Assembly (NCBI GenBank): GCA_041664605.1
Contig: JBAYKO010000002.1
Span: 7,453 to 71,452 of the forward strand
Length of the DNA: 64,000 bases
Origin: Minisyncoccota bacterium
GTDB taxonomy: Bacteria; Patescibacteriota; Minisyncoccia; Phycocordibacterales; UBA9973
Direction of reading: 5' to 3'
Below, one piece after another: positions 1 through 64,000 of this stretch. Position 1 is the first letter of the stretch. The number at the start of each line of letters is the position of its first letter. The translations under genes were made by a program, and so were the position numbers. The notes beneath the pieces are model-generated. The model was given only the letters and a program-made list of their open reading frames with translations. It was not told where the DNA came from and ran no database searches.

Positions 1-872
1 TGTGATGAAGTTGAAAGAAATGTTCCTAGCATTTGAGGAAATAATAAAATAGATAAAGCAAAAATGATCGGAATAACCCCAGCTTGGTTTATTCTAAGTG
101 GTATATAAGTTGAAACCCCACCATACATTTTCATTCCTCTGACTCTCTTAGCATAAGTGACAGGAATCGGTCTCTCTGCTTCGGTTACAACAACCACACC
201 AGCAATAATAAAGAGTCCTACCACAGTAAAGAGAATAAATAATGGAATTTGAGATACATCAAAAGAAAAGATTGTCTGACCGACTTGGCTTGGAATAGAA
301 GCCACAATACCCGCAAAAATTATAAGTGAAGTACCATTACTAATTCCGTATTCAGAGATAAGCTCACCAATCCACATTATAAGTATTGACCCAGCAACAA
401 TAACAATTAAACTAGTGGCTTGATCAAACATAGTTAAATCAGCTAATATGCCCTGTTTTTGAAGTAGTGCTATCATTGAAAATCCTTGAATTAGAGCAAG
501 GGGAACAGTAAGTAATCTTGAATATTGAGCAAATTTTTTCTTCCCAGCTTCACCTTCTTCGTGATAAAGCCTCTTTAGAGCAGGGATCATAATAGTTAAA
601 AGTTGCATAATAATCGAAGCAGTAATATATGGTCCAACCCCCATCATAAGAATAGACAAATGAGAAAGACCACCTCCTGAGAATATGTTTAATATTCCAA
701 AGAATTGATTATTGTTTAAAAAATTCTCAAGCTTAATAGCATTAACGCCAGGAATTGGAATCGCAGCCAAAAGTCTAAAGACAATAAGAGCCCCTAACGC
801 AAAAAGTATTTTCTTTCGCAGAACTTTATCTTGGAAAACAACTTTAACTTTATTCCAAAAATTTGTAATCAT
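1..872 (-). CDS. secY: Preprotein translocase SecY, N-terminal ~290 aa; the gene runs off the window start
   Basis: Reverse translation from ATG at 872 gives MITNFWNKVKVVFQDKVLRKKILFALGALIVFRLLAAIPIPG, a typical SecY N-terminus. No stop before position 1. It sits upstream of L15 as in the spc operon. Confidence 0.85.
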   Translation of the reverse strand, partial: MITNFWNKVKVVFQDKVLRKKILFALGALIVFRLLAAIPIPGVNAIKLENFLNNNQFFGILNIFSGGGLSHLSILMMGVGPYITASIIMQLLTIMIPALKRLYHEEGEAGKKKFAQYSRLLTVPLALIQGFSMIALLQKQGILADLTMFDQATSLIVIVAGSILIMWIGELISEYGISNGTSLIIFAGIVASIPSQVGQTIFSFDVSQIPLFILFTVVGLFIIAGVVVVTEAERPIPVTYAKRVRGMKMYGGVSTYIPLRINQAGVIPIIFALSILLFPQMLGTFLSTSS

Positions 873-893
873 ATTTTTATTATATCTTTAAAC

Positions 894-1325
894 CTATTTT
901 ATTTCACCTCCCAAAGCTTCGATCTTTTTTCTTGCTGATTCAGACACTAGGCAATCTGAAATAATTATTTTTTTTGTTAATTCTCCTGTTGCTAAAATTT
1001 TTATCAAACTTATTCTTCCTCCGAGTTTTTTTATAATATTTTTACTAAACAATGAATTAGGCGTAACTTTTTCTCCATCTTTAAAAAGTTTGTCGATGGT
1101 TGAGAGATTAATTGCAACTGGTTTTTGTTGAGTAGTAGTAAATCTGTATCCTCTTTTTTTAGGAATCTTTTTTATTATGTCTCTTAGTTCTGGTCTCTTT
1201 TTTCTTCCAGCTCTTGAGTTCTGTCCTTTGTGTCCCTTGCCAGAAGTTTTACCACGGCTTCCTCCTCTACCGATATACTTTTTCTTTCTATTTTTAGTTT
1301 TTCTTTTTATTTCGTGTAATTGCAT
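894..1325 (-). CDS. rplO: 50S ribosomal protein L15
   Basis: 143 aa, Gly/Lys-rich N-terminus GRGGSRGKTSGKGHKGQ typical of uL15; spc operon position. Confidence 0.9.
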   Translation of the reverse strand: MQLHEIKRKTKNRKKKYIGRGGSRGKTSGKGHKGQNSRAGRKKRPELRDIIKKIPKKRGYRFTTTQQKPVAINLSTIDKLFKDGEKVTPNSLFSKNIIKKLGGRISLIKILATGELTKKIIISDCLVSESARKKIEALGGEIK

Positions 1326-1329
1326 GGTT

Positions 1330-2004
1330 TTATTCTTCTTTTTCTTTTAAATTTTCTGGAATAATATCATCTAAATTAATTTCTTCATCTATAATTGGTG
1401 CTGTATAAACTTTTTCTGTTAGATATGAAAGTGCTTTCATTGTTGCTCTGGCAGTATTATATTTATTTTTACTTCCAGAAAGAACTTTTGAAGTAACATT
1501 TTTAACACCTGCTAAATTCAAAATATCTCTTACAGAACTTCCAGCTACCATTCCCTTTCCTCTGTTTGGCATAATCATGACAACTGAAGCACAGAATTTT
1601 GCTTCAACATCATGAGGAATAGACATCTCTTTTGTTGTTCTAATCTTTATCATGCTCTTTTTTGCGCTTCTTAGGGCCTTTCCAATAGCAAGTGCTGTAT
1701 CCCCGGCTTTTCCAGTTCCAAGACCAACAGAACCCTTTCTGTCTCCTATAACCATAGCAACGCTAAAACTAAATCTTCTTCCTCCTGAAACGACACGAGT
1801 CACTCTTCTTATGCTTATGATTTTTTGATCAAATTCAGGCTTAGCTTTTTCAAAAGACGGTCTTCCACCCCTTCTATCGTTTGATTTTCTGCCATTACTT
1901 TCTCCTGGTTTTCTAGGAGAAAAACCTGGCTTTCTAGGTAGAAATCCTGGCTTACTTCCATTTGTACTTCCTGTGTTTGGTTTTGTATTTTGAACTTTAT
2001 CCAT
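1330..2004 (-). CDS. rpsE: 30S ribosomal protein S5 with ~55-aa N-terminal extension (PRKPGF repeats)
   Basis: Core RVTRVVSGGRRFSFSVAMVIGDRKGSVGLGTGKA matches uS5; sits between L18 and L15, with no L30 gene. Confidence 0.9.
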   Translation of the reverse strand: MDKVQNTKPNTGSTNGSKPGFLPRKPGFSPRKPGESNGRKSNDRRGGRPSFEKAKPEFDQKIISIRRVTRVVSGGRRFSFSVAMVIGDRKGSVGLGTGKAGDTALAIGKALRSAKKSMIKIRTTKEMSIPHDVEAKFCASVVMIMPNRGKGMVAGSSVRDILNLAGVKNVTSKVLSGSKNKYNTARATMKALSYLTEKVYTAPIIDEEINLDDIIPENLKEKEE

Positions 2005-2009
2005 ATTAT

Positions 2010-2354
2010 TTAAAATTTAAGACCATTACTTCTAGCTTCATCAGCAAGAATTTTAATTCTTCCTGTATACTTGAAACCGTTTCTATCAAAAACAACATCT
2101 GAAACCTTCTTTTCTTTAGCGCTTTCGGCAATTAATTTTCCAACTTGCTTTGCTCTTTCTGTCTTTGTGCCTTTTTTAACAGTAATATCAGAAACTGAAA
2201 CTAAAGTATTTCCTTTTACATCATCAATAAGTTGAGCATAAATATAACTATTTGAACGGAAAATAGAAAGTCTAGGTCTTTTTGCAGTCCCAGAAATTTT
2301 TGATCTGATTTTTTTCTTCAATCTTATTCTTTTTTCTGTTTTTTTATTTGCCAT
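2010..2354 (-). CDS. rplR: 50S ribosomal protein L18
   Basis: 114 aa, uL18-like; operon position L6-L18-S5. Confidence 0.88.
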
Positions 2355-2377
2355 AATACTTTATAACTTTCTACTTA

Positions 2378-2914
2378 TTAAGCAGATTTCTTTCCTTGTT
2401 TTCTTCTAATAACTTCATCAAAATATCTAAATCCTTTACCCTTATATGGTTCTGGTTTTTTAAGTGATCTAACTTTTGCTGCAAATTGTCCAACGCTTTC
2501 TTTATCAATTCCAGAAATTGTAATATTGTTTTTTTCAGCCTTAACTTCAAGGCCGTCTGGAATAGGAACAATAACTGGATGAGAAAAACCGAGTGCAAAG
2601 TTTAAATTTTTTCCAACTACTTCTGATTTAAAACCGATTCCTTCTAAAATTAACTTCTTTTCAAATGGAGTATTTACTCCTAAAATCATATTCTTTAAAT
2701 GTGATCCATAAGTTCCCCATAATGCTCTTGCAAAAATATCACTTTTAACTGGATTAAGGGTTATTTCATTGTTTTCAATTTTAACTTCAATAACATCAAA
2801 TTTGAATTCTCTTTTCAATTCTCCCTTTGGTCCTTTTACAATAATAAAACTGCCATCTTTTTTGACTTCTGTTTTTTCCGGTATTTGAATTATTTGTTTT
2901 CCTACTCTAGACAT
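2378..2914 (-). CDS. rplF: 50S ribosomal protein L6
   Basis: 178 aa with the MSRVGKQIIQIP...KGPKGEL uL6 signature. Confidence 0.9.
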   Translation of the reverse strand: MSRVGKQIIQIPEKTEVKKDGSFIIVKGPKGELKREFKFDVIEVKIENNEITLNPVKSDIFARALWGTYGSHLKNMILGVNTPFEKKLILEGIGFKSEVVGKNLNFALGFSHPVIVPIPDGLEVKAEKNNITISGIDKESVGQFAAKVRSLKKPEPYKGKGFRYFDEVIRRKQGKKSA

Positions 2915-2946
2915 AATTTTTATTATTTATAGTGAGCTCTGTCGAA

Positions 2947-3336
2947 CTACCAAATCTTAAACAATAATTCTCCTCCGACCATTTCCTTTTTAGCTTCTTT
3001 GTCTGTTAAAATTCCTTTTGGGGTTGATAGTACAAAAATTCCAAAACCATTTTTAAATGGTTTGATTTCCTTTACTCCTGCATACATTCTTCTTGATGGT
3101 TTAGAAATTCTTTTTACATCATTAATTCTTGGTTTATCATCTCTGAAGGCAACACCTATTTCCAAAACTGGAAAATCCTTTGTTGTCTTTTTTGTTACTG
3201 ATTTAACATAACCTTCTTTTAAAAGACAATTTGCAATTGCGTGTTTGATTTTTGAATAAGGTACAGTAATAGAATCTCGGGAAGCATTTCCTGCATTTTT
3301 TATCATTATTAACATTGATGAAATTGGATCAGTCAT
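2947..3336 (-). CDS. rpsH: 30S ribosomal protein S8
   Basis: 129 aa MTDPISSMLIMIKNA...SRRMYAG, uS8-like. Confidence 0.9.
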   Translation of the reverse strand: MTDPISSMLIMIKNAGNASRDSITVPYSKIKHAIANCLLKEGYVKSVTKKTTKDFPVLEIGVAFRDDKPRINDVKRISKPSRRMYAGVKEIKPFKNGFGIFVLSTPKGILTDKEAKKEMVGGELLFKIW

Positions 3337-3348
3337 TTTTTTATATTT

Positions 3349-3534
3349 TTACCATGAAGATTTTCTAACACCAGGAACCATTCCTTCATTAGAAAGTTCT
3401 CTAAAACAAATTCGACAAAGACCAAAATCACGCATAAAACCATGCTTTCTGCCACACTTAAAACAACGATTTACTTTTCGCGTACTAAATTTGGGTGTTT
3501 TTTTTGATCTTGCGATAACTGAAGTTTTTGCCAT
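3349..3534 (-). CDS. rpsZ: 30S ribosomal protein S14 type Z (zinc-binding)
   Basis: 61 aa with CFKCGRKHGFMRDFGLCRICFRE zinc ribbon. Confidence 0.9.
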   Translation of the reverse strand: MAKTSVIARSKKTPKFSTRKVNRCFKCGRKHGFMRDFGLCRICFRELSNEGMVPGVRKSSW

Positions 3535-3540
3535 AAAAAT

Positions 3541-3571
3541 TAGGTTCTAGCTTCTAGGGGCTAGGTTCTAG
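3541..3571 (-). repeat. (CTAGAAC)n-type heptad repeat array directly 5' of the rpsZ start codon
   Basis: Minus-sense ACTAGAACCTAGCCCCTAGAAGCTAGAACCTAATTTTTATG. The same heptad array recurs at 19989-20022, 44041-44071, 50771-50800, 55329-55355, 54181-54220 and 61253-61283. Confidence 0.7.
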
Positions 3572-3687
3572 TAAATCAAGATATCTCATTCTTTTTCTTA
3601 AATACTTCAATAAATACGAGTACTTAAGGAGAAGAACGGATCTTTAACCTACCAAACTATATTAGCAAATTTAAAAATGTTGTCAAA

Positions 3688-3855
3688 CCCATTTTAAAAC
3701 CATCAGAAAAGGACGGTCCTTTTCTGATTAAAAAGCAAGTTTGAGAGCAAGTCAATTTTAAAACCCTTCGGGAAGGACCGTTCTTCCCGGATTCTGCGAA
3801 AGTCTTGCTTTCGCAGAATCAACCCATTTTAAAACCCCCTAAATAGGGGGTTTTA
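3688..3855 (-). repeat. Three tandem ~65-70-bp units, each CCCATTTTAAAACC followed by a GC-stem hairpin; the last hairpin is a T-tailed intrinsic terminator
   Basis: CCCATTTTAAAACC at 3688, 3753 and 3823. Hairpins are tcagaaaaggacggtccttttctga, ttcgggaaggaccgttcttcccgg, attctgcgaaagtcttgctttcgcagaat and aaaaccccctaaatagggggtttt. Confidence 0.6.
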
Positions 3856-3866
3856 TTAAAAAACTT

Positions 3867-4697
3867 TTATTTATTCTCGAACTTACGTTCCTTGGTTTCA
3901 GGATCAGTTACTATTCCTCTCTTAAAAACAATCGGACCAACTTTTTCAATTTGTTCTTCTTTTTTATTTTCAATTAAACGATTAAATGGACTATTATCTT
4001 TATTTCTTTGATCGTATCCAATCTTGATAATTTGTTCTTCCATTCTATTAAAAGCAAGTAAAAGATGTATTTTTCTTTCTTTTGGTGACATTTCTTCAAA
4101 ATTTTCATTATGACGTCCCCACCATTCACCTTTATTGTTTGGTTTTGTACCAAAATAACTCCCATTAATCAATTCATATGAGCAATTAGGGCAAATGGTA
4201 GTCTCATAATAAAGTGGTTCCAAACAATTAGAACAAATATTATTTTTTACTTGAAATCCACCATGATACACCCAATTATCTTTAAGGGAGCAAGCAAAAA
4301 TACCGAATTTTTGATGTTTAAACAAGCGACCAGTTTTTATTTTATTTCTTTCACTTCCATAAAGAGTTAAGCAAAATTCCCGTCCCTCTTGTGCTATTTC
4401 TTTTATTTTCTCAATTTCTTTTCTTTCAGAATTGTTTTCTACATCATTTGCTGTGATTGTAATAAATCGGGCAAAATGATAGGCATTCAAAAGATATTTT
4501 CTTTCTTTTGCATACCCATAAAGACTTTTAATCTTAAAGAAAGAATTTTTTTGACGCTCTATATGAGCTTTAAAACTTTTATCAAGATTTGGGAAAAATT
4601 CCGGACCACTTGGATAATGCCTATAAATAAAGAGTGTTTTCCTTATTTCATCTATGTATGAATTCATTAACGTCTGGGCAAATATTCTATTTTCCAT
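3867..4697 (-). CDS. Hypothetical 276-aa protein with a C-terminal CxxC...CxxC zinc ribbon, inserted between rpsZ and rplE
   Basis: Long ORF with CSNCLEPLYYETTICPNCSYE. It has its own upstream motif TTTACTTTTCT and a downstream terminator, and no recognisable family. Confidence 0.6.
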   Translation of the reverse strand: MENRIFAQTLMNSYIDEIRKTLFIYRHYPSGPEFFPNLDKSFKAHIERQKNSFFKIKSLYGYAKERKYLLNAYHFARFITITANDVENNSERKEIEKIKEIAQEGREFCLTLYGSERNKIKTGRLFKHQKFGIFACSLKDNWVYHGGFQVKNNICSNCLEPLYYETTICPNCSYELINGSYFGTKPNNKGEWWGRHNENFEEMSPKERKIHLLLAFNRMEEQIIKIGYDQRNKDNSPFNRLIENKKEEQIEKVGPIVFKRGIVTDPETKERKFENK

Positions 4698-4764
4698 TTC
4701 AATATATTTAATTTACTTTTCTACCCCAACCTTACCACAACCAAATAATTAGTCAATGAAAAAG

Positions 4765-4790
4765 AAAAGCGGCCATTATTGGCCGCTTTT
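4765..4790 (-). terminator. Intrinsic terminator (aaaagcggccattattggccgctttt)
   Basis: GC stem flanked by A/T runs just downstream of the 4796..5269 stop. A degenerate copy lies at 5344-5371 after rplE. Confidence 0.6.
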
Positions 4791-4795
4791 TAACA

Positions 4796-5269
4796 TTAAT
4801 GCATATTTTGGAGAAGTTGATTGAGCGTTTTATCAATATCAGCAACAACGCTTTCTGCTGATTGTTCAAGTATTAAAGCTCTTTCTTCTGATTTCGCTAA
4901 TAATTTATTTTTCTTTCTTAAAGAAGAAGATTCGGTTGCTTTAGAAAGATATTTATTAATTTTCTTTACATCCTTCTTCATTCCTTTTACTTTTTCACTT
5001 AAACTATTAGCAAAGTCAATCATTTGATTAACCGCTTCTTTTTTCTCTATATCTGAATCAGATATTAATTCACTGTAATCTTTGCAAGCAACAACTAATT
5101 TCTTACAGGAATTAGCCGTTGTGTCCAAGCATAATTTTAATGCCTTAATATCCTCCTTTAAAGACCTAATTTCTTCATTAGTATTCTGGTACTGACTTTT
5201 TTTGGCTTGACCAAAGATGTTAACACTGACAACAATTGATAAAATCGCTAAAATTACTAGTTTTTTCAT
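4796..5269 (-). CDS. Hypothetical secreted/lipoprotein-like coiled-coil protein (157 aa), inserted in the spc operon
   Basis: N-terminal signal peptide MKKLVILAILSIVVSVNIFG; the rest is charged and coiled-coil. Confidence 0.55.
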   Translation of the reverse strand: MKKLVILAILSIVVSVNIFGQAKKSQYQNTNEEIRSLKEDIKALKLCLDTTANSCKKLVVACKDYSELISDSDIEKKEAVNQMIDFANSLSEKVKGMKKDVKKINKYLSKATESSSLRKKNKLLAKSEERALILEQSAESVVADIDKTLNQLLQNMH

Positions 5270-5401
5270 TTTTACTGATTTAATGTTCTGTTTGTTTTAT
5301 CTAGTAAACATAATATCATTAAAAATATATTAGTCAAGCCAATTAAAAAACAGCCCTTATGGCCGTTTTTTACTTTACAAACTTTATAACTTTCTACTTT
5401 T

Positions 5402-5947
5402 CTAGTCTTCTTTCTTAAATGGAACTCCAATAGCTTCAAAGAATTTTATTGCTTCTTCTTTACTCTTAGCTGTTGTAACCAATGTAACCCCCATTCCAAA
5501 AACATCTTTTAATTCTTCATCGGCAGTTTCAGGAAAAATTGTATGTTCTTTAATTGAAAAAGTCATATTACCAATATTGTCTACTGATTTTCTGGTTAGT
5601 CCTCTAAAGTCTTTTGTTCTAGGAATAACAATATTAAAAAGCTTATCTAAGAAAGAATACATTCTTCCCCCTCTCAGTGTTACTACAACTCCAACAGGAT
5701 CTCCTTCTCTTGTCTTAAAAGAAGCAATTGATTTCTTGGCTCCCCTAATTGATCCTTTCTGGCCAGTCATCTTTGCTAATCTACCTAAAATAAAATCATT
5801 TCTATTTTTGTCTTTTTTCACACCTGAACCAGTTCCGGAATTTAAAACAACCTTAACCATTTTAGGTGATGCCATTTTATTTTTGTATCCAAAATCTTTT
5901 TTCATTGATTCAAATGCTTTTATTTCTCTTTGTTTTACTGTTTCCAT
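5402..5947 (-). CDS. rplE: 50S ribosomal protein L5
   Basis: 181 aa; MASPKMVKVVLNSGTGSG and the rest match uL5. Confidence 0.9.
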   Translation of the reverse strand: METVKQREIKAFESMKKDFGYKNKMASPKMVKVVLNSGTGSGVKKDKNRNDFILGRLAKMTGQKGSIRGAKKSIASFKTREGDPVGVVVTLRGGRMYSFLDKLFNIVIPRTKDFRGLTRKSVDNIGNMTFSIKEHTIFPETADEELKDVFGMGVTLVTTAKSKEEAIKFFEAIGVPFKKED

Positions 5948-5961
5948 AATTTTATTTGAAA

Positions 5962-6267
5962 TTAAATTTCTTGACCGCTTTTTTTACTGATTCTTACTTT
6001 TTTACCAGCAACTATTTTACTACCAACTCTTGATCTGGTGTTATCTTTTGGATCAACAATCATTACATTTGCAACTTTTATAGGCATAGCAATACTTAAA
6101 ATTTGTCCTTTTTCTCCACTCTTTCTTGGCTTTTGGTGTTTCTTTCTTACATTTATTCCTTCAACAACAATTTTTCCAAGTGCAGGGAAAGCCTTAACAA
6201 CTTTTCCCTTTTTGCCTTTGTCTCCACCAGTAATCACTATTATGTTGTCTCCTTTTTTTATATTCAT
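5962..6267 (-). CDS. rplX: 50S ribosomal protein L24
   Basis: 101 aa with KGDNIIVITGGDKGKKGKV, the KOW motif of uL24. Confidence 0.9.
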   Translation of the reverse strand: MNIKKGDNIIVITGGDKGKKGKVVKAFPALGKIVVEGINVRKKHQKPRKSGEKGQILSIAMPIKVANVMIVDPKDNTRSRVGSKIVAGKKVRISKKSGQEI

Positions 6268-6315
6268 GATTGATTTTTACTTTATAACTTTATGAACTTT
6301 CTACTTTATAACTTA

Positions 6316-6687
6316 CTAAAGTACTTCTGGTGCTAATGAAATAATTTTTTGATAACCTAATTCAGCAAGCTCTCTTGGAATCGGCCCGAATATTCTTCCT
6401 GCTTTTGGATCTTTCTTTCCTTTTTCCAGAATAACAACTGCATTATCATCAAATCTTATATATGATCCGTCTTTTCTTCTGAAAGCTTTTCTTTGTCTTA
6501 CAACTACGGCATGGTGAATATCTTTTTTCTTAACAAGTTTTCTTGGCTCTGCAACTTTAACAGAAATAACAACAAGATCGCCGATTTGTGCATATCTTTT
6601 TTTCGAACTACCAAGAATCTTGAAAACTTTTCCAATTTTTCCTCCAGCATTGTCTGTTATTTTTACTACTGTTTCTGGTTGTATCAT
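6316..6687 (-). CDS. rplN: 50S ribosomal protein L14
   Basis: 123 aa MIQPETVVKITDNAGGK, uL14. Confidence 0.92.
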   Translation of the reverse strand: MIQPETVVKITDNAGGKIGKVFKILGSSKKRYAQIGDLVVISVKVAEPRKLVKKKDIHHAVVVRQRKAFRRKDGSYIRFDDNAVVILEKGKKDPKAGRIFGPIPRELAELGYQKIISLAPEVL

Positions 6688-6691
6688 ATTT

Positions 6692-6949
6692 TTATAAGAC
6701 CTTAAATTTCTTATCTTTAGAAATTGGTCTTGTTTCTATTATTCTTACAACTTCACCGACTTTGTGAATGTTCTCTTCATCATGTGCCTTGTAACGTTTA
6801 TTAATCTTTAAATATTTCTTATATTTTGGATGTTTAACAAAACGAGCAACAGAAACAACTACAGTTTTCTGCATTTTATCGGAAACAATCTTACCTTGTA
6901 AAATTTTTCCTTTTTGTTCTTTTTCTGTTGTTTTGATTTCTTTTGCCAT
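6692..6949 (-). CDS. rpsQ: 30S ribosomal protein S17
   Basis: 85 aa, uS17-like; operon position. Confidence 0.88.
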
Positions 6950-6969
6950 AATTATTCTTGTCCGATCTG

Positions 6970-7173
6970 CTATGCAGATTTAGGATTATTATTCTTTTGT
7001 TTTGTTATCTCAGTTAAAATTCTAGCGATATTTCTTTTTATTGTCTTTCCTTCTTTAACATTTTTACTCTTACTTCCAGAAACTCCAAATCTAAATGCTT
7101 TCAGCTTGTGTCTCTCTTCTTCTAAGAGTTTTTGTAAATCAGTATTTTTAAGTTCTATTTTATTTTTTGCCAT
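6970..7173 (-). CDS. rpmC: 50S ribosomal protein L29
   Basis: 67 aa helical, between L16 and S17. Confidence 0.85.
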
Positions 7174-7177
7174 AAAA

Positions 7178-7603
7178 TTATTCTCTTGCTATAACTTTCG
7201 TCTTAACTGGTAATTTTGTTCCAGCTTTTCGTAAAGCTTCTTTTGCAATTTCTGCAGGAACTCCATCAACTTCAAAAATAACTCTTCCAGCACTTACTTC
7301 AACACAGTATCCCTGTGGATCACCTTTACCCTTTCCCATTCTTACCCCTGCTGCTTTTTGTGTAAAAGGTCTATCAGGAAAAATTCTAATCCAAACTTTT
7401 CCGGCTTTTGTAAGTTTTCTTGTCATTGCCTTTCTAGCTGATTCAATTTGGTTTGACTTGATTCTTGCTGGAGTTGTAGCTTTAAGCCCAAAAGAACCAA
7501 AGCTTACTTTTGATCCTCTCGCTGAAGTAGTGGAAGAAATCTTTTTTGGATTCTTTCTAGCACTTTGCCATTTTCTAAATTTTACTTTCTTTGGGAATAA
7601 CAT
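7178..7603 (-). CDS. rplP: 50S ribosomal protein L16
   Basis: 141 aa MLFPKKVKFRKWQ...GKGKGDPQGY, uL16. Confidence 0.92.
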   Translation of the reverse strand: MLFPKKVKFRKWQSARKNPKKISSTTSARGSKVSFGSFGLKATTPARIKSNQIESARKAMTRKLTKAGKVWIRIFPDRPFTQKAAGVRMGKGKGDPQGYCVEVSAGRVIFEVDGVPAEIAKEALRKAGTKLPVKTKVIARE

Positions 7604-7608
7604 AATTT

Positions 7609-8277
7609 TTATTTCTTATTTTTATCTTCGAAAATTTCTCCTCTATAAATCCAAACTTTAATTCCAATATCTCCATAAGGTAAGTGTCCTTTTTCTCTTG
7701 CAAAATCAACATCAGCTCTAAAAGTTTGAAGTGGAATACTTCCTTTTTTTAATTCTTCTGAACGAGCAATTTCAGCTCCTCCCAATCTTCCTGCAAGTAA
7801 TATCCTTACTCCTTGTACTCCCCTTGAAGACATTACTTTTTCAATTGTTTGTTTCAAAACTCTTCTATAAGGCATTCTTTTTTCTAATCCTTCTGCAACT
7901 GAATAAGCAACTATGTGCGCATCAGAATCTGGAGCAGTAACTTCAACAATATCAATTTTTAAATCTTCCCCTAAAGTAATTTTTTCCTTTCTTAACATTT
8001 TCAATAAATCTTCTTTCAACTTAATAGCACCTTCTCCACTTCTACCAATTATCATTCCAGGTCTTGAAGTTTTGATAACTATTCTTGTTGTTTTTTGATT
8101 TCTTTCAATTTCCACTACTGAAACATAAAAAGTTCTCAATCTTTTTTCAAAAAATCTTCTTATTAAAACATCTTCTTTTAAATATTCTTTATATTTTTTG
8201 TTATCAGCAAACCAAGCTGATTTCCAGCCTCTTAAAATTACTAACCTATGTGCGTATGGGTGAACAACTTTTGACAT
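7609..8277 (-). CDS. rpsC: 30S ribosomal protein S3
   Basis: 222 aa with KH domain GRSGEGAIKLKEDL. Confidence 0.92.
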   Translation of the reverse strand: MSKVVHPYAHRLVILRGWKSAWFADNKKYKEYLKEDVLIRRFFEKRLRTFYVSVVEIERNQKTTRIVIKTSRPGMIIGRSGEGAIKLKEDLLKMLRKEKITLGEDLKIDIVEVTAPDSDAHIVAYSVAEGLEKRMPYRRVLKQTIEKVMSSRGVQGVRILLAGRLGGAEIARSEELKKGSIPLQTFRADVDFAREKGHLPYGDIGIKVWIYRGEIFEDKNKK

Positions 8278-8282
8278 AAATA

Positions 8283-8771
8283 TTATTTGGCCTTTTTAAT
8301 CGGCTTCTTAACTGATTTTTTGGTAACTTGCCCCGCCTTGGCGTGGGTCTTTTCTATATCTTTTTTAGGTTTTAAAATTTTTTCAGCTTTTTTCAATGCT
8401 TTCTTTGCAACCTTCTTTTCTTTCTTTGTTTCTTTAGTACCTACTTGTCTTACCCCAAGAGTAATCACAAGATGACTTGTTCTTTTATTAATTCTTGATG
8501 CTGAACCTCTTGCTCTTGGCATAAACCTTTTATAAACAACACCTTTATCTACTGTGACTTCTTTTACATAAAGCTCATCTTCATTTGCTCCAAAATTATT
8601 CTTTGCGTTAGCTATTGCTGATTTTAAAAGTTGTTTAAATGGAAGAGCTGCTCTTTTAACTAAGAAATCAAGTTCTGTTTCTGCAACTTTTACGTTTTTA
8701 CCTTTTATTAAATTCGCAACTAAACGAACTTTTCTAGGTGATTGTCTGTAGTTTTTAAGTATTGCTTTCAT
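8283..8771 (-). CDS. rplV: 50S ribosomal protein L22 with ~50-aa Lys-rich C-terminal extension
   Basis: 162 aa; uL22 core followed by a K-rich tail. Confidence 0.88.
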   Translation of the reverse strand: MKAILKNYRQSPRKVRLVANLIKGKNVKVAETELDFLVKRAALPFKQLLKSAIANAKNNFGANEDELYVKEVTVDKGVVYKRFMPRARGSASRINKRTSHLVITLGVRQVGTKETKKEKKVAKKALKKAEKILKPKKDIEKTHAKAGQVTKKSVKKPIKKAK

Positions 8772-8780
8772 GATTTAAAA

Positions 8781-9152
8781 TTATTTTTTCTTAGTGTCAG
8801 TTGTTGACTTTGCAGCCTTAGCAGCAGTTATTTCAGCTTCTTTTTTCTTTTGTTCTAATTCTTTCTGCATTTTACCTCCGTGTCTTAGGAATTTCTTTGT
8901 TGCAGAAAATTCTCCAAGTCTGTGACCTACCATATCTTCAGTGGCTAAAACATCAATAAAAAGCTTCCCATTATGAACAGCAAAAGTAAAACCAACCATT
9001 TCTGGTGATATCTGACAGGCTCTTGACCATGTCTTAATAGCGCCGGTTTCAAGCGGTTTTTTGCCTTCTATTTTCTTTAGAAGTCTTTCGTCTACGTATG
9101 GTCCTTTTTTAAGTGATCTTGTCATTTGTAAATTAAAATAAAATAAGCCCAC
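8781..9152 (-). CDS. rpsS: 30S ribosomal protein S19 with C-terminal extension
   Basis: 123 aa; [21 protein letters not shown] and the rest match uS19. Confidence 0.9.
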
Positions 9153-9247
9153 CTAATACGATTAGGTTATTTTGAGCCTGTTAGTTATCTTAACAAATTT
9201 AAAGATAGTGTCAACTTTATTTATATAAAAACCTATTAATATCTTGG

Positions 9248-9332
9248 GGGGTTGACCCGGCAGTAGAGCTTGGTGATGCTCTTTTAGAGCCGTGCTTTGC
9301 ACATCTCCAAGTCTCACTGCCGGGTTGACATA
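9248..9332. other. Long imperfect hairpin in the enlarged L2-S19 spacer (stem arms GTTGACCCGGCAGTAG / CACTGCCGGGTTGAC)
   Basis: Inverted repeat of about 15 bp; the ~50-nt interior holds a further GAGCTTGG/CCAAGTCTC pairing. A TTGACA...TAAGAT promoter-like sequence lies downstream on the minus strand. Confidence 0.5.
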
Positions 9333-9380
9333 AACTCCCAAAAGGTAATCTTGGGGTAGAAATTCTTTAAATTACATAAA

Positions 9381-9629
9381 ATGGTTGTAATTATTGGTGC
9401 CTTTCTTATCTGCGCAGCACTTTTGATAGTTTCTACACTAACAACTTTGTACTATTTAACACTGTTACATGACGCAGAAAAGAAGAAATTGGGAGAAGAA
9501 ATTATTAATTCTTACAAAAGAGAATACTCTTTTTTTAAGAACATATCTTGGATCTTTTTTTTCATCGCTGGAACATTAGCAGTTTGTCTATTTTTAATAG
9601 ATAAATTCCATATACTAGTGATAAAATAA
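9381..9629 (+). CDS. Small 82-aa two-TM membrane protein encoded antisense inside the L2-S19 spacer
   Basis: Two hydrophobic helices; a terminator follows directly (9645-9670). Confidence 0.45.
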   Translation: MVVIIGAFLICAALLIVSTLTTLYYLTLLHDAEKKKLGEEIINSYKREYSFFKNISWIFFFIAGTLAVCLFLIDKFHILVIK

Positions 9630-9644
9630 TAAAGTTCTTATTGT

Positions 9645-9670
9645 AAAAAACCGCCAAATGGCGGTTTTTT
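9645..9670. terminator. Bidirectional intrinsic terminator (aaaaaaccgccaaatggcggtttttt)
   Basis: Perfect GC stem with A/T runs on both sides, immediately after the rplB stop and the 9381..9629 stop. Confidence 0.7.
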
Positions 9671-9677
9671 ATTTAAT

Positions 9678-10526
9678 TTATTGAGATTTTCTAGATTTTC
9701 CAGTCTTTCTTCTTGATACAATGAAAACATTTGAGTATTTCTTTGGTTTTCTTGATTTTCTACCTCCTGTAATTTTACCATGTCTTGTTTTTGGTCGTTT
9801 TGTTCCCCTTCCTTGTCTTCCTTCACCTCCACCATATGGGTGATCAACTGGGTTCATAGCAGAACCTCTAACTGTTGGCCTGATTCCTTTCCATCTTGAT
9901 CTTCCTGCTTTTCCAAAGTTAACAAGTTTTGATTCTTCGTTTGAAACTCTTCCAATAGATGCCCAACAATTCTCTGTTACTCTTCTTACTTCAGAAGATG
10001 GCATTTTAATGTGTGTATATCCTTCGTTGTTTGCAATTACTTGAGCAAATATACCTGCTCCTCGTGCGATTTTTGCCCCTCCCTTTGGTTTTAATTCAAT
10101 ATTATATACAAATGTACCAACTGGAATAACTTTGAGCGGTAGCCTATTTCCTTCTGTAAGTGGAGCCTTTTCCGAAGAAACTATTACATCACCAACTTTC
10201 ATCCCTTTTGAAGCTAAAATATATCTTTTTTCTCCATCCTTATAAAAAACTAAAGCTATAAAACCTGATCTGTTTGGATCATATTCAATAGTCTTTATTG
10301 TTGCTGGAATATCAATTTTTTCCTGTCTAAAATCTATATCTCTAAAAAGTCTTTTATGCCCACCACCTTTGTGTTGAGTTGTTATTCTTCCTTGATTATT
10401 TCTTCCTACACTTCTTTTAAAACCTTTTACTAGAGATTTTTCTGGTTTTGATACTGTTAAAGATTCTCCGTAAGAAACGGTTGTCATTTGTCTTCGTGAT
10501 GGTGTTTTTGGATTATACTTTTTCAT
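9678..10526 (-). CDS. rplB: 50S ribosomal protein L2
   Basis: 282 aa with GRNNQGRITTQHKGGGHKR and the C-terminal uL2 motif. Confidence 0.93.
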   Translation of the reverse strand: MKKYNPKTPSRRQMTTVSYGESLTVSKPEKSLVKGFKRSVGRNNQGRITTQHKGGGHKRLFRDIDFRQEKIDIPATIKTIEYDPNRSGFIALVFYKDGEKRYILASKGMKVGDVIVSSEKAPLTEGNRLPLKVIPVGTFVYNIELKPKGGAKIARGAGIFAQVIANNEGYTHIKMPSSEVRRVTENCWASIGRVSNEESKLVNFGKAGRSRWKGIRPTVRGSAMNPVDHPYGGGEGRQGRGTKRPKTRHGKITGGRKSRKPKKYSNVFIVSRRKTGKSRKSQ

Positions 10527-10542
10527 AATTATTTAAATATTT

Positions 10543-10896
10543 TTATACAAAATCAATTTTGTCACCTTTTTTAAGATAAACATAAGCTTTCTTTCCACCC
10601 TTCTTTGTTCCTTTTTTCCCTCTAAAAATAATATTTTTAGCTTTAATAGTAACAACTCTTACTTTTTCAGGTGAAACTTTATATATGGAAAAAATCGCTT
10701 TTTTAATTTCGTTTTTTGTTGTATCTTTTGGAACATTAAAAGTATAGGCTCCATTTTCACTTAACATTGTTGCCTTTTCGGTAATTCTTGGTTCTTTTAA
10801 AATAAGAGAATAATCCTTTTTACTAAAAACAACCGGTGACTTTTCTTTCACTTCTTTTTTGTCTGTATTATTTTTTACTTTTTTTTCTGTTGGCAT
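10543..10896 (-). CDS. rplW: 50S ribosomal protein L23 with N-terminal extension
   Basis: 117 aa; uL23 core. Confidence 0.85.
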   Translation of the reverse strand: MPTEKKVKNNTDKKEVKEKSPVVFSKKDYSLILKEPRITEKATMLSENGAYTFNVPKDTTKNEIKKAIFSIYKVSPEKVRVVTIKAKNIIFRGKKGTKKGGKKAYVYLKKGDKIDFV

Positions 10897-10929
10897 TGTT
10901 TTACTTTATAACTTTATGAACTTTCTACT

Positions 10930-11664
10930 TTATAACTTGCCTTTTAAAAAGGCTATGCTTTCTTCTGGGTTTGCAACTATAAGATATTTACTATTCATAA
11001 TATCAAGCGGGTTTATGTTTTTAAAATCAATCAAACTGACAGAAGGCAGATTGTTAAAACTTTTATCTATGGTTTTATCCTTACCAAAAATTGTAATAAT
11101 AGCAGCATTTTTTCTTTTAGTAGATAGTTTTTCAAAACCAGAAACTTTTGCGAGTGTTTCTATAATTTCTTTTGCACTTTTTGTTTTTATTTCTTTAATT
11201 GAAATTTGATCAATAAAAAGAATTTCATTTTTCTTCATTTTTTCTGATAGAACAACATAAAGAGCCTTGACCATCATCTTTTTATTTATTTTCTTTTTAT
11301 AATTTTTTTCTGCAAGAGGACCATGAGTAACACCTCCACCTTTCCAAATAGGAGATCTGGATGATCCGTGTCTTGCTCGTCCTGTTCCTTTTTGTTTCCA
11401 TGGTTTTTTACCTCCACCACGAACTTCTCCGCGCCCTTTTGTGTCAGCTGTTCCTGCTCTTTTATTTGAAAGAATACTTGTAACTATTTGATGGACCAAA
11501 TCAGCATTCCATTTTAATCCAAAAATATTAGCAGGCAAACTTATTTTACCTGTTTCTTTTCCTGTTTGATTATATATAGAAGCAGAAAGACTAGAAACTT
11601 TTCCTTCTTTTACAACTGTCTCTTTTTGAGCTTTCTTTTCTTTTTTGATTGATTCTTTTTTCAT
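10930..11664 (-). CDS. rplD: 50S ribosomal protein L4
   Basis: 244 aa with GTGRARHGSSRSPIWKGGG, uL4. Confidence 0.9.
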   Translation of the reverse strand: MKKESIKKEKKAQKETVVKEGKVSSLSASIYNQTGKETGKISLPANIFGLKWNADLVHQIVTSILSNKRAGTADTKGRGEVRGGGKKPWKQKGTGRARHGSSRSPIWKGGGVTHGPLAEKNYKKKINKKMMVKALYVVLSEKMKKNEILFIDQISIKEIKTKSAKEIIETLAKVSGFEKLSTKRKNAAIITIFGKDKTIDKSFNNLPSVSLIDFKNINPLDIMNSKYLIVANPEESIAFLKGKL

Positions 11665-11677
11665 TTTATTTCTGTAA

Positions 11678-12292
11678 CTATCCTAATATTTTTACAAGAG
11701 TTCCTCTTCTTCCGGGAATTGCTCCTTTAATTAAAATTAAATTATTTTCTAAATCAATATCAATTACTTTAAGATTTTTCACTGTTACCGTATCACTTCC
11801 CATTCTTCCTCCCATTCGCATTCCTTTTGGAACACGATTTCGAAGTCCACCACCAATTGACCCTGCTTCATGTTCTGAGTGTTTTTGACCGTGACTTCTT
11901 GGTCCTCCATGAAAACCGTGTCTTTTTATAACACCTTGGAAACCCTTTCCTTTTGAAATTCCTGAAACTTCAACTTTATCTCCTTTTGAAAAAACAGAAA
12001 GTTCAATTTTATCCCCAGTTTTCATATTTCCTAACATTTCCTCATCAACAAGAAACTCTCGTAATGTTTTAAACGATCCAGTTCCTTTTAAATGACCAAT
12101 TTTTGCTTTCGTTAGTCTACTTTCTTTTTGATCATCATATCCAACTTGAACAGCCACATAGCCATCTTTTTCTTTGTTTTTTAGTTGAGTAATTGTGATT
12201 GGACCAGCTTCAATAACCGTTACTGGAGTAACTTTTCCATCTTCATCAAAATACTGGCTCATATTCTGTTTTTTTCCAAGGATAAATTTCAT
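11678..12292 (-). CDS. rplC: 50S ribosomal protein L3
   Basis: 204 aa with GKGFQGVIKRHGFHGGP, uL3. Confidence 0.92.
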   Translation of the reverse strand: MKFILGKKQNMSQYFDEDGKVTPVTVIEAGPITITQLKNKEKDGYVAVQVGYDDQKESRLTKAKIGHLKGTGSFKTLREFLVDEEMLGNMKTGDKIELSVFSKGDKVEVSGISKGKGFQGVIKRHGFHGGPRSHGQKHSEHEAGSIGGGLRNRVPKGMRMGGRMGSDTVTVKNLKVIDIDLENNLILIKGAIPGRRGTLVKILG

Positions 12293-12309
12293 ATATTTTT
12301 AAGGAATGC

Positions 12310-12460
12310 AATGACTATAAAAATAATGACCCAGCACTAATTTTATAATTGTCTTATCTTACTATTTTTCTGAAAAAAGGCAAATGATAACAAACGGAAA
12401 CCCACGTACACTAAATTAAAATTAGTGCTGGGTAAGGAAAATTACATTCCTTTCAGTCAT
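12310..12460. repeat. About 150-bp hairpin element in the rpsJ-rplC spacer (arms ...AATGACCCAGCACTAATTTTA / TAAAATTAGTGCTGGGTAAGG..., ~66-bp loop)
   Basis: Imperfect inverted repeat of ~40 bp arms. It belongs to the IR-65-IR family also seen at 22588, 23777, 42196 and 57315. Confidence 0.55.
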
Positions 12461-12470
12461 TAATTTTCTC

Positions 12471-12896
12471 TTAAATCATTTTTACGTCAATATCAACCCC
12501 TGAAGGCAAACTTAAGTTTGTTAATGCTTCAATTGTTTTCTGAGACGGACTCATAATATCGATTAACCTTTTATGTATACGAATCTCAAATTGTTCTCGT
12601 GAGTTCTTATAAATAAAAGTTGATCTATTAACTGTATATTTTTTTATTTCAGTAGGAAGAGGTGTTGGACCAATAATTTTTGCATCATAACGCATTGCTG
12701 TATCCATAATCTGCTTTACTGAAGCATCGAGAATTTTACTCTCATATGCTCTAACTCTAATGCGTAATATTGCACCTTCTTCTTTCTTTGTTGCAGTAGC
12801 TACTTTTGAAACTTTTATTTTTTTTTCTTTCACTTCTTTTTCTTTATGTTCCTTCACTACTTTAGGTTTTGTTGTTTTTGTTTTTGTTGTAGGCAT
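12471..12896 (-). CDS. rpsJ: 30S ribosomal protein S10 with ~40-aa Lys-rich N-terminal extension
   Basis: Core RIRVRAYESKILDASVKQI and the rest match uS10. Confidence 0.88.
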   Translation of the reverse strand: MPTTKTKTTKPKVVKEHKEKEVKEKKIKVSKVATATKKEEGAILRIRVRAYESKILDASVKQIMDTAMRYDAKIIGPTPLPTEIKKYTVNRSTFIYKNSREQFEIRIHKRLIDIMSPSQKTIEALTNLSLPSGVDIDVKMI

Positions 12897-12935
12897 GACT
12901 TTATATTAAAGAACTATAAATTTCGCTTTTTTAAA

Positions 12936-14138
12936 TTAAGCAATAATTTTTGTTACAACTCCTGCTCCAACTGTCTTACCTCCTTCACGAATAGCAAAAT
13001 TCATTTGAGCTTCAAGTGCAATCGGTACAACTAATTTTACAGTGAAAGTTGCTGTATCTCCTGGCATAACCATTTCGGTTCCTGCTGCAAGAGTAACTTC
13101 TCCAGTAACGTCTGTTGTTCTGATATAGAATTGAGGCTTGTAACCTGTGAAAAACGGTGTGTGACGACCTCCTTCTTCTTTTTTCAAAATATAAACTTCT
13201 GCTTCAAAGTCTGTATGTGGAGTAACAGAACCAACTGCTGCTAAAACTTGTCCTCTAGTTAGGTCTTCTTTCTTTGTTCCTCTTAGAAGTATTCCAGCGT
13301 TATCTCCTGCCATACCTTCTTTTAGAGACTTATTGAACATTTCAATACCAGTAACAGTTGTTTTTACTGTTGGTTTAATACCAACAATTTCAACTTCTTC
13401 TCCAACCTTTACAATACCCCTTGCTATTTTACCAGTAGTAACTGTTCCTCTACCTTCAATTGAGAATATATCTTCAATAGGCATAAGGAAGGGTTTGTCG
13501 GTTTCTCTTACTGGAAGTGGAATCCAAGTATCGAGAGCATTAACAAGTTCCATAATCTTTTGTGACCATTCATTTGTCAAATCGTTTGATTCCAAAGCTT
13601 TAAGTGCTGAACCTTTTATAATAGGCGCACTTGCCCCGTCAAATCCTTGTTTTGTAAGAAGTTCTCTAACTTCTTCTTCAACTAGATCAATAAGTTCTTT
13701 ATCTTCAACCATATCGCACTTATTTAGAAAAACAATCATTTTTGGCACACCAACTTGTTTTGCAAGTAAAACGTGCTCTCTTGTTTGAGGCATAACTCCA
13801 TCAGTTGCTGCAATAACCAAAATAGCACCGTCCATTTGAGCAGCACCAGTGATCATATTTTTAATATAGTCAGCGTGCCCTGGAGCATCTATGTGAGCAT
13901 AGTGTCTAGTTGGAGTTTCATACTCAGAGTGGTGAAGAGCAATTGTAATTCCTCTTGCCTTTTCTTCTGGAGCATTATCGATTTTATCGACAGCTTCTAC
14001 TCTAGCGCCATAACCTTGAGCCTTTGCCATATCTAAGGTATGAGTGATCGCTGCTGTTAATGTTGTCTTACCGTGGTCAACGTGACCAATGGTTCCCACA
14101 TTTACGTGTGGTTTATCTCTTTTATATTCTTCTGCCAT
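12936..14138 (-). CDS. tuf: Elongation factor Tu
   Basis: 400 aa with [22 protein letters not shown] and NKCD motifs. Confidence 0.97.
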
Positions 14139-14317
14139 AAAATTTTTGAGCTAATAACTACAATTTAATAATCGAGAACTGAATACTAAATAATAACTAC
14201 TAGCTAATATTGATTAACTAATAAATACAAAAACACAATATGGATTAGATAATAGCTGAAATAAATAAAATAGTCAAATTTTTAGGGCTCTTTTTACTGA
14301 ATATCTTGTGGACAAGT

Positions 14318-14356
14318 AAATACCCGAGATTTTTACAAAAATCTCGGGTATTTTTT
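14318..14356 (-). terminator. Intrinsic terminator (acccgagatttttacaaaaatctcgggt + T run)
   Basis: Perfect inverted repeat followed by a T run; downstream of the 14420..14980 stop on the minus strand. Confidence 0.6.
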
Positions 14357-14419
14357 AAACCAAAAACCTTAAAACCTACCTCGGGATGATCCTTAGTTTA
14401 ATCAGTAAATATAGTTTAT

Positions 14420-14980
14420 CTATTGAAGCACAAGAGGAAATTCCAAAGTATCAGGAGTTGCCCCTGAAGGATCATTTTCAGTAAATACTACTTTCATTAG
14501 TGTTCCAGATTGAAGTCCAATACCGCCGTTATTAAAGATGACTGACGCGGTAAAAGGTACTGGCCCAAGTGTCATCCAGTTTGAAACAGGAATTAGATTA
14601 ATAATTCCTATTGGCCCCCAATTATTCCCATTTTGATAATAAAGTTGAGCTGTTCCCGCTTCTCCTTCAAACATGGTCCACCTACATCCTGTTGTTTGAT
14701 AATTTGTATTATCTACAACTCCATTAAAAACTACTGGTACGTTTGAGGAAATTGTAGAATTTGGAACAGGAGAATTTATTGTAAAACCACAATTACTAAG
14801 AGTTTGAATACCCCCTTGGTCTTTATTATCTAAATTATTATCTGTATTGAGAACATTATCCTTGTCTTGTGCTAATTTATCAGAATTTTTACCTGAAAAA
14901 TACATTACTCCACCGACAACTAACAATGCTACAACTACTAAAACTATTAAAATTGGCGCAAAACCTTTATTTTTATTCAT
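14420..14980 (-). CDS. Hypothetical membrane-anchored or secreted protein (186 aa) between tuf and fusA
   Basis: N-terminus MNKNKGFAPILIVLVVVALLVVGG is a signal anchor, faintly prepilin-like but with no Glu at +5; the rest is a Gly/Asn-rich beta domain. Confidence 0.5.
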   Translation of the reverse strand: MNKNKGFAPILIVLVVVALLVVGGVMYFSGKNSDKLAQDKDNVLNTDNNLDNKDQGGIQTLSNCGFTINSPVPNSTISSNVPVVFNGVVDNTNYQTTGCRWTMFEGEAGTAQLYYQNGNNWGPIGIINLIPVSNWMTLGPVPFTASVIFNNGGIGLQSGTLMKVVFTENDPSGATPDTLEFPLVLQ

Positions 14981-15186
14981 ATATTTTACTTTCAGACCAA
15001 GACTAATAAGCCTATGGTTTAAATAAATTATTAATACTTAAATTATAACACCCTGTAGTAGATTTTAGTAGTGCATTAAAAATGCGTCCCAATTTTGATC
15101 GGGACATTACTAAAATTCACTACGGAGTAAAATTAAAAACAGAAAACCCCCCGACCTGAGCCGGAGGGTTTTTAATAAAAATAGCA

Positions 15187-15570
15187 TTATATTATTTCAT
15201 GCAAAGAACACTTAGCTTCTCCCTTCATTGGGATTTCGTCATTAGTAATCCATTTCCCTGTATAACCACAAGGAAAACGACCAAAATTCTTTGAAAGAAA
15301 ATCATATTTTACTTCATGATCCGTCTTCCCAAAAATACCGTCAAGGTATTTTTTAGAAAAAGACATTCCTGTATCAGATATAGTTCCTTTGATCATAGCA
15401 GAACCATAAGAATCTTCGATTTGCCCACTGAAAGGATTTCCATCTTTTTGTTTTGTTACGAAATCGACATTTATAGTCCCGACAAAAAGTCCTTTTTTTA
15501 TCTTGTTAAATGTCTCGGAATAAACATCTTTAGGATCATAAAATGACCCTATAATTAGGAATTCGGTCAT
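15187..15570 (-). CDS. Hypothetical protein (127 aa)
   Basis: ORF with its own promoter-like upstream module (15575-15668) and a downstream terminator (15145-15178). Confidence 0.5.
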   Translation of the reverse strand: MTEFLIIGSFYDPKDVYSETFNKIKKGLFVGTINVDFVTKQKDGNPFSGQIEDSYGSAMIKGTISDTGMSFSKKYLDGIFGKTDHEVKYDFLSKNFGRFPCGYTGKWITNDEIPMKGEAKCSLHEII

Positions 15571-15690
15571 ATTTCAATTATTTAATTTACTTTTCTGATT
15601 TAACATTACCATATAAATTTTAAATTGCAATATAAAATTCAAAAACCCCCGGGTTGGGGGTTTTTAGAAAGAACATTGTAGCCGGATTGA

Positions 15691-16158
15691 TTAATAATCA
15701 ATGAAACTAGCGAGAGCTTTTTTCATAGACAATTCCGCCCCTTTTTTGAAAATTGTTTTACTACCATCAGTTAAAACTTCTGCCTTCCCTGATGCGGTAA
15801 CATAATCTTCCCGATCTTTAACAAGAATATTTGTAGTAAAAATATCCCCTGAATCATCTTTTGAAATTAAAAGATGAAAGGTATCCTTGCCCAAAATTCT
15901 TATGTCATCATAACATTGATTAATGCTTATGAGGCCACAAAATTCAATTTTCATTGAGTCGGATTCTTTTGCAAAGCTATCCAGTGAACAAAGTTGCGGG
16001 ATACTGTGACTTTCCACTTTGGTGTACTCGCCATTAGAAAAAATGTAAATACCGGGTTTTAAATTCAAATTTAGAATAAAGGTTGTGGCAATACAACCAA
16101 GAATAATACCCCCAGCAAAAATGGTACCAACAATGCCTGATTTAAGTAATCTTTTCAT
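15691..16158 (-). CDS. Hypothetical N-terminally anchored membrane protein (155 aa)
   Basis: TM helix near the N-terminus; preceded by a consensus promoter (see 16195-16228). Confidence 0.5.
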   Translation of the reverse strand: MKRLLKSGIVGTIFAGGIILGCIATTFILNLNLKPGIYIFSNGEYTKVESHSIPQLCSLDSFAKESDSMKIEFCGLISINQCYDDIRILGKDTFHLLISKDDSGDIFTTNILVKDREDYVTASGKAEVLTDGSKTIFKKGAELSMKKALASFIDY

Positions 16159-16194
16159 GAGTTAAAAATTTAAGGTTCTTATTTAGTTATCTTC

Positions 16195-16228
16195 CACAAT
16201 TATAGCATTTTGAGTTTTAAATGTCAAT
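16195..16228 (-). promoter_or_regulatory. Consensus sigma70-type promoter (TTGACA-17-TATAAT) for gene 15691..16158; duplicated module at 50170-50205
   Basis: Minus sense: ATTGACATTTAAAACTCAAAATGCTATAATTGTG. -35 TTGACA at 16222-16227 and -10 TATAAT at 16199-16204, spaced 17 nt. It is ~90% identical to 50170-50205. Confidence 0.7.
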
Positions 16229-16322
16229 AGATAAATTTCTTTAATAAACCCTTATTTTTAGACCTAAAATTCAAAAACCCCTCCGACGCAAGGTCGGAGG
16301 GGTTTTCATTAAAGAGCATTAA

Positions 16323-16976
16323 TCAATCAGGATTAGGCATAGCTAATCTTTGAACAGAAACATCTAGTGTTCCAAAACTTACTGCTTCTCTTAAAAAACT
16401 GAGAGCAGCATTAAGTTTTTTTTCATTTTTTATTTTAAAATCAGCTATTTGATCTCCTGTATCTTGTAAATTAATAATTGATTCTAAAATTTTTATTTTT
16501 AATTCACCTTTTGCCAAACAAAGACTTAGGTGCCATATTTCATAAAATGTCCCATTATTATCTCTTTTTGATCGCAAGCACTCAAATCCATAGGACTCAA
16601 GCTTTTCAACATTCTCTCTGTACCCTTCTTTTGTGTAGTAATGTCCACAAAGATGTTGAATATCAATGATTGGAGAATATAATGACGCATTATTATCAAA
16701 AATAATCTCATTAAATGGAAGACGGACTTGAGACATTTGCCCATCAGTTGCTTCTCTCCAAAAAAGGAGCATTTTATCGTCCGTTTTTGGGTCTGGTAAT
16801 TTTTCCCAAACCGGGACTGCATCCAGTCTGCCGTTCACAACCCTGATGAAATAGTTGCCGGTCCAAAGTGACCCCATAATTTTTTCATACTCTTCCGTTG
16901 TGAATCCTTTTATTGAAATACCTGGATACCCATAGGATTGAACATGGATTTTCTGTTCTTCTTTATTGTCTGCCAT
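16323..16976 (-). CDS. Hypothetical protein (217 aa)
   Basis: Long ORF. Its upstream ~95 bp (16977-17068) is nearly identical to 15571-15668. Confidence 0.5.
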   Translation of the reverse strand: MADNKEEQKIHVQSYGYPGISIKGFTTEEYEKIMGSLWTGNYFIRVVNGRLDAVPVWEKLPDPKTDDKMLLFWREATDGQMSQVRLPFNEIIFDNNASLYSPIIDIQHLCGHYYTKEGYRENVEKLESYGFECLRSKRDNNGTFYEIWHLSLCLAKGELKIKILESIINLQDTGDQIADFKIKNEKKLNAALSFLREAVSFGTLDVSVQRLAMPNPD

Positions 16977-17342
16977 ATAAAATCAATTTAATTTACTTTT
17001 CTGCTTTAACATTACCATAGAGATTCTAAATTGCAATACAAAATTTAAAAACCCCCGAATGGGGGTTTAATTAACGCTTTTTCTTTTTTTTAAAATTTTT
17101 AGACAGCTTTTGCAATTAACAGGTAAAACCTTGTCATTAGAATGACCCTTTAAAAAATATTTTTTATTTGGGTTTAATCCACACAAAGTGTTTGCATAAA
17201 GTAAATTCTTTTTAGTTGTGTGAATTTTCATTTTTTCAATATTTTTTACTTTTCTGATTTAAAACTAGCATGGGAAGAAAAAATTGACAATCATTTTTGA
17301 AAGATATAATGTAAAAATAGAAAAGTTTTTAAATTTATCCTC

Positions 17343-17639
17343 ATGCCATCAAAAAGAAAATATGCTATGGTTTATTACCTTGATTTCAAAAAAGATTTGA
17401 CTGAAATGAAAGTTGATCTTGTCTTATGTAATACAGGAGGCGACCCTGACACAACATATATTTATATCCGCGAAAATGATCTTATTAGTGAAAAAAAGGT
17501 AAAAAAAATCCGCGGAGTAAATGAAATTATAAGAAACAAAAAAGAAGATACTTTTAAAGTATTTAAAACTTTTTTTTCTTTTAACCAAATTATGGATAAA
17601 TTGCTCAACTTAAATGTTGACGCAAATATGGATTTCTAA
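17343..17639 (+). CDS. Hypothetical protein (98 aa)
   Basis: ORF with a terminator-like hairpin downstream (17687-17714). Confidence 0.4.
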   Translation: MPSKRKYAMVYYLDFKKDLTEMKVDLVLCNTGGDPDTTYIYIRENDLISEKKVKKIRGVNEIIRNKKEDTFKVFKTFFSFNQIMDKLLNLNVDANMDF

Positions 17640-17827
17640 AAAATTCCCGCACAAAGCGGGAATTTTAGTATCTGATAAAGAAAAAATCCTCCGACATGGG
17701 TCGGAGGATTTTTTCTATTTATGATTTTATTTTCTACTTTATAATCCCAGAAGTAAAATTTTAAATCGAATGTACTTAAAATTTACTACGGGACATGCTT
17801 TATGAACTTTCTACTTTACAACTTGCC

Positions 17828-19981
17828 CTATTTTCTTGAAGCAATAATTGTGTCCGCAACGTTTGTAGGCACAACATCGTATCTTAAAAATTCCATAGTA
17901 AAACTGGCTCTTCCTTCAGTCATTGAACGAAGTCCTGTCATATAACCAAACATTTCTGAAAGAGGAACAACAGCATTTAAAACTTTACTCATTCCACGAT
18001 CTTCCATTCCTTCAATGAGTCCTCGTTTTGATGATAAGTTTCCAGTAATATCTCCCATGAATTTTTCTGGTGTAACAACTTCTACTTTCATCATTGGCTC
18101 CAAAATAACAGGTCTTGCTCGTCTACAAGCATCTTGCACCGCCATTGAAGATGCAATTTTGAAAGCCATTTCATTTGAGTCAACTTCGTGATAACTTCCA
18201 TCATAAAGTTCACAAGAAACATTAACCATTCTAAATCCTGCCATAACACCTCTATCTAATCCTTCTTTCAAACCTTTTTCAACAGCAGGAATATATTCTT
18301 GTGGAACAACTCCTCCCTTAATAGAATTAATGAATTCAAATGCACCAGATCTTTTTGTATTCTTAGGAAGTTTTTCAATTTCTTCCTTAGTAAGAATTTT
18401 CATCGGCTTAATTCTAATTCTAACGTGACCGTAGTTTCCGCGTCCACCTGACTGTTTAATATACTTGCCTTCTGCTTCAGATTCTCCTAAAATTGTTTCT
18501 CGGTAAGCAACCTGCGGTTTACCAACATTTGCATCAACAGTAAATTCTCTTTTCATTCGATCAACAATAATTTCCAAGTGTAATTCTCCCATTCCAGCAA
18601 TAATAGTTTCGCCAGTTTCTTGATCAGTTGTAACTTTGAAAGTTGGGTCTTCTTGAGCAAGTCTGTTCAAAGCCATTCCCATTTTTTCTTGGTCAGCTTT
18701 TGTTTTTGGTTCAATACGAAGGTTAATAACTGGTTCAGGGAAAACAATTCTATTTAATTCAACTGGATGATCTTCATCACAAAGAGTATCTGAAGTAATT
18801 GTATCTTTAAGACCAACAGCAGCTGCAATTTCCCCTGCAAAAACTTTTTTCACTTCTTCTCTATCGTTTGCATGCATTCTTAAAATTCTACCAATTCTTT
18901 CTTTGTTTTTTGTTCTTGGATTGTAAACATAAGAACCAGATTCAAGTGTTCCTGAATAAACTCTAAAGAAAATAATTTGCCCTACGAATGGGTCAGTAGC
19001 CACTTTGAAAGCTAGCGCAGAAAAAGGTTCTGAATCAGAAGCATTTCTTATCACCGGTGCATCATCGTGGTCTGGATCTGTCCCTTCTATTGGAGGAATA
19101 TCAAGTGGTGATGGTAAATAATCAACAACACCATCGAGTACCAATTGCACACCTTTGTTTTTTAAAGCTGAGCCTGCATAAACTGGAAAAATTTCATTTG
19201 TAATTACCCCTTTTCTTAATAATTTTTTCAAAATTTCCATATCTGGAATTTTTCCTTCCAAATAATCATTCATTGTTTGGTCATCTTGTTCAACAATTTT
19301 TTCCATAAGTTCATTGTGATATTTTTTCGCCTCTTCAAGCATGTTTTCTGGAATTTCTTTTTCAATAACTTGATTTCCCATATCACCTTCAAAATAATAA
19401 GCTTTCATTTTCAAAAGATCTACAACTCCTTCGTGCTTTTCTTCAAGACCAATAGGAATTTGAACTCTTACTGCCTTTTTTGTAAGTCTGTCTAAAATAG
19501 TTTTGTAGGAATATTCAAAAGATGCACCTGTACGATCAAGTTTATTTATGAAACAAATTCTGGGAACCTTAGCTTCGTCAGCGTAACGCCAGTTGGTCTC
19601 TGATTGAGGTTCAACACCCGCAACTCCATCAAAAACAACAACAGCTCCATCGAGTACTCTTAAAGATCGCTTCACCTCTACAGTAAAATCAATGTGTCCT
19701 GGGGTATCTATAATATTAAAACGATGTTTTTTACTTTTATCTTTTAGATCAGCATAAGTCGGAGTCCAGAAGCAAGTAACAGCAGCTGAGGTAATTGTAA
19801 TACCCCTTTCGCGCTCTTGTTCCATCCAGTCGGTTGTAGTTTCTCCGTCATGAACTTCACCTATCTTGTGTGATACTCCGGTATAGAATAAAACACGCTC
19901 TGTGGTGGTGGTTTTTCCAGCATCAATGTGAGCAATAATTCCTATATTTCTAACTTTTTCTAAAGGGTAATCTCTTTCCAT
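17828..19981 (-). CDS. fusA: Elongation factor G
   Basis: 717 aa with [27 protein letters not shown] and the rest of EF-G. A heptad CTAGAAC array precedes the start. Confidence 0.96.
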
Positions 19982-19988
19982 GATAAAT

Positions 19989-20022
19989 TAGGTTCTAGTA
20001 GCTAGGTTCTAGTTTCTAGTGT
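19989..20022 (-). repeat. CTAGAAC heptad array directly 5' of the fusA ATG
   Basis: Minus sense: CACTAGAAACTAGAACCTAGCTACTAGAACCTAATTTATC-ATG. Confidence 0.7.
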
Positions 20023-20135
20023 AAATTAATTTTAAAAAGCGCTAATGCGCTAGAAATAATATACAACAAAGACGTTTTTTTTGCAAAGCAAAAGCCGGGC
20101 TATTCCCGGCTTTTAAAAAAGATCTACTACATTAT

Positions 20136-20423
20136 TTAAGACAAAATAATTTGTCCAAGAACAAGGCGTAAAGAGTTTGGAATACTCATTTGTTCATTTT
20201 TTATGAAATCTTTTATTCTGTCTTTGCACTTAAAGACATTTTTATCCAAAACTTTTACAGCAAAGCTTAGTGCCCTATGGTCTTCTTCCGACCTAAAATC
20301 TTTAGCAATGTTTGAATATTTTCTCATAAGATCAAAACAAAGATCTAATTTCCGGTTTCTTGCTTCATCCCCATCTTCTTTGTCTAGTCTTTTAATGGTT
20401 TTATCTATTTGTGCTATTTCCAT
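20136..20423 (-). CDS. Hypothetical protein (95 aa)
   Basis: ORF with the upstream TTTACTTTTCTG motif and a downstream terminator at 20088-20112. Confidence 0.45.
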   Translation of the reverse strand: MEIAQIDKTIKRLDKEDGDEARNRKLDLCFDLMRKYSNIAKDFRSEEDHRALSFAVKVLDKNVFKCKDRIKDFIKNEQMSIPNSLRLVLGQIILS

Positions 20424-20537
20424 AATGTCTTACTCAATTTACTTTTCTGCCCTAAGATTAATATTTTATTGGTATTTTGTCAAAACCATTCGACAGGCTC
20501 AGGGTAAGACAAAAGCCGGAATTATCCGGCTTTGAAG

Positions 20538-20789
20538 TTAATCAAAAACAATCTTTAATTGAAACGAGTCTCGAGAAAGTAGATTCCATCTATTAACCAT
20601 TTCGTATGGATCATTACCACTAATCGAATAACCGCATATATCGCAAGATATATATCCCTCATCAGGGGCACATCCATCATGTGTTAAATTTCTTGAACCA
20701 CACCTAGGGCAACCACGATAACCATTTTTATCTAGTATGGCACCAGAAAAGATAGCTTGAGCTAATTTTATTTGGTCATCATAGTTCAT
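20538..20789 (-). CDS. Small zinc-ribbon protein resembling Lar-family restriction alleviation proteins (83 aa)
   Basis: CPRCGSRNL...CDICGY...YEMVNRWN matches the Lar pattern CPFCG...C..CG...A.EAWN.R. Terminator downstream at 20507-20533. Confidence 0.35.
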   Translation of the reverse strand: MNYDDQIKLAQAIFSGAILDKNGYRGCPRCGSRNLTHDGCAPDEGYISCDICGYSISGNDPYEMVNRWNLLSRDSFQLKIVFD

Positions 20790-20928
20790 ATTATTAACTA
20801 TTAAATTTTTCTTCCTTTATCTTATATTTCTAGAGATATTTGTCAAAACCCGTAAATGAGCTCGGGGCAAATTAAAAACCGTTCCAACCTGAGTTGGAAC
20901 GGTTTTTAAAGAACAAAATTGAGAGAAA

Positions 20929-21444
20929 TTAATCATATAATTTTTCAAAGGCTGGAATCCAATAATTTTTTAAAAATCGTGCATAATAACCACAGAGCCC
21001 ACGGTCAAAAGCTATGTATTCTTTTTTTACTCCGTACAAAGTACAAAGCAAAAATGAAGTAATATTTGCCTTAGAACGATTACTACGGGCCGGATCGTTT
21101 TCAAAACTCTTACAGGCCATGCGGTAACTTTCGGCCAATATTAAAATCACGGCTGATTCTTCTACTTTTTTTAAAGAAAGATGAAGAGCATTAAAATCAA
21201 CATTATAGTTAAGATTGAAAACTTTAAGATGGTGTTCTTCTGGGCCCGGATCATAAGAACCAATAAATAACCCTTGAGCCAATAATTCCCTTTTTACTAA
21301 AGACAGTTTTTTGCGGTAAACACTGTTTATGTAAGAAGTGTAACTTTTAAGACATTCTCCTGCTTTTTTCTTGCCATGAGACAAAACTTTTACTTTATTG
21401 TTTTCAAAAATATCAAACAATTTGTCGGTAGTTTCAGTAGCCAT
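20929..21444 (-). CDS. Hypothetical protein (171 aa)
   Basis: ORF between rpsG and fusA; terminator at 20877-20906. Confidence 0.45.
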   Translation of the reverse strand: MATETTDKLFDIFENNKVKVLSHGKKKAGECLKSYTSYINSVYRKKLSLVKRELLAQGLFIGSYDPGPEEHHLKVFNLNYNVDFNALHLSLKKVEESAVILILAESYRMACKSFENDPARSNRSKANITSFLLCTLYGVKKEYIAFDRGLCGYYARFLKNYWIPAFEKLYD

Positions 21445-21521
21445 TTAATTAATATTTATCAAATTTCAAATCTATCTACACATTACATCATAGATATATT
21501 TTGTCAATATTTTAAAAAATC

Positions 21522-21558
21522 CCCCACCAGAGGCGTGTCGGCCTTTGCGGGGGATTTT
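21522..21558 (-). terminator. Intrinsic terminator after rpsG (aaaaaatcccccaccagaggcgtgtcggcctttgcgggggattttt)
   Basis: GC stem GGGGGATT/AATCCCCC with a T run; separates rpsG from the inserted genes. Confidence 0.6.
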
Positions 21559-21577
21559 TAAATTATTTAAATTAAGA

Positions 21578-22048
21578 TTACCAAGCAAAGTGAGCGAATG
21601 CTTTGTTGGCTTCAGCCATTTTATGAGTATCGTCTCTTTTCTTAATAGCTGCTCCTTCGTTTTTACTTGCTAGGATTAATTCATCTGCAATTCTTTTATC
21701 CATTGATAAACCCTTTTTTGCTCTAGCTGCGGCAATAATCCATCTCATTGAAAGAGTAAGTCTTCTTTCTGGTCTTACTTCTTTTGGAATTTGATAGTTA
21801 GCACCTCCAACTCTTTTTGTTCTTACTTCAAGTAAAGGACCAACATTTTTTATGGCTAAATCAAAAACCTCAAGAGGATTTGGATTTCCTGTTTTTTCTT
21901 TTATTATTTCAAATGCTTGATAAACTGCTTTTCTAGCGGCATTCTTTTTTCCTGACCACATTAAGCAATTTATAAACTTAGATAATTTTTGTGAATTATA
22001 AACTAAGTCTGGCTGGGCGATATTTCTATTTTTTACTTTTCTTCTCAT
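21578..22048 (-). CDS. rpsG: 30S ribosomal protein S7
   Basis: 156 aa MRRKVKNRNIAQPD..., uS7. Confidence 0.92.
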   Translation of the reverse strand: MRRKVKNRNIAQPDLVYNSQKLSKFINCLMWSGKKNAARKAVYQAFEIIKEKTGNPNPLEVFDLAIKNVGPLLEVRTKRVGGANYQIPKEVRPERRLTLSMRWIIAAARAKKGLSMDKRIADELILASKNEGAAIKKRDDTHKMAEANKAFAHFAW

Positions 22049-22089
22049 TTTTTATTGTCCGTCACGCCAGCTATAAGCGTTAGGATTAA

Positions 22090-22515
22090 TTATTTTTTAT
22101 CTCCTTTCTTTGGTCTTTTTGCACCATAAGAACTTCTGCTTTGTCTTCTATTTTCAACTCCTGTAGTGTCCAAAACTCCTCTCACAATGTGATATCTTAC
22201 CCCGATTAGGTCTTTAACCCTTCCGCCTCTTAACATTACAACTGAGTGTTCTTGTAGATTGTGACCAATTCCTGGAATATACGCGGTAACCTCTTGTCCA
22301 TTTGTAAGACGAACTCTGGCAATCTTTCGAAGAGCTGAGTTAGGCTTTTTAGGAGTTGTTGTTGTAACTTTAATACACACACCTCTTTTGAATGGAGCAT
22401 TGTATTTTACTGGTCTATTTTTAATACTATTAAAACCGCTTGCAAGTGCAACCGCTTTAGATTTCTTTGAAACTTTCTTTCTTCCTTTTTTAATTAATTG
22501 ATTTACTGTTGGCAT
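22090..22515 (-). CDS. rpsL: 30S ribosomal protein S12
   Basis: 141 aa with [13 protein letters not shown]...[10 protein letters not shown], uS12, plus a short C-terminal extension. Confidence 0.95.
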
Positions 22516-22587
22516 AATTAAACAATCAGTCTCGAAAGACTAGTAAGAATTACTTTACTATTTTAAGTAAAAAAAAGCAAGCCCGCA

Positions 22588-22675
22588 CACTTATTTTACT
22601 GTTGGGTGGCTTTTTTAAGCTCAAATTTTTTCTAATTCTATTAAAAACAACAATAAATAAGTGTGTGGGTAAGTT
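22588..22675. repeat. Hairpin repeat (arms GCCCGCACACTTATTT / AAATAAGTGTGTGGG) upstream of rpsL
   Basis: About 15-bp inverted repeat. It shares the 10-mer GCCCGCACAC with 57317-57326, next to tRNA-Gly. Confidence 0.5.
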
Positions 22676-22837
22676 TTTGTGGATAATAACCCTTGAAATC
22701 TTCCCCAAAAACACTAAAAAGAGTAGAATTAGGACAAAGATCGAGTTTACAAACTTTAAAAATTGATTTCTTAAGTCTACGAGAAATCACCTGTAATATT
22801 TACCCGCCTTTGGCTGGGACAGGTAAAAATTAAAAAT

Positions 22838-23047
22838 ATGAAAACTAAAGATTGTTTTTGGTCTATTGTCGAATTTGCTCTTTGGGTATGGGTTACTTAT
22901 TACTTCTTTTATATGTTGCAAAATCTTTATGAAATAAATTTAATTGAAGCGTCTTTCATATTGGTTATTTCAACATATTTTGCAATGATGGCTTGCCCTT
23001 GGTTAAGAAAAACTAGTGCATGGAAAGAACTTTGGAAAAAAGATTAG
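22838..23047 (+). CDS. Small 69-aa two-TM membrane protein
   Basis: Hydrophobic helices; followed by terminator 23083-23107. Confidence 0.4.
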   Translation: MKTKDCFWSIVEFALWVWVTYYFFYMLQNLYEINLIEASFILVISTYFAMMACPWLRKTSAWKELWKKD

Positions 23048-23112
23048 TAGATATAAAATCTAAAAATAAAAAACAACCCCCACTAAAGCATAGTGGGGGT
23101 TGTTTTTTATTT

Positions 23113-23751
23113 TTAGACGCCTGTTATAAAGTGAAAAATAACATAAATTAGAGGGGCAAAATATTGCCAAAGGAAAAAAATAAAGAAAAGTAAGACAAAT
23201 ATAGAATACTGCTCTAAAAATATTTCAACTTTTCTATATTTATAAGAGAGAAAAGAAAAAAGAATTTTTGAACCATCAAGTGGAGGAATAGGAATAAGAT
23301 TAAAAAATCCAAGTAAGATGTTTATAAAAACAATCATTTCTAAAATACCTTTAAATGAATCTGTAACAGGGAAAAATCTTATTATGAGGCCTAAAACTAT
23401 AGCTAATATAAAATTGGATATTACCCCAGCAGAAGCAACAATTACTGTACCCCATTTTCTATCTCTTAGATTAGCAGGATTATAAGGAACTGGACGAGCC
23501 CAACCGAAAATCCCACCGTTCGTTGTTAAGGCAAAAATGAAAGGCACTGCAACTGAGCCAATAGGATCTATATGTTTTAGTGGGTTCAAAGTTAATCTTC
23601 CAGCTCTTTCTGCTGTTTCATCGCCACAATATTTTGCTGCATATCCATGAGATATTTCATGAATTACCACAGACATAATAAGTATCACTACTTTAAATAT
23701 AATATCTATTACTTGCATATGATTGTCTCTTATGTTAACATAATTTAACAA
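23113..23751 (-). CDS. Site-2 protease family (M50) zinc metalloprotease, short form without PDZ
   Basis: HEISHG HExxH motif in a TM helix, LNPLKHID motif, polytopic membrane protein. Confidence 0.75.
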   Translation of the reverse strand: MLNYVNIRDNHMQVIDIIFKVVILIMSVVIHEISHGYAAKYCGDETAERAGRLTLNPLKHIDPIGSVAVPFIFALTTNGGIFGWARPVPYNPANLRDRKWGTVIVASAGVISNFILAIVLGLIIRFFPVTDSFKGILEMIVFINILLGFFNLIPIPPLDGSKILFSFLSYKYRKVEIFLEQYSIFVLLFFIFFLWQYFAPLIYVIFHFITGV

Positions 23752-23776
23752 AATAATAAAAATTCGTATGGCGACC

Positions 23777-23878
23777 CCGCCCTAATTTTGACATTTAGAT
23801 TAAGGTGGTAAACGAAATGAATTAAGTAAATTATAAATTTTAAAGATAGATAGATTGAGCATCAAAATTAGGGCGGGG
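23777..23878. repeat. Perfect 17-bp inverted repeat (CCCCGCCCTAATTTTGA ... TCAAAATTAGGGCGGGG) with a 68-bp AT-rich loop
   Basis: Arms at 23777-23793 and 23862-23878 are exact reverse complements; it lies between divergent M50 and rpmB. Confidence 0.75.
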
Positions 23879-23913
23879 TGCTCATAAAATATATTCGCTA
23901 CGCTCATTATTTT

Positions 23914-24159
23914 ATGGCAAAAACTTGTGCAATATCTAAAAAAGGATCAAAAGTTACTGGAGGATACAGTAATCGTGTTCGTGCTACAAAATTTAACCCG
24001 ACAGGAAAAGTTAGAAAATATCCTAATATGCAAAAGAAAAGAATCTTTGTTCCAGAATTAAATAAAACCGTAACTGTAAATATCTCAACAACAGGAATCA
24101 GGACAATAAACAAAAACGGTGCTTATGTTACTCTAAAAAAAGCTGGTTTAATAAAATAA
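23914..24159 (+). CDS. rpmB: 50S ribosomal protein L28
   Basis: MAKTCAISKKGSKVTGGYSNRVRATKFNPTG matches bL28. Start taken at the internal ATG 23914 (the ORF track begins at 23878). Confidence 0.85.
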   Translation: MAKTCAISKKGSKVTGGYSNRVRATKFNPTGKVRKYPNMQKKRIFVPELNKTVTVNISTTGIRTINKNGAYVTLKKAGLIK

Positions 24160-24203
24160 AATTCACTTTATAATAAAAAACTCTATTTATATAGAGTTTT
24201 TTA

Positions 24204-25097
24204 TTATTTTATTTTTAGAATCTCCCCGTCTGTTTCAAACTCAATTGTTCCGACATCAGCGGTGTTAAAATAATTAATTCCTCGTTTCTGAAGTCTATCT
24301 AATGTTTCTTTATGTGGATGCCCATAAGAATTATTTTTACCTGAAGAAATAACTGCATATTGCGGATTTACAGATTCTAGAAATAATTCACTGCTTGAGG
24401 TTTTTGATCCGTGGTGAGCCAATTTTAAAACACTAGCTTGTAAAGAATTTTTATAATGATTAAACATATAAGCCTCTGTAATTTTGGGCGAATCGCCAGT
24501 AAACAAGAATGATTCATTTCCATAAATAAGCTTGGCAACAACAGAAGATTCATTGCTGTCTAGATCAGAAACATCTCTATCAGGAAATAAAATATCTAAA
24601 TGAATACTATTTTTTTGATCCAAAATAATTTTTTGCCCTGTCCTTGCTAAAATTTTTTCTGTTTTTTGTTTTTTAAAACCAAAAAGTGAAATCTTTTGAG
24701 TATTTATTAGATTTTCTAATTCAGCATAAACTTTAGAAGTAGAGGTATTTCCAGATTCTAAAATCTTCCCAACTTTATAATTCTTTAAAACAAAAGGAAG
24801 TCCGCCGATATGATCTTTGTCTGAATGAGAAACAATTATTGCATCAATGGTTCTATCATAAAATGGCATTACTTCACTTAATTTTCTTAAAACTTTTTTA
24901 TCAGGACCACCATCAATTAAAATTTGATAACCATTTGGTGCTTCAATAAAAATACTATCTCCTTGTCCCACATCCAAATAATAAACTTTTAAATTAGTAT
25001 TGTTTTCTGTAACATAGATTTCTCGCCAAATAAAAATTCCACCAATAACCAGTGTTAAAATTAAAATCGGCAATAAAAATTTTCTAAATTTTTCCAT
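24204..25097 (-). CDS. comEC: ComEC C-terminal metallo-beta-lactamase domain, as a separate membrane-anchored ORF
   Basis: N-terminal TM helix, then an MBL fold with AIIVSHSDKDHIGG (HxHxDH) and LAHHGSKTSSS motifs. Confidence 0.75.
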   Translation of the reverse strand: MEKFRKFLLPILILTLVIGGIFIWREIYVTENNTNLKVYYLDVGQGDSIFIEAPNGYQILIDGGPDKKVLRKLSEVMPFYDRTIDAIIVSHSDKDHIGGLPFVLKNYKVGKILESGNTSTSKVYAELENLINTQKISLFGFKKQKTEKILARTGQKIILDQKNSIHLDILFPDRDVSDLDSNESSVVAKLIYGNESFLFTGDSPKITEAYMFNHYKNSLQASVLKLAHHGSKTSSSELFLESVNPQYAVISSGKNNSYGHPHKETLDRLQKRGINYFNTADVGTIEFETDGEILKIK

Positions 25098-25147
25098 ATG
25101 ACTTTATAAACCCTGGTAGTATAAAAATTTATCGAATGTATAAATTT

Positions 25148-26659
25148 TTAACTACGGGGCATGCTTTCTACTTTATAACTTTTTAAATATGGTTTTAATA
25201 AATAAAATCCCAAAGCTAGATAAATTATTAAAACTAAAATCAATGGGAATTTATTAATTGTAATCGAAGAAAAACCAAGTGAGGCTAAAAATTTAACTAC
25301 AAAAAGTTCATAGTGAAGTAATAAATATGAAATTGATGAAAATGGAAAAGCTAAAATTGTCGAAACAAAACCAAAAACCCCGGTCAAAAGTCCAAAAAGC
25401 ATAGTGGCTGGAATAAATGGAAGGATAAGTAAGTTTGCTGGTAATGAAACAATGGAAAGAATTCCCATCTTATATAAAATGAAAGGTAAAACGAAAAATT
25501 GAGTGGCTAGGGTTGCTGAGACTAATTCTCGTAAACCAAATTTTTTTGGTAAAAACATTAAGTGTTTTTCAACCCTTGGTGTTAAATAAATAATTCCAAT
25601 TGTCGCTAAAAATGAAAGTTGAAAAGATACATCAAAAGCCAAAATCCACGGATTTTGCAAAAGCATCAAAAATCCAACAATAAAAATTGCTCTGGTAATA
25701 TTTGAACTTCTACCAAGTAAACGAGCAACTAATACTAGTATCGCCATAAGTGATGCACGAATTACTGTCGCACCAGCACCAGTCATTAAGGCAAATAAAA
25801 TTATTGCCCCAATCCCAAAATAAATAGAAAGGGTGATTGGCAAAAAGCCAAAAAACTTCATTATATTTTCTGCAACAATTGTCACGTTATAACCAGATAA
25901 AGCAATCACATGAATTGTTCCAGTTTTCACAAAATCTTGTTTCAAATCATCACCCAGCGATTGCTTTGTTCCAAGTAAAATTCCTCCCATAAAAGATGCT
26001 TCTGGGTCAGGAATTGTTCTTGAAATAATATTTAAAAATCCATTTTTTAATCCTAAAAGTCCACGCATTATAAAATTTCCATTTCCACGAGAAATAATTT
26101 CAATTTTTGGATAATTGATTTGATAAAAAATTCCATCTTTTCTTAAATATGAAACATAATCAAAAGTCTGGCCATTTTCATTTTCAAAGTTTGATGGAAT
26201 TTTTAAGGTTCCGTTTATTTGTATTCGGTCCCCATAATAAAAAGTCGGAAACATTTCAGTTGTAATTAAGGCTTTTGAGTTTACGAGAATTTCTTTATTC
26301 TCAACAACGACATTTTCTAATTTAACTTCTAGTTTTATATTTTTATCTCTTTGATCTGGCTCATCATTTATTGTTCCAATTAAAGAAACTTTTGAATTTA
26401 TAGAATTGTTTAAAACCTGATCTCCATTATTTAAATCAGAAATATGAAACCTTAAAATTCCTAAACTTAAAGCTATTAGAAAAATAGCTATAAAAAAAGC
26501 TGGCTTTTGTGTTTCTTTAAACAAAAAATGGAGCAGAAAAACTATCACTGAAATCAGAGCTAGAAAAATAATAACTGACCATCCTAAATTAAAAAATGAC
26601 CGAAACAAAATGCCCAGGGCAAAACCTATCACAAAAATGTAAAGTTTATTAGGATTCAT
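25148..26659 (-). CDS. comEC: ComEC/Rec2 competence channel, N-terminal polytopic membrane portion (DUF4131 + Competence domain)
   Basis: 503 aa with many TM helices; it ends 50 nt upstream of the MBL ORF. Confidence 0.75.
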   Translation of the reverse strand: MNPNKLYIFVIGFALGILFRSFFNLGWSVIIFLALISVIVFLLHFLFKETQKPAFFIAIFLIALSLGILRFHISDLNNGDQVLNNSINSKVSLIGTINDEPDQRDKNIKLEVKLENVVVENKEILVNSKALITTEMFPTFYYGDRIQINGTLKIPSNFENENGQTFDYVSYLRKDGIFYQINYPKIEIISRGNGNFIMRGLLGLKNGFLNIISRTIPDPEASFMGGILLGTKQSLGDDLKQDFVKTGTIHVIALSGYNVTIVAENIMKFFGFLPITLSIYFGIGAIILFALMTGAGATVIRASLMAILVLVARLLGRSSNITRAIFIVGFLMLLQNPWILAFDVSFQLSFLATIGIIYLTPRVEKHLMFLPKKFGLRELVSATLATQFFVLPFILYKMGILSIVSLPANLLILPFIPATMLFGLLTGVFGFVSTILAFPFSSISYLLLHYELFVVKFLASLGFSSITINKFPLILVLIIYLALGFYLLKPYLKSYKVESMPRS

Positions 26660-26696
26660 CTAACTTTATAAACTTTTTACTTTATAACTTTATACT

Positions 26697-27419
26697 CTAA
26701 AAACCCCATTCCTTTAAAATTTCTTTTTCTTCTTCAGCACTTTTTGCTTTTTTATATTTTACTCCAGAAACTCCTTTAACTTTTTTCTCACACTCTGCCC
26801 AAGTTTTCCATTTATAAATTTTCCCTTTAATTAAACTGAGATATGAGTAGGCTGGCCCAATATTTTTCTTATTTTTTGTCGGTGGTTTTTTTTTGCTTAC
26901 AATATCATGAAAATAAATTTCAAATTTTTCTTCATAGTCTTTTAGTTTTCCTTCATATAATTCAACTGGTTTCATCATAGCGAAACTCGTAGCGATAACA
27001 TCAGCCCTTTCATTTCCATCTACTCCACTGTGCCCTTTTATTTTCTCCCATTTTATCTTGCCTAACTTTAATCTCTTTTTATTAACTAAAGAAAGTTCTT
27101 GCCATAAATCTTTATTCAAAACTTCATTTTTGTCTTTTGTGATCCAATTATTTTTTTCCCAACCATAAATCCAACTAGTTATTCCGTTTAAAACATAGGC
27201 TGAATCTATATATATTAAAACATCTCCTTTTTTATTTCCTAAATATAAAAGTGCTTCTACAACAGCCCGTATCTCCATTCGATTATTAGTAGTATGTTTT
27301 TCCATTCCACCAAGTTCATTTATTTTATTTTTTTCTGAATCACAGATAATCGCCCCAAAACCTCCCGGCCCTGGATTTCCAAGTGAACTTCCATCAGTGA
27401 ATATTGTAAACTTTTGCAC
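26697..27419 (-). CDS. rnhA: Ribonuclease HI with a C-terminal hybrid-binding (Cauli_VI-like) domain
   Basis: N-terminal core TDGSSLGNPGPGGFG...NNRMEIRAVVEAL...HSGVDGNERAD is RNase H1. The C-terminus YKWKTWAECEKKVKGVSGVKYKKAKSAEE matches the HBD consensus (Y..W.EC...V.G..G..YK.F...EEA). Confidence 0.8.
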   Translation of the reverse strand: MQKFTIFTDGSSLGNPGPGGFGAIICDSEKNKINELGGMEKHTTNNRMEIRAVVEALLYLGNKKGDVLIYIDSAYVLNGITSWIYGWEKNNWITKDKNEVLNKDLWQELSLVNKKRLKLGKIKWEKIKGHSGVDGNERADVIATSFAMMKPVELYEGKLKDYEEKFEIYFHDIVSKKKPPTKNKKNIGPAYSYLSLIKGKIYKWKTWAECEKKVKGVSGVKYKKAKSAEEEKEILKEWGF

Positions 27420-27449
27420 TTAATTATTGTATCATATTTTTAATAAATG

Positions 27450-27490
27450 TATTGTCAACAAACTTTGCGATAGCGAAATTTATTGACAAT
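27450..27490. promoter_or_regulatory. About 40-bp palindromic site (TTGTCAACAAACTTTGCGATAGCGAAATTTATTGACAA) overlapping the -35 of the 27518 gene; an inverted copy sits at 28036-28076
   Basis: TTGTCAA...TTGACAA arms. The TTGACA-17-TAAAAT promoter ends 5 nt before the ATG. The right-hand copy is TTATCAATAAACTACGCTATCGCGAAACTTATTGATAA, and they share the GCGATAGCG core. Confidence 0.6.
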
Positions 27491-27517
27491 AGTAAATTTA
27501 TAAAATAAAATATAAAC

Positions 27518-28003
27518 ATGACTATTATAGAAAAAATATTAAATGAAATAGAAAAAACTTCTTTAAATTATAAAGGTGTTAGGGTTAATCTTTTAGGTAT
27601 ACCTCAATTTAAGAAATATTCTCCAAATTCAATAAAAACAACATTGTCTAAAATGAAAAAAGATGGGTTTATTAAACAAAATGATAATAATTGGCAAGTT
27701 ACTAATTTAGGGAAAAAATATATTAAAAGAAAAGCAGAATCATTATTAAATTTTGAATCTACTTTTGCAAAAAATGAACCTAAAAATCTTATTGTTATGT
27801 TCGATATTCCTGAGCCACAAAAAGCGGAAAGGGATTGGTTTCGTTGGAATTTAAAAAAATTTGGTTATATTATGATTCAAAAAAGTGTTTGGGTTGGTCC
27901 ATCTCCATTACCAAAAGATTTTCTAGATTATTTAGAAAAAATAAAACTTGAAAAATCAGTTAAAACTTTCAAATTAGCAAAACCCTATAATTCTAAATCT
28001 TAA
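27518..28003 (+). CDS. wHTH + Cas2/VapD-like domain protein (PaaX-like architecture), 161 aa; no CRISPR array nearby
   Basis: The N-terminal ~85 aa is winged-helix-like. The C-terminus LIVMFDIPEPQKAERDWFRWNLKKFGYIMIQKSVWVG fits the Cas2 beta1-alpha-beta pattern (hydrophobic-YDI ... R..V...L...G.R.Q.SVF). The gene is flanked by inverted 40-bp sites. Confidence 0.4.
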   Translation: MTIIEKILNEIEKTSLNYKGVRVNLLGIPQFKKYSPNSIKTTLSKMKKDGFIKQNDNNWQVTNLGKKYIKRKAESLLNFESTFAKNEPKNLIVMFDIPEPQKAERDWFRWNLKKFGYIMIQKSVWVGPSPLPKDFLDYLEKIKLEKSVKTFKLAKPYNSKS

Positions 28004-28106
28004 ATTATATTTAAAAATGGTTTAAGTTTATTAATAATTATCAATAAACTACGCTATCGCGAAACTTATTGATAATTAAATTAGTAATATTAATTACAAC
28101 CATAAT

Positions 28107-29936
28107 CTATAAAATTTCCACAATTCTTAATCTTATTTCTGATCTTCCACGAAAAATATTCTTTTCAATACACCCCACAAAACTAATTTTACTACCTATC
28201 CCTAGGTTATGTTTGTCTTTTTTATCTTTGGCAAAAAAACTAATTGCCTTAACACTCTCACTATTTTCTTTCTTAAAAATAACTTCCAAATGTAGTTGTC
28301 CTTTTCCAAAATATCTAAATTCTTCAATTTTTAAATCTTGAAAATAAAAAAGTGGTTTAGGGTTTGAAATACCAAACGGAGAAAGCATTTCAATAATTTT
28401 ATAATTTTTTTCATTCACATCTTCAACTTCCATTTTTTTATCAACCAAAGTTTTTTTATTATAATTTTTTTTATCCTGCGAAGCCTCGGCGTAGCAAGAC
28501 AAAATTCTTTCTTCTAGAAAATAAATTTCTTCATGTGAGACCGAAAAACCACCAGCCATTTCATGTCCACCGAAATTGGTAAAAGTTTTCTCTCCAGCTA
28601 ACTTCATTAAAAGTGAGAGGTCTAAATCACCGCATGATCTACATGATCCTTTTATATCTTCTCCTCCCTCCATTCCCCAAACAAAAACTGATTTTCCGTA
28701 TTCTTCAGAAATTTTTGAAGCCACAATTCCCAAAACTCCAATTCGCCATTTTGGATTTCCTATAACAATAATTTCTTTTTCTTCACCAGACTCTATTCTT
28801 TTTTCTAAAGTTGCTTTTGCTTCTTTCACAATACCTGCCACAATAATTTTTCTATCATCATTTATTTTACTCAAGTGAAGTGCTAGTGCCCCTGCTTCCT
28901 TTTCATCATCTGTTGCAAGTAATTCAAAAGCACGCCATGGATTATCCATTCTTGAAGCGGCATTTATTTTAGGCACAATAGAAAAAGAAATATCATCTTC
29001 TGTTAAATATCTTGGATCAATATACATAAGAGCTAAGAGTTTTTGAAGTCCAAGCCGGCGATTTTTTCTTAAAACTTTCAAACCGAAATAAGCAAAAACT
29101 CTATTTTCTCCAACCAAAGGAACTGAATCAGCAACCGTTGCAAGTCCAACCATATCTAAAAGCCATTTTTCCCATCCCTCACTAATTTTTTCCGAGAAAA
29201 AATTAGTGAGGGATGAATCCTTACTCTTTCCAACTTCTTCATTATATTTTCGTATCAGTGCTTGAATTAATTTAAAAGCCACTCCTGCTCCACAAAGCAT
29301 TTTAAAAGGATATTCATCATCTTCTTGTTTAGAATTTAAAATTGCATAGGCCGGAGGTAAAATAGTCCCAGGAATATGATGGTCTGTAACTATTACGTCA
29401 ATTCCTAAATCGTTCGCATATTTTATTTCATCTACATCTGTTATTCCAAGATCAACAGTAATTAGAAGTGATGCTTTTTTATTGGAAATTTTCAAAATAG
29501 ATTCTTTGTTTAAGCCATAACCCTCATCGTGTCGGTGCGGAATATAAATTTCATAATTTTCATATTTAATTTTTTTAAAAAAGTCGTTGAAAATTACACA
29601 ACCGGGAATTCCATCAGAGTCATAATCACCAAAAACCACAATTTTTTCATTTTGTTTTATGGCAAGCATTATTCTTTGCACAGCCCTTTCCATTCCAAGC
29701 ATTAAAAATGGGTCATGTAAATCATTTTCGTAAGATGGATTTAAAAATTTCTCTGATTCTTCTTTAGTGATAATTCCTCTATTAAAAAGTAACCTTTTTA
29801 CCAATTCCGGATAACCATCAAAATCTGTTATATTTTCATGGCCCAGAGGATAAAAAGCATATTTATCACCTAAAGAAAGTTTTTTATTATCATTTCGCAA
29901 CGAATCAGAAGAAACATCCATACTTTCAACTTTCAT
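28107..29936 (-). CDS. recJ: Single-stranded-DNA-specific exonuclease RecJ
   Basis: DHH motifs (VVFGDYDSDGIPG, ITVDLGITD, DVIVTDHH) and a DHHA1 region. Start taken at MKVESMDV (29936); the ORF track extends to 30011. Confidence 0.85.
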   Translation of the reverse strand: MKVESMDVSSDSLRNDNKKLSLGDKYAFYPLGHENITDFDGYPELVKRLLFNRGIITKEESEKFLNPSYENDLHDPFLMLGMERAVQRIMLAIKQNEKIVVFGDYDSDGIPGCVIFNDFFKKIKYENYEIYIPHRHDEGYGLNKESILKISNKKASLLITVDLGITDVDEIKYANDLGIDVIVTDHHIPGTILPPAYAILNSKQEDDEYPFKMLCGAGVAFKLIQALIRKYNEEVGKSKDSSLTNFFSEKISEGWEKWLLDMVGLATVADSVPLVGENRVFAYFGLKVLRKNRRLGLQKLLALMYIDPRYLTEDDISFSIVPKINAASRMDNPWRAFELLATDDEKEAGALALHLSKINDDRKIIVAGIVKEAKATLEKRIESGEEKEIIVIGNPKWRIGVLGIVASKISEEYGKSVFVWGMEGGEDIKGSCRSCGDLDLSLLMKLAGEKTFTNFGGHEMAGGFSVSHEEIYFLEERILSCYAEASQDKKNYNKKTLVDKKMEVEDVNEKNYKIIEMLSPFGISNPKPLFYFQDLKIEEFRYFGKGQLHLEVIFKKENSESVKAISFFAKDKKDKHNLGIGSKISFVGCIEKNIFRGRSEIRLRIVEIL

Positions 29937-30011
29937 GATATGATTATAACAAGTAAAGTTGAAAGTTATAAAGTTTATAAAGTTATAAAGCAAAAAAATA
30001 TAATAAATCAA

Positions 30012-30428
30012 ATGGAAAACTGTTTATTTTGTAAAATTATAAAAAAAGAAATTGATAGCTCGATTATATATGAAGATGATAAATTTATAGCTATTTTAGA
30101 CATAAGCCCAATAAATATTGGTCATTCATTGTTAATCCCAAAAGAACATTCTGTAAACATTTTTGATATCAAAGAAGAAACACTAAGTGAAGCTGCACCA
30201 ATATTGAAAAAATTATCTTTAGCTATAAAAAAAGCAGTAGATGCCGATGGAATTAATATTCACATGAATAACGAAGAAGCAGGTGGACAAGCTATTATGC
30301 ACACACACTTTCATGTAATTCCAAGATATAAAGATGATGGAATAGTCCAATGGAAATCAGTACGAGGATACTCTGGAGAAGACGAAGAACAAGAAATAAT
30401 AATAAAAATCAAAAGCGCCTTAAAATAG
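30012..30428 (+). CDS. HIT-family (histidine triad) protein
   Basis: MENCLFCKII N-terminus and the HTHFHVIPR triad. Confidence 0.85.
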   Translation: MENCLFCKIIKKEIDSSIIYEDDKFIAILDISPINIGHSLLIPKEHSVNIFDIKEETLSEAAPILKKLSLAIKKAVDADGINIHMNNEEAGGQAIMHTHFHVIPRYKDDGIVQWKSVRGYSGEDEEQEIIIKIKSALK

Positions 30429-30453
30429 GCGCTTTTGATTTTTATCCCCCAAT

Positions 30454-30485
30454 TTACATATTTACGCCATGGCGTAAATATGTAA
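30454..30485. promoter_or_regulatory. Perfect 32-bp palindrome TTACATATTTACGCCATGGCGTAAATATGTAA between convergent HIT and pgk
   Basis: Exact reverse-complement symmetry. It lies downstream of the HIT terminator hairpin (aaagcgccttaaaataggcgcttt). Confidence 0.6.
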
Positions 30486-30528
30486 CTTAAGATTTTTATA
30501 TTAAATAAACCTCAATTTTTAAATTTAT

Positions 30529-31659
30529 TTAATTCTTTCCTTTCTCAAGAGCCCTGATCCCAGGAAGTGTTCCTTTTGAAAGATAATCTATCATTGCTCC
30601 TCCACCAGTTGAAACAAAATTTATTTTATTTTCAATCTTCAGTTTTGAAATGGTGGTGACAGTATCCCCTCCACCTATTATTGTTTTAGCATCAGTTTTT
30701 ACTAAAAATTTAATTAACTCCGATGTTGCTTTATCGAAGCCTTCTTCGTAAACTCCAAGTGGCCCATTCCATAAAACAAGCTTTGATTTTGTGATATAAC
30801 TTTCAAGTATTTTTATTGTTTCTTCTCCAACATCAACTATTTTTTCATCGTGGAAAACCTTATCAACCTTCCTTGTAGAAACTTTTTTACCGTCAGTTAC
30901 AAGAACATCAACTGGTAAAATAATTTTACTATTTTTTATTAAACTTCTTAACCCAAAATTTTTATTATCAAAAGAAGATGTCCCTATTTCAAAACCTTGT
31001 TCTTTAAAAAAATTATTCGCAATTGCCCCACCGATAAAAATATAGTCAGCAATTTTTACATATTTTTTTATCAAAGGCATTTTTGTTTCAAATTTTGCAC
31101 CACCCAAGATAAACAAAAAAGGATGTTCTGGTTTTTTAAACAAGGCTTCCAGATGATGAATTTCCTCTTCAAAATTAAGCCCCATATAGCTCGGTAAAAA
31201 TTTAGTTATTGAATCAATAGATGCATGGTTTCTATGTGAAGAAGAAAAAGCTTCGTTTACATAAATATCTCCTAGTCGTGAGATTCCACGAGCAAAAGAC
31301 ACGTCATCTTTCTTTTCTCCTTCATGTTTCCTTAAATTCTCTAGCAGAAAAACTGAATTATTTTTCATTTTAGCAACCTCATCATTAACATTATCTCCCA
31401 AAGAAGTCGGGATAAAAACTGTCGGAATAATTTTATTTAAATAATCTGCCACAGGTTTTAAACTTTGACTCCCATCATCTCCGATATGGCTTATCAAAAT
31501 AATTTTTGCTCCTTTTGATTTTAAAAATTCTATTGTTGGTAATGATTTTCTAATACGAAAATCATCAAAAACCTTACCATTTTTTAATGGAACATTAAAA
31601 TCAACTCGAACAATTATTTTTTTTCCTTTTAAATTATTAGCCTTTTTTATTGAATTCAT
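30529..31659 (-). CDS. pgk: Phosphoglycerate kinase
   Basis: 376 aa with the VRVDFNVP N-terminal motif and GGGAMIDYL-type C-terminal motifs. Confidence 0.93.
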   Translation of the reverse strand: MNSIKKANNLKGKKIIVRVDFNVPLKNGKVFDDFRIRKSLPTIEFLKSKGAKIILISHIGDDGSQSLKPVADYLNKIIPTVFIPTSLGDNVNDEVAKMKNNSVFLLENLRKHEGEKKDDVSFARGISRLGDIYVNEAFSSSHRNHASIDSITKFLPSYMGLNFEEEIHHLEALFKKPEHPFLFILGGAKFETKMPLIKKYVKIADYIFIGGAIANNFFKEQGFEIGTSSFDNKNFGLRSLIKNSKIILPVDVLVTDGKKVSTRKVDKVFHDEKIVDVGEETIKILESYITKSKLVLWNGPLGVYEEGFDKATSELIKFLVKTDAKTIIGGGDTVTTISKLKIENKINFVSTGGGAMIDYLSKGTLPGIRALEKGKN

Positions 31660-31663
31660 TTTT

Positions 31664-32443
31664 TTACTTTACACTCTTTAATATTTCTCCAAACTTTTTT
31701 GAATCTAAACTATCTCTACCAACTAAAAGCCCATCTGCTCCACCATTTTCCAAAAAATCTTTTGCATTTTTATGATTTACTGATCCACCATAAACTATTC
31801 TTAGGGAAGAAATATTCTTTACCCCAAACATATCCGATAAAACCCTTCTAATAAAAATACTCATTTCTAAAAATTCTTCTGGTATTGCTTGTCTTTTTGC
31901 ATTTTTCCCAATCGCCCAAATGGGTTCATAAGCAATTATTAATTTGGAAAACATATTTTTAGAGAAACCCTTTAATCCTTCTTCAATTTCTTTCTTAATA
32001 AAAGTCAAATATTCATGATTTTCATCTCTTTCTCTTTCGCCAACACACAAAATTGGGATTATTTTATTTTTCAAACAAGCTTTTATTTTTAAATTAGTCA
32101 TTTCATTTGTCTCACCAAATGCCCGTTTTTCCGAATGACCAACAATCGAATATTTTATCCCTAAGTAATAAAGCATCCTTGGAGAAATTTCTCCAGTAAA
32201 AGAGCCTGATTCTTCCCAGTATAAATCTTGTGCCCCAATAGAAAAATTCTCACTTTTTGAATTTTTAGCCAAATTTTCAAGAAAAATAAAAGGAGGACAA
32301 ATAACCACCTTAGCCTTATTGATTCCGGAAGCTATTTTTTTAATAGCAAAGAACTCTTTTTTCGCCTCGCGCGTTGTCAAAGGGTTCATTTTCCAATTTC
32401 CTATGATAATTTTCCTACCTGTTGACATTATTTTATCCAACAC
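31664..32443 (-). CDS. tpiA: Triosephosphate isomerase
   Basis: 259 aa with IIGNWKMN, AYEPIWAIG and YGGSV motifs. Confidence 0.93.
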   Translation of the reverse strand: MLDKIMSTGRKIIIGNWKMNPLTTREAKKEFFAIKKIASGINKAKVVICPPFIFLENLAKNSKSENFSIGAQDLYWEESGSFTGEISPRMLYYLGIKYSIVGHSEKRAFGETNEMTNLKIKACLKNKIIPILCVGERERDENHEYLTFIKKEIEEGLKGFSKNMFSKLIIAYEPIWAIGKNAKRQAIPEEFLEMSIFIRRVLSDMFGVKNISSLRIVYGGSVNHKNAKDFLENGGADGLLVGRDSLDSKKFGEILKSVK

Positions 32444-32633
32444 TAAATTGTGTTATTGGTATGTGTTTATTAAAAAATAGAGACAAAAACCTCCATATTG
32501 CTATATCAATTACTCAAAAAGGAGATTAAAATGAACATAATTTAGTGCTGGATTTATTTTACCACAAATAATCAAAAACCCCTCCGATTTTTATCAGCAG
32601 GGGTTTTTAAATTTAATATAATTATTTACTCAA

Positions 32634-33941
32634 CTAAGGCTGTAGAACACCACCAATCAAGCAACCCTGGTATCCAAATACACCATTTGCTCCAGTACCA
32701 TAACCAGAATAACCAGTTCCACCATAGATAACGTTACCAGTATCCGTATTGTAAGCCCAAAGATTACAAAGAGTATTACCACCTGCTACAGCAACACCAG
32801 TGTCAACAGAGAATGGGATTAGGCGAGAACCGGCATTAGAACCAGAACCACCACTTGAAAAAATTCCCATTGATTTCGGTAGATAAACATTATTTTTTGT
32901 TTTAGTTTCTTGAGCTTTTAGTAATTCATAAAGAGCAGTCCTTGTTGTAGAATCAACTACTCCTGTTTTAATTAAGCTTTTTTCTTGTTGCAATTTAAGT
33001 ATCGCTGACCTTGTTGCACTACCAAAAGAACCAGTTATTTTTGTAGATAATGGAATATATCCTGCATTTTTTAGAATATATTGAAAAGCTTTTATTTCAT
33101 CACCTTGCATACCAAGAGCAAGAGTAAATGGGTTAGTTGGATTTTGAGCTATTAAACCACCCGAACCACCTCTATTGGTAGGTCCGCCAGTACATTCTTT
33201 AGGAGTTGCAGGCATATTTTGACCTTCACAAGAACTCCATGTCATTATTTGACCATTTAGCCAGCAATTTACAATACATGTTTTTTTATTCCAAATGAAA
33301 TCACCTCGTTGTTGTTTTAAATTTGAATAAGTTGTAGTTGGATTTTTTGTGGCAGTCGTTGTAGTAGTAGAAGTAGTTGTAGTTTTAGTTTCAGTAGTAG
33401 TATTATTAGCAATCTGAGAAGCATTTATAGTAAAAGTATTATTTGAATAATCTGTAAGACCACTTATTTGCCCAGTTGAAATTATTTTCAGTTTGAAATT
33501 ATTTGTTCCCAAAGAAGGAGCATTGACGATACTTGGAGTATGAGAAATATTACTACCAAATGAACTTTCACCTGACCCTAATGAATATGCCATTGAAGGA
33601 ATTGCCATATCAATTATCCAAACTTGTGCTCCTTGTCCAATAGCAATGTTACAACCTGACCAAGTTGGACGTATATTATCATTAAGATTGAAAATTTGCC
33701 CACCATTTGGATTTGTTACTTCTATCCAAGCAGGTGTTGTTGGTAAACAAACTCTCGCAGTAGGACCAGATGTAACAGCACTTGTTACAGCTGCTGACAG
33801 CTGAGATTGTAAATCTAGAACTTTTTGGTTAAGTTCTGAAATTTGATTCATTACATCATCTATTGTTGATGCTTTTGTTATTATTGGCATTGACACAAGC
33901 AACACCGACAATAAAATAAATAGACCTAATATTTTTTTCAT
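32634..33941 (-). CDS. Secreted protein with Thr-rich linker and a C-terminal peptidoglycan-binding (PG_binding_1-like) domain
   Basis: Signal peptide; a run of TTTETKTTTTSTTTTTATKNPTTT; a GDEIKAFQYILKNAGY...SATRSAILKLQQ PG-binding-like segment; Gly-rich tail. Confidence 0.6.
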   Translation of the reverse strand: MKKILGLFILLSVLLVSMPIITKASTIDDVMNQISELNQKVLDLQSQLSAAVTSAVTSGPTARVCLPTTPAWIEVTNPNGGQIFNLNDNIRPTWSGCNIAIGQGAQVWIIDMAIPSMAYSLGSGESSFGSNISHTPSIVNAPSLGTNNFKLKIISTGQISGLTDYSNNTFTINASQIANNTTTETKTTTTSTTTTTATKNPTTTYSNLKQQRGDFIWNKKTCIVNCWLNGQIMTWSSCEGQNMPATPKECTGGPTNRGGSGGLIAQNPTNPFTLALGMQGDEIKAFQYILKNAGYIPLSTKITGSFGSATRSAILKLQQEKSLIKTGVVDSTTRTALYELLKAQETKTKNNVYLPKSMGIFSSGGSGSNAGSRLIPFSVDTGVAVAGGNTLCNLWAYNTDTGNVIYGGTGYSGYGTGANGVFGYQGCLIGGVLQP

Positions 33942-34115
33942 AATTTATGATTGTCCTTCATAGCCTGTTTAGAATTAGAACAAAGCCGAAGGGTTAATTA
34001 ATAATAATATTTTTCAATGTTTTAATTATACCCTCTTATGTTAAAAAGTAAAAGGTAAAAGGGAATTACAAAAATCCCCTAGTTGGGGGATTTTTGTAAT
34101 TAAAATTAATTATTA

Positions 34116-35081
34116 TTACTGACAACCAGCGGGACAATCAGAATCATTATAATTTCCACCTGGCTTACATGGTCCAGCAGAAACTGTATGAGTAACAGAA
34201 TTTCCTGAATTACCGTTACTGTCAGTTACAGTTAAATTAATATTATAAACTAGAGGGTCTGTCGCTGTTGGCCCAGGTCTATCAAAAAGAAAAGTTCTTG
34301 GATTACCAGCAAATGTTTGACTAGGATAACCACCACCACTCTTTGTATATGAATAAGTTAGTGACCCAATTCCACCTTGTGATGTCCCCGTAAGTTGATA
34401 AGTTTTATCAGTACACTCAGTCCCAGTTTTATTTTGAGTAAAAGATGCAGTTACTGCTATATTAGCACTGCAATAATCCGGATTACCACCATTAATACCA
34501 GAACAATTCCAAGAATAAATATGCTGAATTGGTAGTGGGGTTGATGCTATACCAGAGTTACAAAGATTTGTAGGAGGAGATGTCACAAATTGACCATCTG
34601 ACGCACCACAAGCACCATCGATTGAGAAATCACAAATAAATAGTTTTCCTTCACTATCAGCACAAAGCTGTTTTCCTTCATTTCCAGTCAGAGAGCTGAC
34701 TCTCATTTTTCCTAAAGTATTATCAACTCCTTTAACTGTTAGGGCTTCAATATGGATGGCTGTTTCTGGATCTGTTTGTATAAGTTGAGTGTTTAAAACT
34801 GAAAGTTTTTGTGCAAATTGAGAATCTTGTGATGCTAAAAATCCAGCCACAGATAACCCTGCACTTTTTTCAAAAACAGAATTACCTTTATCTATGGGGC
34901 GACATGGATTTGAGTCTGGAAAAGATCCTGGATTATTTAGAGAAGATGATTCTGGTGTTATACAAGTATGACTATCTGATGAAACAATTTTAGAATTTCC
35001 AAAACTTAGATAACTAACAGCAATCCCAAAAACAAGCGCCAGTGATATTATTTTTATTGATTGTAATATTTCTTTTTTCAT
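34116..35081 (-). CDS. Secreted Cys-rich protein, paralog family A (start likely MKKEILQS)
   Basis: Conserved N-terminal signal MKKEILQ..KI..L.L....S.G and a Cys-rich module shared with 35242 and 36917 (VC....G.L..C.....GCG...GQ.....P..LC..G....W.W.C.G.NGG...C). Confidence 0.6.
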   Translation of the reverse strand: MKKEILQSIKIISLALVFGIAVSYLSFGNSKIVSSDSHTCITPESSSLNNPGSFPDSNPCRPIDKGNSVFEKSAGLSVAGFLASQDSQFAQKLSVLNTQLIQTDPETAIHIEALTVKGVDNTLGKMRVSSLTGNEGKQLCADSEGKLFICDFSIDGACGASDGQFVTSPPTNLCNSGIASTPLPIQHIYSWNCSGINGGNPDYCSANIAVTASFTQNKTGTECTDKTYQLTGTSQGGIGSLTYSYTKSGGGYPSQTFAGNPRTFLFDRPGPTATDPLVYNINLTVTDSNGNSGNSVTHTVSAGPCKPGGNYNDSDCPAGCQ

Positions 35082-35241
35082 CCTGTAGTGAATTTTCAAA
35101 TTGTTTTTTAAAACAGGTTTGAATTTTTAATTAATGTTTAATATTTTTTACGACTTTAATATTATTTTTTATTTTATTACCCCGTAATAATTTGAAAATC
35201 TGCTACGGGATTCATATTTTTGCTTTTATGCCAATTAGTTA

Positions 35242-36879
35242 TTAAAGTTTAGTGAATTTAATATAACCATTTCCTCCAACTCCTCCACCAGCTCCAGAGT
35301 TACAACCACCTCCACTACCACGATCTCCTCCACCTCCACCTCCACCTCCTTGTCCACCAGTACCAAGATTTCCATTATCTCCACCTGTTCCGTTACTTTC
35401 CTCACCATAAGCTCCTCCGTTTATAAGAACCCCATCGTAACAAGAAGATCCTCCTCCATTTCCACCATTACCTCCATGACCATCTGCTCTTGTATCTCCA
35501 TTGTATCCATTTCCACAACCAGAATTTTGACAAGAGTTTGGATTACAACTTCCAGCACCACCTGAACCACCTTGTCCGTAGAGATAATATGATCCATCAG
35601 TACCACCAAACCCGCCCTGACCACCAGGTGCAGACAAAGTTAAGACAGTAGTAGCTTCTCCACTTCCTCCATAATCCCCAGAAGTGACACCATCGCCACA
35701 AGCAGCACCATTATCAAAACCACGATTACCGCCAGCACCAACATGAAATGAAATCGTTTGGCCAGCAGTTAAATTTGTTTCAAGATAAGAATACCCACCC
35801 ATACCTCCTCCACCACCTCCTTGTCCACCAGTATTAGTAAGACTATCTAAAGCTCCCCCACCTCCTTGTCCTCCACCTCCACGAGCTTCAATTTTATAAT
35901 TACCACCACAACCAGCATGAATGGTATAAGACGAAGAACCTGGAGTTGTAAAATTGAAATTTGGTTGGTCACAATTAACAGGAACAGGTGCCTCACATGG
36001 TGCATCTATACCTCCGTTTATTCCAAAACATGTCCAATGCCATGATGAACCATCACTAGTAACGAGAGAAGCATTACCTTGTGAACAAAGACTGCCATAC
36101 ATATCATCTGGCGCCGAAGAAGCTGGAACAGAATCTGCTGGACCGCAAGCTCCAGGAATTGCAGGACATAAAATTAATTTTCCCAAAACATCAACACACA
36201 CCTCTTTATTACTATTATTTACCAAAGACGAAAGTTTCATATTTTGAGCTCTTTCAGTCCCAGCAACATCCAAAACATATTCGTCTGTATCAGTACCACC
36301 AAATATTTCACCAAATATTCCACCTTGAGCCAAATTAGGAATACATTGCGCCCCTAAATTGGGAACAATTTCACAATGTGTATCCGAAGGACAATTCAAA
36401 AGATCACATCCGCTTGGATTTGGAATACAAGTTGTAAAATAACAATAAAAACCAGTAGTACAAGCAGGATTACACCCTATTCCTTCAGGAGAAATAGGAT
36501 CAACAAGATCAGCTAACACTTTTTTTATATTAAAAGTTTTATTTAAAAAACTGAGTGAATTATTTATTCCTTTATAGTTAAACACTTGTTGAGATCCTCC
36601 ATTTCCTTCTTCCCCTGGAATAACAGGAGGAGTATAAGTACCAACAATTAGTTTAGTATAGAACCAGGCATTTTCTGTTGCAAAAAATGGATCAACTGCT
36701 AAATTACCATTTTTTACTTGAGCAGAAGTACTATTATTTACAGGGCCTGAAGTCGGTGTTCCTGCTTGTGATGTAGGGAAATTCCAAGTAGTGTTTGTGG
36801 CAAAAGCAAAGCCAATTGAAAGACAGACAATTAATCCTAGTATAGTTATTTTTAATCCTTGTAATATTTCTTTTTTCAT
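35242..36879 (-). CDS. Secreted Cys-rich + Gly-rich repeat protein, paralog family A
   Basis: Shared signal and Cys module, then ~200 aa of GGxGGxGG repeats (ARGGGGQGGGG...). Start taken at MKKEILQG to avoid overlap with 36917. Confidence 0.6.
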   Translation of the reverse strand: MKKEILQGLKITILGLIVCLSIGFAFATNTTWNFPTSQAGTPTSGPVNNSTSAQVKNGNLAVDPFFATENAWFYTKLIVGTYTPPVIPGEEGNGGSQQVFNYKGINNSLSFLNKTFNIKKVLADLVDPISPEGIGCNPACTTGFYCYFTTCIPNPSGCDLLNCPSDTHCEIVPNLGAQCIPNLAQGGIFGEIFGGTDTDEYVLDVAGTERAQNMKLSSLVNNSNKEVCVDVLGKLILCPAIPGACGPADSVPASSAPDDMYGSLCSQGNASLVTSDGSSWHWTCFGINGGIDAPCEAPVPVNCDQPNFNFTTPGSSSYTIHAGCGGNYKIEARGGGGQGGGGALDSLTNTGGQGGGGGGMGGYSYLETNLTAGQTISFHVGAGGNRGFDNGAACGDGVTSGDYGGSGEATTVLTLSAPGGQGGFGGTDGSYYLYGQGGSGGAGSCNPNSCQNSGCGNGYNGDTRADGHGGNGGNGGGSSCYDGVLINGGAYGEESNGTGGDNGNLGTGGQGGGGGGGGDRGSGGGCNSGAGGGVGGNGYIKFTKL

Positions 36880-36916
36880 ATTTTTTATATTTGTTTTGTT
36901 TTTAGGATTAATAATT

Positions 36917-38233
36917 TTAATTCCAGACAACCTTTAGCCAACCACTTCCACCATTTCCACCACTTCCGCCAGAGTGTAGAGAACCATATCCTCCACCTCC
37001 TCCACCTCCTCCATAACCACCAGTTTGGTTTCCTCCAGGGCCTGAAGCTCCAGGATCCCCTGCTTTTTCTGCAGGATCACCATTAAACCCAGCAGGACCA
37101 CCAAGAACAGTTACACCACTGCAACCAGTACCACCCCCATTTCCACCATTTCCATAAGTAGAAGGTTTTCCATCAGCATAATAATCAGCTGGACAATCTC
37201 CGAAATAACCGCTAGTTCCTTGGAATCCACCCCAATTTATATTGTTACCATAATCACCACCTCCTTTACCCCCAGGAGCAACCAAGTATGAACCGAATGA
37301 AGTACTCCCGGCATCTCCTCCAGGAATTCCTGTTTTGTCTTCTGTGCTTCCACTATTTGCACCACCAGCACCACCAGCACCACCAGCACCAATGGTAATC
37401 GGTATAACTTGCCCTGATGTTATTCCTAATTGTAAATAAGTATTATCTAATGAACCAAGTCCGCCACGTCCGCCTCCGCCACCTCCCATCTGGGAACCAA
37501 AGGCACTTTCATTACTACCACCAGCACCACCTCCTCCTCCACCACGAGCTGTTACTACTATATGAGAACAACCAAGTGGAACTGTCCAACTAGAAGATCC
37601 GACAGTATTAAATATTTGAGATCCAGAAATACAGGCGGGGATTGTAGCACAAGAAACCGTTGATCCGAGTGGGGGTGGAGTTGTACATGTCCAATTAAAT
37701 GGACCACCTAAAACACCAGTAACAGCAGATGGTGACCCTCCTGTAGCACAAAGATTTGTTGTTGGTGCATTCATAAATACCTGACCATATGAAGTTCCAC
37801 AACCAGGCATAACAAGATCTGGACATTTAATTAACTGCCCAATACTATTAGCACAAACTCTTTTCTGAGTTGAATTTATTAACCCTGTGATTTTTACATC
37901 ACCAGCGATTTTTTTATTTCCAAAAACTGTTAGTGTGTCCGGAATTGGTTGCCCAAGTTGATAAAATACTGGTATGTCATTCCCAACTACAACTTTTCTG
38001 TTAACACTTGAATTTTGAGTTGCTAAAAACGACATGACTGATAAATCTCCCTTTTTTACTTGAGCAACTATTCCTTCGTGAATATATGGATAGGTATTTC
38101 CATTATTAGTTAGATCTGTCGGGGGAGTGTTTGATGGGGTAAGAAATGTCTGCGCATTCAACATCCCAACACTAAGACTTATTATTAGTCCTAAAAAAAT
38201 TATTTTTCCTGCTTGTATAAAATCTTTTTTCAT
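36917..38233 (-). CDS. Secreted Cys-rich + Gly-rich repeat protein, paralog family A
   Basis: MKKDFIQAGKIIFLGLIISLSVG signal, Cys module, ARGGGGGGAGG... Gly repeats. Confidence 0.6.
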   Translation of the reverse strand: MKKDFIQAGKIIFLGLIISLSVGMLNAQTFLTPSNTPPTDLTNNGNTYPYIHEGIVAQVKKGDLSVMSFLATQNSSVNRKVVVGNDIPVFYQLGQPIPDTLTVFGNKKIAGDVKITGLINSTQKRVCANSIGQLIKCPDLVMPGCGTSYGQVFMNAPTTNLCATGGSPSAVTGVLGGPFNWTCTTPPPLGSTVSCATIPACISGSQIFNTVGSSSWTVPLGCSHIVVTARGGGGGGAGGSNESAFGSQMGGGGGGRGGLGSLDNTYLQLGITSGQVIPITIGAGGAGGAGGANSGSTEDKTGIPGGDAGSTSFGSYLVAPGGKGGGDYGNNINWGGFQGTSGYFGDCPADYYADGKPSTYGNGGNGGGTGCSGVTVLGGPAGFNGDPAEKAGDPGASGPGGNQTGGYGGGGGGGGYGSLHSGGSGGNGGSGWLKVVWN

Positions 38234-38303
38234 AGTTTTTGCTTTCCCGCAGAAGGCGGGACGCCCCGCCTTCTGCGGGACAAATTAACAATTATTTATA
38301 ATT

Positions 38304-39638
38304 TTAAATTTCTATCCATTTAGCTTTTTTATTTGAAGTTGATGAAGGACATGGCAAATCGTCTGGCCCTTGAATACCCTCATCATTTGGGCAAAGATCA
38401 AGAGGTTGGTCATTACAAAGAAGGTCAATCACTGGAGCTGATATTTCTTGATGATAAATAATAGATGGATCTTCAAGGTCAACACAATCTATAGAAGCAC
38501 TACTCGAATTTAAATTATATGGTATTAAAATATTATCAGCTTGTTGAGGATGTCCCCCTGTTACAGGAGGGGTAAAATTATAACCCCAAGATGTCTCACA
38601 ATAACCAACATCAAAAACATTATATACAATTTCATACCACTCATCTGCACTAGAGACACAAGTGGTAGGTGAGTATAAATACCATGATGGATTTAACGGA
38701 ACATAACTAACTGTTGTAGAAGCTGTTTGAGTTGCCATACTTGGAACTTCTATACAACTAATAGTGAAAGTTGTTGTTGAATTAGTTAATGGAACATCCA
38801 CTAATTTTGTAAATGGCCCAAAACCATTACCATTATTAGGAACCTGAATAGTATCGCCTGACGATGTAGTACCAAATAAACCATCCCAATCATTTGATCC
38901 ATCTACGGTAGCAGTACATGGACTTGAGCCTGAGCAAGAGAATGCTTCACAATTATTAAAGTTTGTTGATGTTGGAGACTGCCAAGTTAATGTAGTCGTA
39001 TTATTAGAAAATGTGATAGATGAAGGAGAAGCTGAAATCTGAAGGTCGGCCGCACCCCCTGTTGCAATTTTCATATTACTAAAATCTACCCAACCAACAA
39101 CATAAGAACCCCAGCCCATGTGAGTGCCTGTTGCTTTCATAACTTCTAAATCTGGGTCTGTTAAAGGTGGCGTGTCTGGCCCAAAAGCAATTGGTTCTGT
39201 AGAGTCTGGATTACCAAATAAAATCCACCCATCCCAACCATCGTTTGACCCGTTTATTGCCTTTGCAAAACCAACAACAGTATTTGTATCAGGATCAAAA
39301 TATGCCCCAGTTCTCCAGCTATTAGGGACACCATCAGTAGGGAAACTACTTAATCCACCAAATTTAACCCAGCCAATGTTCGAAGACCATGCGTAACCAG
39401 AAAGTTCGTTTTGAGAATTTATTTCTACTCCATATGGTACATTCCCATTAGAGCAATCAGGATTAGAACCCATTGGGTTATTACAATTATTGAAACTTAT
39501 CCAACCAATGTTTTGAGACCATGCTTCACCATAAACATTTTGCATTGGACTAGCAAAAGTTTTTTGATTTGTAAAAAATAAGGAGATTATAAAAATAAAA
39601 ATAAATAATGAGAATTTAAAAATTTTACCTTTTATCAT
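38304..39638 (-). CDS. Secreted protein with N-terminal NIGW/IGWV tryptophan repeats
   Basis: Signal MIKGKIFKFSLFIFIFIISLFF; repeats AWSQNIGWISFN, YAWSSNIGWVKFG, GWGSYVVGWVDFSN. Start is uncertain; the ORF track extends to 39710. Confidence 0.55.
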   Translation of the reverse strand: MIKGKIFKFSLFIFIFIISLFFTNQKTFASPMQNVYGEAWSQNIGWISFNNCNNPMGSNPDCSNGNVPYGVEINSQNELSGYAWSSNIGWVKFGGLSSFPTDGVPNSWRTGAYFDPDTNTVVGFAKAINGSNDGWDGWILFGNPDSTEPIAFGPDTPPLTDPDLEVMKATGTHMGWGSYVVGWVDFSNMKIATGGAADLQISASPSSITFSNNTTTLTWQSPTSTNFNNCEAFSCSGSSPCTATVDGSNDWDGLFGTTSSGDTIQVPNNGNGFGPFTKLVDVPLTNSTTTFTISCIEVPSMATQTASTTVSYVPLNPSWYLYSPTTCVSSADEWYEIVYNVFDVGYCETSWGYNFTPPVTGGHPQQADNILIPYNLNSSSASIDCVDLEDPSIIYHQEISAPVIDLLCNDQPLDLCPNDEGIQGPDDLPCPSSTSNKKAKWIEI

Positions 39639-39837
39639 ATCTAAAATAATAACACAAATACATTTTAATTTAAACACACTGTGGAAAAACAAACCATCTT
39701 CCCAAATCAAAAAAGGTTATAATTTTTAGTTTTAGTCCTAAAAAAATTAGGACTTTATTGTTACTTATCTGTATAATTTGAATAGACTTTTTATTGTACA
39801 AAAAAATAATAAAATACTATGAAAGGAGGTGTTAAAT

Positions 39838-40056
39838 ATGGGTTTATTTGATTTTATTTTTGGTTCGAGTACAGGCTCTGACCCAAAGACCAGGGTTTCA
39901 GATAACGGAGAAAAAATAACCGTAAGAAATAGTGATGTTGTTTTTGATCACAATTCAGGAAAACACGAAACTGCTTGGTCAAAAACAGAAGTTGATACAA
40001 GGACTGGTGATTCAAAAACAAGTGAAGGTGCACATGGGTCCAACTACCAAAAATGA
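39838..40056 (+). CDS. Small hypothetical protein (72 aa) with a canonical Shine-Dalgarno
   Basis: GAAAGGAGGTGTTAAATATG. This is the only clear GGAGG Shine-Dalgarno seen in the window. Confidence 0.45.
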   Translation: MGLFDFIFGSSTGSDPKTRVSDNGEKITVRNSDVVFDHNSGKHETAWSKTEVDTRTGDSKTSEGAHGSNYQK

Positions 40057-40139
40057 GTTATCAAATTCATTTTTGGTATACAAAAAAAACGCTGGGGTAT
40101 GTTATACATTCAGCGTTTTTTATTTTATAATAGAAGGGT

Positions 40140-40418
40140 ATGAACAAAATAACATCAGAAGAAAATAAAGAACTATTTTTAAAAACTTCTATTGTGATGG
40201 GCTTTATTTTATTAGGAGAAAATATTTTAGCAAAAGAATTATTTGAAAAACTAAATTTTCTAAAATTAAAAGATTCTAAAAATAGAGTCAATCCATATTT
40301 ATATAATCTAGCTTATGAGTTATTTCTATTTTTTGATGATAGAGATGTGACAACAATAGAAGATATTAAATCTGAATACAGAAAATGTTGTATTGAATAT
40401 AAAAATTTAGATAAATAA
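40140..40418 (+). CDS. Hypothetical protein (92 aa)
   Basis: ORF followed by a bidirectional terminator at 40433-40463. Confidence 0.4.
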   Translation: MNKITSEENKELFLKTSIVMGFILLGENILAKELFEKLNFLKLKDSKNRVNPYLYNLAYELFLFFDDRDVTTIEDIKSEYRKCCIEYKNLDK

Positions 40419-40468
40419 ATAATATAAAAAACAAATCCCCCGCCGGTTACACCGTGGGGGATTTTAAA

Positions 40469-42037
40469 TTAGTTAGAAACAACAATTTTACCTTTTTTGA
40501 TATTCAAATCATAAAGGTAAATTCCAGAAGAAACATTTAAATTAATGATTTCTTCTTGTTTGTCTATCTTTTTCGAAAAAATAAGCCTCGAGGAAAGATC
40601 GTAGAGATTGAAAGTAAAACCTTGTGCATTTGTAATAATTAAATTACCAATAGTAGGATTTGGAAACAAAGAAATCTGATTTTCTCCAATATTTTCCTCC
40701 GTTACCGAAGTTATTATTGAATAGCAGATTTGTTGTGTGGGTGTAGCTGAACCAACAATAGTTGCTGGAGTATTAACTACAACAGAATCTGTAACATCAA
40801 CTGTCTGTAAAACAACATTATTAACAACAGTCGCTGGTGTAGAAGATATCATTCCTGCATTTTCTTCATCACATCCAGATGTTCCTGACCATTCAGCTTT
40901 TACTAAATAAAGTTTGCTTTGTGAAAAACCAGTTGCAATAAAACCTCCATCAGATGTTTGCATCCCAGAATAAAAATAGTCACCATTTGTAGTCGATAAA
41001 CCAATTAATTTATTCCATAAAATTGAGCCGTTAGCATCAATTTTTACCAAGCAAGCATCATCATCCCAATCTGTAGAATCGCCAGACATTCCAAAAATTG
41101 CATACCCGCCATCAGATGTTTGAGACATTGAATAACTTCTTTCCCAATTTCCATTACCAATAGTCTTAGACCATTCAAGATTTCCATTTGCATCAGTTTT
41201 TACAACATAAAAGTTGTCATCATATTGAGTGTTAACAAAACTTTCAGTGTACCCACAAGCAATAAAACCCCCATCTTGAGTTTGAAGTACTGAATAACCA
41301 CCATCAGCAAGGGGTCCGCCATAAAGTTTTGACCACACTAGATTACCAAGACTATCAGTCTTAATTAGACAAAGATCATAATTACCAGCACCAATATATC
41401 CTCCGTGCCAACCAGTAATAATAAAACCATGATCATTTGTCTGTTGGATTGAAAGTCCGTAATCAGTATCACCACCATCATACATCTTAGACCATTGTAA
41501 GTTTCCATTTGAATTAAGTTTAATAATCCAAATATCAGCAAAAATTGAGCCAAAACCTTCGGTGTATCCCAAAATAACGTAGCCTCCATCAGATGTTTGT
41601 TTTACGGAATAGGAGTAATCATCTCTGTCTGACGAAAATGTTCTTGACCATTCTAAGTTTCCGCTTGCATCAGTTTTAATCACGTAAACGTCTTCAAAGT
41701 ATATTAGGGTTGGAAACGAAGAAGTTTCCCCTGCGATAATATAGCCACCGTCAGATGTTAATTCAATAGAGTAACCAACATCAATACCAGTTCCACCATA
41801 AGTTTTACTCCATAATTTAATACCATCTGCATCAGTTTTAATGAGACAGACTTCATCGTTTACATACCCAGTGATGACATATCCACCATCGGGTGTTTGT
41901 TTTACATCGTTTCCCAGCCCAGCTGATCCAAATAATCTTTGGAAAATAGGCATTTGAGTTTGAGTTTTCCCTGTTTGAGCTATCAATACGAAGCCAAACA
42001 AAAGAATAATAATTGTGAAAAATTTGTTTGTTTTCAT
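40469..42037 (-). CDS. Secreted beta-propeller-like repeat protein (SDGGY repeats) with a C-terminal domain resembling a Por/T9SS-type sorting domain
   Basis: Signal peptide; at least six repeats of (T/Q)(S/N)DGG(Y/F)(I/V/A)I.G. The C-terminus reads LFPNPTIGNLII...FNLYDLSSRLIF...GIYLYDLNIKKGKI. Confidence 0.55.
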   Translation of the reverse strand: MKTNKFFTIIILLFGFVLIAQTGKTQTQMPIFQRLFGSAGLGNDVKQTPDGGYVITGYVNDEVCLIKTDADGIKLWSKTYGGTGIDVGYSIELTSDGGYIIAGETSSFPTLIYFEDVYVIKTDASGNLEWSRTFSSDRDDYSYSVKQTSDGGYVILGYTEGFGSIFADIWIIKLNSNGNLQWSKMYDGGDTDYGLSIQQTNDHGFIITGWHGGYIGAGNYDLCLIKTDSLGNLVWSKLYGGPLADGGYSVLQTQDGGFIACGYTESFVNTQYDDNFYVVKTDANGNLEWSKTIGNGNWERSYSMSQTSDGGYAIFGMSGDSTDWDDDACLVKIDANGSILWNKLIGLSTTNGDYFYSGMQTSDGGFIATGFSQSKLYLVKAEWSGTSGCDEENAGMISSTPATVVNNVVLQTVDVTDSVVVNTPATIVGSATPTQQICYSIITSVTEENIGENQISLFPNPTIGNLIITNAQGFTFNLYDLSSRLIFSKKIDKQEEIINLNVSSGIYLYDLNIKKGKIVVSN

Positions 42038-42195
42038 AGTTTCAATAGCCCCTCCTTGAGACTTATTTTTTATTGTTTAAGAACTTTTAACACTTCTTAA
42101 GAAAGTGTTAGGCGAACATTTACACAGTAAGTGTTTTAGCCTTTTCTGCCCCAACTTTACCATATTTTTCAACGCAAGTCAAAGAAATGTGGATA

Positions 42196-42328
42196 ACCCC
42201 CACACCTATCCCGCCCTTATTCTGCTTTTCAATAACCACTCCTATTATAATCTCAACAACTTATCTAGGTTTAATATTTAAAGAACAGTCTATCTACAGA
42301 ATAAAAGCAAGGGCGGGACAGGTGTGGG
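42196..42328. repeat. MITE-like inverted-repeat element (arms CCCCACACCTATCCCGCCCTTATTCTGCTTT / CAGAATAAAAGCAAGGGCGGGACAGGTGTGGGG, 64-bp loop)
   Basis: ~30-bp imperfect inverted repeat. The core TTATTCTGCTTT...CAGAATAAAAGCAA is shared with the element at 57334-57440. Confidence 0.65.
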
Positions 42329-42434
42329 GGATAACCCGTGCATTCTCACTTCCGAAAAGGACCGCTCTTTTTGAGATTTAGTTTTACAAAAAATCCCCCG
42401 ATATCAATCGGGGAATTTTTATTTTCTCTATTTA

Positions 42435-42839
42435 TTATAGATTTTTGAGAGAGTTCAATAAGTCTAATTTTTGTTGATCTGTTAGTCCGTCACTATTTTT
42501 TGTAGTTCCTGAATTTGCTCCAGAAGTAGAGCCAGTTGTTCCCGATGTTGTACCACTAGTATTTTTTACAGTACCGGATGATAAATTATTTAAAATTTTT
42601 GCTTTTTGATCGGTTGTTAGATTCATGTCTTTTGAAGAATCAGACAGGTCTTTTAAAATATCCAATTTTTGTTGCTCATTTAAGTTATTCATATCAACAG
42701 GCTTTCTAAGTAATAAATAACCAACAACAAGAAGTGCTGTAAGTGCCACTATTAATAAAATTATTCTTAATTTATTTTTTGGATTTTTTAAATCCATTGC
42801 TCCACTATTTTTTTGAGGAAAAATATTTATACTTTTCAT
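42435..42839 (-). CDS. Hypothetical membrane-anchored protein with Ser/Thr/Gly-rich segment (134 aa)
   Basis: TM anchor, then SGTTSGTTGSTSGANSGTT. Confidence 0.45.
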   Translation of the reverse strand: MKSINIFPQKNSGAMDLKNPKNKLRIILLIVALTALLVVGYLLLRKPVDMNNLNEQQKLDILKDLSDSSKDMNLTTDQKAKILNNLSSGTVKNTSGTTSGTTGSTSGANSGTTKNSDGLTDQQKLDLLNSLKNL

Positions 42840-42943
42840 AAGATTGTGTCTGTCATCTAAGACAGAAAAATTATTTATTTACCCTGAGTTTATCGAAGGG
42901 TTACCTTAATCATAACATTTAAGAAATCGAGCAACAAGAAACC

Positions 42944-43294
42944 TTGTGGGAAAAACCCCCACACCTTTTATTTTATTGTCTTAGGTCATATACCTGCACA
43001 ACCTTTCAAGAAGAAAGGTGTGGAGGTATAATTTTTTATATGTATTATTTATATATTCTAAAAAGTTTAAAAGATGAAAAATTGTATATTGGTTCAACTA
43101 ATGACCTAAGACGAAGACTTTCGGAACATAATAATGGCCTTAATCGTTCAACAAAAGCACGACTGCCATTTGAAATTAGGTATTACGAAGCTTATAAAAG
43201 TGAGTATGATGCTAGAAAAAGAGAATATTCATTAAAAAAAGATGGAAAGGCATTAGGGCAACTAAAAAAGAGAATATCCGAAAGTCTTCTATAA
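42944..43294 (+). CDS. GIY-YIG nuclease domain protein (likely starts at internal Met about 43040, ~85 aa)
   Basis: YYLYILKSLKDEKLYIGSTNDLRRRLSEHN is GIY-YIG. Flanked by CCCCCACACCTTTT (42956-42969) and its exact reverse complement AAAAGGTGTGGGGG (43298-43311). Confidence 0.7.
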   Translation: MWEKPPHLLFYCLRSYTCTTFQEERCGGIIFYMYYLYILKSLKDEKLYIGSTNDLRRRLSEHNNGLNRSTKARLPFEIRYYEAYKSEYDARKREYSLKKDGKALGQLKKRISESLL

Positions 43295-43364
43295 AACAAA
43301 AGGTGTGGGGGAAAAGTAAAAGCCCCCAACCGTGATTGGGGGCTTTTGAAAGTCATAAAAAATA

Positions 43365-43850
43365 TTAATTCCCGGCAAATAGAAACTTAGTAAGTTCCTG
43401 ATTTGATCCGTAAGAAAATGATGTTTTAAGCTCTGTTCCATTTCTGGGACAAAAACTAAAATAGAAGAAAATTGGTTTTCCAACTAAATGAATAGTATTA
43501 ATGAATGGAAAAATTCTTATTCCAGATTTTCCATGATTAATACCAGCAAAAATTGCTTCATGAATACTCACTTGTCCGAGACTTTGTCCTTTTCCCAAAT
43601 TATCCAGTTGGTAAAAACCAACATTATTTTTTAGAGACAAGAGATGTAAATTTCTGTGTGAGTTTCTTTTGTGACCTTTTTCTTCTTCTGCCAAAATTAA
43701 ATGGCGTAAATAATTCTCTGTTTCAAGACTTATTTTTACAAATTTTTTTAAAAGTGTAAGCAATTCGTCTGCAGACAAACTGTAATCAACTTTCAATCCG
43801 TCTAAAATTTTTCTTTCTTTAATCATTGTATAATTTTTTATAATGAACAA
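43365..43850 (-). CDS. Hypothetical protein (161 aa)
   Basis: ORF only; no recognisable motif. Confidence 0.4.
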   Translation of the reverse strand: MFIIKNYTMIKERKILDGLKVDYSLSADELLTLLKKFVKISLETENYLRHLILAEEEKGHKRNSHRNLHLLSLKNNVGFYQLDNLGKGQSLGQVSIHEAIFAGINHGKSGIRIFPFINTIHLVGKPIFFYFSFCPRNGTELKTSFSYGSNQELTKFLFAGN

Positions 43851-44040
43851 ACTTGAAATAGATTAGCATATATCTATAAAAAGTCAAGATTTTGAATATT
43901 TACCAATTTTAGCATTTGACATTTCCTTTAATATGTCTATTATAGTAAATGTAAGTCCGTCACGAAACGGGCTTTTATTTTAAAAAATTTAATATTAAAA
44001 AAATAAAAAAGGTATCGAAAGTTTTGTTTTAGTATTTTAC

Positions 44041-44071
44041 TAGAACCTAGAACCTAGAACCTATCACCTAA
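44041..44071 (+). repeat. CTAGAAC heptad array 5' of nusA
   Basis: TAGAACCTAGAACCTAGAACCTATCACCTAATTT-ATG. Confidence 0.7.
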
Positions 44072-44074
44072 TTT

Positions 44075-45487
44075 ATGTTAGATATAAAAGTAATGAAATC
44101 CGCTCTTGAACAATTAGAAGAAGAGCGAAAAATTCCAAAAGAAAAAATAATCGAAGCTATCGAGCAGGCTGTTGCCGCTGCTTACAAAAAAGATTACGGC
44201 AAGAAAGGCCAGATAGTTAGAACTCATCTTGATATGGATACAGGTGCACTTGAATTTTCTCAAGTAAAAATTGTTGTTGATGACACTCTTGTAAAAATGC
44301 CAAAAGACGAAGATGAGGAAGGTGAAGAAAAACAAACTGAAGAAATTGTTGATGATGGAGATGAGAGAGCTTATTTTAATCCTGAACATCACATCTGGCT
44401 TGAAGATGCAAAAAAAATAAAAAGTAATGTTAAGCTCGAAGAAGAAATTATTTTTCCACTTGAAATGCGTGATGACTTCGGAAGAATCGCAGCACAAACC
44501 GCAAAGCAAGTTATTATCCAAAGAATTCGAGAAGCAGAAAGAGAATCAATTGTCGGAGAGTATGGAGAAAAGGAAGGAGAAATCGTTAGTGGAATAGTTC
44601 AAAAAATTGAACACGGTGATGTCTTCGTAGATTTCAATAGAACAGTCGGAGTAATTCCTTTCAGTGAACAAATTCCAAATGAACACTACAGAAGAGGTGA
44701 AAGAATTCGCGCATACTTGTACATGGTTGAAGAAACTCCACGCGGAGTAAATTTGAGATTATCTCGAACTCATCCAAAATTTTTAGAAAAACTTTTTGAA
44801 ATGGAAGCACCAGAAATCGCAAGTGGCGTTGTTGAAATAAAAAGTGTTGCTCGCGAACCAGGATCAAGATCTAAGATCGCGGTTAAATCAAATGATGAAC
44901 ATATTGATCCAGTGGGATCATGTGTCGGCCAACGCGGTGTCAGAGTTTCGACAGTAATGAATGAATTGGGTGGAGAAAAAATTGATCTTATAGAATGGTC
45001 AGATGATCCAAAAAAATTCGTCTCAAGTTCTCTGTCACCAGCAAAAGTTTTAGATATTGAAATTGATGAAAATTTACATCGTGCAAATGTCGAAGTTGCA
45101 GAAGATCATCTATCTCTTGCAATCGGTAAAGGAGGACAAAATGTTCGTCTCGCTGCAAAATTAACTGGATGGAAAATTGATATCAATGGAGTACAAAATG
45201 AAGAAGTTGCAAGCGATGAAGATAAAATTGAAACTGATAATGATAATGAGGAAATTGATAGTGAAACACTTGAAGAAAAATTTGGAAGCGAACAAGTAGT
45301 TGATGAAACAGATGAAAGCAAGGAAGGAATAGAGAATATTACTGATGAAACTGATGAAGAAGATAGTGATGAAAATGAAAACAAAGTGGGGGATGAACCA
45401 GCTATTCAAATAATAAATGATGAAAAAATAAAAGTTGATGACTCTCCTGCCATAGAAATTGTGAAAGAGAAAAAGAAGAAAAAATAG
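44075..45487 (+). CDS. nusA: Transcription termination/antitermination factor NusA with long acidic C-terminal tail
   Basis: S1 domain (GEIVSGIVQKIEHGDVFVDF) and KH domains (GSRSKIAV...CVGQRGVRV; LAIGKGGQNVRLA), then a D/E-rich C-terminal ~90 aa. Confidence 0.9.
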   Translation: MLDIKVMKSALEQLEEERKIPKEKIIEAIEQAVAAAYKKDYGKKGQIVRTHLDMDTGALEFSQVKIVVDDTLVKMPKDEDEEGEEKQTEEIVDDGDERAYFNPEHHIWLEDAKKIKSNVKLEEEIIFPLEMRDDFGRIAAQTAKQVIIQRIREAERESIVGEYGEKEGEIVSGIVQKIEHGDVFVDFNRTVGVIPFSEQIPNEHYRRGERIRAYLYMVEETPRGVNLRLSRTHPKFLEKLFEMEAPEIASGVVEIKSVAREPGSRSKIAVKSNDEHIDPVGSCVGQRGVRVSTVMNELGGEKIDLIEWSDDPKKFVSSSLSPAKVLDIEIDENLHRANVEVAEDHLSLAIGKGGQNVRLAAKLTGWKIDINGVQNEEVASDEDKIETDNDNEEIDSETLEEKFGSEQVVDETDESKEGIENITDETDEEDSDENENKVGDEPAIQIINDEKIKVDDSPAIEIVKEKKKKK

Positions 45488-45549
45488 AAAAAGAAAAACC
45501 GTTTCGACACCTAAATGTCGAAACGGTTTTTTTGATACTACTGGCATTA

Positions 45550-45777
45550 TTATTTTTTTAACACCGCTTTTAGTGCACCAGAGCCAATCACATAGCCGAT
45601 GTTTAGTATCTCAACAATAAGCCACACCCATAAAATACACAAAATTCCTAAGCCAGAAAAGAGTGATATCAAAAATTTTTTTGTTGAAATATTTTTACAA
45701 ACCTCTTTCCAAAGACTAGAAACCATATCTATGAATTGATCTCTTAACTTTTTAATGCCTGATTTCTTAGCTGCCAT
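45550..45777 (-). CDS. Small membrane protein (75 aa)
   Basis: One or two TM helices; ORF only. Confidence 0.35.
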   Translation of the reverse strand: MAAKKSGIKKLRDQFIDMVSSLWKEVCKNISTKKFLISLFSGLGILCILWVWLIVEILNIGYVIGSGALKAVLKK

Positions 45778-46066
45778 ATTTAAGATCTTTTAAATTCTAG
45801 TACAATTGTATCATATTTAGATTGTTTTGTCAACCCAACATACTTACTTTGTTTTTCGGGATATATCTTTAAAATCAGCCTTCATTTATCTATGCAACAA
45901 AGTAAGTGTATGGGTCAACCCAATAAAATGTAACGATTTTGTCCCTCATTCGGCATAAATGATATAATGTAAAAAACTTCACCCGAAAAATGAAGTAAAA
46001 ATTATTAGTTAAAAATTTATTATTAATTATTAAATAAAAAATCACGAAAAAGAGTTTTGCTCTCAC

Positions 46067-47140
46067 GTGATAAAATATCTTATGAAAAAATTAAAACTCG
46101 CATTCATATTATCCGTTCTTGGTTTAATGGTCATCCCATTTGCAACCAAGGCAGCATCTTGTACAACATTCCCAGCTGCATCTCTATCTCTTGATCCCAA
46201 CACCCCAATCTCACAATTAGTAACAGCTGGATCACAAAACATTGGGTTAGCTAAATTAAAAATTACGGCTGTAAATTGTGATATCACAGTGAAAGGAATA
46301 TCTCTCTATTCATCACCAAATAAAAATACTTTGAAAAATACTCTTAGTGTTTTAAAAATTTATAACGGTGGAACATTACTTGCTTCTGGAACAAATTTAG
46401 ATCCAGATGAAGGACAAGCAGTTGGCATTGGAAACTTCACAACCCCAATATTTTTAACACAAAGACAATCAGTTACATTAACTGTTACTGGAGACATAAA
46501 AACAAATGCCTCAGGAACTCTTGCTGTTGGGTTTAAAGACGCATCAATTTGGGATACAACTCTAAATACACAAACTCCAATGACTGAGTGGTTAACATTT
46601 TTTCCAAAAGGAAATGTAATGACAATTCTTAACACAAGTACATCATCAGATGATGACGAAAATGATGACAGTAAAAATGGAAATAAAAATGAGGAAAATA
46701 ATGAAGACAATGATGACAGAAATAAAAATAATGAAAATTATGGACAAGAAAATTCTGCTTCAAAACAATTAAGAAATGAACAAAGAAAAGAATTGAAAGA
46801 AGCAAAAAAGTTAACTGAGACAAAAGAAAGAGCTGTGAAGAAAATTTCTGCAGCAATAGAAAGATTACAAAAATTACAAGATAGATTACAATCAAGAATT
46901 ACAAAACTTGATGGATCAAAAATAAACACAGTTGAAGCTAAAAAGTTTTTAGAACAATCAAAAACAAAATTAGCTGAAGCAAAAGTTTTATTTGAAAGTC
47001 TAAAAAATGGAACAGTACCACCAACCATAGAACAATTAAAAACTGGTGCAAAAAGTCTTGAAGATATGTTAAAACTTTCAAAAGAATTTTTAACTAACGC
47101 GATTGAATCATTAAAAGCATCTACTCCAAAAACTAATTAA
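46067..47140 (+). CDS. Secreted protein: N-terminal beta domain, acidic Asn/Asp linker, C-terminal coiled coil (357 aa)
   Basis: Signal peptide (KKLKLAFILSVLGLMVIPFATKAAS), then DDDENDDSKNGNKNEENNEDNDD, then K/E-rich helices. Confidence 0.5.
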   Translation: MIKYLMKKLKLAFILSVLGLMVIPFATKAASCTTFPAASLSLDPNTPISQLVTAGSQNIGLAKLKITAVNCDITVKGISLYSSPNKNTLKNTLSVLKIYNGGTLLASGTNLDPDEGQAVGIGNFTTPIFLTQRQSVTLTVTGDIKTNASGTLAVGFKDASIWDTTLNTQTPMTEWLTFFPKGNVMTILNTSTSSDDDENDDSKNGNKNEENNEDNDDRNKNNENYGQENSASKQLRNEQRKELKEAKKLTETKERAVKKISAAIERLQKLQDRLQSRITKLDGSKINTVEAKKFLEQSKTKLAEAKVLFESLKNGTVPPTIEQLKTGAKSLEDMLKLSKEFLTNAIESLKASTPKTN

Positions 47141-47191
47141 CAATTTATTAAACTTGTCCGCCTTTGGTGGATTTAATCTCAAATAAAAAAT

Positions 47192-47455
47192 ATGGAAAAC
47201 GAAAATATAAAAAACGGAGAAAGTAAATCACATGGAGCCTTGATTGGTTCAATCATAGTTGTAGTAATTCTTATCATTGGTGGAATTTATTTTTGGAACA
47301 CAGATGTGAAGCAAGCATTACAAGAAAAACAACTCAATCAACAAGATGAACAATTAGTACAACAATTAAATACACAAGGAACTTCAGATGAACTAGCTGA
47401 TATTGAAAAAGATTTAAATGACACTCAACTAGATAATTTAGATCAAAATATTTAG
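47192..47455 (+). CDS. Small membrane-anchored Gln-rich protein (87 aa)
   Basis: TM helix followed by a Q-rich coiled segment; terminator at 47467-47503. Confidence 0.4.
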   Translation: MENENIKNGESKSHGALIGSIIVVVILIIGGIYFWNTDVKQALQEKQLNQQDEQLVQQLNTQGTSDELADIEKDLNDTQLDNLDQNI

Positions 47456-47582
47456 TCCCCTATTTTAAAAAGCCACCCCGACATAAAGGTCGGGGTGGCT
47501 TTTTATTTTGCAAAATGATAAATTAGAAAAACATTAGAAATTAATCAAGGTATTTTATTAAAAATAACTTACATATATTGAG

Positions 47583-48689
47583 ATGGAAATAAACAAATTA
47601 AAAAATTCTGAAGTTGAAATAATTGGCGAAATTAGTGCTGAGGACTTTAAAAAATACGAAGAAAAAGCATTTGAAAAACTAGGAGAAAATATAGAAGTAG
47701 ACGGTTTTAGGAAAGGAAAAGTTCCAAGAAATATTTTAGAGGGTAAAATTCCTGAAATGAGCATACTTGAAGAAATGGCGGAAATGGCCCTGGCTGAAAA
47801 CTACCCAAAAATAATTATCGACAATAAGATCGACGCTATAAGCCGACCAGAAATTTCTATTACAAAAATTGCAAAAGGTGAGGCTCTTGGTTTCAAAATC
47901 AAAACTGCCGTAATGCCTGAAGTTAAACTTACTGATTATAAAAAAATCGCTAGTGCTGAAAACAAAGACAAAATAAAGGTTGAAGTCACTGATGAAGAAT
48001 TTGAAAAAACAATCTTAGAAATAAGAAAAATGAGGGCTCCAAAATTCGAAGGACAAGAAGAAGAACATAAGTGCGAAAACGAGAATTGTGAACATAAACC
48101 AGCTGAAATTAAAGCTAAATCCGACGCAGTCGGATCGCCCGACTCTTCTAAAGAAGAGTTTAGAGAAGAAGACCTCCCTACCCTAGACGATGACTTTGTA
48201 AAAACACTTGGAAAATTCGAAAACGTAGAAGATTTTAAAAATAAATTAAAAGAAAACATTCAAAAAGAAAAAGAAGTTACAGAAAAACAAAAGAAAAGGC
48301 TAAAAATAGTAGAGAAAATAATAGAAGAGTCTGTTATTGAATTACCTAGAATCTTGATCGATGTCGAACTAGATAAAATGATGCATCAAATGAAAGGTGA
48401 CATTTTAGCTATGGGGCTTCCATTTGAAGATTATTTAAAACATTTACAAAAAACAGAAGACGATATTAAAAAAGATTGGGAAAAAGAAGCAGAAAAGAGA
48501 GCAAAACTCCAACTTATAATCAATAAAATCCCACTAGACGAAAAAATTGAAGCTGAAAAAGATGCTGTTCAAAAAGAATTAGATGTAATTTTGGAACAAT
48601 ATAAAGACGCCGATCCAGAAAGAGCGAGAATTTATGTTGAATCAGTACTGACTAATGAAAAAGTATTTCAATTTCTCGAGAACCTCTAA
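47583..48689 (+). CDS. tig: Trigger factor lacking the PPIase (FKBP) domain
   Basis: N-domain signature DGFRKGKVPRNILE. The middle FKBP domain is replaced by a ~40-aa acidic segment with HKCENENCEHK. The C-terminal arm domain is present. Confidence 0.75.
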   Translation: MEINKLKNSEVEIIGEISAEDFKKYEEKAFEKLGENIEVDGFRKGKVPRNILEGKIPEMSILEEMAEMALAENYPKIIIDNKIDAISRPEISITKIAKGEALGFKIKTAVMPEVKLTDYKKIASAENKDKIKVEVTDEEFEKTILEIRKMRAPKFEGQEEEHKCENENCEHKPAEIKAKSDAVGSPDSSKEEFREEDLPTLDDDFVKTLGKFENVEDFKNKLKENIQKEKEVTEKQKKRLKIVEKIIEESVIELPRILIDVELDKMMHQMKGDILAMGLPFEDYLKHLQKTEDDIKKDWEKEAEKRAKLQLIINKIPLDEKIEAEKDAVQKELDVILEQYKDADPERARIYVESVLTNEKVFQFLENL

Positions 48690-48737
48690 TTAAAACTGGA
48701 ATTAATTTAAACAAAGATAATCTAAATTTATTACTTC

Positions 48738-48790
48738 TCGCCCCGCACTAAAAAATTTGAGCATTAGTTGAATTTTTTTAGTGCTGGGGT
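48738..48790. terminator. Hairpin (CCCCGCACTAAAAAATT ... AATTTTTTAGTGCTGGGG) after tig
   Basis: 17-bp inverted repeat with a 15-nt loop. The AGCACTAA arms are related to the hairpin at 12337-12434. Confidence 0.5.
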
Positions 48791-48870
48791 GTTCGAATTT
48801 CTAGAGAATCAATAAAATACAATAAAAATAACAGCCGTTTGCAATTTTGTCGCAAACGGCTGTTTTAATA

Positions 48871-49398
48871 TTAATCTCTGTTATAAGGAAAAACATAACC
48901 AGTATTAAACGTTTTCTTGGGTGCTGAACTTTTTATTTTCCCATCCAAATACATTTGAAGGATTTTTGCCGTATCAACCGAGGTCTTTAACTCAAAGATA
49001 ACTAAACTAGCAGACCCAGTAACAGAAAATGTGGCAGCACTAACTTTTAAATCTTTATGGGAATCAAGAAAATGACTTATTTTTTGACCAAATTCGCTCT
49101 GGTGATATGTCTCAAAAGTATAGACATTATTCCCAAAATTAGTAATACCGTTTTCTTCTTTTATTATTTTTGCAATAGTGTCACTAGAACCGGCAACTTG
49201 TTTGATGGAAGCAATGACATTGTTGTCAGTTTTATTTCCTGACGAACAAGATGTCAAAGGTCCCATAACACTGGGAATAGCTATAATAAACAGAAGAAAT
49301 AAAATTGCATAAAATTTTTCTAATCTCTCTTTTCTGAGAGAACCTTTTTTACTTTCCATATAATTTATTTTAGAACATTTCTGCCCCAACATTACCAA
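48871..49398 (-). CDS. Hypothetical secreted/lipoprotein-like protein (175 aa)
   Basis: Hydrophobic signal and a Cys near SCSSG; upstream motif TTTCTGCCCCAACATTACCA. Confidence 0.45.
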   Translation of the reverse strand: MVMLGQKCSKINYMESKKGSLRKERLEKFYAILFLLFIIAIPSVMGPLTSCSSGNKTDNNVIASIKQVAGSSDTIAKIIKEENGITNFGNNVYTFETYHQSEFGQKISHFLDSHKDLKVSAATFSVTGSASLVIFELKTSVDTAKILQMYLDGKIKSSAPKKTFNTGYVFPYNRD

Positions 49399-49513
49399 AT
49401 ATCAAAATATTGTCAATCCCAACTTGGACATCGGATGTCCAAGTTGGGGAAAATCAATAAAATAGTTACACAAAAGCCCCTGGTTGGGGGGCTTTTTATA
49501 AAGAGCTAAAATA

Positions 49514-50131
49514 CTATGCTTTGTCCATCCATGCCCAGAATGATTTCCATCCTGCAGGTACTTTTACAATAAATTTGAAAAGATTATACCCGAGAGCCGA
49601 AATCATAAATATGGCAGTATAAACAATAAGACAAAATGTTACTACTATGACAGCATTTGGAATTCCCCAAATTATGGTAGTGCAAAGGAAAATCCCAAAT
49701 AAAGAGACAATTGCCCTATTTATGATTGCTTTAACTTTACTTGAACCATCATAAGGGAGGTCCTGACATGCCATTAACATAGTAAAGCCAGTCACGACAA
49801 GGTATCCGTAGAAAACACCAGTATCTATTGATGCAAAACTGCAAAGAAAACATAATACAGATATTGCAGCCACAACTATAATTCCGGGATTAAAACCATC
49901 ATCTTTGTCTGATAATACAAAAATCAACAGACAGAATGGAATAATTACCAGTAAATCCCAAAATCTGGAAATAGGGCTTCCTGCGTCAAAAATCCACAGG
50001 TTAAACAAATTGAATTCAATTAACGGTGATTGCCTTGCGTATTCTGCCGGTAAAATATGTGGCATAACAAACAACCAGATTAATCCGAGAAGGATCGTTG
50101 CAAGAACTGAATACTTTAATGTCTTTTTCAT
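49514..50131 (-). CDS. Polytopic membrane protein (205 aa)
   Basis: 5-6 TM helices; driven by a consensus promoter at 50170-50205. Confidence 0.5.
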   Translation of the reverse strand: MKKTLKYSVLATILLGLIWLFVMPHILPAEYARQSPLIEFNLFNLWIFDAGSPISRFWDLLVIIPFCLLIFVLSDKDDGFNPGIIVVAAISVLCFLCSFASIDTGVFYGYLVVTGFTMLMACQDLPYDGSSKVKAIINRAIVSLFGIFLCTTIIWGIPNAVIVVTFCLIVYTAIFMISALGYNLFKFIVKVPAGWKSFWAWMDKA

Positions 50132-50169
50132 AGCATAAAATTTAAAGGTTCATGAATATATTTATCTAA

Positions 50170-50205
50170 CACAATTATAGCATTTTCAAGTTTGAATGTC
50201 AATCC
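50170..50205 (-). promoter_or_regulatory. Consensus sigma70-type promoter (TTGACA-17-TATAAT), near-identical copy of 16195-16228
   Basis: Minus sense: ATTGACATTCAAACTTGAAAATGCTATAATTGTG. -35 at 50197-50202, -10 at 50174-50179. Confidence 0.7.
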
Positions 50206-50380
50206 CCACACTTAGTTCCCTATAAAACCCTTTATTTTCAAAAGATTTTTTGTGCCTCTGGAGATTTCCACCACATAGGTCTTGCCTATGGGGTTGAAAA
50301 TGGTACCCAAAAACATATTTATGAACATGTTTATTATTTTTTAAAATTGCTGTACAATTAAAAAGAAATTTATAAGTAAC

Positions 50381-50719
50381 TTGTCCCGCCATCGGCGTGG
50401 ATTGAAAAAATCTATGTTTTTAGGAAATGAAATAGAAAAAACAATAAACTTATCCCCTGAAGAGCTTATATCAAAGAAAGAAACTGAAATAAAGCGTCTT
50501 GAAAAACTAAGAGCAAACACAAAAAATAATCTCGATAAGGAAAAAGAAGAAAGAATAAATCCTAAAAAACCAGAAAAAACAGATAAAAATTTTTTGAAAT
50601 GGGTAGATGAAACAGAAGATGAACTTGCGGGATATACAGTTACAATCATTAGGTTAGAACAAGAAGTTGAGGAGATAAAAGAAAAAAATAAAGAAAAATC
50701 ACATCAAATCGCTGCTTAA
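50381..50719 (+). CDS. Charged coiled-coil protein (about 100-112 aa)
   Basis: K/E-rich helical ORF; the start is uncertain. Confidence 0.4.
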   Translation: MSRHRRGLKKSMFLGNEIEKTINLSPEELISKKETEIKRLEKLRANTKNNLDKEKEERINPKKPEKTDKNFLKWVDETEDELAGYTVTIIRLEQEVEEIKEKNKEKSHQIAA

Positions 50720-50787
50720 TAAAAATTTTTTATATTATTAATTTATTATTGATTTTAATTAACTAGTCACTAGAACCTAGTCGCTAG

Positions 50788-51393
50788 TTGCTAACCAACA
50801 TGTTAATACCTACCGTTATAGAAAAATCACAATTTGGCGAAAGAGCTTATGATATCTATTCTCGATTACTTAAAGAACGCATTATCTTTTTAGGTGGTGT
50901 TATTGATGACGATGTCGCAAATATTATTATTGCTCAACTTATTTTTCTTGAACACGAAGATCCGAAACAAGATATTAAACTTTATATAAACTCCCCTGGC
51001 GGATCTGTCACTTCAGCTATGGCAATTTTTGACACAATGAATTATATAAAACCAGAAGTTCAAACAATTTGTGTTGGTGTTGCTGCTTCAGCAGCTGCTG
51101 TTTTACTTGCTTCTGGTAAAAAAGGAAAAAGATTTGCACTTCCAAATGCAGAAGTAATGATTCACCAAGTTATGGGTGGAACAGAAGGACAAGCTTCTGA
51201 TATTGAAATAGCGGCAAAACATATTTTGAAAACTAAAGAAAAATTAAATAAAATTTTAGCTAAAAGTACTGGCAAAACTCCAGCTCAAATAGAAAAAGAT
51301 TCTGATAGAGACAATTATATGTCAGCAGAGGAAGCAAAAGCTTACGGAATTATAGATGAAATAATAGATGAGACTAAATCGAGAAAATCTTAA
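50788..51393 (+). CDS. clpP: ATP-dependent Clp protease proteolytic subunit
   Basis: [14 protein letters not shown] (Ser), MIHQ (His) and DRD triad context. A CTAGAAC-like array precedes it at 50771-50800. Confidence 0.93.
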
Positions 51394-51470
51394 TCACCCA
51401 AAGAAAACTAAAACCAAAATAGAAATACAAAAGCCGTTCCGGTAATCCCGGAACGGCTTTTTAAATACTG

Positions 51471-52202
51471 TCATTCTGTTTTTTTACTTATTTCATCTTC
51501 CATAAAAGGTGACAACCCAATTTTTTCAAAAATAGAAATAAATTGTGCGGTTATCAAAACATACTTTGAGGTATTAAAATATAGGTGATTTTTTTGAAAA
51601 CATTCTTTTTGTCCTTCTTCTATTTCAATAAGGATTGTTTTTTCCTCAATCAATTTATCACGAAAAACATTTAGATATTCTTTATCATTTCCAGAAACTA
51701 TGGTAATGATAAAAGATTCTACTTCTTTAGCCCATTCTGAATTAGGAAAAACCCTATTTTGATTAAGAGCTCCAACAAAAATAGATACAACTCGCTGAAT
51801 ATTTAGCCCTTCTTTAATCAATTCATTAAAGATACCTAAAAGAAATTCTCTTTTTTCTTCTTCGGGCTTATTGACATTCCTAAGAAAAAAACCAAACACA
51901 GTATAAGTGCATTCATCAAAAAATCGCCTCATACCAAATTCAACAAAAGTTCTCATTCCAAATAAACTATCTATGGATAACTTTTTTATTTCAAATAAAC
52001 AAAAATCATTATTATTGGTATCCCCCATAAATAATTTTTGTAATAACACGACTTTTTTTTCAGAGAAATAATTGTACTTTTTACATACATTTAATTTTCT
52101 TTTAAGAGAAATAAGTGTAATACCACCCCAAAGGATAATAATCGCACCAACTACAAAAATCAAAATCAAAATAACACTCATATTAACAGTAGTCATATTC
52201 AC
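51471..52202 (-). CDS. Hypothetical N-terminally anchored protein (243 aa)
   Basis: N-terminal TM helix; no recognisable domain. Confidence 0.45.
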   Translation of the reverse strand: MNMTTVNMSVILILIFVVGAIIILWGGITLISLKRKLNVCKKYNYFSEKKVVLLQKLFMGDTNNNDFCLFEIKKLSIDSLFGMRTFVEFGMRRFFDECTYTVFGFFLRNVNKPEEEKREFLLGIFNELIKEGLNIQRVVSIFVGALNQNRVFPNSEWAKEVESFIITIVSGNDKEYLNVFRDKLIEEKTILIEIEEGQKECFQKNHLYFNTSKYVLITAQFISIFEKIGLSPFMEDEISKKTE

Positions 52203-52651
52203 CTCCTTTTAAATAACTATTTAAAATATCTGCCCAAATTCTACAAAATATTGAGTTGTTTGTCAACAAGCAGTAAAGTTTAATTAGAGCAGAGCGTCTT
52301 TTTTGAAAAAGACGCCCTGCTTGTATTTCTATTAGACAACAAAAATTAAAGGTGATAATATGTAGTTATCGAAATTTTATAAATTTTAGTCAAAAAATGC
52401 TTAGCTTAAAGAATAATTATTGTCTTAGCCCAGCCAAAGGCGGGCAGGTTCCAGAACCGAAAGAAGAGTTAAACAAATCGAAAAAACCTTTATTTATCTT
52501 ATGTATTCAAAACTTTTTCCAAAAAACGAAGTAAAAATAGAGAAAAAAATACATATCTAAAACCTACCTGCCGGTAGGCAGGCTTAGAAATCTAAGACAA
52601 TTTTGATGTTCCTAAAGCAAACCCACAAAAAATGGGCTGGCATAGAACATT

Positions 52652-54178
52652 ATGAGTTTACAATTAATATTACTTGGCATCGCAACATTAATCGTTGGCG
52701 GTGCAATCGGATACTATCTTCGATTTGTCATTTCCCTTGGAAAAAGGGGTGGCGTTGAGCTTGAAATCAAGCAAATGCTTCTTGGGGCAAAAGAAGAAGC
52801 CCAAAAAATCTTAGATGAGGCAAATAAAAAGGCCGAAGAAAAGACTAGTGAGCTAAAGGAAGTAGAAAAAACAAAAGAACAAGAGTTCAAAAAAACAGAA
52901 GACCGCCTTATTAAAAAGGAGGAGCTTTTGGATGGTAGACAAGTCGAAATCGACAGAGAAGTCGAGGGAATAAAGGTGAAAGTTGAAGAAATAAAGAAAA
53001 TTAGAGAAAGAACCGACAAAATGGAAGAAGAAAAGGAAGGTGAATTAGAAAAAATTGCTAGATTAACAAAAGAAGAAGCAAGAGACGAACTTCTCAACAC
53101 CATTGAAAAAAGATACGAAGAAGATTTCTTGATTAGAATGCAAAAGCTAGAAAATATGAGTGAAGAAAAATTGGACAGAAAAGCAAAAGATATCCTTGCA
53201 ACAACAATTCAAAGACTTTCATCATCCACAGCATCAGAACTTATGACAACTGTTGTAAATATTCCATCTGATGACATTAAAGGAAAAATTATTGGAAAAG
53301 AAGGAAGAAACATTCGCGCATTTGAAAGAGCATCAGGTGTTGAACTTATTGTTGATGACACACCAGGCTCAATTATTATTTCATCTTTTGATCCAGTAAG
53401 AAGACAAGTGGCAAGACTTGCCCTTGAAAATCTTATTTTAGATGGAAGAGTACAACCAGCAAAAATTGAAGAGATGGTTGAAAAAGCGAAAGAAGAAATA
53501 AATAAAATTATAAAAGAAAAAGGCGAACAAGCGGTTTATGAATGTGGAATATTTAATTTAGATCCAAGAATCACCGCAATTTTAGGAAGACTTTATTTCA
53601 GAACAAGTTATGGACAAAATGTTTTACAACATTCTATTGAAATGGCTCACATTGCAGGAATGCTAGCAGAAGAATTAGGAGCTGACGTTTCAATTGCAAA
53701 AGCAGGAGCATTGGTGCACGACATCGGAAAAGCGCTTGATCATGAAGTTCAGGGAACACACATTGATATTGGAATCAGAATTTTGCAAAAATTTGGCGCT
53801 GATCCAAAAATTGTTACTGCAATGAAGTCGCACCACGAAGATTATCCTTATGAAACAATTGAATCAATCATTGTTCAAACAGCTGACTCGATCTCAGGAG
53901 GAAGACCAGGAGCAAGAAGAGATACTATTGAAAATTATTTAAAGAGACTAGCTGATTTAGAAGCTGTTGCAAATGGTTTTCAGGGTGTTGAAAAATCTTA
54001 TGCTCTGCAAGCAGGACGTGAAATAAGAGTATTTGTTATCCCAGATAAAATTTCAGATATCGAAGCAAAAAATATGGCACGCGAAATGGCAGTTAAAATA
54101 GAAAACGAACTTAAATATTCAGGTGAAATTAAGGTGACGGTCATACGAGAGAATCGAGTTATAGAATACGCCCGATAA
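52652..54178 (+). CDS. rny: Ribonuclease Y
   Basis: N-terminal TM, coiled coil, KH domain (IGKEGRNIRAFE) and HD domain (HSIEMAHIAGMLA...LVHDIGK). Confidence 0.92.
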   Translation: MSLQLILLGIATLIVGGAIGYYLRFVISLGKRGGVELEIKQMLLGAKEEAQKILDEANKKAEEKTSELKEVEKTKEQEFKKTEDRLIKKEELLDGRQVEIDREVEGIKVKVEEIKKIRERTDKMEEEKEGELEKIARLTKEEARDELLNTIEKRYEEDFLIRMQKLENMSEEKLDRKAKDILATTIQRLSSSTASELMTTVVNIPSDDIKGKIIGKEGRNIRAFERASGVELIVDDTPGSIIISSFDPVRRQVARLALENLILDGRVQPAKIEEMVEKAKEEINKIIKEKGEQAVYECGIFNLDPRITAILGRLYFRTSYGQNVLQHSIEMAHIAGMLAEELGADVSIAKAGALVHDIGKALDHEVQGTHIDIGIRILQKFGADPKIVTAMKSHHEDYPYETIESIIVQTADSISGGRPGARRDTIENYLKRLADLEAVANGFQGVEKSYALQAGREIRVFVIPDKISDIEAKNMAREMAVKIENELKYSGEIKVTVIRENRVIEYAR

Positions 54179-54292
54179 TAAATAGGTTGTATGTTTTAGG
54201 GGATAGGTTGTAGTAAATACAGAAAAAGCCGGCATTTGCCGGCTTTTTTAAAAAAAATCATTCAATAAAACTATCAGTTACGAAAATAACAA

Positions 54293-54952
54293 TTAATGTA
54301 ACATCAATTTTTTTGCAGCCCCCTCTAGTAAATCGGGATAAAATGGTTCTTCATTCAGCCTATAAGATAAACCCGGCTGGCAATATATTTTCTTCTTTTC
54401 CTTCATTCCTTTAATGTAGGCATAATAAGGTGAAGTAAGTAATGCATTAGGAAGTAAATTCTCCAAATCCCCATTTTTTCTGAACATACGAATTTGGGCA
54501 TCTTCAGCATTAAAATAAATTGGCAATATTCCAAAATAATCGTTCTTATTAGGAATTAGATTGTTTATCTCACTACAATTACCCATAATTACTCTCCCAT
54601 TTCTTGAAAACAATGTTATAAATCCGATATTACCTATGTTTAATTGTTCCAATTCAATAGCTTTGCTTTGTAATTCTTTTGTTTTGAATGGTACATCGTT
54701 TACGTAATGATCATCATAATAGACATCAGTATCAAGATAGGGCTTTATTGGACAAGTTAATTGCTGTTGAGGCATCAGGTCGTGCATTCCTCTATTTGTT
54801 ACTTTTCTCAATTGAAGGCTTTCTTTAGAAAAGCCTATTGGAACAATAAGAACATAATCATTTTGATCAGGTAATAATTTATTAAATTCATTACACCCTA
54901 CAATGATTATTCTTTTATGACTTGCTGTCATTTGCATAAAATCTATTTTCAT
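54293..54952 (-). CDS. Hypothetical protein with internal tandem duplication (219 aa)
   Basis: Two ~100-aa repeats: IIIVGCNEFNKLLPDQNDYVLIVPIGFSKESLQLRKV and VIMGNCSEINNLIPNKNDYFGILPIYFNAEDAQIRMF. Confidence 0.5.
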   Translation of the reverse strand: MKIDFMQMTASHKRIIIVGCNEFNKLLPDQNDYVLIVPIGFSKESLQLRKVTNRGMHDLMPQQQLTCPIKPYLDTDVYYDDHYVNDVPFKTKELQSKAIELEQLNIGNIGFITLFSRNGRVIMGNCSEINNLIPNKNDYFGILPIYFNAEDAQIRMFRKNGDLENLLPNALLTSPYYAYIKGMKEKKKIYCQPGLSYRLNEEPFYPDLLEGAAKKLMLH

Positions 54953-55357
54953 AATATGTACTTTAAAATTTCTGCCTATAATTGTACTAAATTAAAATTG
55001 TTTTGTCAACATAAGACTATTTCTATATAGTATATAGGGTAATTATAAAAAAGCCTTATGAACAAAGGGTGAAATTTTGTTCACAAAATTTCACCCAAAT
55101 CCCCTTGTTTTATAAGACTTTATAACTTTACAACTTTATGAACTTTCTACTTTTTTTGCTTGCCTTAAAAAACCCTTGTTATATAATAGTATACGAAGCA
55201 CATTGGTAAAAAGGTGTTTATAGAATAAAGTCTTTTCATAATAAATGTGAGAAGATATTAGGTCGAAAAATTTTTAAATAATAAATTATTAGTTGATAGT
55301 TTTTAGTCTTTAGTTTTAATACTATTCACTACAACCTATAACCTATAACCTAATTAA

Positions 55358-55630
55358 ATGAATAAACAAGCAATTGTAGAAATGGTTCACGAAAAAATCG
55401 GTGGAACAAAAGTTCAAGCTGAGGAAATCGTAGACTCAATAATTGATTCTATTATAAAGACTTTGAAGAAAGGCGATGAAGTTTCAATCGCAGGTCTTGG
55501 AATCTTCTCCGTAAAAGCAAGAGCAGCAAGAACAGCAAGAAACCCAAAAACTGGAGCAGCTGTACAAGTTCCAGCAACAACGGTTCCAAAGTTCAGAGCA
55601 GCAAAGGCATTGAAAGATGCAGTAAAATAA
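55358..55630 (+). CDS. hup: DNA-binding protein HU
   Basis: 90 aa, GLGIFSVKARAARTARNPKTGA arm; preceded by the CTACAACCTATAACCTATAACC heptad array. Confidence 0.93.
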   Translation: MNKQAIVEMVHEKIGGTKVQAEEIVDSIIDSIIKTLKKGDEVSIAGLGIFSVKARAARTARNPKTGAAVQVPATTVPKFRAAKALKDAVK

Positions 55631-55788
55631 AATTTTTCTCTAGAGAAAAAGAAAAAATTCCACAAATTTGTGGAATTTTTTCTTTTAAAAATAACTTCCC
55701 TGCCTACCGGCAGGCAGGTTCTCGCGCGCGAAAAGAAACTTAAACAAAAAAATCCACACTATGTGGATTTTTTTGTTTGTAATTTTAT

Positions 55789-56454
55789 TTAAACTATTTT
55801 CTTAGATTCCCCATAATTATCATTTCTCATATTTTCACTGATTCTTGTTTTTAATCCATCAATTCTCTTTATTGTGTCCCAAAAATTTTTAACATCCTTC
55901 TTTCCGTTATAATTTTGATTAGTGTTTAAGATGGTTTTCAATTTTTCATATACCTCTGGAGCAGTTAACTCGGTAGAATTATTAGCTTTAATCATGTCAT
56001 TAATTTGTTTTCCAGAATCTGTTGTCAAAAGAAACTCTTTTACAGCAGAATGTTTTATATATTCTAAACGCTCTGATCTTTTTGCCCAAATTTCTTTATT
56101 TGTTTCATGGAAATCACTGTCTTTTTTGATTTCTGAAATTTGATCTGAGATATCATCAATCTCTTTTTCTATTGGACCAAGTACTCCAGAAAAAGTTTCA
56201 GACCGCTTTGGATTTTCATATCTTTCCCCAGCCATAACAGAAGTTCCTCTTTCTTCTAAAGCTTTTTTCATGTCATCGGATGGTTCACTTTTTTCAAGAA
56301 TACCAGATACATTCTTTTTTACCCCTAGTTCCTTAAGTCCTATTGTTGCATCCCTATGCTCTTCTCTTTTCTCTGTTTTTTGAGCTTCGAGTTCTTGTAT
56401 CTTTTTTTTATTTTCCCCTATCTTTTCTAAATTAAACATATTTTTACTCCACAA
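55789..56454 (-). CDS. Hypothetical charged protein (221 aa)
   Basis: K/E-rich ORF; terminator at 55752-55780. Confidence 0.4.
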   Translation of the reverse strand: MWSKNMFNLEKIGENKKKIQELEAQKTEKREEHRDATIGLKELGVKKNVSGILEKSEPSDDMKKALEERGTSVMAGERYENPKRSETFSGVLGPIEKEIDDISDQISEIKKDSDFHETNKEIWAKRSERLEYIKHSAVKEFLLTTDSGKQINDMIKANNSTELTAPEVYEKLKTILNTNQNYNGKKDVKNFWDTIKRIDGLKTRISENMRNDNYGESKKIV

Positions 56455-56564
56455 AAAGTGGGTCTATTATTAATTATTAAAATAATACATTAAAAAGGTG
56501 TTTTAACTATAAATACCCCCTTAAATAAGGATACAATAAATTTATAGAAAATGGAAATAATTCA

Positions 56565-57296
56565 TTAGATAAGTGTCGTTACCAAAAAAATAAATATCAC
56601 CCCAAAAATTGTAGCCAATAAAGTTTTAAAAGATGAATTTTCTCTGTGAGCTTCCGGTAAAATATCAGAGACCCCAATATACAAAAGAAAACCAGCAAAA
56701 AATCCTAGATAAATAATTAGCGCTCCCTTTGGAAGAGTAAAAAATAAAGTTGAAATTCCTCCAAGCACAGGCGCAAGTGCGCTAAAAAATAAAAACTTTT
56801 TTGCCCTACTCTCACTATTTTTATGATTCAACATTAATGAAACCGTGTTTAGCCCATCAGAAAAATCATGAGCAATCACAGCAAGCGCAATCAATATTCC
56901 TGTGGCTCCTGAAACCTGAAAACCAAGACCAATCGCAACACCATCTAAAAATGAATGCCCTATTAAGGCCATGGCTTGCGCTACACCAACCGTAGGATGT
57001 TTGTGTGGACCATAATCATCTTCATGACTGTGGTGAATTAAAATTGTTTTTTCAAGTGTATGAAAAAGTAAAAACGCAACAACAAGAGCAATCATTGGAT
57101 AAAGTGGATTCATTCCCGTCTCCCCTATTAAATTTATAATTTCAGGAAAAACATCAAAAGCAATAACCGCCAAAATAACCCCAGCGGTAAAACCAAGAAT
57201 TATTCGTAAATTTTTTTTAAATTTAAGACCAAAAAAACCCCCTAAAATAGTGGATATGAATGTAAGAAAAATAAAAAATAAAAATGATGGATTCAT
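56565..57296 (-). CDS. ZIP-family metal cation transporter (ZupT-like)
   Basis: HSFLDGVAIGLGF and AHDFSDGLNTV motifs, polytopic. The start is probably the internal Met (MNPSFLFF) because the upstream 27 nt form the GCGGGTACGCCCGC minihelix. Confidence 0.8.
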   Translation of the reverse strand: MNPSFLFFIFLTFISTILGGFFGLKFKKNLRIILGFTAGVILAVIAFDVFPEIINLIGETGMNPLYPMIALVVAFLLFHTLEKTILIHHSHEDDYGPHKHPTVGVAQAMALIGHSFLDGVAIGLGFQVSGATGILIALAVIAHDFSDGLNTVSLMLNHKNSESRAKKFLFFSALAPVLGGISTLFFTLPKGALIIYLGFFAGFLLYIGVSDILPEAHRENSSFKTLLATIFGVIFIFLVTTLI

Positions 57297-57444
57297 GGTT
57301 AAAATTAGCGGGTACGCCCGCACACTGACTTTGCCATTATTCTGCTTTTTAAATATAAAAAATTTATTTTAAATAACTTAACTGAACATAATTTGTGTTG
57401 AGACTATATCTATCGGCAGAATAAAAGCAATGGCAAAGTAAGTG

Positions 57445-57515
57445 TGCGGGTAGGGAGAATCGGACTCCCGTCTCATCCTTGGCAAGGACGTGTTCTACCA
57501 CTAAACCATACCCGC
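57445..57515 (-). tRNA. tRNA-Gly (anticodon GCC)
   Basis: Hand-folded cloverleaf: acceptor GCGGGTA/TACCCGC, D arm GTTT-AGTGGTA-GAAC, anticodon stem CGTCC/GGATG with loop TTGCCAA, T arm GGGAG-TCCGATT-CTCCC, discriminator A. Confidence 0.85.
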
Positions 57516-57634
57516 ATTATTTAATTTTTAATAAAAAGTAATTTTAATATAACAAAAAAAAGAGTTTTTTTCAAATTTCCAATTTAAAAGCCCCCAATTG
57601 GGGGCTTTAAATTTCAGCTGAAATTTGCAGATTT

Positions 57635-57868
57635 TTAGTTCGAGCCGACAAAAATAGTTTTGCCAACCAACTCCGGTTCATCAGAGGTAATTGTGTGAAA
57701 AACAATCTTTGGTTTTTTATCAACAAAAACAGTCAATTCGCCGGGTTTTTGCAAAATCCCTTCAGTTTTTGATGCTTTTATAAGAGTTTTTGCAACTTCA
57801 ATTACCTTTGTTTCAAAAGCTTTGTTTATCTTCACAATACTCAATCCTTTCTTTTTTGTTTCTGGCAT
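57635..57868 (-). CDS. Hypothetical small protein (77 aa)
   Basis: ORF only. Confidence 0.35.
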   Translation of the reverse strand: MPETKKKGLSIVKINKAFETKVIEVAKTLIKASKTEGILQKPGELTVFVDKKPKIVFHTITSDEPELVGKTIFVGSN

Positions 57869-57931
57869 AAAATTTTAAATTAATAACTTATTTCCTTTTT
57901 TATAATATCAAATTATATAAAAATGTCAATA

Positions 57932-58663
57932 CTATCTCTCATTTCCAAATTCATCTGTCTGTTTTAGTCCTTTTTGTCTCCAATAGACTGATTTTATGGT
58001 CGCCTTTAGTGAGGGAATGGATTCTTTTAAATCATCGAGATAATAACCTTCTTTATTAACATAGGTTTTTTTAATAGGATCATAAGTAAAAATAGATTCT
58101 TGATAAGCAAACATACCAGCGCCATCAGGGTCAGTTGTCCTAATAGTTGTACCGAAATCAATAATAACAGGTTTACATTTATCATTTATTAAAACATTTC
58201 CGCTTCTTAAATCACGGTGAATAAACCCGGCTTTGTGCATTTTTTTTACTTCATTTTCTAAATCTTTAAAAAAGATATCTAATTCAAACCCTTCTGGAAG
58301 TTCTTTTTTACCACTTGATACATCCTCAATAGAAATACCTGATCTTTCCATAAAATAATACAATGCTCCTTTTTCATCTTTTAAAATAAGAATGGGTTCT
58401 GGGACAGAAACTCCTTTATTAAAAAGCTCCAATTGTGTATTAAACTCTTCTTCTAAATCATTACCTTTCATAAAAGGCACTTCTCGTATTTTTTTAAAAC
58501 AAATTCCAGATAATTGAGTATTTTCCAGTGCATTTACGGTGGCATTTCCACCATCACCAATAACTTCAAATTTATTAATAAAAAGCTCAAGATTATTAGT
58601 TACAATCTTTGACTTCTCGCTTTCTGGATTTCCTATTTTTAGAGTAATGTTATTTTTAACCAT
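57932..58663 (-). CDS. Minimal protein-kinase-like protein (243 aa)
   Basis: Gly-rich loop IGDGGNATV, catalytic loop HRDLRSGNVLIN and IIDFG (DFG) motif. Confidence 0.6.
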   Translation of the reverse strand: MVKNNITLKIGNPESEKSKIVTNNLELFINKFEVIGDGGNATVNALENTQLSGICFKKIREVPFMKGNDLEEEFNTQLELFNKGVSVPEPILILKDEKGALYYFMERSGISIEDVSSGKKELPEGFELDIFFKDLENEVKKMHKAGFIHRDLRSGNVLINDKCKPVIIDFGTTIRTTDPDGAGMFAYQESIFTYDPIKKTYVNKEGYYLDDLKESIPSLKATIKSVYWRQKGLKQTDEFGNER

Positions 58664-58666
58664 TTT

Positions 58667-58791
58667 ATTGTCGGGGGTGCCGAGAATCTCCCCTTACTGG
58701 GGCTGGTGATTTTCCCATCTACTATATGGAAAATCCTTTCAATTCTCGACGCAGGTGAAGCAGTTCACCTGCTTCACCCCTCACTTGCGTG
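58667..58791 (-). ncRNA. Conserved tRNA-trailer / 5'-UTR structured element ending in a copy of the tRNA-Pro 3' T-loop-to-acceptor segment
   Basis: ~85% identical to 60480-60593, with compensatory stem changes between the copies. It ends 6 nt before the kinase ATG with GATTCTCGGCACCCCCGAC, versus the tRNA 3' end GATTCTCGGCACCCCGA. Confidence 0.55.
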
Positions 58792-58862
58792 TCGGGGTGC
58801 CGAGAATCGAACTCGGGCCACATGATCCCAAATCATGGATACTACCGCTATACTACACCCCG
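58792..58862 (-). tRNA. tRNA-Pro (anticodon TGG)
   Basis: Acceptor CGGGGTG/CACCCCG, anticodon stem CATGA/TCATG with loop TTTGGGA, T arm CCGAG-TTCGATT-CTCGG. Confidence 0.85.
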
Positions 58863-59005
58863 GTATTTGTTTTTAATTAAAAAACTTTATATATATTATC
58901 ATATTTTTTCACAAAAACAATTTTTATTTTATGGATAAATTTAACTATTTGACAAAATAAATAAATGTGATAGTATAGTAATCAGAAAAAATAAAATTTG
59001 AAAAG

Positions 59006-59431
59006 ATGAAAAAAGTGTTTTATTTATTAGTTCTTATTGTGTTGATAGGTTGTTCCAATAAAGAAACTTTTTTGGAGAATGATTTTAAAGAAAATTCTTT
59101 TACACTTGAAGATGGGTCAAAAATTCAAATCCAAGTAAATCAAATAAACAAATATGAATTTTCTATTGAAGTAAAAAGTAGTGATACAAATTCTTTTATC
59201 GGTTTTGCCAAATCTAGTCCTATGGAAAGCACTAAACTCCAACCTTACATAGGTGATTTGGGTTTATATAAAGGACATTTTAAAGTTAATTTTGATCCAC
59301 AACCTGGACAATATTTAAATATCTATAAGATTGGAGTCGCAAAACACAATGAAAATCCAGGATATTTTATTGAACGAATAAAATATGTTTATTTCAGAAG
59401 TGAAACAGATTTTTGTATTCCAGAAAAATAA
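59006..59431 (+). CDS. Lipoprotein (141 aa)
   Basis: Signal peptide with lipobox LIGC. Confidence 0.5.
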   Translation: MKKVFYLLVLIVLIGCSNKETFLENDFKENSFTLEDGSKIQIQVNQINKYEFSIEVKSSDTNSFIGFAKSSPMESTKLQPYIGDLGLYKGHFKVNFDPQPGQYLNIYKIGVAKHNENPGYFIERIKYVYFRSETDFCIPEK

Positions 59432-59470
59432 AAATTCATTTAGAAAAGCCGGCTAAAACCGGCTTTTTGT

Positions 59471-59875
59471 TTACAAAATCACATTATCTAAAATTTTTAT
59501 TTTGGCTAAATTATTTTTAAGGTCAAGGTATACAGCAATCACTCCGAATTCCCATTCCCTATCGTCGGGGATATTTTTCTCCAGCAAATAAACTTGAATG
59601 GTAGTTGAAAGTCTTTTAATCTTCCATGGATGAACATTTTCTTCAGGTCTATAACCATCATTTGTTTCATGTGTAACACTTAAATTAGCCGAGTTTGTCT
59701 TAACCTCAAAGAAATATAGCTTATTTTTCTTTTCTCCAATAATATCAATTTCCCCACATTTCTTCGTATAATTCCTGTCTATTATTTTAAATCCTTGTTT
59801 TATTAGATATTTACAGGCCAATTTCTCGCCAATTTCCCCTATTTTTTGATTTTCTGAGGTAAAAACTTTTGGCAT
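59471..59875 (-). CDS. yraN: YraN/UPF0102-family endonuclease-like protein
   Basis: GEIGEKLACKYLIKQGFKIIDRNYTKKCGEIDII matches the UPF0102 signature. Confidence 0.65.
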   Translation of the reverse strand: MPKVFTSENQKIGEIGEKLACKYLIKQGFKIIDRNYTKKCGEIDIIGEKKNKLYFFEVKTNSANLSVTHETNDGYRPEENVHPWKIKRLSTTIQVYLLEKNIPDDREWEFGVIAVYLDLKNNLAKIKILDNVIL

Positions 59876-59892
59876 AAACGATTTGTTTCATA

Positions 59893-59944
59893 TGAAACAA
59901 TAAAAACTTACTTAAATGTGTTTCACGTGAAACGATTTTACTAT
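59893..59944. promoter_or_regulatory. Two perfect 14-bp palindromes GTTTCATATGAAAC and GTTTCACGTGAAAC, 24 bp apart, upstream of yraN
   Basis: GTTTCA-N2-TGAAAC dyads at 59893-59906 and 59931-59944; putative operator pair. Confidence 0.5.
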
Positions 59945-60180
59945 TTATTAGACAATTAATCTGTTTTAAAATACTTGTCTCTTAAAATACCATTATAAAA
60001 TAAGGATATTAGTTACAACACAGAAAAAATTTTAAGACAAAAATTGACTTGAAATCCCCAATAATTTGTGTCTTTTATGAACATATTCAACATAGTTATC
60101 CACAGTTTCCTTTAAAAAATCCTTAATTTAAAAGGATTTTTATAATTTATAAAAGACAGCAGTATTACAAAAAGACATAA

Positions 60181-60471
60181 TTACTTCAATCCTTTTAATT
60201 TTTCTTCCAATTTAACCATTTTAGCAGCCAATCTTCCTATCTTAGCTTTTTTCTTAAAAATTTCTTGATTTAATTCTTGTTTCTTTTCTTCATTATTTAT
60301 ATTACGTTCTCCATTTTCATATTTTCTTTGTTGTTCTAAAACAATGACTTCCTTCTCAAGTTTTTCTTTCTCTTCTTTTTTAACTTCTATTTCAACTTTA
60401 ATAGTCTCCTTTTCTGAGAAGTTATCTTCGTTATTTAAATTTGGTATTAAATTATTCTTGTTTATTTTCAT
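60181..60471 (-). CDS. Small charged coiled-coil protein (96 aa)
   Basis: K/E-rich ORF. Its ATG lies 9 nt downstream of the tRNA-Gly(TCC)-copy element. Confidence 0.45.
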   Translation of the reverse strand: MKINKNNLIPNLNNEDNFSEKETIKVEIEVKKEEKEKLEKEVIVLEQQRKYENGERNINNEEKKQELNQEIFKKKAKIGRLAAKMVKLEEKLKGLK

Positions 60472-60479
60472 AGGATATT

Positions 60480-60593
60480 GTCGGGATGGGAGAATCTCCC
60501 CTTACTGGGGCTGGTGATTTTCCCGTCTTCGACATGGAAAATCCTTTCGATTCTCCACGCAGATAAAGCAGTTTATCTGCTCATCTACGCTGG
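60480..60593 (-). ncRNA. Second copy of the conserved tRNA-trailer / 5'-UTR element, ending in a copy of the tRNA-Gly(TCC) 3' segment
   Basis: Shares AGAATCTCCCCTTACTGGGGCTGGTGATTTTCCC...ATGGAAAATCCTTTC.ATTCTC.ACGCAG with 58667-58791. Terminal GTCGGGATGGGAGAATC versus tRNA TGCGGGATGGGAGAATC. Confidence 0.55.
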
Positions 60594-60664
60594 TGCGGGA
60601 TGGGAGAATCGAACTCCCAACCTCAGTTTGGAAAACTGACGTTTTACCATTAAACTAATCCCGC
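60594..60664 (-). tRNA. tRNA-Gly (anticodon TCC)
   Basis: Acceptor GCGGGAT/ATCCCGC, D arm GTTT-AATGGTA-AAAC, anticodon stem TCAGT/ACTGA with loop TTTCCAA, T arm GGGAG-TTCGATT-CTCCC. Confidence 0.88.
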
Positions 60665-60770
60665 ATTGAATTTATTATTAAAATTCAAAAAGATTATAGC
60701 ATATTATTTTTATTTTTAAAATAAAATAACCTATTAATTTTCCCTTATTTTGTGTATAATTCGACTTAGG

Positions 60771-60842
60771 GCGCCCGTAGCTCAACGGATAGAGTACTTG
60801 TCTTCGGAACAAGTGATGTGGGTTCGATTCCTGCCGGGCGCA
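60771..60842 (+). tRNA. tRNA-Arg (anticodon TCG)
   Basis: Acceptor GCGCCCG/CGGGCGC, D arm GCTC-AACGGATA-GAGT, anticodon stem CTTGT/ACAAG with loop CTTCGGA, T loop TTCGATT. The T stem has two G-U pairs, so the fold is slightly weak. Preceded by TGTGTATAAT, an extended -10. Confidence 0.78.
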
Positions 60843-60998
60843 CAAAGAGAGAGAAAATATTAACTGCTTAATATTTTTGATGCTTTGTGCGAGACGGAAG
60901 TATGTTTTTTCAGCAGAAAAAACAACTGAGTCAGGGTCGGGAAATTTTAAGAGTGGCTGACGAGTAAAATATTCCTGACCACAAAGACAACAATAACC

Positions 60999-62504
60999 AT
61001 GAAACATCAATTTAAAATACCAGAAGAAGTTTCACGTGTAACAGAAACTTTAGAAAAAGCGGGATTTGAAGCCTATCTTGTTGGTGGGTGTGTTCGTGAT
61101 ATCTTATCGGACAAAGAGCCTAAAGACTGGGATGTGACCACAAATGCTACACCTGAGCAGATAATTGGTTTGTTTGAAAAGACTTATTACGAGAACTCTT
61201 TTGGAACAGTAGGAGTGGTTGTTTCATGTGAAACTAATATTGTTTCCTCTTCTATAACCTATAACCTAGAACCTAGAACCTGTATCATTGAGATAACTCC
61301 TTATAGATTAGAAGCAAAATATAGCGATAATAGACATCCAGACTCTGTTTCATTCAGTAATAAACTAGAAGATGATCTTAAGAGACGTGATTTTACTGTA
61401 AATGCCATAGCTTATAGTGTTTCTAAAGGACAGTTTATTGACCTTTATAACGGACAAAAGGACATAAAGGACAAAATAATCAGAACGGTAGGAAATCCAA
61501 AAGACAGGTTCCAAGAAGACGCACTTAGGCTTTTAAGAGCCGTTAGGTTTTTCGCTCAGCTTGGTTTCGTGATAGAAAAAGAAACAGGGGATGCGATCTT
61601 AGAAAATGCCCATCTTTTAAAAAATATTTCCAAAGAAAGAATCCGTGATGAATTTATAAAAATAATAATGTCGGAAGATCCAATGAAGGGAATTATCATG
61701 GCAGAAAAATTTGGAATTTTAAAATACATAATTCCAGAACTTGAAATTATGATTGGAGTAAAACAAAACGGTGATCACATTTATGATGTTTGGGAACACA
61801 GTCTTCGTGCCCTGCAACATGGAGCTGATAGAAATTTTTCTTTGGAAGTTAGATTGGCGGCACTGCTTCATGATATTGGAAAACCAAAAACTCGTTTTTG
61901 GTCAAAAGAAAAAAATGATTACACATTTTATGGTCATGATGTTGTTAGTGAAAGAATCACAAAAAAAATTCTTGATGATTTAAAATTTCCCAAAAAAACA
62001 ATTGAAACTGTCTCAAAACTCGTTAGAAATCATATGTTTTTTTCAGATATTGAAAAAATTACGCTTTCAGCAGTGAGAAGAATTGTAAGGAATGTTGGTG
62101 CAGATAATGTTTGGGATTTGATGAAAGTAAGAGCCTGTGATCGTATTGGAATGGGAAAGCCAAAAGAAGCTCCTTATCGTTTACGCAAATATGAATCAAT
62201 GATTGAAGAAGCAATGCGTTCTCCTGTATCTGTTGGAATGTTAAAAATTGATGGGTTAAAAATTATGAAAATCACAAATGAAAAACCAGGGAAAAAAATT
62301 GGCTATCTTTTGCATGCACTTCTTGAAGAAGTTTTTGATCATCCAGAATTAAACACTGAAGAATTTTTAGAAAATAGAGCGGTGGAATTAATAAAACTTT
62401 CTGAAAAAGAATTGCACGATCTCGGTGAAAAAGGGAAGGAGAAAAAAGATATTGAAGAAGAAAAAGAACTCGAAATAATCCGCAAGAGACACGGGGTGAG
62501 ATAA
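60999..62504 (+). CDS. cca: CCA-adding enzyme / poly(A) polymerase family with HD domain
   Basis: GGCVRDIL...DWDVTT head motif, RRDFTVNA and HD domain HDIGK. Contains an in-frame heptad insertion (61253-61283, SITYNLEPRTC). Confidence 0.88.
   Translation: MKHQFKIPEEVSRVTETLEKAGFEAYLVGGCVRDILSDKEPKDWDVTTNATPEQIIGLFEKTYYENSFGTVGVVVSCETNIVSSSITYNLEPRTCIIEITPYRLEAKYSDNRHPDSVSFSNKLEDDLKRRDFTVNAIAYSVSKGQFIDLYNGQKDIKDKIIRTVGNPKDRFQEDALRLLRAVRFFAQLGFVIEKETGDAILENAHLLKNISKERIRDEFIKIIMSEDPMKGIIMAEKFGILKYIIPELEIMIGVKQNGDHIYDVWEHSLRALQHGADRNFSLEVRLAALLHDIGKPKTRFWSKEKNDYTFYGHDVVSERITKKILDDLKFPKKTIETVSKLVRNHMFFSDIEKITLSAVRRIVRNVGADNVWDLMKVRACDRIGMGKPKEAPYRLRKYESMIEEAMRSPVSVGMLKIDGLKIMKITNEKPGKKIGYLLHALLEEVFDHPELNTEEFLENRAVELIKLSEKELHDLGEKGKEKKDIEEEKELEIIRKRHGVR
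61253..61283 (+). repeat. CTATAAC/CTAGAAC heptad array inserted in-frame inside cca
   Basis: CTATAACCTATAACCTAGAACCTAGAACCTG is translated as ITYNLEPRT within the head domain. Confidence 0.7.
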
Positions 62505-62547
62505 AGAAAAACCGGTCAATTGACCGGTTTTTTTAAAAAAGCTTTTC

Positions 62548-63261
62548 TTACCCTAAAATCTTAATGCCAAGTAAATGACAATTTTCCTCTCTGGGACCAA
62601 AAACATAATAATGAACCCCAAGGCCACGCTGACCTGGTTTCCTTTTTGAATCACAGTTGTATAAACACAGACAAATTGAATTTGAATAAAGCATTTTGGA
62701 AATTGTTCCAAGAGCCATAATTGGAAATTTTCTTTGAACTTCAGAATGGGTTGCCCCAAAAGCCAAAAGTTCAAATGCAGTAGCTGGGTGGAAACCCTTA
62801 GATTCCATGTTCTTTGTTTCTTCATCAACCTTACCCTTAAAAGGTAAAACTTTAGCAGCGACCTTGACGATTTTATTAGTATTTTCAGTTTTTTTGAATG
62901 AAAAATTATTTATGTCATCATTTTGCCAGTCATAATTTCCCTGAGAAATCATTTCCTTGATATTTTTTGAGTAATCAACATCAAAATAATAGGTTTCAGC
63001 TTCAGAACTTAAGAGGTAGCCGAGTTTTTCTTGAAGTTTGGCTGCATCTTCTTCTAATTTTTTTATTCGTTCTTTTGTTTTTTCTATTGTTTTTTGTTCT
63101 TGCTTGATCTTAATATTTCGATCAATCAGAGAGAGAATAAATCCAAGAAGAATTATCACTGACCCCCAGTGATCAAGGGTAAATTTTTCATTCAACAATT
63201 CGAGAACGATTCCTAAGATTACCAGGAAAGCTGCAATGTAAATCAAAATTTGCTTTTTCAC
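62548..63261 (-). CDS. Hypothetical N-terminally anchored coiled-coil protein (237 aa)
   Basis: TM helix, then charged helix; shares a bidirectional terminator with cca at 62503-62528. Confidence 0.45.
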   Translation of the reverse strand: MKKQILIYIAAFLVILGIVLELLNEKFTLDHWGSVIILLGFILSLIDRNIKIKQEQKTIEKTKERIKKLEEDAAKLQEKLGYLLSSEAETYYFDVDYSKNIKEMISQGNYDWQNDDINNFSFKKTENTNKIVKVAAKVLPFKGKVDEETKNMESKGFHPATAFELLAFGATHSEVQRKFPIMALGTISKMLYSNSICLCLYNCDSKRKPGQRGLGVHYYVFGPREENCHLLGIKILG

Positions 63262-63278
63262 TTTTTTGTCGTCAGTGA

Positions 63279-63833
63279 TTATAGTGCTGACTCCGCACTT
63301 TTATTTTGTTTATTTATTTTTTTACAGAAAACAAAGATTTGTTGGTTCCCATGCCAGAAAATGCGTCCTCCACAATCATCACTTCCACCAAGATAAAGAA
63401 TATTATTAATGTTATAAACTAAATAGTGATAGAAAAAGATTAGAGAGCCATCTGTGGGCTTAATTGGAATATGGAGCTTCTCACCCTCTGGCTGATCTTG
63501 GTATTGTAATCGTAATTGGGGGCCAGCTTCATATGGACAATAATCTAAGTCTAACGCTTCAGCTCTATCACAAATATCCGGATAGATGGCACCATCTCTA
63601 AATCCGAGATCTGCTACAGTTACTTTAATTAATTGAATTTCCACAGGAGTTTCAATAAGTAAAGTTTTTCTTAGGTGGCAATCATAAGGTTGATCATTTC
63701 CTTTACAAAGAAAAAGAAGATAATCACCATAGGTTCCAATTTTAATATTGTTTGTTTTAAATGTTTTATTTAATACATTTAGATCTTGTGGAATAACATC
63801 AATTGTTTTCCAAGTTTCAAAATTTGTTTTCAT
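63279..63833 (-). CDS. Hypothetical protein (184 aa)
   Basis: ORF only. Confidence 0.4.
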   Translation of the reverse strand: MKTNFETWKTIDVIPQDLNVLNKTFKTNNIKIGTYGDYLLFLCKGNDQPYDCHLRKTLLIETPVEIQLIKVTVADLGFRDGAIYPDICDRAEALDLDYCPYEAGPQLRLQYQDQPEGEKLHIPIKPTDGSLIFFYHYLVYNINNILYLGGSDDCGGRIFWHGNQQIFVFCKKINKQNKSAESAL

Positions 63834-64000
63834 TTTTTATAAATTTAATTGGTTAGTCGGGGATTCTAGAATTTCCCCGTGCAACCAATCAAATTATTTT
63901 TCAAATAACTTTAATTTCTGATCAAAGTATAGCAAAATATTTTATAATTGTCAAGTTGTTCCGACAAATTAAATCTAGATTTTTATAAAATAAGATTAAA

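Follow-up and report, generated by a model that had tools for sequence, protein, structure and literature searches.

The genes for ribosomal proteins L5 and S14 lie 1867 bp apart in the window, as we call the whole 64-kb stretch of Minisyncoccota DNA analysed here, and, judging by comparison with related Paceibacteria genomes, this L5|S14 break is ancestral and lineage-wide rather than a local accident. As a whole, the locus is best explained, in our view with moderate confidence, by a combination of three elements: split transcription units, an S8-mimicking leader in front of S14, and a neutral site for cargo genes with stacked terminator modules. All the features that an earlier note on this DNA had described were found again, either where it had placed them or a few bases away, including two non-ribosomal genes between L5 and S14. 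The genes concerned are as follows:

5402-5947, minus strand: rplE (L5), an ORF with a Pfam Ribosomal_L5/L5_C match (E=9e-30), predicted to close the upstream r-protein transcription unit (S19...L24-L5)
4796-5269, minus strand: 157-aa ORF (NCBI MFA6397398.1, WDK96_00940), an orphan that combines a signal-like segment at its N-terminus with a coiled coil
3867-4697, minus strand: 276-aa ORF (NCBI MFA6397397.1, WDK96_00935) for a protein predicted to be cytoplasmic, with a CxxC...CxxC zinc ribbon besides a helical domain
3349-3534, minus strand: rpsN/rpsZ (S14, the 61-aa zinc-ribbon form), an ORF with a Pfam match (E=4e-22), predicted to open the downstream unit
2947-3336, minus strand: rpsH, 12 nt beyond S14, encoding S8, the protein proposed to bind the S14 leader

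Besides the two cargo ORFs, both of which are present in the NCBI annotation, the L5-S14 interval holds two strong terminator hairpins and an array of four further hairpins. An independent Logan contig (SRR18595301, L001) has the identical order L24-L5-157aa-276aa-S14, which rules out an assembly artefact or chimerism as the source of this arrangement.

Among 53 related Paceibacteria genomes with both genes, the L5-S14 gap ranges from 72 to 4854 bp (median 1392 bp) and exceeds 150 bp in 50; in 12 further related loci S14 is absent within at least 5 kb of L5. It is these counts that lead us to place the break in the ancestry of the lineage. The rplE-rpsN spacing in E. coli is 14 bp. Elsewhere in the r-protein clusters of the relatives, 15 of 17 other junctions have a median of at most 33 bp and no gap above 500 bp, the S14|S8 gap has a median of 17 nt, and L24|L5 and L2|S19 are sometimes opened. 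The earlier note had taken L5 and S14 to be normally adjacent and the operon of the window genome to be interrupted; for this lineage neither premise is supported, and only the cargo is genome-specific. It had also held that conservation of the arrangement across the lineage would refute its reading, and comparative synteny finds such conservation for the break, though not for the inserted genes.

The implicit model of that note, in which a mobile or foreign cassette recently entered and broke an intact spc operon in the window genome alone, is very unlikely and is largely refuted by synteny: the break occurs in essentially all 53 relatives, and those without cargo still keep 160–350 bp that contain the terminator, promoter and leader described below. 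We found no integrase ORF in or beside the interval, no flanking target duplication around it, and no integrase or transposase among 83 gap ORFs examined in relatives; the GC content of the cargo (0.28–0.32) equals that of the flanks. Searches of PHROGs, PADLOC and viral contigs with the cargo returned nothing or weak coiled-coil noise (Rz-like spanin at E=0.002, LmuB, ZorA), and we reject a phage or defence origin. The insertion model draws its support from the cargo genes being orphans or nearly so, and from the rare family of the 276-aa protein, whose members elsewhere occupy unrelated neighbourhoods, which implies that the gene has moved during evolution and means that context gives no clue to function. 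The homolog search that the earlier note had proposed for this protein yielded 11 family representatives among 1.84 billion sequences (exhaustive HMMER search), with the conserved motif CSNCxEP...CxxCxYELI, seen in the 276-aa ORF as CSNC...CPNC. Its match to Pfam DZR (double zinc ribbon) stays below the gathering cut-off (16.1 bits against 27.3; E=0.013), and only one CxxC...CxxC ribbon is conserved in the family. For the 157-aa protein there were no homologs among 5.8 billion protein clusters, and a word-index search with both proteins gave self-hits only. Its hydrophobic signal-like N-terminus and weak coiled-coil-type profile matches make it a predicted exported coiled-coil protein; the JGI label ‘conjugal transfer/entry exclusion protein’ is supported by none of the profile searches. 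The 157-aa ORF itself is a prediction, with no homolog to support its expression. Cargo differs widely among relatives: of 105 gap ORFs, 63 are singletons, the Pfam content runs from PG_binding_1 through sigma factors, kinases and transporters, and some cargo lies on the opposite strand in several relatives.

The following promoter-like and terminator-like elements, listed from L5 towards S14, punctuate the interval:

5345-5371, minus strand: terminator-like hairpin after L5 (AAAAAACGGCC-ATAA-GGGCTGTTTTTT; -15.6 kcal/mol, z=-3.1)
5310-5337, minus strand: promoter-like site of the 157-aa gene (TTGACT-16-TATTAT with TG)
4765-4790, minus strand: strong terminator-like hairpin after the 157-aa gene (11-bp stem with 6 GC pairs, T-run; -17.6 kcal/mol, z=-5.4)
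4729-4756, minus strand: weak promoter-like site of the 276-aa gene (TTGACT-16-TAAGGT after TG), read directly from the sequence and scoring under the threshold of the promoter scan
3830-3855, minus strand: hairpin A, the predicted terminator of the 276-aa gene (AAAACCCCC-loop-GGGGGTTTT, then GGTTTTAAAATGGGTT)
3790-3820, minus strand: hairpin B, a perfect 13-bp palindrome with no T-run (z=-5.1)
3748-3793, minus strand: junction module C, hairpin 3769-3789 followed by GGGTTTTAAAATTGACT; a diverged duplicate of module D
3684-3729, minus strand: junction module D, hairpin 3702-3728 followed by GGTTTTAAAATGGGTTTGACA, with the T-run and A-tract leading into the -35 hexamer of the S14 promoter
3659-3686, minus strand: predicted S14-operon promoter (TTGACA-16-TAATAT, extended -10; TGCTAATAT)

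Hairpins A to D make up the array, which the earlier note had described as a three-unit repeat plus hairpin (3688-3855). The repeat is present, with copies of CCCATTTTAAAACC at 3688, 3752 (2 mismatches) and 3823, spaced by 64 and 71 nt and each with a hairpin beside it; the hairpins number four (3702-3728, 3769-3789, 3790-3820 and 3830-3855), and the most plausible reading of the array is a stack of terminator-promoter junction modules, in part duplicated. Between modules C and D, sequence identity is 72%, three changes in the stem are compensatory and 12 of 13 pairs are kept; five junction modules align with a common hairpin/T-run/TTGAC architecture; under a strict definition, 64 kb holds five instances, three of them inside the 1.9-kb L5-S14 interval. 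We think it quite unlikely that the array has nothing to do with termination and is instead a small RNA gene or a dispersed repeat of the REP/MITE type. Compared with shuffled sequence, the 332-nt spacer does have a much more stable fold (z=-8.7 for one strand and -9.7 for the other), and the compensatory changes maintain the stems of two units, as such an element would predict; against it, the motif is restricted to the L5-S14 spacer (outside the array only two unrelated sites occur at no more than 2 mismatches in 64 kb, five in total versus 1.9 expected), no Rfam family matches the array even at E up to 10, and its units are built in the same way as the terminator-promoter junctions that follow L5 and the 157-aa gene. 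A CRISPR array was rejected as well: the repeat is 14–16 nt long (the criterion being at least 23 nt) and present in three copies, and the ‘spacers’ are palindromic hairpins.

The earlier note had assigned one terminator to each cargo gene (4765-4790, and a degenerate copy at 5344-5371), and both hairpins fold well. Together with hairpin A (3830-3855), they have the GC-rich stem-loop directly followed by a U-tract that defines an intrinsic terminator; hairpins C and D conform in part, and would be weak terminators because their stems are AU-rich and a 2–3-nt spacer precedes the T-run. A terminator-like hairpin lies within 150 nt after L5 in 59 of 79 related loci, the extended -10 motif TGnTAnnAT is found 13–45 nt upstream of the leader in 38 of 43 genomes, and the full TTGAC-N-TGnTAnnWT precedes the leader in 21 of 43. 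That the operon is split into separate transcription units, as the earlier note proposed, is thus borne out at the sequence and comparative level by the terminator after L5, a promoter-like and a terminator-like element for each cargo gene and the consensus promoter before S14; its premise that the two genes are normally adjacent is not supported for this lineage. Actual initiation and termination at these elements is what we infer from them. Intrinsic terminators can leak, and S10-spc-alpha r-protein clusters are often co-transcribed or read through. On this general ground, and given the imperfect hairpins B, C and D, the cluster might still be a single read-through operon, with the hairpins acting as RNA-stability or processing elements, the promoter motifs as internal boosters and the cargo riding on r-protein transcription. 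We regard this as unlikely in view of the three canonical GC-stem/T-run terminators in series, the conservation of the terminator after L5 and the promoter before S14, and the opposite-strand cargo of several relatives, which is incompatible with simple read-through.

Downstream of the predicted S14 promoter, the split-unit reading gains a further component, a conserved RNA structure:

3568-3654, minus strand: structured 5' leader of the S14-S8-L6... unit, ~87 nt, with helices P1, P2 and P3 and an invariant asymmetric loop; candidate S8 operator
Leader loop, minus strand: 5' strand G3642 A3641 U3640 C3639; 3' strand G3585 A3584 [U3583 A3582] U3581 C3580
3541-3571, minus strand: degenerate repeat of 7 nt that includes CTAG, situated after the leader and ahead of the S14 AUG (4.4 copies, 75% matches)

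The earlier note had rpsZ restarting with its own (CTAGAAC)n leader. The restart at S14 stands as a prediction and the repeat exists, if weakly; the heptad is conserved in no relative and we do not treat it as functional, the conserved element being the structured leader just upstream. When 36 sequences are aligned with MAFFT, paired cells make up 86.1%, as compared to 28–49% in slid controls, with compensatory changes in 19 of 21 pairs and a covariation score of 0.566 (0.08–0.16 for controls); RNAalifold predicts the same helices independently. A covariance model of the leader gives exactly one hit per genome in 42 sources, on the S14 strand and directly upstream of S14, and no further hits elsewhere in 862 kb; six of the hits are absent from the seed alignment. 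Searched against Rfam 15 (4227 families), the leader belongs to no family, with sub-threshold miRNA-like hairpin matches only, and the gathering-level Rfam hits in the window are four tRNAs. A riboswitch and a T-box were considered and rejected. The stem begins at the predicted +1 of the transcript, and in most genomes helix P1 ends 6–33 nt before the AUG. The leader ends within 33 nt of the AUG in 25 of 43 genomes and 38–142 nt from it in ~40%, the latter a poorer fit to simple ribosome occlusion. Loci L078-L080 carry a different motif upstream of S14.

To our knowledge, hardly anything has been established on how CPR bacteria regulate their genes. In E. coli, the spc operon reportedly carries an S8 translational operator at the rplE start, described by Cerretti and Nomura in 1988 and by Merianos in 2004. 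For the comparison we took the features of the S8 site from PMC4176348 and PMC3616713. S8 is the established regulator of spc in E. coli, acting via an rRNA mimic, and the operator RNA of the E. coli type is reported from Gammaproteobacteria only (PMC3616713). In 16S rRNA, the helix 21 S8 site (positions 595-599/639-644) comprises a helix, one unpaired 5' nucleotide, two base pairs, a 2-nt UA bulge, then U:A and C:G, and A642 is invariant and the sole conserved base-specific S8 contact (PMC4176348). Two base triples also characterise the site: (G597-C643)-U641, or an isosteric combination, and A595-(A596-U644).

The leader loop has the same topology – a single 5' nucleotide left unpaired, then two Watson-Crick pairs and, in the 3' strand, a 2-nt bulge, corresponding to columns 12 / 13:142, 14:141 / 139-140 / 15:138, 16:137 of alignment A3 – and U598, C599, G639, A640, U641 and A642 are identical in the two RNAs. 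The loop nucleotides U, C / G, A and the bulged A, the A642 equivalent, are invariant in 43 of 43 leaders, and the bulged U before that A is present in 40. The bulge-flanking pairs covary without a single mismatch in 72 cells: the 596:644 equivalent is A:U in 33 and G:C in 8, and the 597:643 equivalent is A:U in 40 (38 with U641, 2 with C641) and G:C in 2; an alternative register (14:139) was discarded, having two mismatches and no covariation. Run on the E. coli 16S locus, the leader model has helix 21 as its sole hit, in the exact register of the S8 site, with a score that is not significant (8.2 bits, E=6.3), and only the position and register of this hit are telling. The helix 21 used for comparison is the E. 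coli and published one, its E. coli sequence verified. The leader differs from it in residing in mRNA, in the prevalence of A:U at 597:643, in the 595 equivalent being mostly U (28 of 43; A in 4) rather than A, and in an additional 1-nt bulge, one step deeper in the helix on the 3' side of the C:G pair. A search of metagenome contigs for 16S rRNAs with the leader-type core GGGCGTAAAG...AATCC...GATATT gave chance matches in coding DNA in all 80 examined of the at least 120 matches listed.

Since its invariant loop has the architecture of the helix 21 S8 site, the leader is probably an S8 autoregulatory operator. With the E. coli operator it would share an mRNA stem whose asymmetric internal loop mimics helix 21, a variable distal stem, and a place near a translation start within the operon that encodes S8. 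The two differ in that the E. coli element overlaps the rplE start inside a longer operon, whereas the leader is the rpsN 5' UTR, at the 5' end of a separate transcript; the E. coli core has G597:C643 where the leader has A:U; and there is no sequence homology, leader model R1 having no hit at E. coli rplE. Like other r-protein leaders (Rfam L10, L20, S15), it is a covarying structured 5' UTR whose probable ligand is the product of a downstream gene. Eckert & Weinberg 2020 (PMC7247131) give 20 candidates, none of them an S8 or S14 leader, and the S14 leader differs from every Rfam 15 family.

A less likely alternative, although one that deserves serious consideration, is that the leader is real and S8 does not bind it. 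Its partner could be S14 or another downstream protein; the leader could also be no more than a stem-loop that stabilises the 5' end, or it could work as a transcription attenuator. The departures from the rRNA consensus at 597:643 and 595, the non-significant model score on helix 21, the start of the stem at the predicted +1, as in mRNA 5' stabilisers, and the long leader-AUG distance in some genomes are all compatible with this. On the other hand, the positions that never vary match the S8 core exactly (UC/GA, the UA bulge and the invariant A) while the helices vary freely, the S8 gene follows S14 at a distance of 12 nt within the leader's own unit, an invariant asymmetric loop would be superfluous in a plain stabiliser, and S8 regulates spc in E. 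coli through an rRNA mimic (PMC3616713). The S14 leader is a candidate, open to test, for a second S8 autoregulatory RNA of independent origin.

In the explanation that we favour, the locus would work as follows. L5 would end one transcription unit at an intrinsic terminator, so that the r-protein supercluster would not be one operon, and S14 would open the next (S14-S8-L6-L18-S5-L15...) from a conserved extended -10 promoter of the sigma-70 type. The mRNA of this unit would begin with the ~87-nt stem-loop, its asymmetric loop copying the S8 site of 16S helix 21. Excess S8, the product of the second gene of the unit, would most likely bind the leader and lock helix P1, so that S14 and the genes coupled to it further downstream would be repressed at the level of translation. 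From the L5 terminator to the S14 promoter, the DNA would be transcriptionally neutral, and genes could therefore be gained and lost there without polar effects. In the window genome, the cargo would consist of two monocistronic orphan genes, each bracketed by a module of terminator hairpin, T-run, A-tract and TTGAC, and the array of three further gene-less junction modules (two of them diverged duplicates) plus one extra palindrome, together acting as stacked terminators that shield the S14 promoter and leader from upstream read-through.

A bolder extension, which we put forward as speculative and improbable, is that the Paceibacteria L5|S14 spacer is an integrase-free cassette array. Units of promoter, ORF and terminator would be gained, lost and duplicated by recombination between their homologous junction modules, the three gene-less modules before S14 would be footprints of lost cassettes, and the site would be tolerated because the S8-mimic leader took over distal spc regulation. 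If so, the cassette site may have been exploited for expression beside the most highly transcribed genes, and an independently evolved leader would have assumed control of the distal half of the old spc operon. The site resembles accessory-gene hotspots and integron-like arrays in having different genes per genome at one fixed core-gene junction, and integron-like arrays also in its short units divided by similar junction sequences. Unlike them, it lies inside an r-protein cluster and has no integrase, attC-type sites, tRNA or mobile-element genes; and while integron cassettes are promoterless, the L5|S14 units carry their own promoter-like and terminator-like elements. We reject an integron or gene-cassette array in the strict sense, given these promoter-like sites and the lack of an integrase beside the interval or among the 83 gap ORFs.

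The L5|S14 site may be a natural neutral landing pad next to core genes, usable for studying gene turnover in streamlined genomes. Sixteen syntenic r-protein genes are a standard backbone for binning and phylogeny of uncultivated bacteria, and the break cautions against treating the r-protein block as contiguous or as a single operon. Finally, 8 of 80 related contigs end within ~1.1 kb after L5; a hypervariable break inside the r-protein block would account for such frequent contig ends.

The ribosomal protein (r-protein) genes on the minus strand of the window run in the order L3, L4, L23, L2, a gap, S19, L22, S3, L16, L29, S17, L14, L24 and L5, and continue with S14, S8, L6, L18, S5 and L15. 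L5 is separated from S14 by 1867 bp, and the interval contains the following features:

5402-5947 (-), L5 (Pfam)
5345-5371, hairpin related to that at 4765-4790, immediately 3' of L5 (z=-3.1)
4796-5269 (-), 157-aa ORF (WDK96_00940), hydrophobic N-terminus, weak coiled-coil-like matches
4765-4790, strong terminator-like hairpin (z=-5.4)
3867-4697 (-), 276-aa ORF (WDK96_00935) with a CSNC...CPNC ribbon
3830-3855, 3790-3820, 3769-3789 and 3702-3728 (all -), hairpins A, B, C and D
3659-3686, predicted S14 promoter TTGACA-16-TAATAT, with TGC 5' of the -10 hexamer
3568-3654 (-), S14 leader (62.6 bits with covariance model R1)
3541-3571, weak 7-nt repeat
3349-3534 (-), S14 (Pfam)

The feature described in the earlier note, two genes and terminator-like hairpins lodged between L5 and S14, is real. 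The arrangement of the L24/L5-to-S14 region is identical in an independent Logan assembly (SRR18595301), and both ORFs have NCBI entries from a Candidatus Paceibacterota MAG, so the arrangement is not an assembly artefact. The 332-nt non-coding part of the spacer folds far more strongly than shuffled sequence on both strands. Further along the cluster (894-2004), L15 (894-1325) begins 4 nt past S5 (1330-2004), and L30 is missing from between the two; this fits the known absence of L30 from CPR bacteria. S5 carries a low-complexity N-terminal extension of about 60 aa, and the C-terminal tails of L22 and S19 are lysine-rich.

Comparative synteny, suggested in the earlier note as a check on a local interruption, instead revealed a lineage-wide operon boundary. 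The comparative set, fetched with an L5 query, comprised 80 loci of GTDB species representatives, all Patescibacteria (labelled Nomurabacteria, Paceibacterota or Yonathbacteria) with L5 identity of at most 73%. In the 53 loci with both genes, L5 and S14 are 72-4854 bp apart, with a median of about 1400 bp (1392); the gap exceeds 150 bp in 50, is at least 400 bp in 40 and falls below 100 bp in one, and a further 12 loci extend at least 5 kb past L5 without S14. The corresponding rplE-rpsN gap in E. coli is 14 bp. Of the 18 adjacent r-protein pairs measured, L5|S14 stands out as the extreme outlier in gap size: L24|L5 and L2|S19 are opened occasionally (>150 bp in 22/70 and 13/32, respectively), and the remaining 15 junctions have median gaps of at most 33 bp. 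L24|L5 gaps, 14 bp in the window, reach 5.2 kb among the relatives, and as this junction is also opened, L5 is isolated in some genomes, with inserted genes (cargo) on both sides.

The gap contents are heterogeneous, with 63 of 105 gap ORFs being singletons. In one subclade of 16 loci (e.g. L020:6756-8153, L050:2495-2950) a secreted PG_binding_1 protein of about 450 aa is conserved in the gap, accompanied in eight by a DUF2177 membrane protein on the opposite strand, and so some cargo is stably inherited within subclades. Other cargo, on either strand, includes sigma factors, a cytidylate kinase, a Na/Ca exchanger, a desaturase and an NHL-repeat protein; the relatives' gap ORFs examined include neither integrases nor transposases. 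Since the gap is lineage-wide and its contents vary, the break is ancestral to the lineage and the cargo alone is specific to the window genome. Eight of the 80 related contigs stop within about 1.1 kb past L5 (L002, L003, L011, L042, L051, L059, L061 and L075), as would be expected if strain-level heterogeneity at the hotspot breaks metagenome assemblies.

Judging by its sequence signals, the L5|S14 break is a real operon boundary, at which transcription would stop and restart. The L5 stop is followed within 150 nt, usually within 10-50 nt, by a GC-stem/T-run hairpin in 59 of 79 related loci. Relatives without cargo retain 160-350 bp between L5 and S14, holding a terminator, a TTGAC...TGnTAnnAT promoter and a structured leader. 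In 38/43 genomes an extended -10 equivalent to that of the window is located 13-45 nt 5' of the leader, and 21/43 have the complete -35/extended -10 arrangement. The separate transcription units proposed in the earlier note were correctly inferred.

The leader motif was first seen on inspecting short-gap relatives. In a structure-blind MAFFT alignment of 36 leaders, the proposed structure (P1, asymmetric loop, P2, internal loop, P3) is paired in 86.1% of cells, as compared to 28-49% with partners slid by 1-3 columns. Compensatory changes are present in 19 of 21 pairs, with a covariation score of 0.566 versus 0.08-0.16 for controls, and RNAalifold independently yields the same helices, with double changes in 17 of its 20 pairs. 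We searched model R1 over the window and the 80 loci (862 kb, both strands, E<=1e-3): it returned one match per genome in 42 sources. Every match is on the strand of S14 and immediately upstream of that gene, with no others in the sequence searched. Six of the matches lie outside the seed (L060, L045, L010, L047, L053 and L057), and distant relatives L065, L068, L070, L074 and L076-L081 lack the leader. In the window the 5' end of the leader approximates the +1 predicted from the promoter, and its 3' end lies 33 nt from the AUG. The earlier note had S14 restarting with a repeat leader of its own; the weak 7-nt repeat is there, and the conserved leader had been overlooked. The leader has no matching family in Rfam 15, and a 2020 survey of r-leaders contains none for S8 or S14 (PMC7247131). 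Three of the relatives without an R1 leader (L078-L080, one labelled Taylorbacteria) have in common another conserved motif, AG(U/C)GAUUGGAAGC...GCUAACCAAUC, about 60-120 nt upstream of S14, which may represent a second leader class for the S14 operon.

Across the 43 leaders compared the helices vary freely around a fixed core, with the 5' strand N-(A/G)-A-U-C and the 3' strand G-A-U-A-U-(U/C). The core U, C, G and A do not vary in any of the 43 leaders, nor does the second bulged base (A); the first is U in 40/43, and the two pairs outside the bulge covary perfectly (33 A:U with 8 G:C; 40 A:U with 2 G:C). In this register, which leaves a 2-nt UA bulge, none of the 72 cells is mismatched; an alternative register, though thermodynamically preferred, has mismatches and lacks covariation.

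The core architecture is that of the S8 site in helix 21 of 16S rRNA, in which unpaired A595 precedes A596:U644 and G597:C643, bulged U641 and A642, and U598:A640 and C599:G639, A642 being the invariant base-specific S8 contact (PMC4176348). The leader differs in that the 597:643 equivalent is A:U and the 595 equivalent U in most sequences, and in an additional 1-nt bulge. We scored R1, with filters off, on an E. coli 16S locus and the E. coli spc region, having checked the E. coli helix 21 sequence in 5426 genomes. The sole match in the 16S locus is helix 21, in the identical register (UAAUC...GAUAUU versus AAGUC...GAUACU); at 8.2 bits (E=6.3) its score alone is not significant, but chance is unlikely to place one of three reported matches in about 19.8 kb of strand-positions on the 75-nt helix 21 in the right register. 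One relative (L007) has the E. coli-type core GUC/GAUAC, and another (L010) has GUC/GAAAC, which we take to be the Bacillus-type variant.

The S8 gene starts 12 nt past S14, and S8 is the known spc operon autoregulator in E. coli, where its operator overlaps rplE; operators of that type are reported as restricted to Gammaproteobacteria (PMC3616713). Given the helix 21-like core, the position of the S8 gene and the role of S8 in E. coli, we propose that the leader is an independently evolved candidate S8 operator heading the distal half of the split cluster. S8 binding would repress S14-S8-L6 and the genes beyond, perhaps by locking P1 beside the ribosome landing site, and transcriptional neutrality may be the reason why the spacer is tolerated as a landing pad. 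The locus combines a split r-protein cluster and an accessory-gene hotspot, both of known kinds, with a new candidate r-protein leader.

The hairpin array, counted as three units in the earlier note, does contain three copies of CCCATTTTAAAACC (3688, 3752 and 3823), each adjoining a hairpin, with no further copy in that form in the 64 kb; the hairpins themselves number four. Aligning the five junctions of the L5-S14 interval (those past L5 and past the 157-aa gene, and hairpins A, C and D) revealed a common architecture: A-run, GC-cored hairpin, T-run, A-tract, TTGAC and, about 17 nt on, a -10-like hexamer. A strict scan found five hairpin/T-run/TTGAC modules in the 64 kb, three of them within this 1.9-kb interval between L5 and S14. 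Over 46 nt, modules C and D share 72% identity; three compensatory double substitutions separate their stems and 12 of 13 pairs are kept, which indicates selection on the hairpin itself. When the transcribed strand is read, hairpin A is a canonical predicted terminator for the 276-aa gene and C and D are weaker hairpin/U-tract units; the U-tract and A-tract of D lead directly into the S14 promoter at its -35 hexamer. Hairpin B, wedged between two terminator-type hairpins, is a perfect 13-bp palindrome (GATTCTGCGAAAG/CTTTCGCAGAATC) without a T-run on either strand, and may be a protein operator instead of an RNA element. The most economical reading of the array is stacked terminators and insulators built of duplicated terminator-promoter junctions; it is speculative to regard the gene-less modules as footprints left by lost cassettes.

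The 157-aa protein has no homologs among 5.8 billion clusters. For the 276-aa protein, whose homologs the earlier note wanted searched for, a word-index search returned only itself, and exhaustive searching of 1.84 billion representatives with HMMER gave 11 proteins. These form a genuine small family with conserved motifs IAQEGR, RLF and CSNCxEP...CxxCxYELI; the other members have unrelated neighbourhoods, none beside r-protein genes. An AlphaFold model (pLDDT 79.7) combines a helical domain with a small beta/zinc-ribbon element; searches of PDB and BFVD gave no significant match. Comparison of both genes with PHROGs, PADLOC and viral contigs gave nothing meaningful, and their GC (0.28-0.32) equals that of the flanking r-protein genes; they look like ordinary strain-specific accessory genes. 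A sub-threshold Rfam L20_leader match at 4755-4859 (-), overlapping the 3' end of the 157-aa ORF and the terminator, was judged a chance hairpin match (26.6 bits versus a gathering score of 58.7, E=0.017).

The cluster has a break in its S10-type part as well, at L2|S19 (552 bp, 9153-9677):

9644-9671, bidirectional terminator immediately after L2
9381-9629, opposite strand, 82-aa ORF with two TM segments
within 9153-9677, before S19, promoter-like site TTGACA-17-TAAGAT

A GC-richer element of about 100 nt in this gap (9245-9345) has no Rfam match and folds at -45 and -54 kcal/mol on the two strands (z=-5.3 and -7.0); it may correspond to a small RNA missing from the annotation or to the 5' UTR of the 82-aa gene.

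Follow-up and report, generated by a model that had tools for sequence, protein, structure and literature searches.

Several genes in the 64-kb window (the whole stretch of DNA that we analyzed) begin directly behind short tandem arrays of a seven-base unit, which raises the question of what these arrays are, how they came to lie before start codons, and whether they contribute to the expression of the genes behind them. The initial annotation described the repeated unit as the 7-mer CTAGAAC and placed it at seven sites, all of which we found to be present, give or take a few bases; a sequence model (R1), with a training set of 11 cassettes, detected exactly seven sites in the window and zero additional ones. 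The 7-nt period held, but the conserved part is CTA plus a terminal CTAATTT, and not the whole heptamer. The cassette is ~45 nt long, with five 7-base units, each consisting of CTA and four variable bases, and follows one plan: a T-rich 5' flank, four CUA-NNNN units (mostly CUAGAAC), a distinct A/U-rich last unit, CUAAUUU, and a gap of 0–3 nt between that unit and the AUG. Heptad positions 1–3 (CTA) are 96–100% conserved, and positions 4–7 only 64–68%. Runs of at least four CTA at 7-nt spacing occurred 15 times in the window (overlapping registers, both strands), vs only 0–2 CTA runs for each of the other periods from 3 to 11, and no other trinucleotide in the window behaved in this way except TAG, the reverse complement of CTA. 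When up to 2 mismatches were allowed, the 14-mer CTAGAACCTAGAAC matched the window 11 times compared to 0.38 expected. The cassettes occupy 0.52% of the window, and of the 112 CTAG and 13 CTAGAAC sequences in it they contain 17 and 10, respectively. The products associated with the arrays were assigned by Pfam to S14, EF-G, NusA, ClpP, RNase Y, HU and the CCA-adding enzyme. A second array family (TAAAGTTA), with an 8-nt period, likewise abuts start codons in the window, and had been overlooked in the initial annotation.

Five of the cassettes are 5' to a start codon. In the rpsZ (S14) leader (3535–3583, minus strand; R1 score 48.9 bits) the sequence before the ATG at 3534 is TTTA CTAGAAC CTAGCCC CTAGAAG CTAGAAC CTAATTT TT, with a promoter-like site upstream (3686–3659) and a conserved leader helix directly 5' of the cassette. 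The fusA (EF-G) cassette (19982–20030, minus strand; 44.6 bits) reads CTAGAAA CTAGAAC CTAGCTA CTAGAAC CTAATTT ATC before the ATG at 19981, and its promoter-like site is at 20086–20058. Before the nusA ATG at 44075 lies TTTA, three CTAGAAC units, CTATCAC and CTAATTT (44028–44074, plus strand; 47.8 bits), and further upstream are a promoter-like site (43916–43943) and a terminator-like hairpin (43953–43974). The hup (HU) cassette (55310–55357, plus strand; 35.9 bits), which contains no G, is CTATTCA CTACAAC CTATAAC CTATAAC CTAATTAA before the ATG at 55358, with a promoter-like site at 55160–55187. The clpP copy (50751–50799, plus strand; 36.6 bits), CTAGTCA CTAGAAC CTAGTCG CTAGTTG CTAACCA AC before the ATG at 50800, was correctly reported as present, but its start lies at ~50751/50763; it is the most diverged copy, and can be folded into a hairpin (MFE −13 kcal/mol, z = −4). 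No promoter-like site was found in the scanned interval 50560–50810, and this cassette may therefore be co-transcribed with upstream DNA. The copy after rny was also reported previously, but its orientation was missed: it is a complete, inverted cassette in the 3' UTR (54176–54226, minus strand; 33.3 bits), with its CTATTTAT end directly next to the stop codon of rny; when the 3' UTR was folded, a terminator hairpin was placed downstream of the cassette, at ~54222–54250. The copy inside cca (61250–61283, plus strand; 29.7 bits), CTATAAC CTATAAC CTAGAAC CTAGAAC CT, is in frame, as had been stated, and encodes SSITYNLEPRT.

The initial annotation proposed a positional bias toward start codons, and the distribution within the window bears this out. 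A sense-strand ATG lies 0–10 nt downstream of the cassette end in five of the six intergenic copies, whereas a random intergenic point satisfies the same criterion with p = 0.034; the binomial probability of at least 5/6 is 2.8e-7, and start-codon proximity is therefore highly non-random. Promoter-like sites were located 70–165 nt upstream of the arrays of rpsZ, fusA, nusA and hup, and in the five 5' leaders we found neither a promoter-like site between array and ATG nor a terminator overlapping the array. Four of the five start-codon arrays were predicted to be no more structured than shuffled sequence, and around their starts, array genes (−0.7 to −13 kcal/mol) showed no less structure than the remaining genes (mean −5.8). 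Most genes were said to lack a Shine-Dalgarno (SD) sequence, and this is correct: GGAG, GAGG or AGGA occurred at −20 to −4 in 5 of 65 window genes, which is the background level, and start regions are rich in A/T from −12 to −1, where G accounts for 4–13%. Among 650 Paceibacterota ORFs a crude method found SD sequences in 13.1% vs 11.5% background, while the identical crude method gave 30% vs 5.7% background for gammaproteobacterial control loci. In Parcubacteria the anti-SD motif is detectable in only 48%, and the bS1 proteins of CPR bacteria mostly have 3–4 S1 domains (PMC9297842).

The DNA comes from a Candidatus Paceibacterota MAG, and examination of other Patescibacteria revealed the same cassette, (CTAG-NNN)x4 followed by CTAATTT, 0–3 nt and ATG, in register in at least four other genomes, where the genes behind it include rpsZ, secY, nusB, ftsK and others, as well as one ORF to which no family was assigned, FtsQ-like by eye. 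The earlier label of "highly expressed genes" is thus only partly right, and the genes downstream of the cassettes share no common function across genomes. When 11 cassettes from at least five Patescibacteria genomes were aligned, the five units were in register, CTA was invariant in each of them and the distance to the ATG was fixed; in the rpsZ cassette common to this genome and L026, CTAG is kept and the spacers differ. In 842 kb of related genomes, period 7 was found in 27 of 933 regions upstream of genes vs 1 of 945 inside coding sequence, and other lags in the same 933 upstream regions gave counts of 3–8 (lags 4–6, 8, 9 and 11) and 18 (lag 10). Related Paceibacterota carry heptad arrays with differing units at the ATG of clpP and of one gene without an assigned family, and the alternative units found at the equivalent position in relatives include ATTTACA, ATAAATC, GCTATAA and TAATTAC. 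The rpsZ, hup and clpP leaders of close relatives contain no cassette, with an ordinary A/U-rich linker of ~20 nt in its place, indicating that the cassette is dispensable. Inverted copies beside stop codons also occur elsewhere, after rpsZ in L026 and after cca in L148.

The cca copy bears on the origin of the arrays. It adds 11 residues to a variable loop in the nucleotidyltransferase head domain, and in aligned orthologs (~70% identity) most sequences have a full gap at this point and the rest have shorter, unrelated inserts. This alignment supports the interpretation of the segment as a derived insertion, and not as ancestral protein sequence. In-frame growth by slippage, 7 nt at a time, could not have produced a copy of 33 nt, and, assuming a single insertion event, it follows that arrays spread by insertion, as the initial annotation had suggested. 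The copies in a 3' UTR and in coding sequence show that the cassette inserts regardless of function. Three more assemblies, from the same or a near-identical strain (L001–L003, one of which is the source contig itself), contain the cca copy and have arrays of identical length, and no copy-number differences were seen. Arrays of (CTAGAAC)n with 3–22 units are found across many phyla, frequently at the ends of contigs.

Our preferred reading, which we hold tentatively, is that the cassette is a tandem-heptad leader, propagated by copying and insertion, that makes up positions −8 to −45 of an SD-independent initiation region, and that it may be read by OB-fold (S1- or Csp-like) domains. From the sequence features described above we infer that the cassette is transcribed within the 5' leader or intercistronic spacer, is single-stranded there, is bound by the ribosome or a protein, and affects expression. 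In a lineage whose start codons are not SD-marked, it would offer the 30S subunit a platform that is poor in G, largely single-stranded and phased at 7 nt, where docking would need no rRNA pairing. Docking would most plausibly occur via OB-fold domains, either those of the short 3–4-domain bS1 of CPR bacteria or those of a Csp-like protein, each domain contacting approximately one heptad, and the last unit (CUAAUUU) would supply the A/U-rich −1 to −8 context that is common to all genes here. On this reading the cassettes themselves originate by ectopic copying or insertion of a pre-formed array, with selection filtering the products afterwards: sense copies would be kept if their 3' end directly adjoins an AUG, inverted copies if they lie after a stop codon and before a terminator, and a coding copy only when in frame and stop-free. 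Some observations count against this reading, among them the cassette-free leaders of close relatives, the copies in a 3' UTR and in coding sequence, the start regions of array genes, which are not less structured than others, and the mixed functions of the downstream genes. The strong conservation of CUA is not accounted for by a need for unstructured RNA alone, the sequence specificity reported for S1 is low (PMC4679880), and docking should be hindered at clpP because of the stable hairpin there.

The main rival to the leader reading is a functionless selfish or neutral repeat that arose by polymerase slippage and ectopic copying, persists only where it is harmless, and contributes nothing to expression. 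We consider this possible, though doubtful. Such a repeat could be tolerated right before an ATG in an SD-less genome, because its A/U-rich end mimics the native context, and it would fit the occupation of both orientations, the copy inside a gene, the cassette-free orthologous sites of relatives, the unrelated functions of the downstream genes, and the arrays of 3–22 units in other phyla. Among long simple repeats, moreover, heptanucleotides rank first in abundance in most of the genomes studied, and this has been ascribed to slippage, in the account of Mrazek et al. 2007 that is given in PMC4679880. However, neutral decay should strike all seven positions, and the 14 substitutions counted by hand in the rpsZ, fusA and L026 rpsZ arrays all fall at positions 5–7 and none in CTAG ((3/7)^14 ~ 7e-6). 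At least five genomes have the five-unit register and the terminal CTAATTT in front of differing genes, the five-of-six position bias is far above the start-adjacent share of intergenic DNA, and copy number does not vary among L001–L003, all of which speaks against a neutral repeat. An invariant core of 3–4 nt with variable spacers and a fixed register has the look of a protein-binding array, and the cassette could be an operator for a sequence-specific, oligomeric or multi-domain RNA-binding regulator, HutP-, TRAP- or Csp-like, that reads CUA/UAG every 7 nt. The array genes would then be a post-transcriptional regulon, most likely repressed by occlusion of the start codon. The arrays do overlap the ribosome-binding region, their UAG-N4 spacing matches the architecture of the HutP site, and CspB has been reported on heptamer repeats, with one protein per heptamer (PMC4679880). 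We nevertheless find a dedicated regulator unlikely: the hup and cca copies carry CUAU/CUAC and not UAG, quite different units (ATTTACA, ATAAATC, GCTATAA, TAATTAC) occupy the equivalent position in related genomes, the target genes have no common theme, and the window proteins that we scanned included no candidate binder. A HutP-type mechanism also needs terminator overlap, and there is none at the arrays.

The remaining explanations appear much less probable. The repeats could act as a replacement SD, in which AACCUA/CCUAAU pairs in several registers with the 16S rRNA of this lineage, either at a changed 3' tail or at some other exposed stretch; the last CUA does begin at −7 to −10, an SD-like spacing, and the canonical anti-SD motif has been lost in part of the Parcubacteria (PMC9297842). 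Yet ACCTA/CCTAA is found upstream of array genes only (3–4 of 75), making 16S-tail pairing unlikely as a general signal, and the second array family (TAAAGTTA) and the relatives' other units at the equivalent position are also at odds with it, so that we consider a replacement SD very improbable. The same can be said of a cis or trans antisense network, in which inverted 3' UTR cassettes would pair with start-codon cassettes and cause sequestration or RNase cleavage. The duplexes predicted between the rny 3' UTR and the rpsZ, nusA, hup, fusA and clpP cassettes have energies of −23 to −44 kcal/mol (z = −2.3 to −8.2), compared to −11 ± 3 kcal/mol for 22 control start regions, and inverted copies recur beside stop codons in other genomes, but complementarity is automatic for any inverted copy of a repeat, the 64 kb hold one inverted copy only, and in the rny copy a mismatch falls on the G of CUAG. 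Since 7 is not divisible by 3, three units bearing TAG or TAA place a stop in every frame before the AUG, and it is conceivable, if highly improbable, that the cassette is a barrier at which ribosomes from upstream terminate and then reinitiate at the true start. Each 5' cassette has 1–3 stops in all three frames within 45 nt of the ATG, and the conserved core includes TAG/TAA; at 32% GC, however, stops in all frames are normal for any 45-nt intergenic stretch, the CTACAAC and CTATCAC units are stop-free, and the five-unit length and the conserved C of CUA are left unexplained. We assign the lowest probability of all to action at the DNA level, as a transcription-factor operator, promoter element or phase-variable contingency locus, even though CTAG-rich operators exist. 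Heptad DNA repeats are found at promoters, for example TTTTGAT at ctxAB (bioRxiv 10.1101/2021.05.14.444153). The arrays, in contrast, lie 70–165 nt downstream of promoter-like sites, abut the ATG, follow the strand of the gene, and also occur in spacers without a promoter-like site; their 7-bp spacing would put successive sites on different faces of the helix, and their length is identical in L001–L003, including the source contig.

Comparison with known systems places these cassettes among several classes of element. REP/BIME, Correia elements and MITEs are, like the cassettes, short, multi-copy, found in both orientations and able to land in new sites, and they are co-transcribed with their neighbors, but the cassettes are built of direct heptads and have no terminal inverted repeats, palindromic stem or evident target-site duplication. 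With the sites of HutP (UAG-N4 repeated at a 7-nt period) and TRAP (G/UAG triplets) they share triplets that recur at short, constant intervals in the leader of an mRNA. HutP, however, is a Firmicute protein that acts on a terminator and requires UAG, while the arrays are without a terminator, several units are without UAG, and no homolog was seen in our analysis. The SD-independent enhancers bound by S1 include A/U-rich leaders and the TMV omega leader, which is CAA-rich and contains direct repeats. Like the cassette, they are poor in G, have little structure, contain repeats and lie immediately 5' of the start in mRNAs with no SD; the cassette differs in its strict 7-nt period and CUA core, which are not known from those enhancers. 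STRR repeats are a comparable heptamer class, and simple-repeat, cyanobacterial and STRR arrays are usually longer and purer, with no fixed register or terminal unit, whereas the cassettes are short, imperfect, and stable between assemblies. Like the cassettes, 7-nt simple repeats are tandem and intergenic, and in most of the genomes surveyed they form the commonest class of long simple repeat (Mrazek et al. 2007, cited in PMC4679880). In Nostoc, heptamer repeats lie near or overlap start codons, and an effect on transcription or translation has been proposed (bioRxiv 10.1101/2022.06.06.494920). The closest precedent is provided by the TAACTGA heptamers upstream of start codons in marine Beggiatoaceae, which are also known from certain Cyanobacteria and Bacteroidetes, in most cases stop 1 nt short of the start codon, replace the SD, and have S1 or Csp as proposed readers, with no tested function reported (MacGregor 2015, PMC4679880). 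Like the cassettes, they are tandem 7-nt direct repeats (2–6 copies, often interrupted by related 7-mers) that precede ribosomal protein genes among many unrelated genes, in a few cases lie within an ORF or overlap one, have no predicted structure, and carry stops in the forward frames (PMC4679880). The lineage studied here shows no SD signal, as opposed to 25% of genes in the TAACTGA hosts by those authors' own 4-nt criterion, which is not the one that we used (PMC4679880). The cassettes differ further in their unit (CTAGAAC/CTA-NNNN) and phylum (Patescibacteria), in their fixed five-unit register with a terminal CTAATTT, and in a core, CTA, that is conserved while the remainder varies, and relatives of their host keep the 7-nt period at orthologous genes with the unit changed.

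All seven sites named in the initial annotation were found at their places in the window, and Pfam assigned the genes at these arrays to S14, EF-G, NusA, ClpP, RNase Y, HU and the CCA-adding enzyme. Runs of at least four CTA trinucleotides at exact 7-nt spacing occurred 15 times (overlapping registers, both strands), compared with 0–2 for each of the other periods from 3 to 11, and CTA and its complement TAG were the only trinucleotides in the window to behave in this way. The 14-mer CTAGAACCTAGAAC had 11 matches with at most two mismatches, against 0.38 expected, and Tandem Repeats Finder independently reported period-7 arrays at 3541, 19989, 44040, 55329 and 61252. The cassettes occupy 0.52% of the window, yet they hold 17 of its 112 CTAG tetramers and 10 of its 13 CTAGAAC heptamers. 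Alignment with copies from other genomes shows a defined cassette and no loose microsatellite, consisting of a T-rich flank (TTTA), four CTA-NNNN units, a distinct terminal unit CTAATTT, 0–3 nt, and the ATG. None of the 11 aligned copies departs from CTA in any of its five units; across the 28 non-terminal units not chosen by the pattern search, heptad positions 1–3 were conserved at 96–100% and positions 4–7 at 64–68%. A cassette model built from the alignment recovered exactly the seven copies, and no others, in the window. Each site carries 4–5 units, with 0–6 G residues per 38 nt. The copy at rny is a whole cassette on the opposite strand, with its CTATTTAT end adjoining the rny stop codon and a terminator further downstream.

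The proposal that the arrays lie close to start codons was borne out, as five of the six intergenic copies end 0–10 nt before a sense-strand ATG; a random intergenic point would be so placed with p = 0.034, giving P = 2.8e-7 for the cassettes. The rpsZ, fusA, nusA and hup arrays are preceded, at a distance of 70–165 nt, by promoter-like sites of the form TTGACA-N16/17-TATAAT; no such site was found between array and ATG in the rpsZ, fusA, nusA, clpP and hup leaders scanned, so that the arrays probably form part of the mRNAs. No promoter-like site was present in the 240 nt scanned upstream of clpP, and this gene may be co-transcribed with upstream DNA. We rejected a promoter within the array, or a leaderless mRNA, because the terminal TAATTT is too near the ATG for a -10 element. 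As the initial annotation had also claimed, most genes in the window lack a Shine-Dalgarno (SD) sequence: SD-like tetramers at -20 to -4 occurred in 5 of 65 genes, which equals background, and in 13.1% of 650 ORFs from 80 related loci compared with a background of 11.5%, while the same crude tetramer method gave 30% versus 5.7% in gammaproteobacterial control loci. G is scarce at positions -12 to -1, which are rich in A/T. GGAG, GAGG and AGGA are absent between the arrays and the ATG, and the cassette offers no pairing of at least 4 nt with the anti-SD CCUCC at 4–13 nt upstream. This lack of SD enrichment is consistent with the detection of an anti-SD motif in only 48% of Parcubacteria, and with the presence of mostly 3–4 S1 domains in CPR bS1 proteins (PMC9297842).

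In four of the five 5' cassettes, structure did not exceed that of shuffled sequence (MFE -0.7 to -6.3 kcal/mol, z -0.7 to +0.4); the exception was the clpP cassette, whose CTAG palindromes are predicted to fold into a -13 kcal/mol hairpin. With clpP excepted, the arrays thus resemble S1-dependent, SD-independent translational enhancers in being poor in G, weakly structured and placed immediately before the AUG. Reduced structure as a selected property was rejected, since by MFE the start regions with arrays did not have less structure than the start regions of the remaining 65 genes. A structured RNA element was likewise rejected, as the longer hup and nusA leaders folded no better than shuffled sequence and had no Rfam match. 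In a search of the window against Rfam 15, four tRNAs alone reached the gathering score and no family was found at the cassettes, and permissive Rfam searches of the rpsZ and nusA leaders returned chance-level hairpin matches only. The start of the nusA leader contains a terminator-like hairpin with a U-tract (43953–43974, +), about 10 nt past the predicted nusA promoter, which looks like an attenuator and could possibly serve NusA autoregulation.

The cca protein is identical to one from a MAG named Candidatus Paceibacterota, and the window belongs to the JGI contig Ga0376277_0001269 (106.6 kb), which was identified through this protein; an exact look-up of the NusA protein gave no match. The copy within cca comprises 33 nt and encodes SSITYNLEPRT, placed in a head-domain loop that is variable. 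Among 19 aligned cca orthologs with about 70% identity, most had the full 11-column gap and the rest had shorter, unrelated inserts, indicating that the segment is a derived insertion and not ancestral protein sequence, as expected if the array can spread by insertion. Because slippage in 7-nt steps breaks the reading frame, the insert, if a single insertion event is assumed, must have come essentially in one step, copied from a pre-existing array. The hup array is identical in the window, its source contig (L001) and an independent assembly of a near-identical strain (L002), and the cca array is identical in these and a further such assembly (L003). A phase-variable contingency locus was rejected, as arrays did not differ in length in L002 and L003, a weak comparison that covers near-identical strains only. 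Like MITE or REP elements, the cassette is dispersed in both orientations, with seven copies in 64 kb (one inverted) and one new insertion (cca). Unlike them, it consists in the 11-copy alignment of direct heptads only, with no shared inverted termini, and has neither a palindromic stem nor an evident target-site duplication.

Conservation of the rpsZ leader extends from the promoter across a helix, AUCCGU.../...ACGNGAU, that shows compensatory changes, and it holds in the window, in locus L026 from another genome, and in five further Paceibacterota lineages. The heptad cassette stands between this leader and the ATG only in the window and L026, and in the five other lineages its place is taken by an ordinary A/U-rich linker, about 20 nt long. 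Between the two rpsZ cassettes, CTAG was kept in every unit, with differences in the three spacer bases. The leader RNA itself (window 3572–3652, -; L026 5180–5262; L204, L205 and L210 at about 5890–5982; L208 3030–3122) consists of the promoter and a long-range helix, AUCCGUNN/NNACGNGAU, around a UCUCYUU...AAAGA hairpin, with compensatory changes in 5 of 11 predicted pairs and no Rfam match, making it a candidate ribosomal-protein autoregulatory leader. Both in the window (3867–4697, -) and in all S14-anchored loci compared (L204–L219), one to four non-ribosomal genes separate rplE from rpsZ within the spc ribosomal-protein cluster, so that rpsZ begins its own transcription unit; among the products of these genes are hypothetical, N_methyl pilin-like, DsbB and NUDIX proteins. 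Several S14 homologs (P0130, P0132, P0133, P0136 and others) are annotated with 15–40 extra N-terminal residues, giving 76–101 aa compared with 61, and in L214 the gene call begins 72 nt ahead of the conserved MAKQ start, which suggests start-site miscalls in these SD-less genomes.

Elsewhere in Patescibacteria, cassettes of the window type were found before secY (L026), nusB (L095) and ftsK (L120), and before an ORF without an assigned family in L081 (FtsQ-like by eye). Inverted cassettes also occur directly after the stop codons of rpsZ (L026 4905–4952, +) and cca (L148 2142–2189), as after rny, and in L026 sense and antisense copies flank the 186-nt rpsZ ORF. We surveyed periodicity in 842 kb from 80 Paceibacterota relatives collected via cca. 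Period 7 stood out among the self-similarity periods, being present upstream of ORFs in 27 of 933 regions (3–8 at each of lags 4–6, 8, 9 and 11, and 18 at lag 10), and within coding sequence in 1 of 945. The heptad units in these relatives differ from CTAGAAC: clpP of L162 is preceded by (ATTTACA)n; one gene without an assigned family has (ATAAATC)n, (GCTATAA)n, (CTAAACN)n or (CCCTAAN)n upstream, depending on the genome; in L102, rplO, rplR and map are preceded by (CTGTAAC)4, (CTAGAAA)n and (CTATAAC)n, respectively; and L026 has (TAATTAC)n before rplR. No relative scored above 25 bits with the CTAGAAC-type model. These differing units and low scores indicate that position and period recur widely, while the CTAGAAC unit family is limited to particular lineages. 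The array was absent at hup in 14 relatives and at clpP in three of four relatives, and the cassette at rpsZ in five lineages; the hup and clpP orthologs without an array indicate that the cassette is gained and lost, and is dispensable. An ancestral leader element was rejected on the basis of these orthologous hup, clpP and rpsZ leaders without the cassette, the exception being its sharing with L026.

The window contains other repeated elements close to start codons. A second family of tandem arrays, with the 8-nt unit TAAAGTTA on the sense strand, is located at 6279–6318 (-), 10903–10938 (-), 26661–26704 (-), 29954–29990 (+) and 55117–55146. These arrays end 3–22 nt before the ATGs of rplX (L24), rplW (L23), comEC and an ORF starting at 30013 (HIT-like by eye), filling or overlapping the intercistronic spacers between rplN and rplX and upstream of rplW, and the fifth copy lies just upstream of the -35 element of the hup promoter-like site. 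A similar 8–9-mer array, in the opposite sense, precedes rpsH in L102. A near-identical promoter and leader module, TTGACA/TTGCAA-N17-TAATGT followed by the short leader AGAAAAGTAAATTAAAT, is found upstream of the ATGs at 15570, 16976, 17231 and 4697 (all -) and 17343 (+); a scan of the four minus-strand genes among these five gave no Pfam match. The hup leaders of relatives carry a motif, GTTTTAGTATTAAAAGTTAATTAAAT, that resembles the AGAAAAGTAAATTAAAT leader, and the two may represent a lineage-specific initiation-region motif. Two minus-strand genes are immediately preceded by copies of an approximately 45-nt element (GAAAATCACCAGCCCCAGTAAGGGGAGATTCTC...; 58664–58723 and 60472–60531, -), which contains a CCCC/GGGG hairpin and in each case lies downstream of a tRNA gene (tRNA-Pro and tRNA-Gly). 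The motif CAAAATTAGGGCGGG occurs in inverted arrangement at 23752–23811 and 23818–23877, between two divergent ORFs.

Outside the Patescibacteria, a search of genome contigs for the exact 17-mer CTAGAACCTAGAACCTA returned at least 120 stretches, mostly from unrelated phyla, and the matches listed include Shewanella, Vibrio, Pseudoalteromonas, Acidobacteriota, Chloroflexota, Cyanobacteria and Geobacter. The downstream genes among the matches listed were mutually unrelated (bioB, pheS, hisG, dnaQ, lon and cysC, by eye from translations), and ATG proximity was modestly enriched, with 13 sense versus 3 antisense cases among the 124 arrays listed. The matches listed also include long perfect (CTAGAAC)n arrays, the longest with 22 units, in marine Gammaproteobacteria (Shewanella, Vibrio, Pseudoalteromonas and Photobacterium; loci include L005, L019, L025, L029, L043, L062 and L088) and other phyla, often at contig ends, and several of those near a start codon have an SD-like sequence between array and ATG. 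Since the search covered this one unit only, its presence in many phyla may be no more than a consequence of how common heptanucleotide repeats are in general.

The initial annotation had suggested that the arrays are a translation-initiation or mRNA-stability element, or a protein-binding site, able to spread by insertion. Its positional and insertional parts stand, with five of six intergenic copies before an ATG and a derived copy in cca; the role itself we put more cautiously. The strict orientation and position, the conserved CUA core and register, and the reappearance of the cassette ahead of different genes across several genomes point to a role in the RNA, at the initiation region, and we tentatively favor a function in SD-independent docking of the 30S subunit, perhaps via OB-fold domains that would each cover about 7 nt. 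That the cassette is instead a selfish, tolerated repeat is a less probable but strong rival: orthologous leaders occur without the cassette, copies are found in a 3' UTR (rny) and in coding sequence (cca), and the target genes are unrelated. It is more doubtful still that the cassette is a protein-read, portable ribosome-recruitment signal in Patescibacteria without SD pairing. Such a signal would be read by some 4–5 OB-fold units (a shortened bS1 or stacked Csp-like proteins), each gripping one heptad, which would set the 30S subunit on the AUG that comes after the terminal CUAAUUU, and it would be copied to sites ahead of genes that require higher output. If true, this would amount to a novel class of translation-initiation element in bacteria, whose period derives from protein geometry and not from rRNA complementarity.

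Other explanations are less likely. One is pairing with an altered anti-SD in 16S rRNA. K-mer analysis showed that the cassette motifs are not a general upstream signal; searches with conserved 16S and 23S motifs, exact and with up to two mismatches, found no Patescibacteria rRNA gene in the window or the compared loci. Antisense pairing with the inverted rny copy would involve duplexes with predicted energies of -23 to -44 kcal/mol, and is also less likely than docking, as are recognition by a sequence-specific regulator, a barrier of stop codons in three frames, and roles at the DNA level.

How start codons are chosen without SD pairing is an open question that has hardly been studied in the large, mostly uncultured Patescibacteria/CPR radiation, and the cassette may bear on it in its lineage. 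Short, well defined and portable, and conserved in its core, its register and its distance to the AUG, this RNA object lends itself to experiment, and it occurs in several Patescibacteria classes before central genes, including those for S14, EF-G, NusA, ClpP, HU, SecY, NusB and FtsK. It also bears on the excess of heptanucleotide repeats in bacterial genomes and on the TAACTGA repeats of giant sulfur bacteria. Even if inert, the cassette would mark a copy-and-insert repeat process in reduced genomes, and would be a warning for gene callers, given that some S14 homologs are annotated with N-terminal extensions.

In the literature we found nothing specific on the cassette sequence or on SD usage in Patescibacteria, beyond the lack of an anti-SD motif in many Parcubacteria. 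In most genomes examined, no long simple repeats are more abundant than heptanucleotides, a pattern that has been ascribed to polymerase slippage (Mrazek 2007, as summarised in PMC4679880), and in Nostoc a tentative link to regulation has been drawn for heptamer repeats close to start codons (bioRxiv 10.1101/2022.06.06.494920). The binding site of HutP requires at least three UAG at 7-nt spacing, a pattern present in the rpsZ, fusA, nusA and clpP copies and absent in those of hup, cca and rny; the HutP site overlaps a terminator, which is blocked on binding, whereas no terminator-like hairpin was found at the window arrays. Csp, HutP and TRAP domains were absent from the 30 window proteins scanned. 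The closest precedent is the TAACTGA heptamer repeats. Most of them are in forward orientation, with their end about 1 nt from a start codon; an SD is usually absent, the genes that follow include those for ribosomal proteins, and a few repeats lie inside ORFs. S1, Csp or CsrA-like proteins have been proposed to bind them (MacGregor 2015, PMC4679880). Like these repeats, which have 2–6 copies sometimes split by related 7-mers, the cassette consists of tandem 7-nt direct repeats, placed forward and a few nt from the start codon in place of an SD. Unlike them, its unit is CTAGAAC/CTA-NNNN and its host is Candidatus Paceibacterota, and not Beggiatoaceae, Cyanobacteria or Bacteroidetes. With this different unit and host, the cassette is an analogue of the TAACTGA repeats and no strict member of them.

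What the first reader, a model, noticed from the sequence alone, without database searches (positions are those of the whole stretch)
14139..21577. str operon (S12-S7-fusA-tuf) split by eight small, individually promoted and terminated genes, one Lar-like
Three ORFs (20136, 20538, 20929) lie between rpsG and fusA. Five more (14420, 15187, 15691, 16323, and 17343 on the plus strand) lie between fusA and tuf. Each has a promoter-like module and a GC-stem/T-run terminator. The 20538 product has the CxxC...CxxC...WN pattern of phage Lar restriction-alleviation proteins, and 14420 has a prepilin-like N-terminus. Insertions into this normally contiguous, highly expressed operon are unusual and suggest a permissive hotspot for acquired genes.
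Basis: partly seen in the sequence, partly recalled or inferred. Interest (0 to 1): 0.6.

Follow-up and report, generated by a model that had tools for sequence, protein, structure and literature searches.

The report
Accessory-gene hotspots inside a ribosomal operon
In this tiny uncultured (CPR/Paceibacteria) bacterium the classic S12-S7-EF-G-EF-Tu operon is cut into separate transcription units, and the two cuts hold nine small, separately switched genes of unknown function; related genomes carry completely different genes at exactly the same cuts, so these are fixed "landing sites" for accessory genes rather than a one-off oddity.

Summary
Each has a strong hairpin/T-run terminator and a sigma-70-like promoter. 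All score as coding. o217 belongs to a ≥129-member Patescibacteria family, o83 to a small Lar-like zinc-ribbon family, and o171 has one homolog. o127 has none in a word-indexed search.

In 80 relatives, insertions over 300 nt occur at only five junctions of the str-S10-spc cluster: rpsG|fusA, fusA|tuf, rpsJ|rplC, rplB|rpsS and rplE|rpsN. The other 18 junctions have almost none. Gap content differs in every genome and none matches the window ORFs, so the hotspot interpretation is supported and extended. The window also carries insertions at rplE|rpsN and rplB|rpsS.

Six of eleven inserted genes, and none of about 69 others, share a private leader, AGAAAAG..TAAAT. Two share a 100-nt terminator-promoter-leader module at 82% identity. 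Relatives have analogous private modules. This resembles T4 PeSL regulatory cassettes and MGE-free HGT hotspots.

No integrase, att repeats or phage genes were found. The prepilin reading is not supported. Gene functions remain unknown.

The parts
21578..22515 (-). rpsL-rpsG transcription unit (S12 at 22090-22515, S7 at 21578-22048). The two genes are 41 nt apart with no terminator between them.
   Evidence: (Pfam Ribosom_S12_S23, Ribosomal_S7)
21515..21559 (-). Intrinsic terminator after rpsG (dG -25.4). It forms the upstream edge of junction 1.
20873..21507 (-). Cassette o171. Promoter TTGACA-N16-TAATGT at 21507-21480, ORF 20929-21444 (171 aa), terminator 20873-20908 (dG -21.7). It has one homolog (50% identity) among 1.84 billion representatives.
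20512..20846 (-). Cassette o83. Promoter 20846-20819 (TTGACA-16-TAAGAT), ORF 20538-20789 (83 aa, four-Cys zinc ribbon with a WN motif, Lar-like), terminator 20512-20533.
20089..20483 (-). Cassette o95. Promoter 20483-20455, shared leader CAGAAAAGTAAA at 20438-20449, ORF 20136-20423 (95 aa), terminator 20089-20115 (dG -16.6).
17679..20086 (-). fusA as its own transcription unit. Promoter TTGCAA-17-TATATT at 20086-20058, a leader carrying CTAGAACCTA repeats, ORF 17828-19981, and a bidirectional terminator at 17679-17716 (dG -25.9).
17284..17716 (+). Cassette o98, on the opposite strand and convergent with fusA. Promoter 17284-17312, leader AGAAAAGT, ORF 17343-17639 (98 aa), terminators 17640-17666 and 17679-17716.
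17049..17290 (-). Promoter 17290-17262, leader CAGAAAAGTAAA at 17245-17256, ORF 17067-17231 (54 aa, Lys-rich, 3 Cys + 1 His), terminator 17049-17068. This is the weakest coding call (LLR 0.10, z 2.8).
16272..17068 (-). Cassette o217. A 100-nt terminator-promoter-leader module at 16969-17068 (-35 TTGCAA 17036-17031, -10 TAATGT 17014-17009, leader 16992-17003), ORF 16323-16976 (217 aa), terminator 16272-16308 (dG -26). It belongs to a ≥129-member Patescibacteria family with no Pfam domain and no structural match.
15640..16227 (-). Cassette o155. Consensus extended promoter TTGACA-17-TGcTATAAT at 16227-16199, ORF 15691-16158 (155 aa, N-terminal TM helix), terminator 15640-15666. The promoter-leader is 83% identical to 50125-50203, which lies upstream of an unrelated gene.
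15143..15662 (-). Cassette o127. Second copy of the 100-nt module at 15563-15662 (82% identical to 16969-17068; leader at 15586-15597), ORF 15187-15570 (127 aa, no homolog found), terminator 15143-15172 (dG -19.7).
14318..15070 (-). Cassette o186. Weak promoter candidate 15070-15042, ORF 14420-14980 (186 aa, N-terminal signal-anchor helix, best codon score of the set), perfect 17-nt palindromic terminator 14318-14353 (dG -20.2).
12471..14277 (-). tuf-rpsJ transcription unit. Promoter TTGACT-17-TATTAT at 14277-14249, tuf 12936-14138, rpsJ 12471-12896. The genes are 39 nt apart with no terminator between them.
3535..5401 (-). o157 is at 4796-5269 (signal peptide; promoter 5337-5310; terminator 4765-4790). 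o276 is at 3867-4697 (promoter 4756-4729; leader TAGAAAAGTAAATTAAAT, the same leader family; terminator 3832-3853).
9126..9677 (.). A 552-nt expansion at the rplB|rpsS junction. It holds the rplB terminator at 9643-9672, an antisense 82-aa two-TM ORF at 9381-9629(+), a long hairpin at about 9250-9340, and the rpsS promoter at 9214-9187.

Best explanation
The region is the str gene cluster of a Paceibacteria (Nomurabacteria-like) CPR bacterium, and the ancestral operon no longer behaves as one operon. It is divided into three independently promoted and terminated units: rpsL-rpsG, fusA and tuf-rpsJ. The two boundaries act as lineage-wide hotspots of accessory-gene turnover.

In this genome the boundaries hold nine monocistronic genes. 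Each is insulated by its own sigma-70-type promoter, a short unstructured A-rich leader without a Shine-Dalgarno sequence, and an intrinsic terminator. Insulation means the cassettes neither interrupt nor depend on ribosomal-gene transcription.

How it works:
- Shown: insertions are tolerated only at five specific junctions of the str-S10-spc cluster. In the window, the four expanded junctions carry a terminator and a promoter; the fifth, rpsJ|rplC, has a terminator-like hairpin after rpsJ. Everywhere else the genes stay a few bases apart.
- Shown: content at these junctions is different in every sampled genome and includes no integrase or transposase here.
- Inferred: turnover is driven by ordinary homologous recombination. 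It would use (a) the extremely conserved flanking genes (fusA, tuf, r-protein genes) as homology arms for incoming DNA, in an organism that carries a ComEC-type uptake gene 3 kb away, and (b) repeated, genome-private terminator-promoter-leader modules between cassettes. These modules could exchange, duplicate or delete cassettes in the manner of T4 PeSL elements.
- Inferred: six of the inserted genes share the AGAAAAG..TAAAT leader, which makes them a co-regulated or commonly derived set.

The biochemical roles of the nine proteins are unknown. They comprise two membrane-anchored or secreted proteins, one Lar-like zinc ribbon, one member of a widespread CPR family, and five near-ORFans.
For: Anatomy comes: ORFs, promoters, a terminator after every cassette, and none inside rpsL-rpsG or tuf-rpsJ.

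Coding status. One search shows in-frame codon LLR 0.10-0.40 against about -0.7 to -1.4 in the two shifted sense frames. The o217 family has ≥129 members with invariant residues. The o83 family has 10 members. o171 has one homolog.

Hotspot. Searches give junction-specific gap statistics. Among relatives with EF-G ≥66% identical, the fraction with gaps over 300 nt is:
- fusA|tuf: 24/26 (16/26 over 1 kb)
- rpsG|fusA: 15/31
- rpsJ|rplC: 9/23
- rplB|rpsS: 6/10
- rplE|rpsN: 2/3
- the other 18 junctions: 0, apart from single cases

Distant relatives are compact, so expansion is derived. Gap ORFs are not homologous between genomes or to the window ORFs. Their Pfam content is heterogeneous, with only one transposase in 123 ORFs.

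No mobility genes, phage families or defence families appear in the window cassettes. There are no core-gene remnants.

Modules. The segment 15563-15662 matches 16969-17068 at 82% over 100 nt, flanking unrelated ORFs (one search gives 89% over 84 nt). nhmmer finds exactly four copies, all within this region, in the window and 92 loci. The leader motif lies upstream of 6 of 11 inserted genes and 0 of 69 others (P = 1.5e-6). The o155 promoter-leader is reused upstream of an unrelated gene at 50 kb.

Analogous private modules occur in relatives' gaps: L003, L028, L008, L068, L083 and L030.

Recombination signature in relatives. The last 101 nt of fusA is duplicated 3.1 kb downstream in L022 (98% identity), and 73 nt is duplicated in L054 (96%).

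Homologs of o217 and o83 lie at unrelated chromosomal sites in other CPR genomes. The ComEC-like gene is at 25148-26659.
Against: No transcript data exist, so promoter and terminator function, and the loss of fusA-tuf co-transcription, are only predicted. Single promoter matches are at chance level in this AT-rich DNA.

The nearest relative has only 88% identical EF-G. Turnover is therefore demonstrated at genus/family depth, not within a population, and no strain-level variant could be retrieved.

No recombination event between modules is observed directly in this genome, and no duplicated flank is present in the window.

Composition is native-like. 'Acquired' therefore cannot be distinguished from local origin for o127, o155, o186, o95, o98 and o54.

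The module is absent from viral and metagenome collections, so it does not mark an external mobile pool.

The shared leader could simply reflect common descent by local duplication, without any present function.
Confidence: 0.7

Rival explanations
1. The intervening genes are ancestral, vertically inherited lineage-specific genes. They have diverged beyond recognition or been lost in relatives, and there is no hotspot and no acquisition.
For: Base composition and codon usage are close to the core genes. The promoters are of the same type as those of resident genes. No mobility genes are present.
Against: Gap length itself varies from 6-12 nt to over 7 kb between genomes with 79-88% identical EF-G. 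This is presence/absence, not only divergence. The content of relatives' gaps includes unrelated, well-annotated enzymes and giant surface proteins. Outgroups are compact. The o217 and o83 families occur at unrelated loci elsewhere.
Confidence: 0.12
2. The region is a remnant of a prophage or integrative element, or an anti-restriction/anti-defence island, that targeted the str operon. The Lar-like gene would betray a phage origin.
For: o83 is Lar-like by sub-threshold sequence matches and by top structural matches to phage Lar-family proteins. Arrays of small, individually promoted ORFans resemble phage early regions (PMC2839356). In relative L022 an insert is flanked by a duplicated fusA 3' end, as an att site would be.
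Against: No integrase, transposase, capsid, terminase or other PHROG hit was found apart from Lar. There were no PADLOC hits, no tblastn hit of o83 in 50,697 phage genomes, no flanking direct repeats or core-gene fragments in the window, and no compositional break. The o83 homologs sit among housekeeping genes in other CPR genomes. The module is absent from IMG/VR.
Confidence: 0.08
3. Some or all of the small ORFs are non-coding, and the gaps are filled with repeated regulatory or REP-like DNA and spurious ORFs.
For: Five ORFs were not searched in the big databases or gave nothing, and o127 has no homolog in 5.8 billion clusters. o54 has a weak coding score. In relative L030 the same junctions are occupied largely by a 120-nt repeat.
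Against: Every ORF scores positive in frame and negative in the two shifted sense frames and in two of the three antisense frames (z 2.8-7.3). Each fills the space between a promoter and a terminator almost exactly. Three have homologs under evident purifying selection. Two independent gene callers annotate them.
Confidence: 0.07
4. The arrangement is an assembly or binning chimera, with foreign fragments joined between ribosomal genes in a metagenome assembly.
For: The source is a MAG. Ribosomal regions are known trouble spots for MAG reconstruction (PMC9723686).
Against: The same arrangement is present in two assemblies: an ENA 25.5-kb contig and an NCBI 106.6-kb contig. Composition is uniform. 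Dozens of independent MAGs, including complete chromosomes (L019, OY969413), show insertions at the same junctions.
Confidence: 0.02

Closest known systems
[quoted passage not shown] 2017, PMC5635113)
   Same: An interval bounded by the same core genes carries different accessory genes in each genome. No integrase or transposase is present. The organism carries DNA-uptake machinery (ComEC). In relatives, duplicated flank ends are consistent with recombination at the core-gene edge.
   Different: Here the hotspots lie inside what is elsewhere a single essential operon (rpsG|fusA, fusA|tuf) and at three other fixed junctions of the ribosomal supercluster. Turnover is shown between genera or families, not within a species. 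Recombination in the flanks was not measured.
PeSL (promoter-early stem-loop) regulatory cassettes of T4-type phage hyperplastic regions (Arbiol et al. 2010, PMC2839356; Comeau et al. 2014, PMC4122927)
   Same: Repeated composite motifs combine a stem-loop terminator with a sigma-70-like promoter. They sit immediately upstream of small ORFans and are concentrated in the variable regions between conserved core blocks. Copies flank unrelated genes, so recombination between them could move or delete cassettes.
   Different: This is a cellular (CPR bacterial) chromosome, not a phage. The module also includes a conserved leader (AGAAAAG..TAAAT) and lacks a Shine-Dalgarno sequence. There are only 2 strong and 2-4 weaker copies in 64 kb, against about 50 per phage genome. 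Mini-circles and recombination products have not been observed.
[quoted passage not shown]
   Same: The colinear order of translation genes is conserved, with occasional multigene insertions at operon boundaries that have a terminator-promoter architecture.
   Different: In Proteobacteria the insertions are between operons (for example str|S10). Here they are within the str operon and within S10/spc, recur in most members of the lineage, and are hypervariable.
SAR11 hypervariable region HVR2 between the 23S and 5S rRNA genes (Wilhelm et al. 2007, PMC2217521)
   Same: A streamlined, small-genome bacterium places a hypervariable island inside a normally contiguous, highly expressed translation-machinery operon.
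   Different: HVR2 is 48 kb and is dominated by cell-surface polysaccharide genes. Here the islands are 0.5-9 kb of mostly small unknown genes, at protein-gene junctions.
Lar restriction-alleviation family (Pfam PF14354, TIGR03655)
   Same: o83 and its 9 homologs have a CxxC...CxxC zinc ribbon followed by a helix with a W-N motif. PF14354 is the best Pfam match for all ten. The top structural neighbours are phage Lar-family proteins.
   Different: Scores are below both curated cut-offs. The gene is chromosomal in CPR bacteria, not in a prophage. There is an extra conserved N-terminal helix. No functional evidence exists.

Membership tests
Lar restriction-alleviation family (PF14354 / TIGR03655) | Score at or above the curated family cut-off | tested here: not met
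   PF14354 gives 23.0 bits against 28.6. TIGR03655 gives 19.2 against 39.6. All 10 homologs hit PF14354 as their best family, but the best E-value is only 2.6e-5.
Lar restriction-alleviation family (PF14354 / TIGR03655) | Four-Cys zinc ribbon followed by a conserved W-N motif | tested here: met
   C27, C30, C49, C52, W68 and N69 are invariant in the 10-member alignment.
Lar restriction-alleviation family (PF14354 / TIGR03655) | Fold similarity to Lar-family proteins | tested here: inconclusive
   The top BFVD hits are Lar-family proteins (E 5e-4, TM 0.57-0.67 on the target, rmsd 2.1-3.0 over about 50 residues). The query model has a mean pLDDT of only 58.7.
Lar restriction-alleviation family (PF14354 / TIGR03655) | Alleviates type I restriction; encoded by a (pro)phage | not testable with these tools
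   There is no phage context in the window or in homolog loci. Function needs an experiment.
Type IV prepilin / pseudopilin (for o186) | N-terminal methylation motif matching PF07963 / TIGR02532 | tested here: not met
   Neither library gave a match, even at E ≤ 1 for Pfam and E ≤ 0.1 for NCBIfam.
Type IV prepilin / pseudopilin (for o186) | Gly at -1, Phe/Met at +1, Glu at +5, then a hydrophobic helix | tested here: not met
   The sequence is MNKNKG|FAPILIVLVVVALLVVGG. G-1, F+1 and the helix are present, but +5 is Leu, not Glu.
PeSL-like mobile regulatory cassette | Repeated composite motif of a sigma-70-like promoter plus a stem-loop terminator | tested here: met
   15563-15662 and 16969-17068 are 82% identical over 100 nt, covering hairpin, T-run, -35, -10 and leader. 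Weaker copies lie at 17236-17286 and 20429-20479.
PeSL-like mobile regulatory cassette | Located upstream of ORFans and concentrated in variable regions between conserved core genes | tested here: met
   All four nhmmer hits lie in the two str junctions. The leader motif is upstream of 6 of 11 inserted genes and 0 of 69 others (P = 1.5e-6).
PeSL-like mobile regulatory cassette | Recombination between copies produces insertions, deletions, replacements or mini-circles | not testable with these tools
   No sufficiently close genome or read data are available. There is only indirect support: analogous private repeats in relatives' gaps.
PeSL-like mobile regulatory cassette | Promoter and terminator activities demonstrated | not testable with these tools
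   Only sequence predictions are available.
MGE-free HGT hotspot (sensu Oliveira et al. 2017) | The same pair of flanking core genes bounds different accessory genes in different genomes | tested here: met
MGE-free HGT hotspot (sensu Oliveira et al. 2017) | No integrase, transposase, prophage or conjugative genes in the spot | tested here: met
   Pfam, PHROGs, PADLOC and NCBIfam scans of all window cassettes found none. Relatives have 1 IS200 transposase among 123 gap ORFs.
MGE-free HGT hotspot (sensu Oliveira et al. 2017) | Excess accessory genes relative to other intervals, measured within a species or clade pangenome | tested here: inconclusive
   There is a clear excess relative to the 18 other junctions of the ribosomal cluster. 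However, the comparison is across genera, and the rest of the chromosome was not sampled.
MGE-free HGT hotspot (sensu Oliveira et al. 2017) | Elevated homologous recombination in the flanking core genes | not tested
   This would need population genomes. The only hints are duplicated fusA 3' ends in L022 and L054.
Integrative element / prophage inserted at a gene 3' end | Integrase plus flanking att direct repeats (often a duplicated gene end) | tested here: not met
   No integrase was found. There is no duplicated rpsG, fusA or tuf fragment in the window gaps, and no long flanking direct repeats.

The most novel reading that the evidence does not exclude
Paceibacteria (CPR) chromosomes may use a PeSL-like system that until now is known only from T4-type phages. 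Genome-private, portable terminator-promoter-leader modules would capture and shuffle single-gene cassettes at a handful of fixed, insulated junctions inside the ribosomal supercluster. The shared AGAAAAG..TAAAT leader would define a regulon of fast-turnover accessory genes, possibly host-interaction or anti-defence proteins of these episymbionts. These genes would be deliberately parked next to the most conserved and most recombinogenic genes of the genome, so that they can be exchanged between diverged lineages by transformation.
Probability: 0.2. Interest if true: 0.7.

Novelty: new variant of a known kind. Interest (0 to 1): 0.45.

Why it matters
The str-S10-spc cluster is the textbook example of gene order frozen by selection. 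It is also the locus most used to bin, place and quality-check CPR genomes.

Three consequences follow if a whole CPR lineage tolerates, and keeps refilling, five precise junctions inside this cluster.
- It maps where the transcription-unit boundaries of these uncultured organisms lie.
- It identifies easily located sites where lineage-specific accessory genes accumulate. These are candidates for episymbiont-host interaction or anti-defence functions.
- It offers natural "safe-harbour" sites with ready-made promoter/terminator parts for future genetic work.

The repeated regulatory modules would extend the PeSL mechanism from phages to cellular genomes, if their recombination is confirmed.

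There is also a practical point. Variable inserts within ribosomal contigs can break assemblies and confuse synteny-based marker extraction.

Tried and rejected
1. Function assignment. Pfam, PHROGs, PADLOC and NCBIfam scans of all nine ORFs (NCBIfam also o276) gave nothing above threshold; o157 and o276 gave no Pfam match.
3. Phage origin. There was no tblastn hit of o83 in INPHARED phages. The module pattern is absent from IMG/VR. The single metagenome hit is a chance match in an AT-rich eukaryote-like contig.
4. Rfam and tRNA scans found no RNA family or tRNA in the region, so this is not a tRNA-targeted island or a known ribosomal leader.
5. No conserved RNA structure was found in the shared leader.
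6. No core-gene remnants or att-like duplications were found in the window gaps.
7. Strain-level variants. Exact-protein look-ups of EF-G, S12 and EF-Tu returned only the same contig, a 2.3-kb fragment, or nothing.
8. The antisense 110-aa ORF at 20203-20535(+) was rejected in favour of o95, on codon score and on promoter, leader and terminator placement.
9. Literature searches found no prior description of these junction-specific insertions in CPR. Absence from the held library is not proof of novelty.

Full report
WHAT IS THERE

The window is a low-GC (about 32%) segment of an uncultured Paceibacteria/Nomurabacteria-type CPR bacterium. The same sequence exists as ENA contig k141_23205 and as a 106.6-kb NCBI MAG contig with locus tags WDK96_010xx. 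The closest relatives by EF-G are Candidatus Nomurabacteria MAGs at 79-88% identity.

On the minus strand the order is as follows:
- rpsL (22090-22515) and rpsG (21578-22048)
- three small ORFs: o171 (20929-21444), o83 (20538-20789), o95 (20136-20423)
- fusA (17828-19981)
- six small ORFs: o98 (17343-17639, plus strand), o54 (17067-17231), o217 (16323-16976), o155 (15691-16158), o127 (15187-15570), o186 (14420-14980)
- tuf (12936-14138), rpsJ, rplC and onward

It missed only the 54-aa o54.

SIGNALS

Every cassette ends in a GC-rich hairpin followed by a T-run, with dG from -10.8 to -26 kcal/mol. In all but o186, whose strong palindrome (14318-14353) lies about 67 nt from the stop, it lies within 0-40 nt of the stop codon. 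rpsG, fusA and o186 are also followed by strong terminators, and there is none between rpsL-rpsG or tuf-rpsJ.

Under one uniform criterion, terminator density is 1.1/kb in 14139-21577 against 0.39/kb elsewhere in the window.

Sigma-70-like hexamer pairs lie upstream of each ORF and upstream of fusA (20086-20058) and tuf (14277-14249). In this AT-rich DNA such matches are no commoner than in shuffled sequence (41 against 40.9). The case for promoters therefore rests on three other points:
- their collective score (mean 9.8 against a null of 8.0±1.0)
- their constant distance of 29-42 nt from the ATG in eight of the eleven
- their conservation as repeats

Almost no gene in the window has a Shine-Dalgarno sequence.

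The inference is that the classical str operon is three transcription units here (rpsL-rpsG, fusA, tuf-rpsJ) and that the nine small genes are monocistronic. This is a prediction. There is no transcript evidence.

ARE THE ORFS GENES?

With a codon model trained on 19 long ORFs outside the region, every small ORF scores positive in frame (0.10-0.40 bits/codon; core mean 0.39±0.09) and about -0.7 to -1.4 in the two shifted sense frames (the best antisense frame reaches -0.07 to +0.11). GC is native-like. GC3 is slightly raised (0.22-0.27 against 0.19±0.03), except for o186.

Homology results:
- o217 belongs to a family of at least 129 proteins of about 200 aa across Paceibacteria, Falkowbacteria and Moranbacteria, with many invariant residues and no Pfam domain. 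A confident AF2 model (pLDDT 80.5) has no significant neighbour in PDB or BFVD.
- o83 has nine homologs at 58-72% identity.
- o171 has a single 50%-identical homolog among 1.84 billion representatives.
- o127 has none in a word-indexed search.
- All nine are singletons at 90% identity and are annotated as hypothetical.
- o155 and o186 begin with a hydrophobic signal-anchor helix.

No Pfam, PHROG, PADLOC or NCBIfam family is reached above threshold.

Lar. o83 matches PF14354 at 23 bits (cut-off 28.6) and TIGR03655 at 19.2 bits (cut-off 39.6). All ten family members have PF14354 as their best hit. The four Cys residues and the W-N motif are invariant. A low-confidence model (pLDDT 58.7) finds phage Lar-family proteins as its top structural neighbours (E 5e-4). 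The gene is therefore Lar-like in fold and motif, but formal membership fails and function is untested. Its homologs lie among housekeeping genes of other CPR genomes, not in prophages. No phage genome carries a detectable relative.

Prepilin. The o186 N-terminus (KG|FAPIL...) lacks Glu+5 and matches no N-methylation model. It is better read as a plain signal anchor.

SYNTENY: THE KEY RESULT

I fetched the region around fusA from 80 species-level genomes and located 24 core genes from rpsL to rplO.

None of the nine window ORFs has a detectable homolog in any relative's region. ORFs in the relatives' gaps are almost never homologous to each other (7 small clusters among 186 ORFs).

Gap lengths vary widely:
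- rpsG|fusA ranges from 6 nt to 7.4 kb.
- fusA|tuf ranges from 88 nt to 9.3 kb, and tuf is absent within 10 kb in several genomes.

The pattern is strikingly junction-specific. Among relatives with EF-G ≥66% identical, gaps over 300 nt occur at:
- fusA|tuf in 24 of 26 (16 over 1 kb)
- rpsG|fusA in 15 of 31
- rpsJ|rplC in 9 of 23
- rplB|rpsS in 6 of 10
- rplE|rpsN in 2 of 3

The other 18 junctions show none, apart from isolated single cases. More distant CPR and Acidobacteria have compact junctions, so expansion is the derived state.

The window itself is expanded at four of the five junctions: 1596, 3689, 552 and 1867 nt.
- Between rplE and rpsN lie two more monocistronic unknown genes, o157 (4796-5269) and o276 (3867-4697), each with a promoter and a terminator.
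- The rplB|rpsS gap holds an antisense 82-aa two-TM ORF.

A Pfam survey of 123 gap ORFs from relatives shows a heterogeneous cargo: PG-binding and Ig-like surface proteins, NUDIX, pilin-like proteins, purine/pyrimidine/NAD enzymes and a toxin. There is only one transposase.

It extends from one genome to a lineage, and from 'the operon' to five exact junctions.

REPEATED REGULATORY MODULES

Within the island, 15563-15662 and 16969-17068 are 82% identical over 100 nt (one search gives 89% over 84 nt). This block comprises the preceding gene's terminator hairpin, the spacer, TTGCAA-N16-TGgTAATGT and the leader CAGAAAAGTAAATTAAAT up to the ATG. The flanking ORFs (o155/o127 against o54/o217) are unrelated.

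Weaker copies precede o54 and o95. A profile of the four copies finds nothing else in the 64-kb window or in 92 fetched loci.

The leader core AGAAAAG, about 25 nt before the ATG, occurs upstream of o95, o98, o54, o217, o127 and o276. That is six of eleven inserted genes and none of 69 others (P = 1.5e-6). It has no conserved secondary structure.

The o155 promoter-leader is 83% identical to 50125-50203, upstream of an unrelated 205-aa gene.

The module is absent from IMG/VR. In JGI metagenomes there is only one, chance, hit. The o217 homologs in other genomes have different upstream sequences. The modules are thus genome-private and do not travel with the genes.

Relatives show the same design with different sequences:
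- L003 has three copies of a terminator + TTGACA + (GA)n + leader module in its fusA|tuf gap.
- L028, L008, L068 and the o83-homolog locus L083 have similar repeats.
- L030 carries a 120-nt repeat immediately after the stops of rpsG, fusA, tuf and rpsJ.
- In L022 the last 101 nt of fusA is duplicated, at 98% identity and with its own stop codon, 3.1 kb downstream of the intact gene, bracketing the insert. L054 shows a 73-nt version.

This is the footprint expected if DNA enters by recombination at the conserved gene end. No such footprint exists in the window.

MECHANISM

Shown:
- fixed permissive junctions
- different cargo in every genome
- insulation of each gene by its own signals
- absence of mobility genes
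- repeated private terminator-promoter-leader modules that flank unrelated genes

Inferred:
1. The junctions are the lineage's transcription-unit boundaries. An insert carrying its own terminator there does not disturb ribosomal-gene stoichiometry, whereas insertions elsewhere are purged.
2. Cargo is exchanged by housekeeping homologous recombination using the very conserved flanks. This is the MGE-independent route proposed for many hotspots, especially in transformable bacteria (PMC5635113). A ComEC-like gene lies at 25148-26659.
3. Recombination between the repeated modules adds, deletes or reshuffles cassettes, as shown experimentally for PeSL elements in T4-type phages (PMC2839356, PMC4122927).
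4. The shared leader implies common regulation or common descent of six cassettes.

COMPARISON WITH WHAT IS KNOWN

Multigene insertions between operons of the translation supercluster are documented in Proteobacteria, together with the importance of terminator-promoter architecture at those boundaries (PMC6735719). A hypervariable island inside the rRNA operon is known in SAR11 (PMC2217521).

The differences here are:
- the location inside str, S10 and spc
- the recurrence at the same five junctions across a CPR lineage
- the single-gene insulated cassette style
- the PeSL-like repeated modules in a cellular genome

I found no description of this in the searchable literature. That is weak evidence of novelty. 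I rate the finding a new variant of a known kind (an MGE-free hotspot), of moderate interest.

LIMITS
- There are no expression data.
- The nearest genome is at 88% EF-G identity, so the tempo of turnover and the actual recombination breakpoints are unknown.
- The functions of all nine proteins remain unknown.

Noticed in passing
window 3535-5401: Two further inserted monocistronic genes lie between rplE and rpsN: o157 (4796-5269, signal peptide plus coiled-coil-like) and o276 (3867-4697, Cys-rich, no family). o276 carries the same TAGAAAAGTAAATTAAAT leader as the str cassettes. Three extra hairpins lie at 3700-3830, before the rpsN promoter.
   Followed up: partly
window 9126-9677: A 552-nt expansion lies between rplB and rpsS. 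It holds an antisense 82-aa two-TM ORF (9381-9629 +) and a long imperfect hairpin (about 9250-9340). The same junction is expanded in 6 of 10 close relatives.
   Followed up: partly
window 3541-3571, 19989-20012, 44040-44063, 50770-50779, 61266-61275: CTAGAACCTA occurs 9 times against 0.08 expected, often as tandem 7-mers. It lies directly upstream of the start codons of rpsN, fusA and the genes at 44075 and 50800. This is a genome-specific leader repeat of unknown role in an organism with almost no Shine-Dalgarno sequences.
   Followed up: partly
window 5388-5401, 6275-6314, 10899-10938, 17805-17818, 26671-26684, 29954-29967, 55141-55154: The element (GTTA)TAAAGTAGAAAGTT(CATAAAG) occurs 7 times against 0.13 expected. 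A 40-nt block is 100% identical upstream of rplX and rplW. Copies sit immediately after the fusA and rplE stop codons, at the upstream edge of two permissive junctions.
   Followed up: partly
window 16152-16228 vs 50125-50203: The consensus promoter plus leader of o155 is 83% identical, over about 85 nt and up to the ATG, to the region upstream of an unrelated 205-aa membrane-protein ORF (49514-50131). Promoter-leader modules are thus reused across the genome.
   Followed up: yes
window 58666-58773 vs 60476-60581: A 108-nt direct repeat (86% identity) lies next to tRNA genes and upstream of the ORFs 57932-58663 and 60181-60471. It contains a shared leader, caccagccccagtaaggggagattctc.
   Followed up: no
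L022 12037-12137 vs 15260-15360; L054 12028-12100 vs 12247-12319: In two relatives the 3' end of fusA is duplicated downstream of the intact gene (98% and 96% identity). In L022 the duplication brackets a 3.1-kb insert encoding an 827-aa protein, with no integrase. This is a footprint of insertion by recombination at the fusA end.
   Followed up: partly
L030 9103-9225, 12150-12268, 17335-17471, 18375-18506, 18921-19042: A ~120-nt REP/MITE-like repeat with an internal hairpin lies immediately after the stop codons of rpsG, fusA, tuf and rpsJ in one relative. These are exactly the permissive junctions.
   Followed up: partly
L055, L056, L057, L063, L064, L069, L073 (fusA-tuf gaps): A conserved ORF of about 93-194 aa with no Pfam hit occupies the roughly 500-nt fusA|tuf gap in Uhrbacteria, Falkowbacteria and other CPR relatives (cluster 2). 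It may be a lineage-conserved gene between fusA and tuf.
   Followed up: no
L005 3765-9782; L020 12317-20806; L022, L025, L038 gaps: One homologous family of very large proteins (450-2829 aa), probably surface proteins, recurs in the rpsG|fusA or fusA|tuf gaps of five different relatives. It is the only widely recurring cargo.
   Followed up: no
L083 8001-13600: The o83 homolog P0018 sits in a similar array of small, widely spaced unknown ORFs. The array has its own 115-nt intergenic repeat (9600-9714 and 10615-10729, 93% identity) and lies near a type I RM system and an integrase.
   Followed up: partly
window 894-2004: rpsE is followed directly by rplO with no L30 gene, the known CPR trait. 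The window also lacks Shine-Dalgarno motifs upstream of all but about 4 of 79 genes (39838, 40469, 43040, 51471).
   Followed up: no
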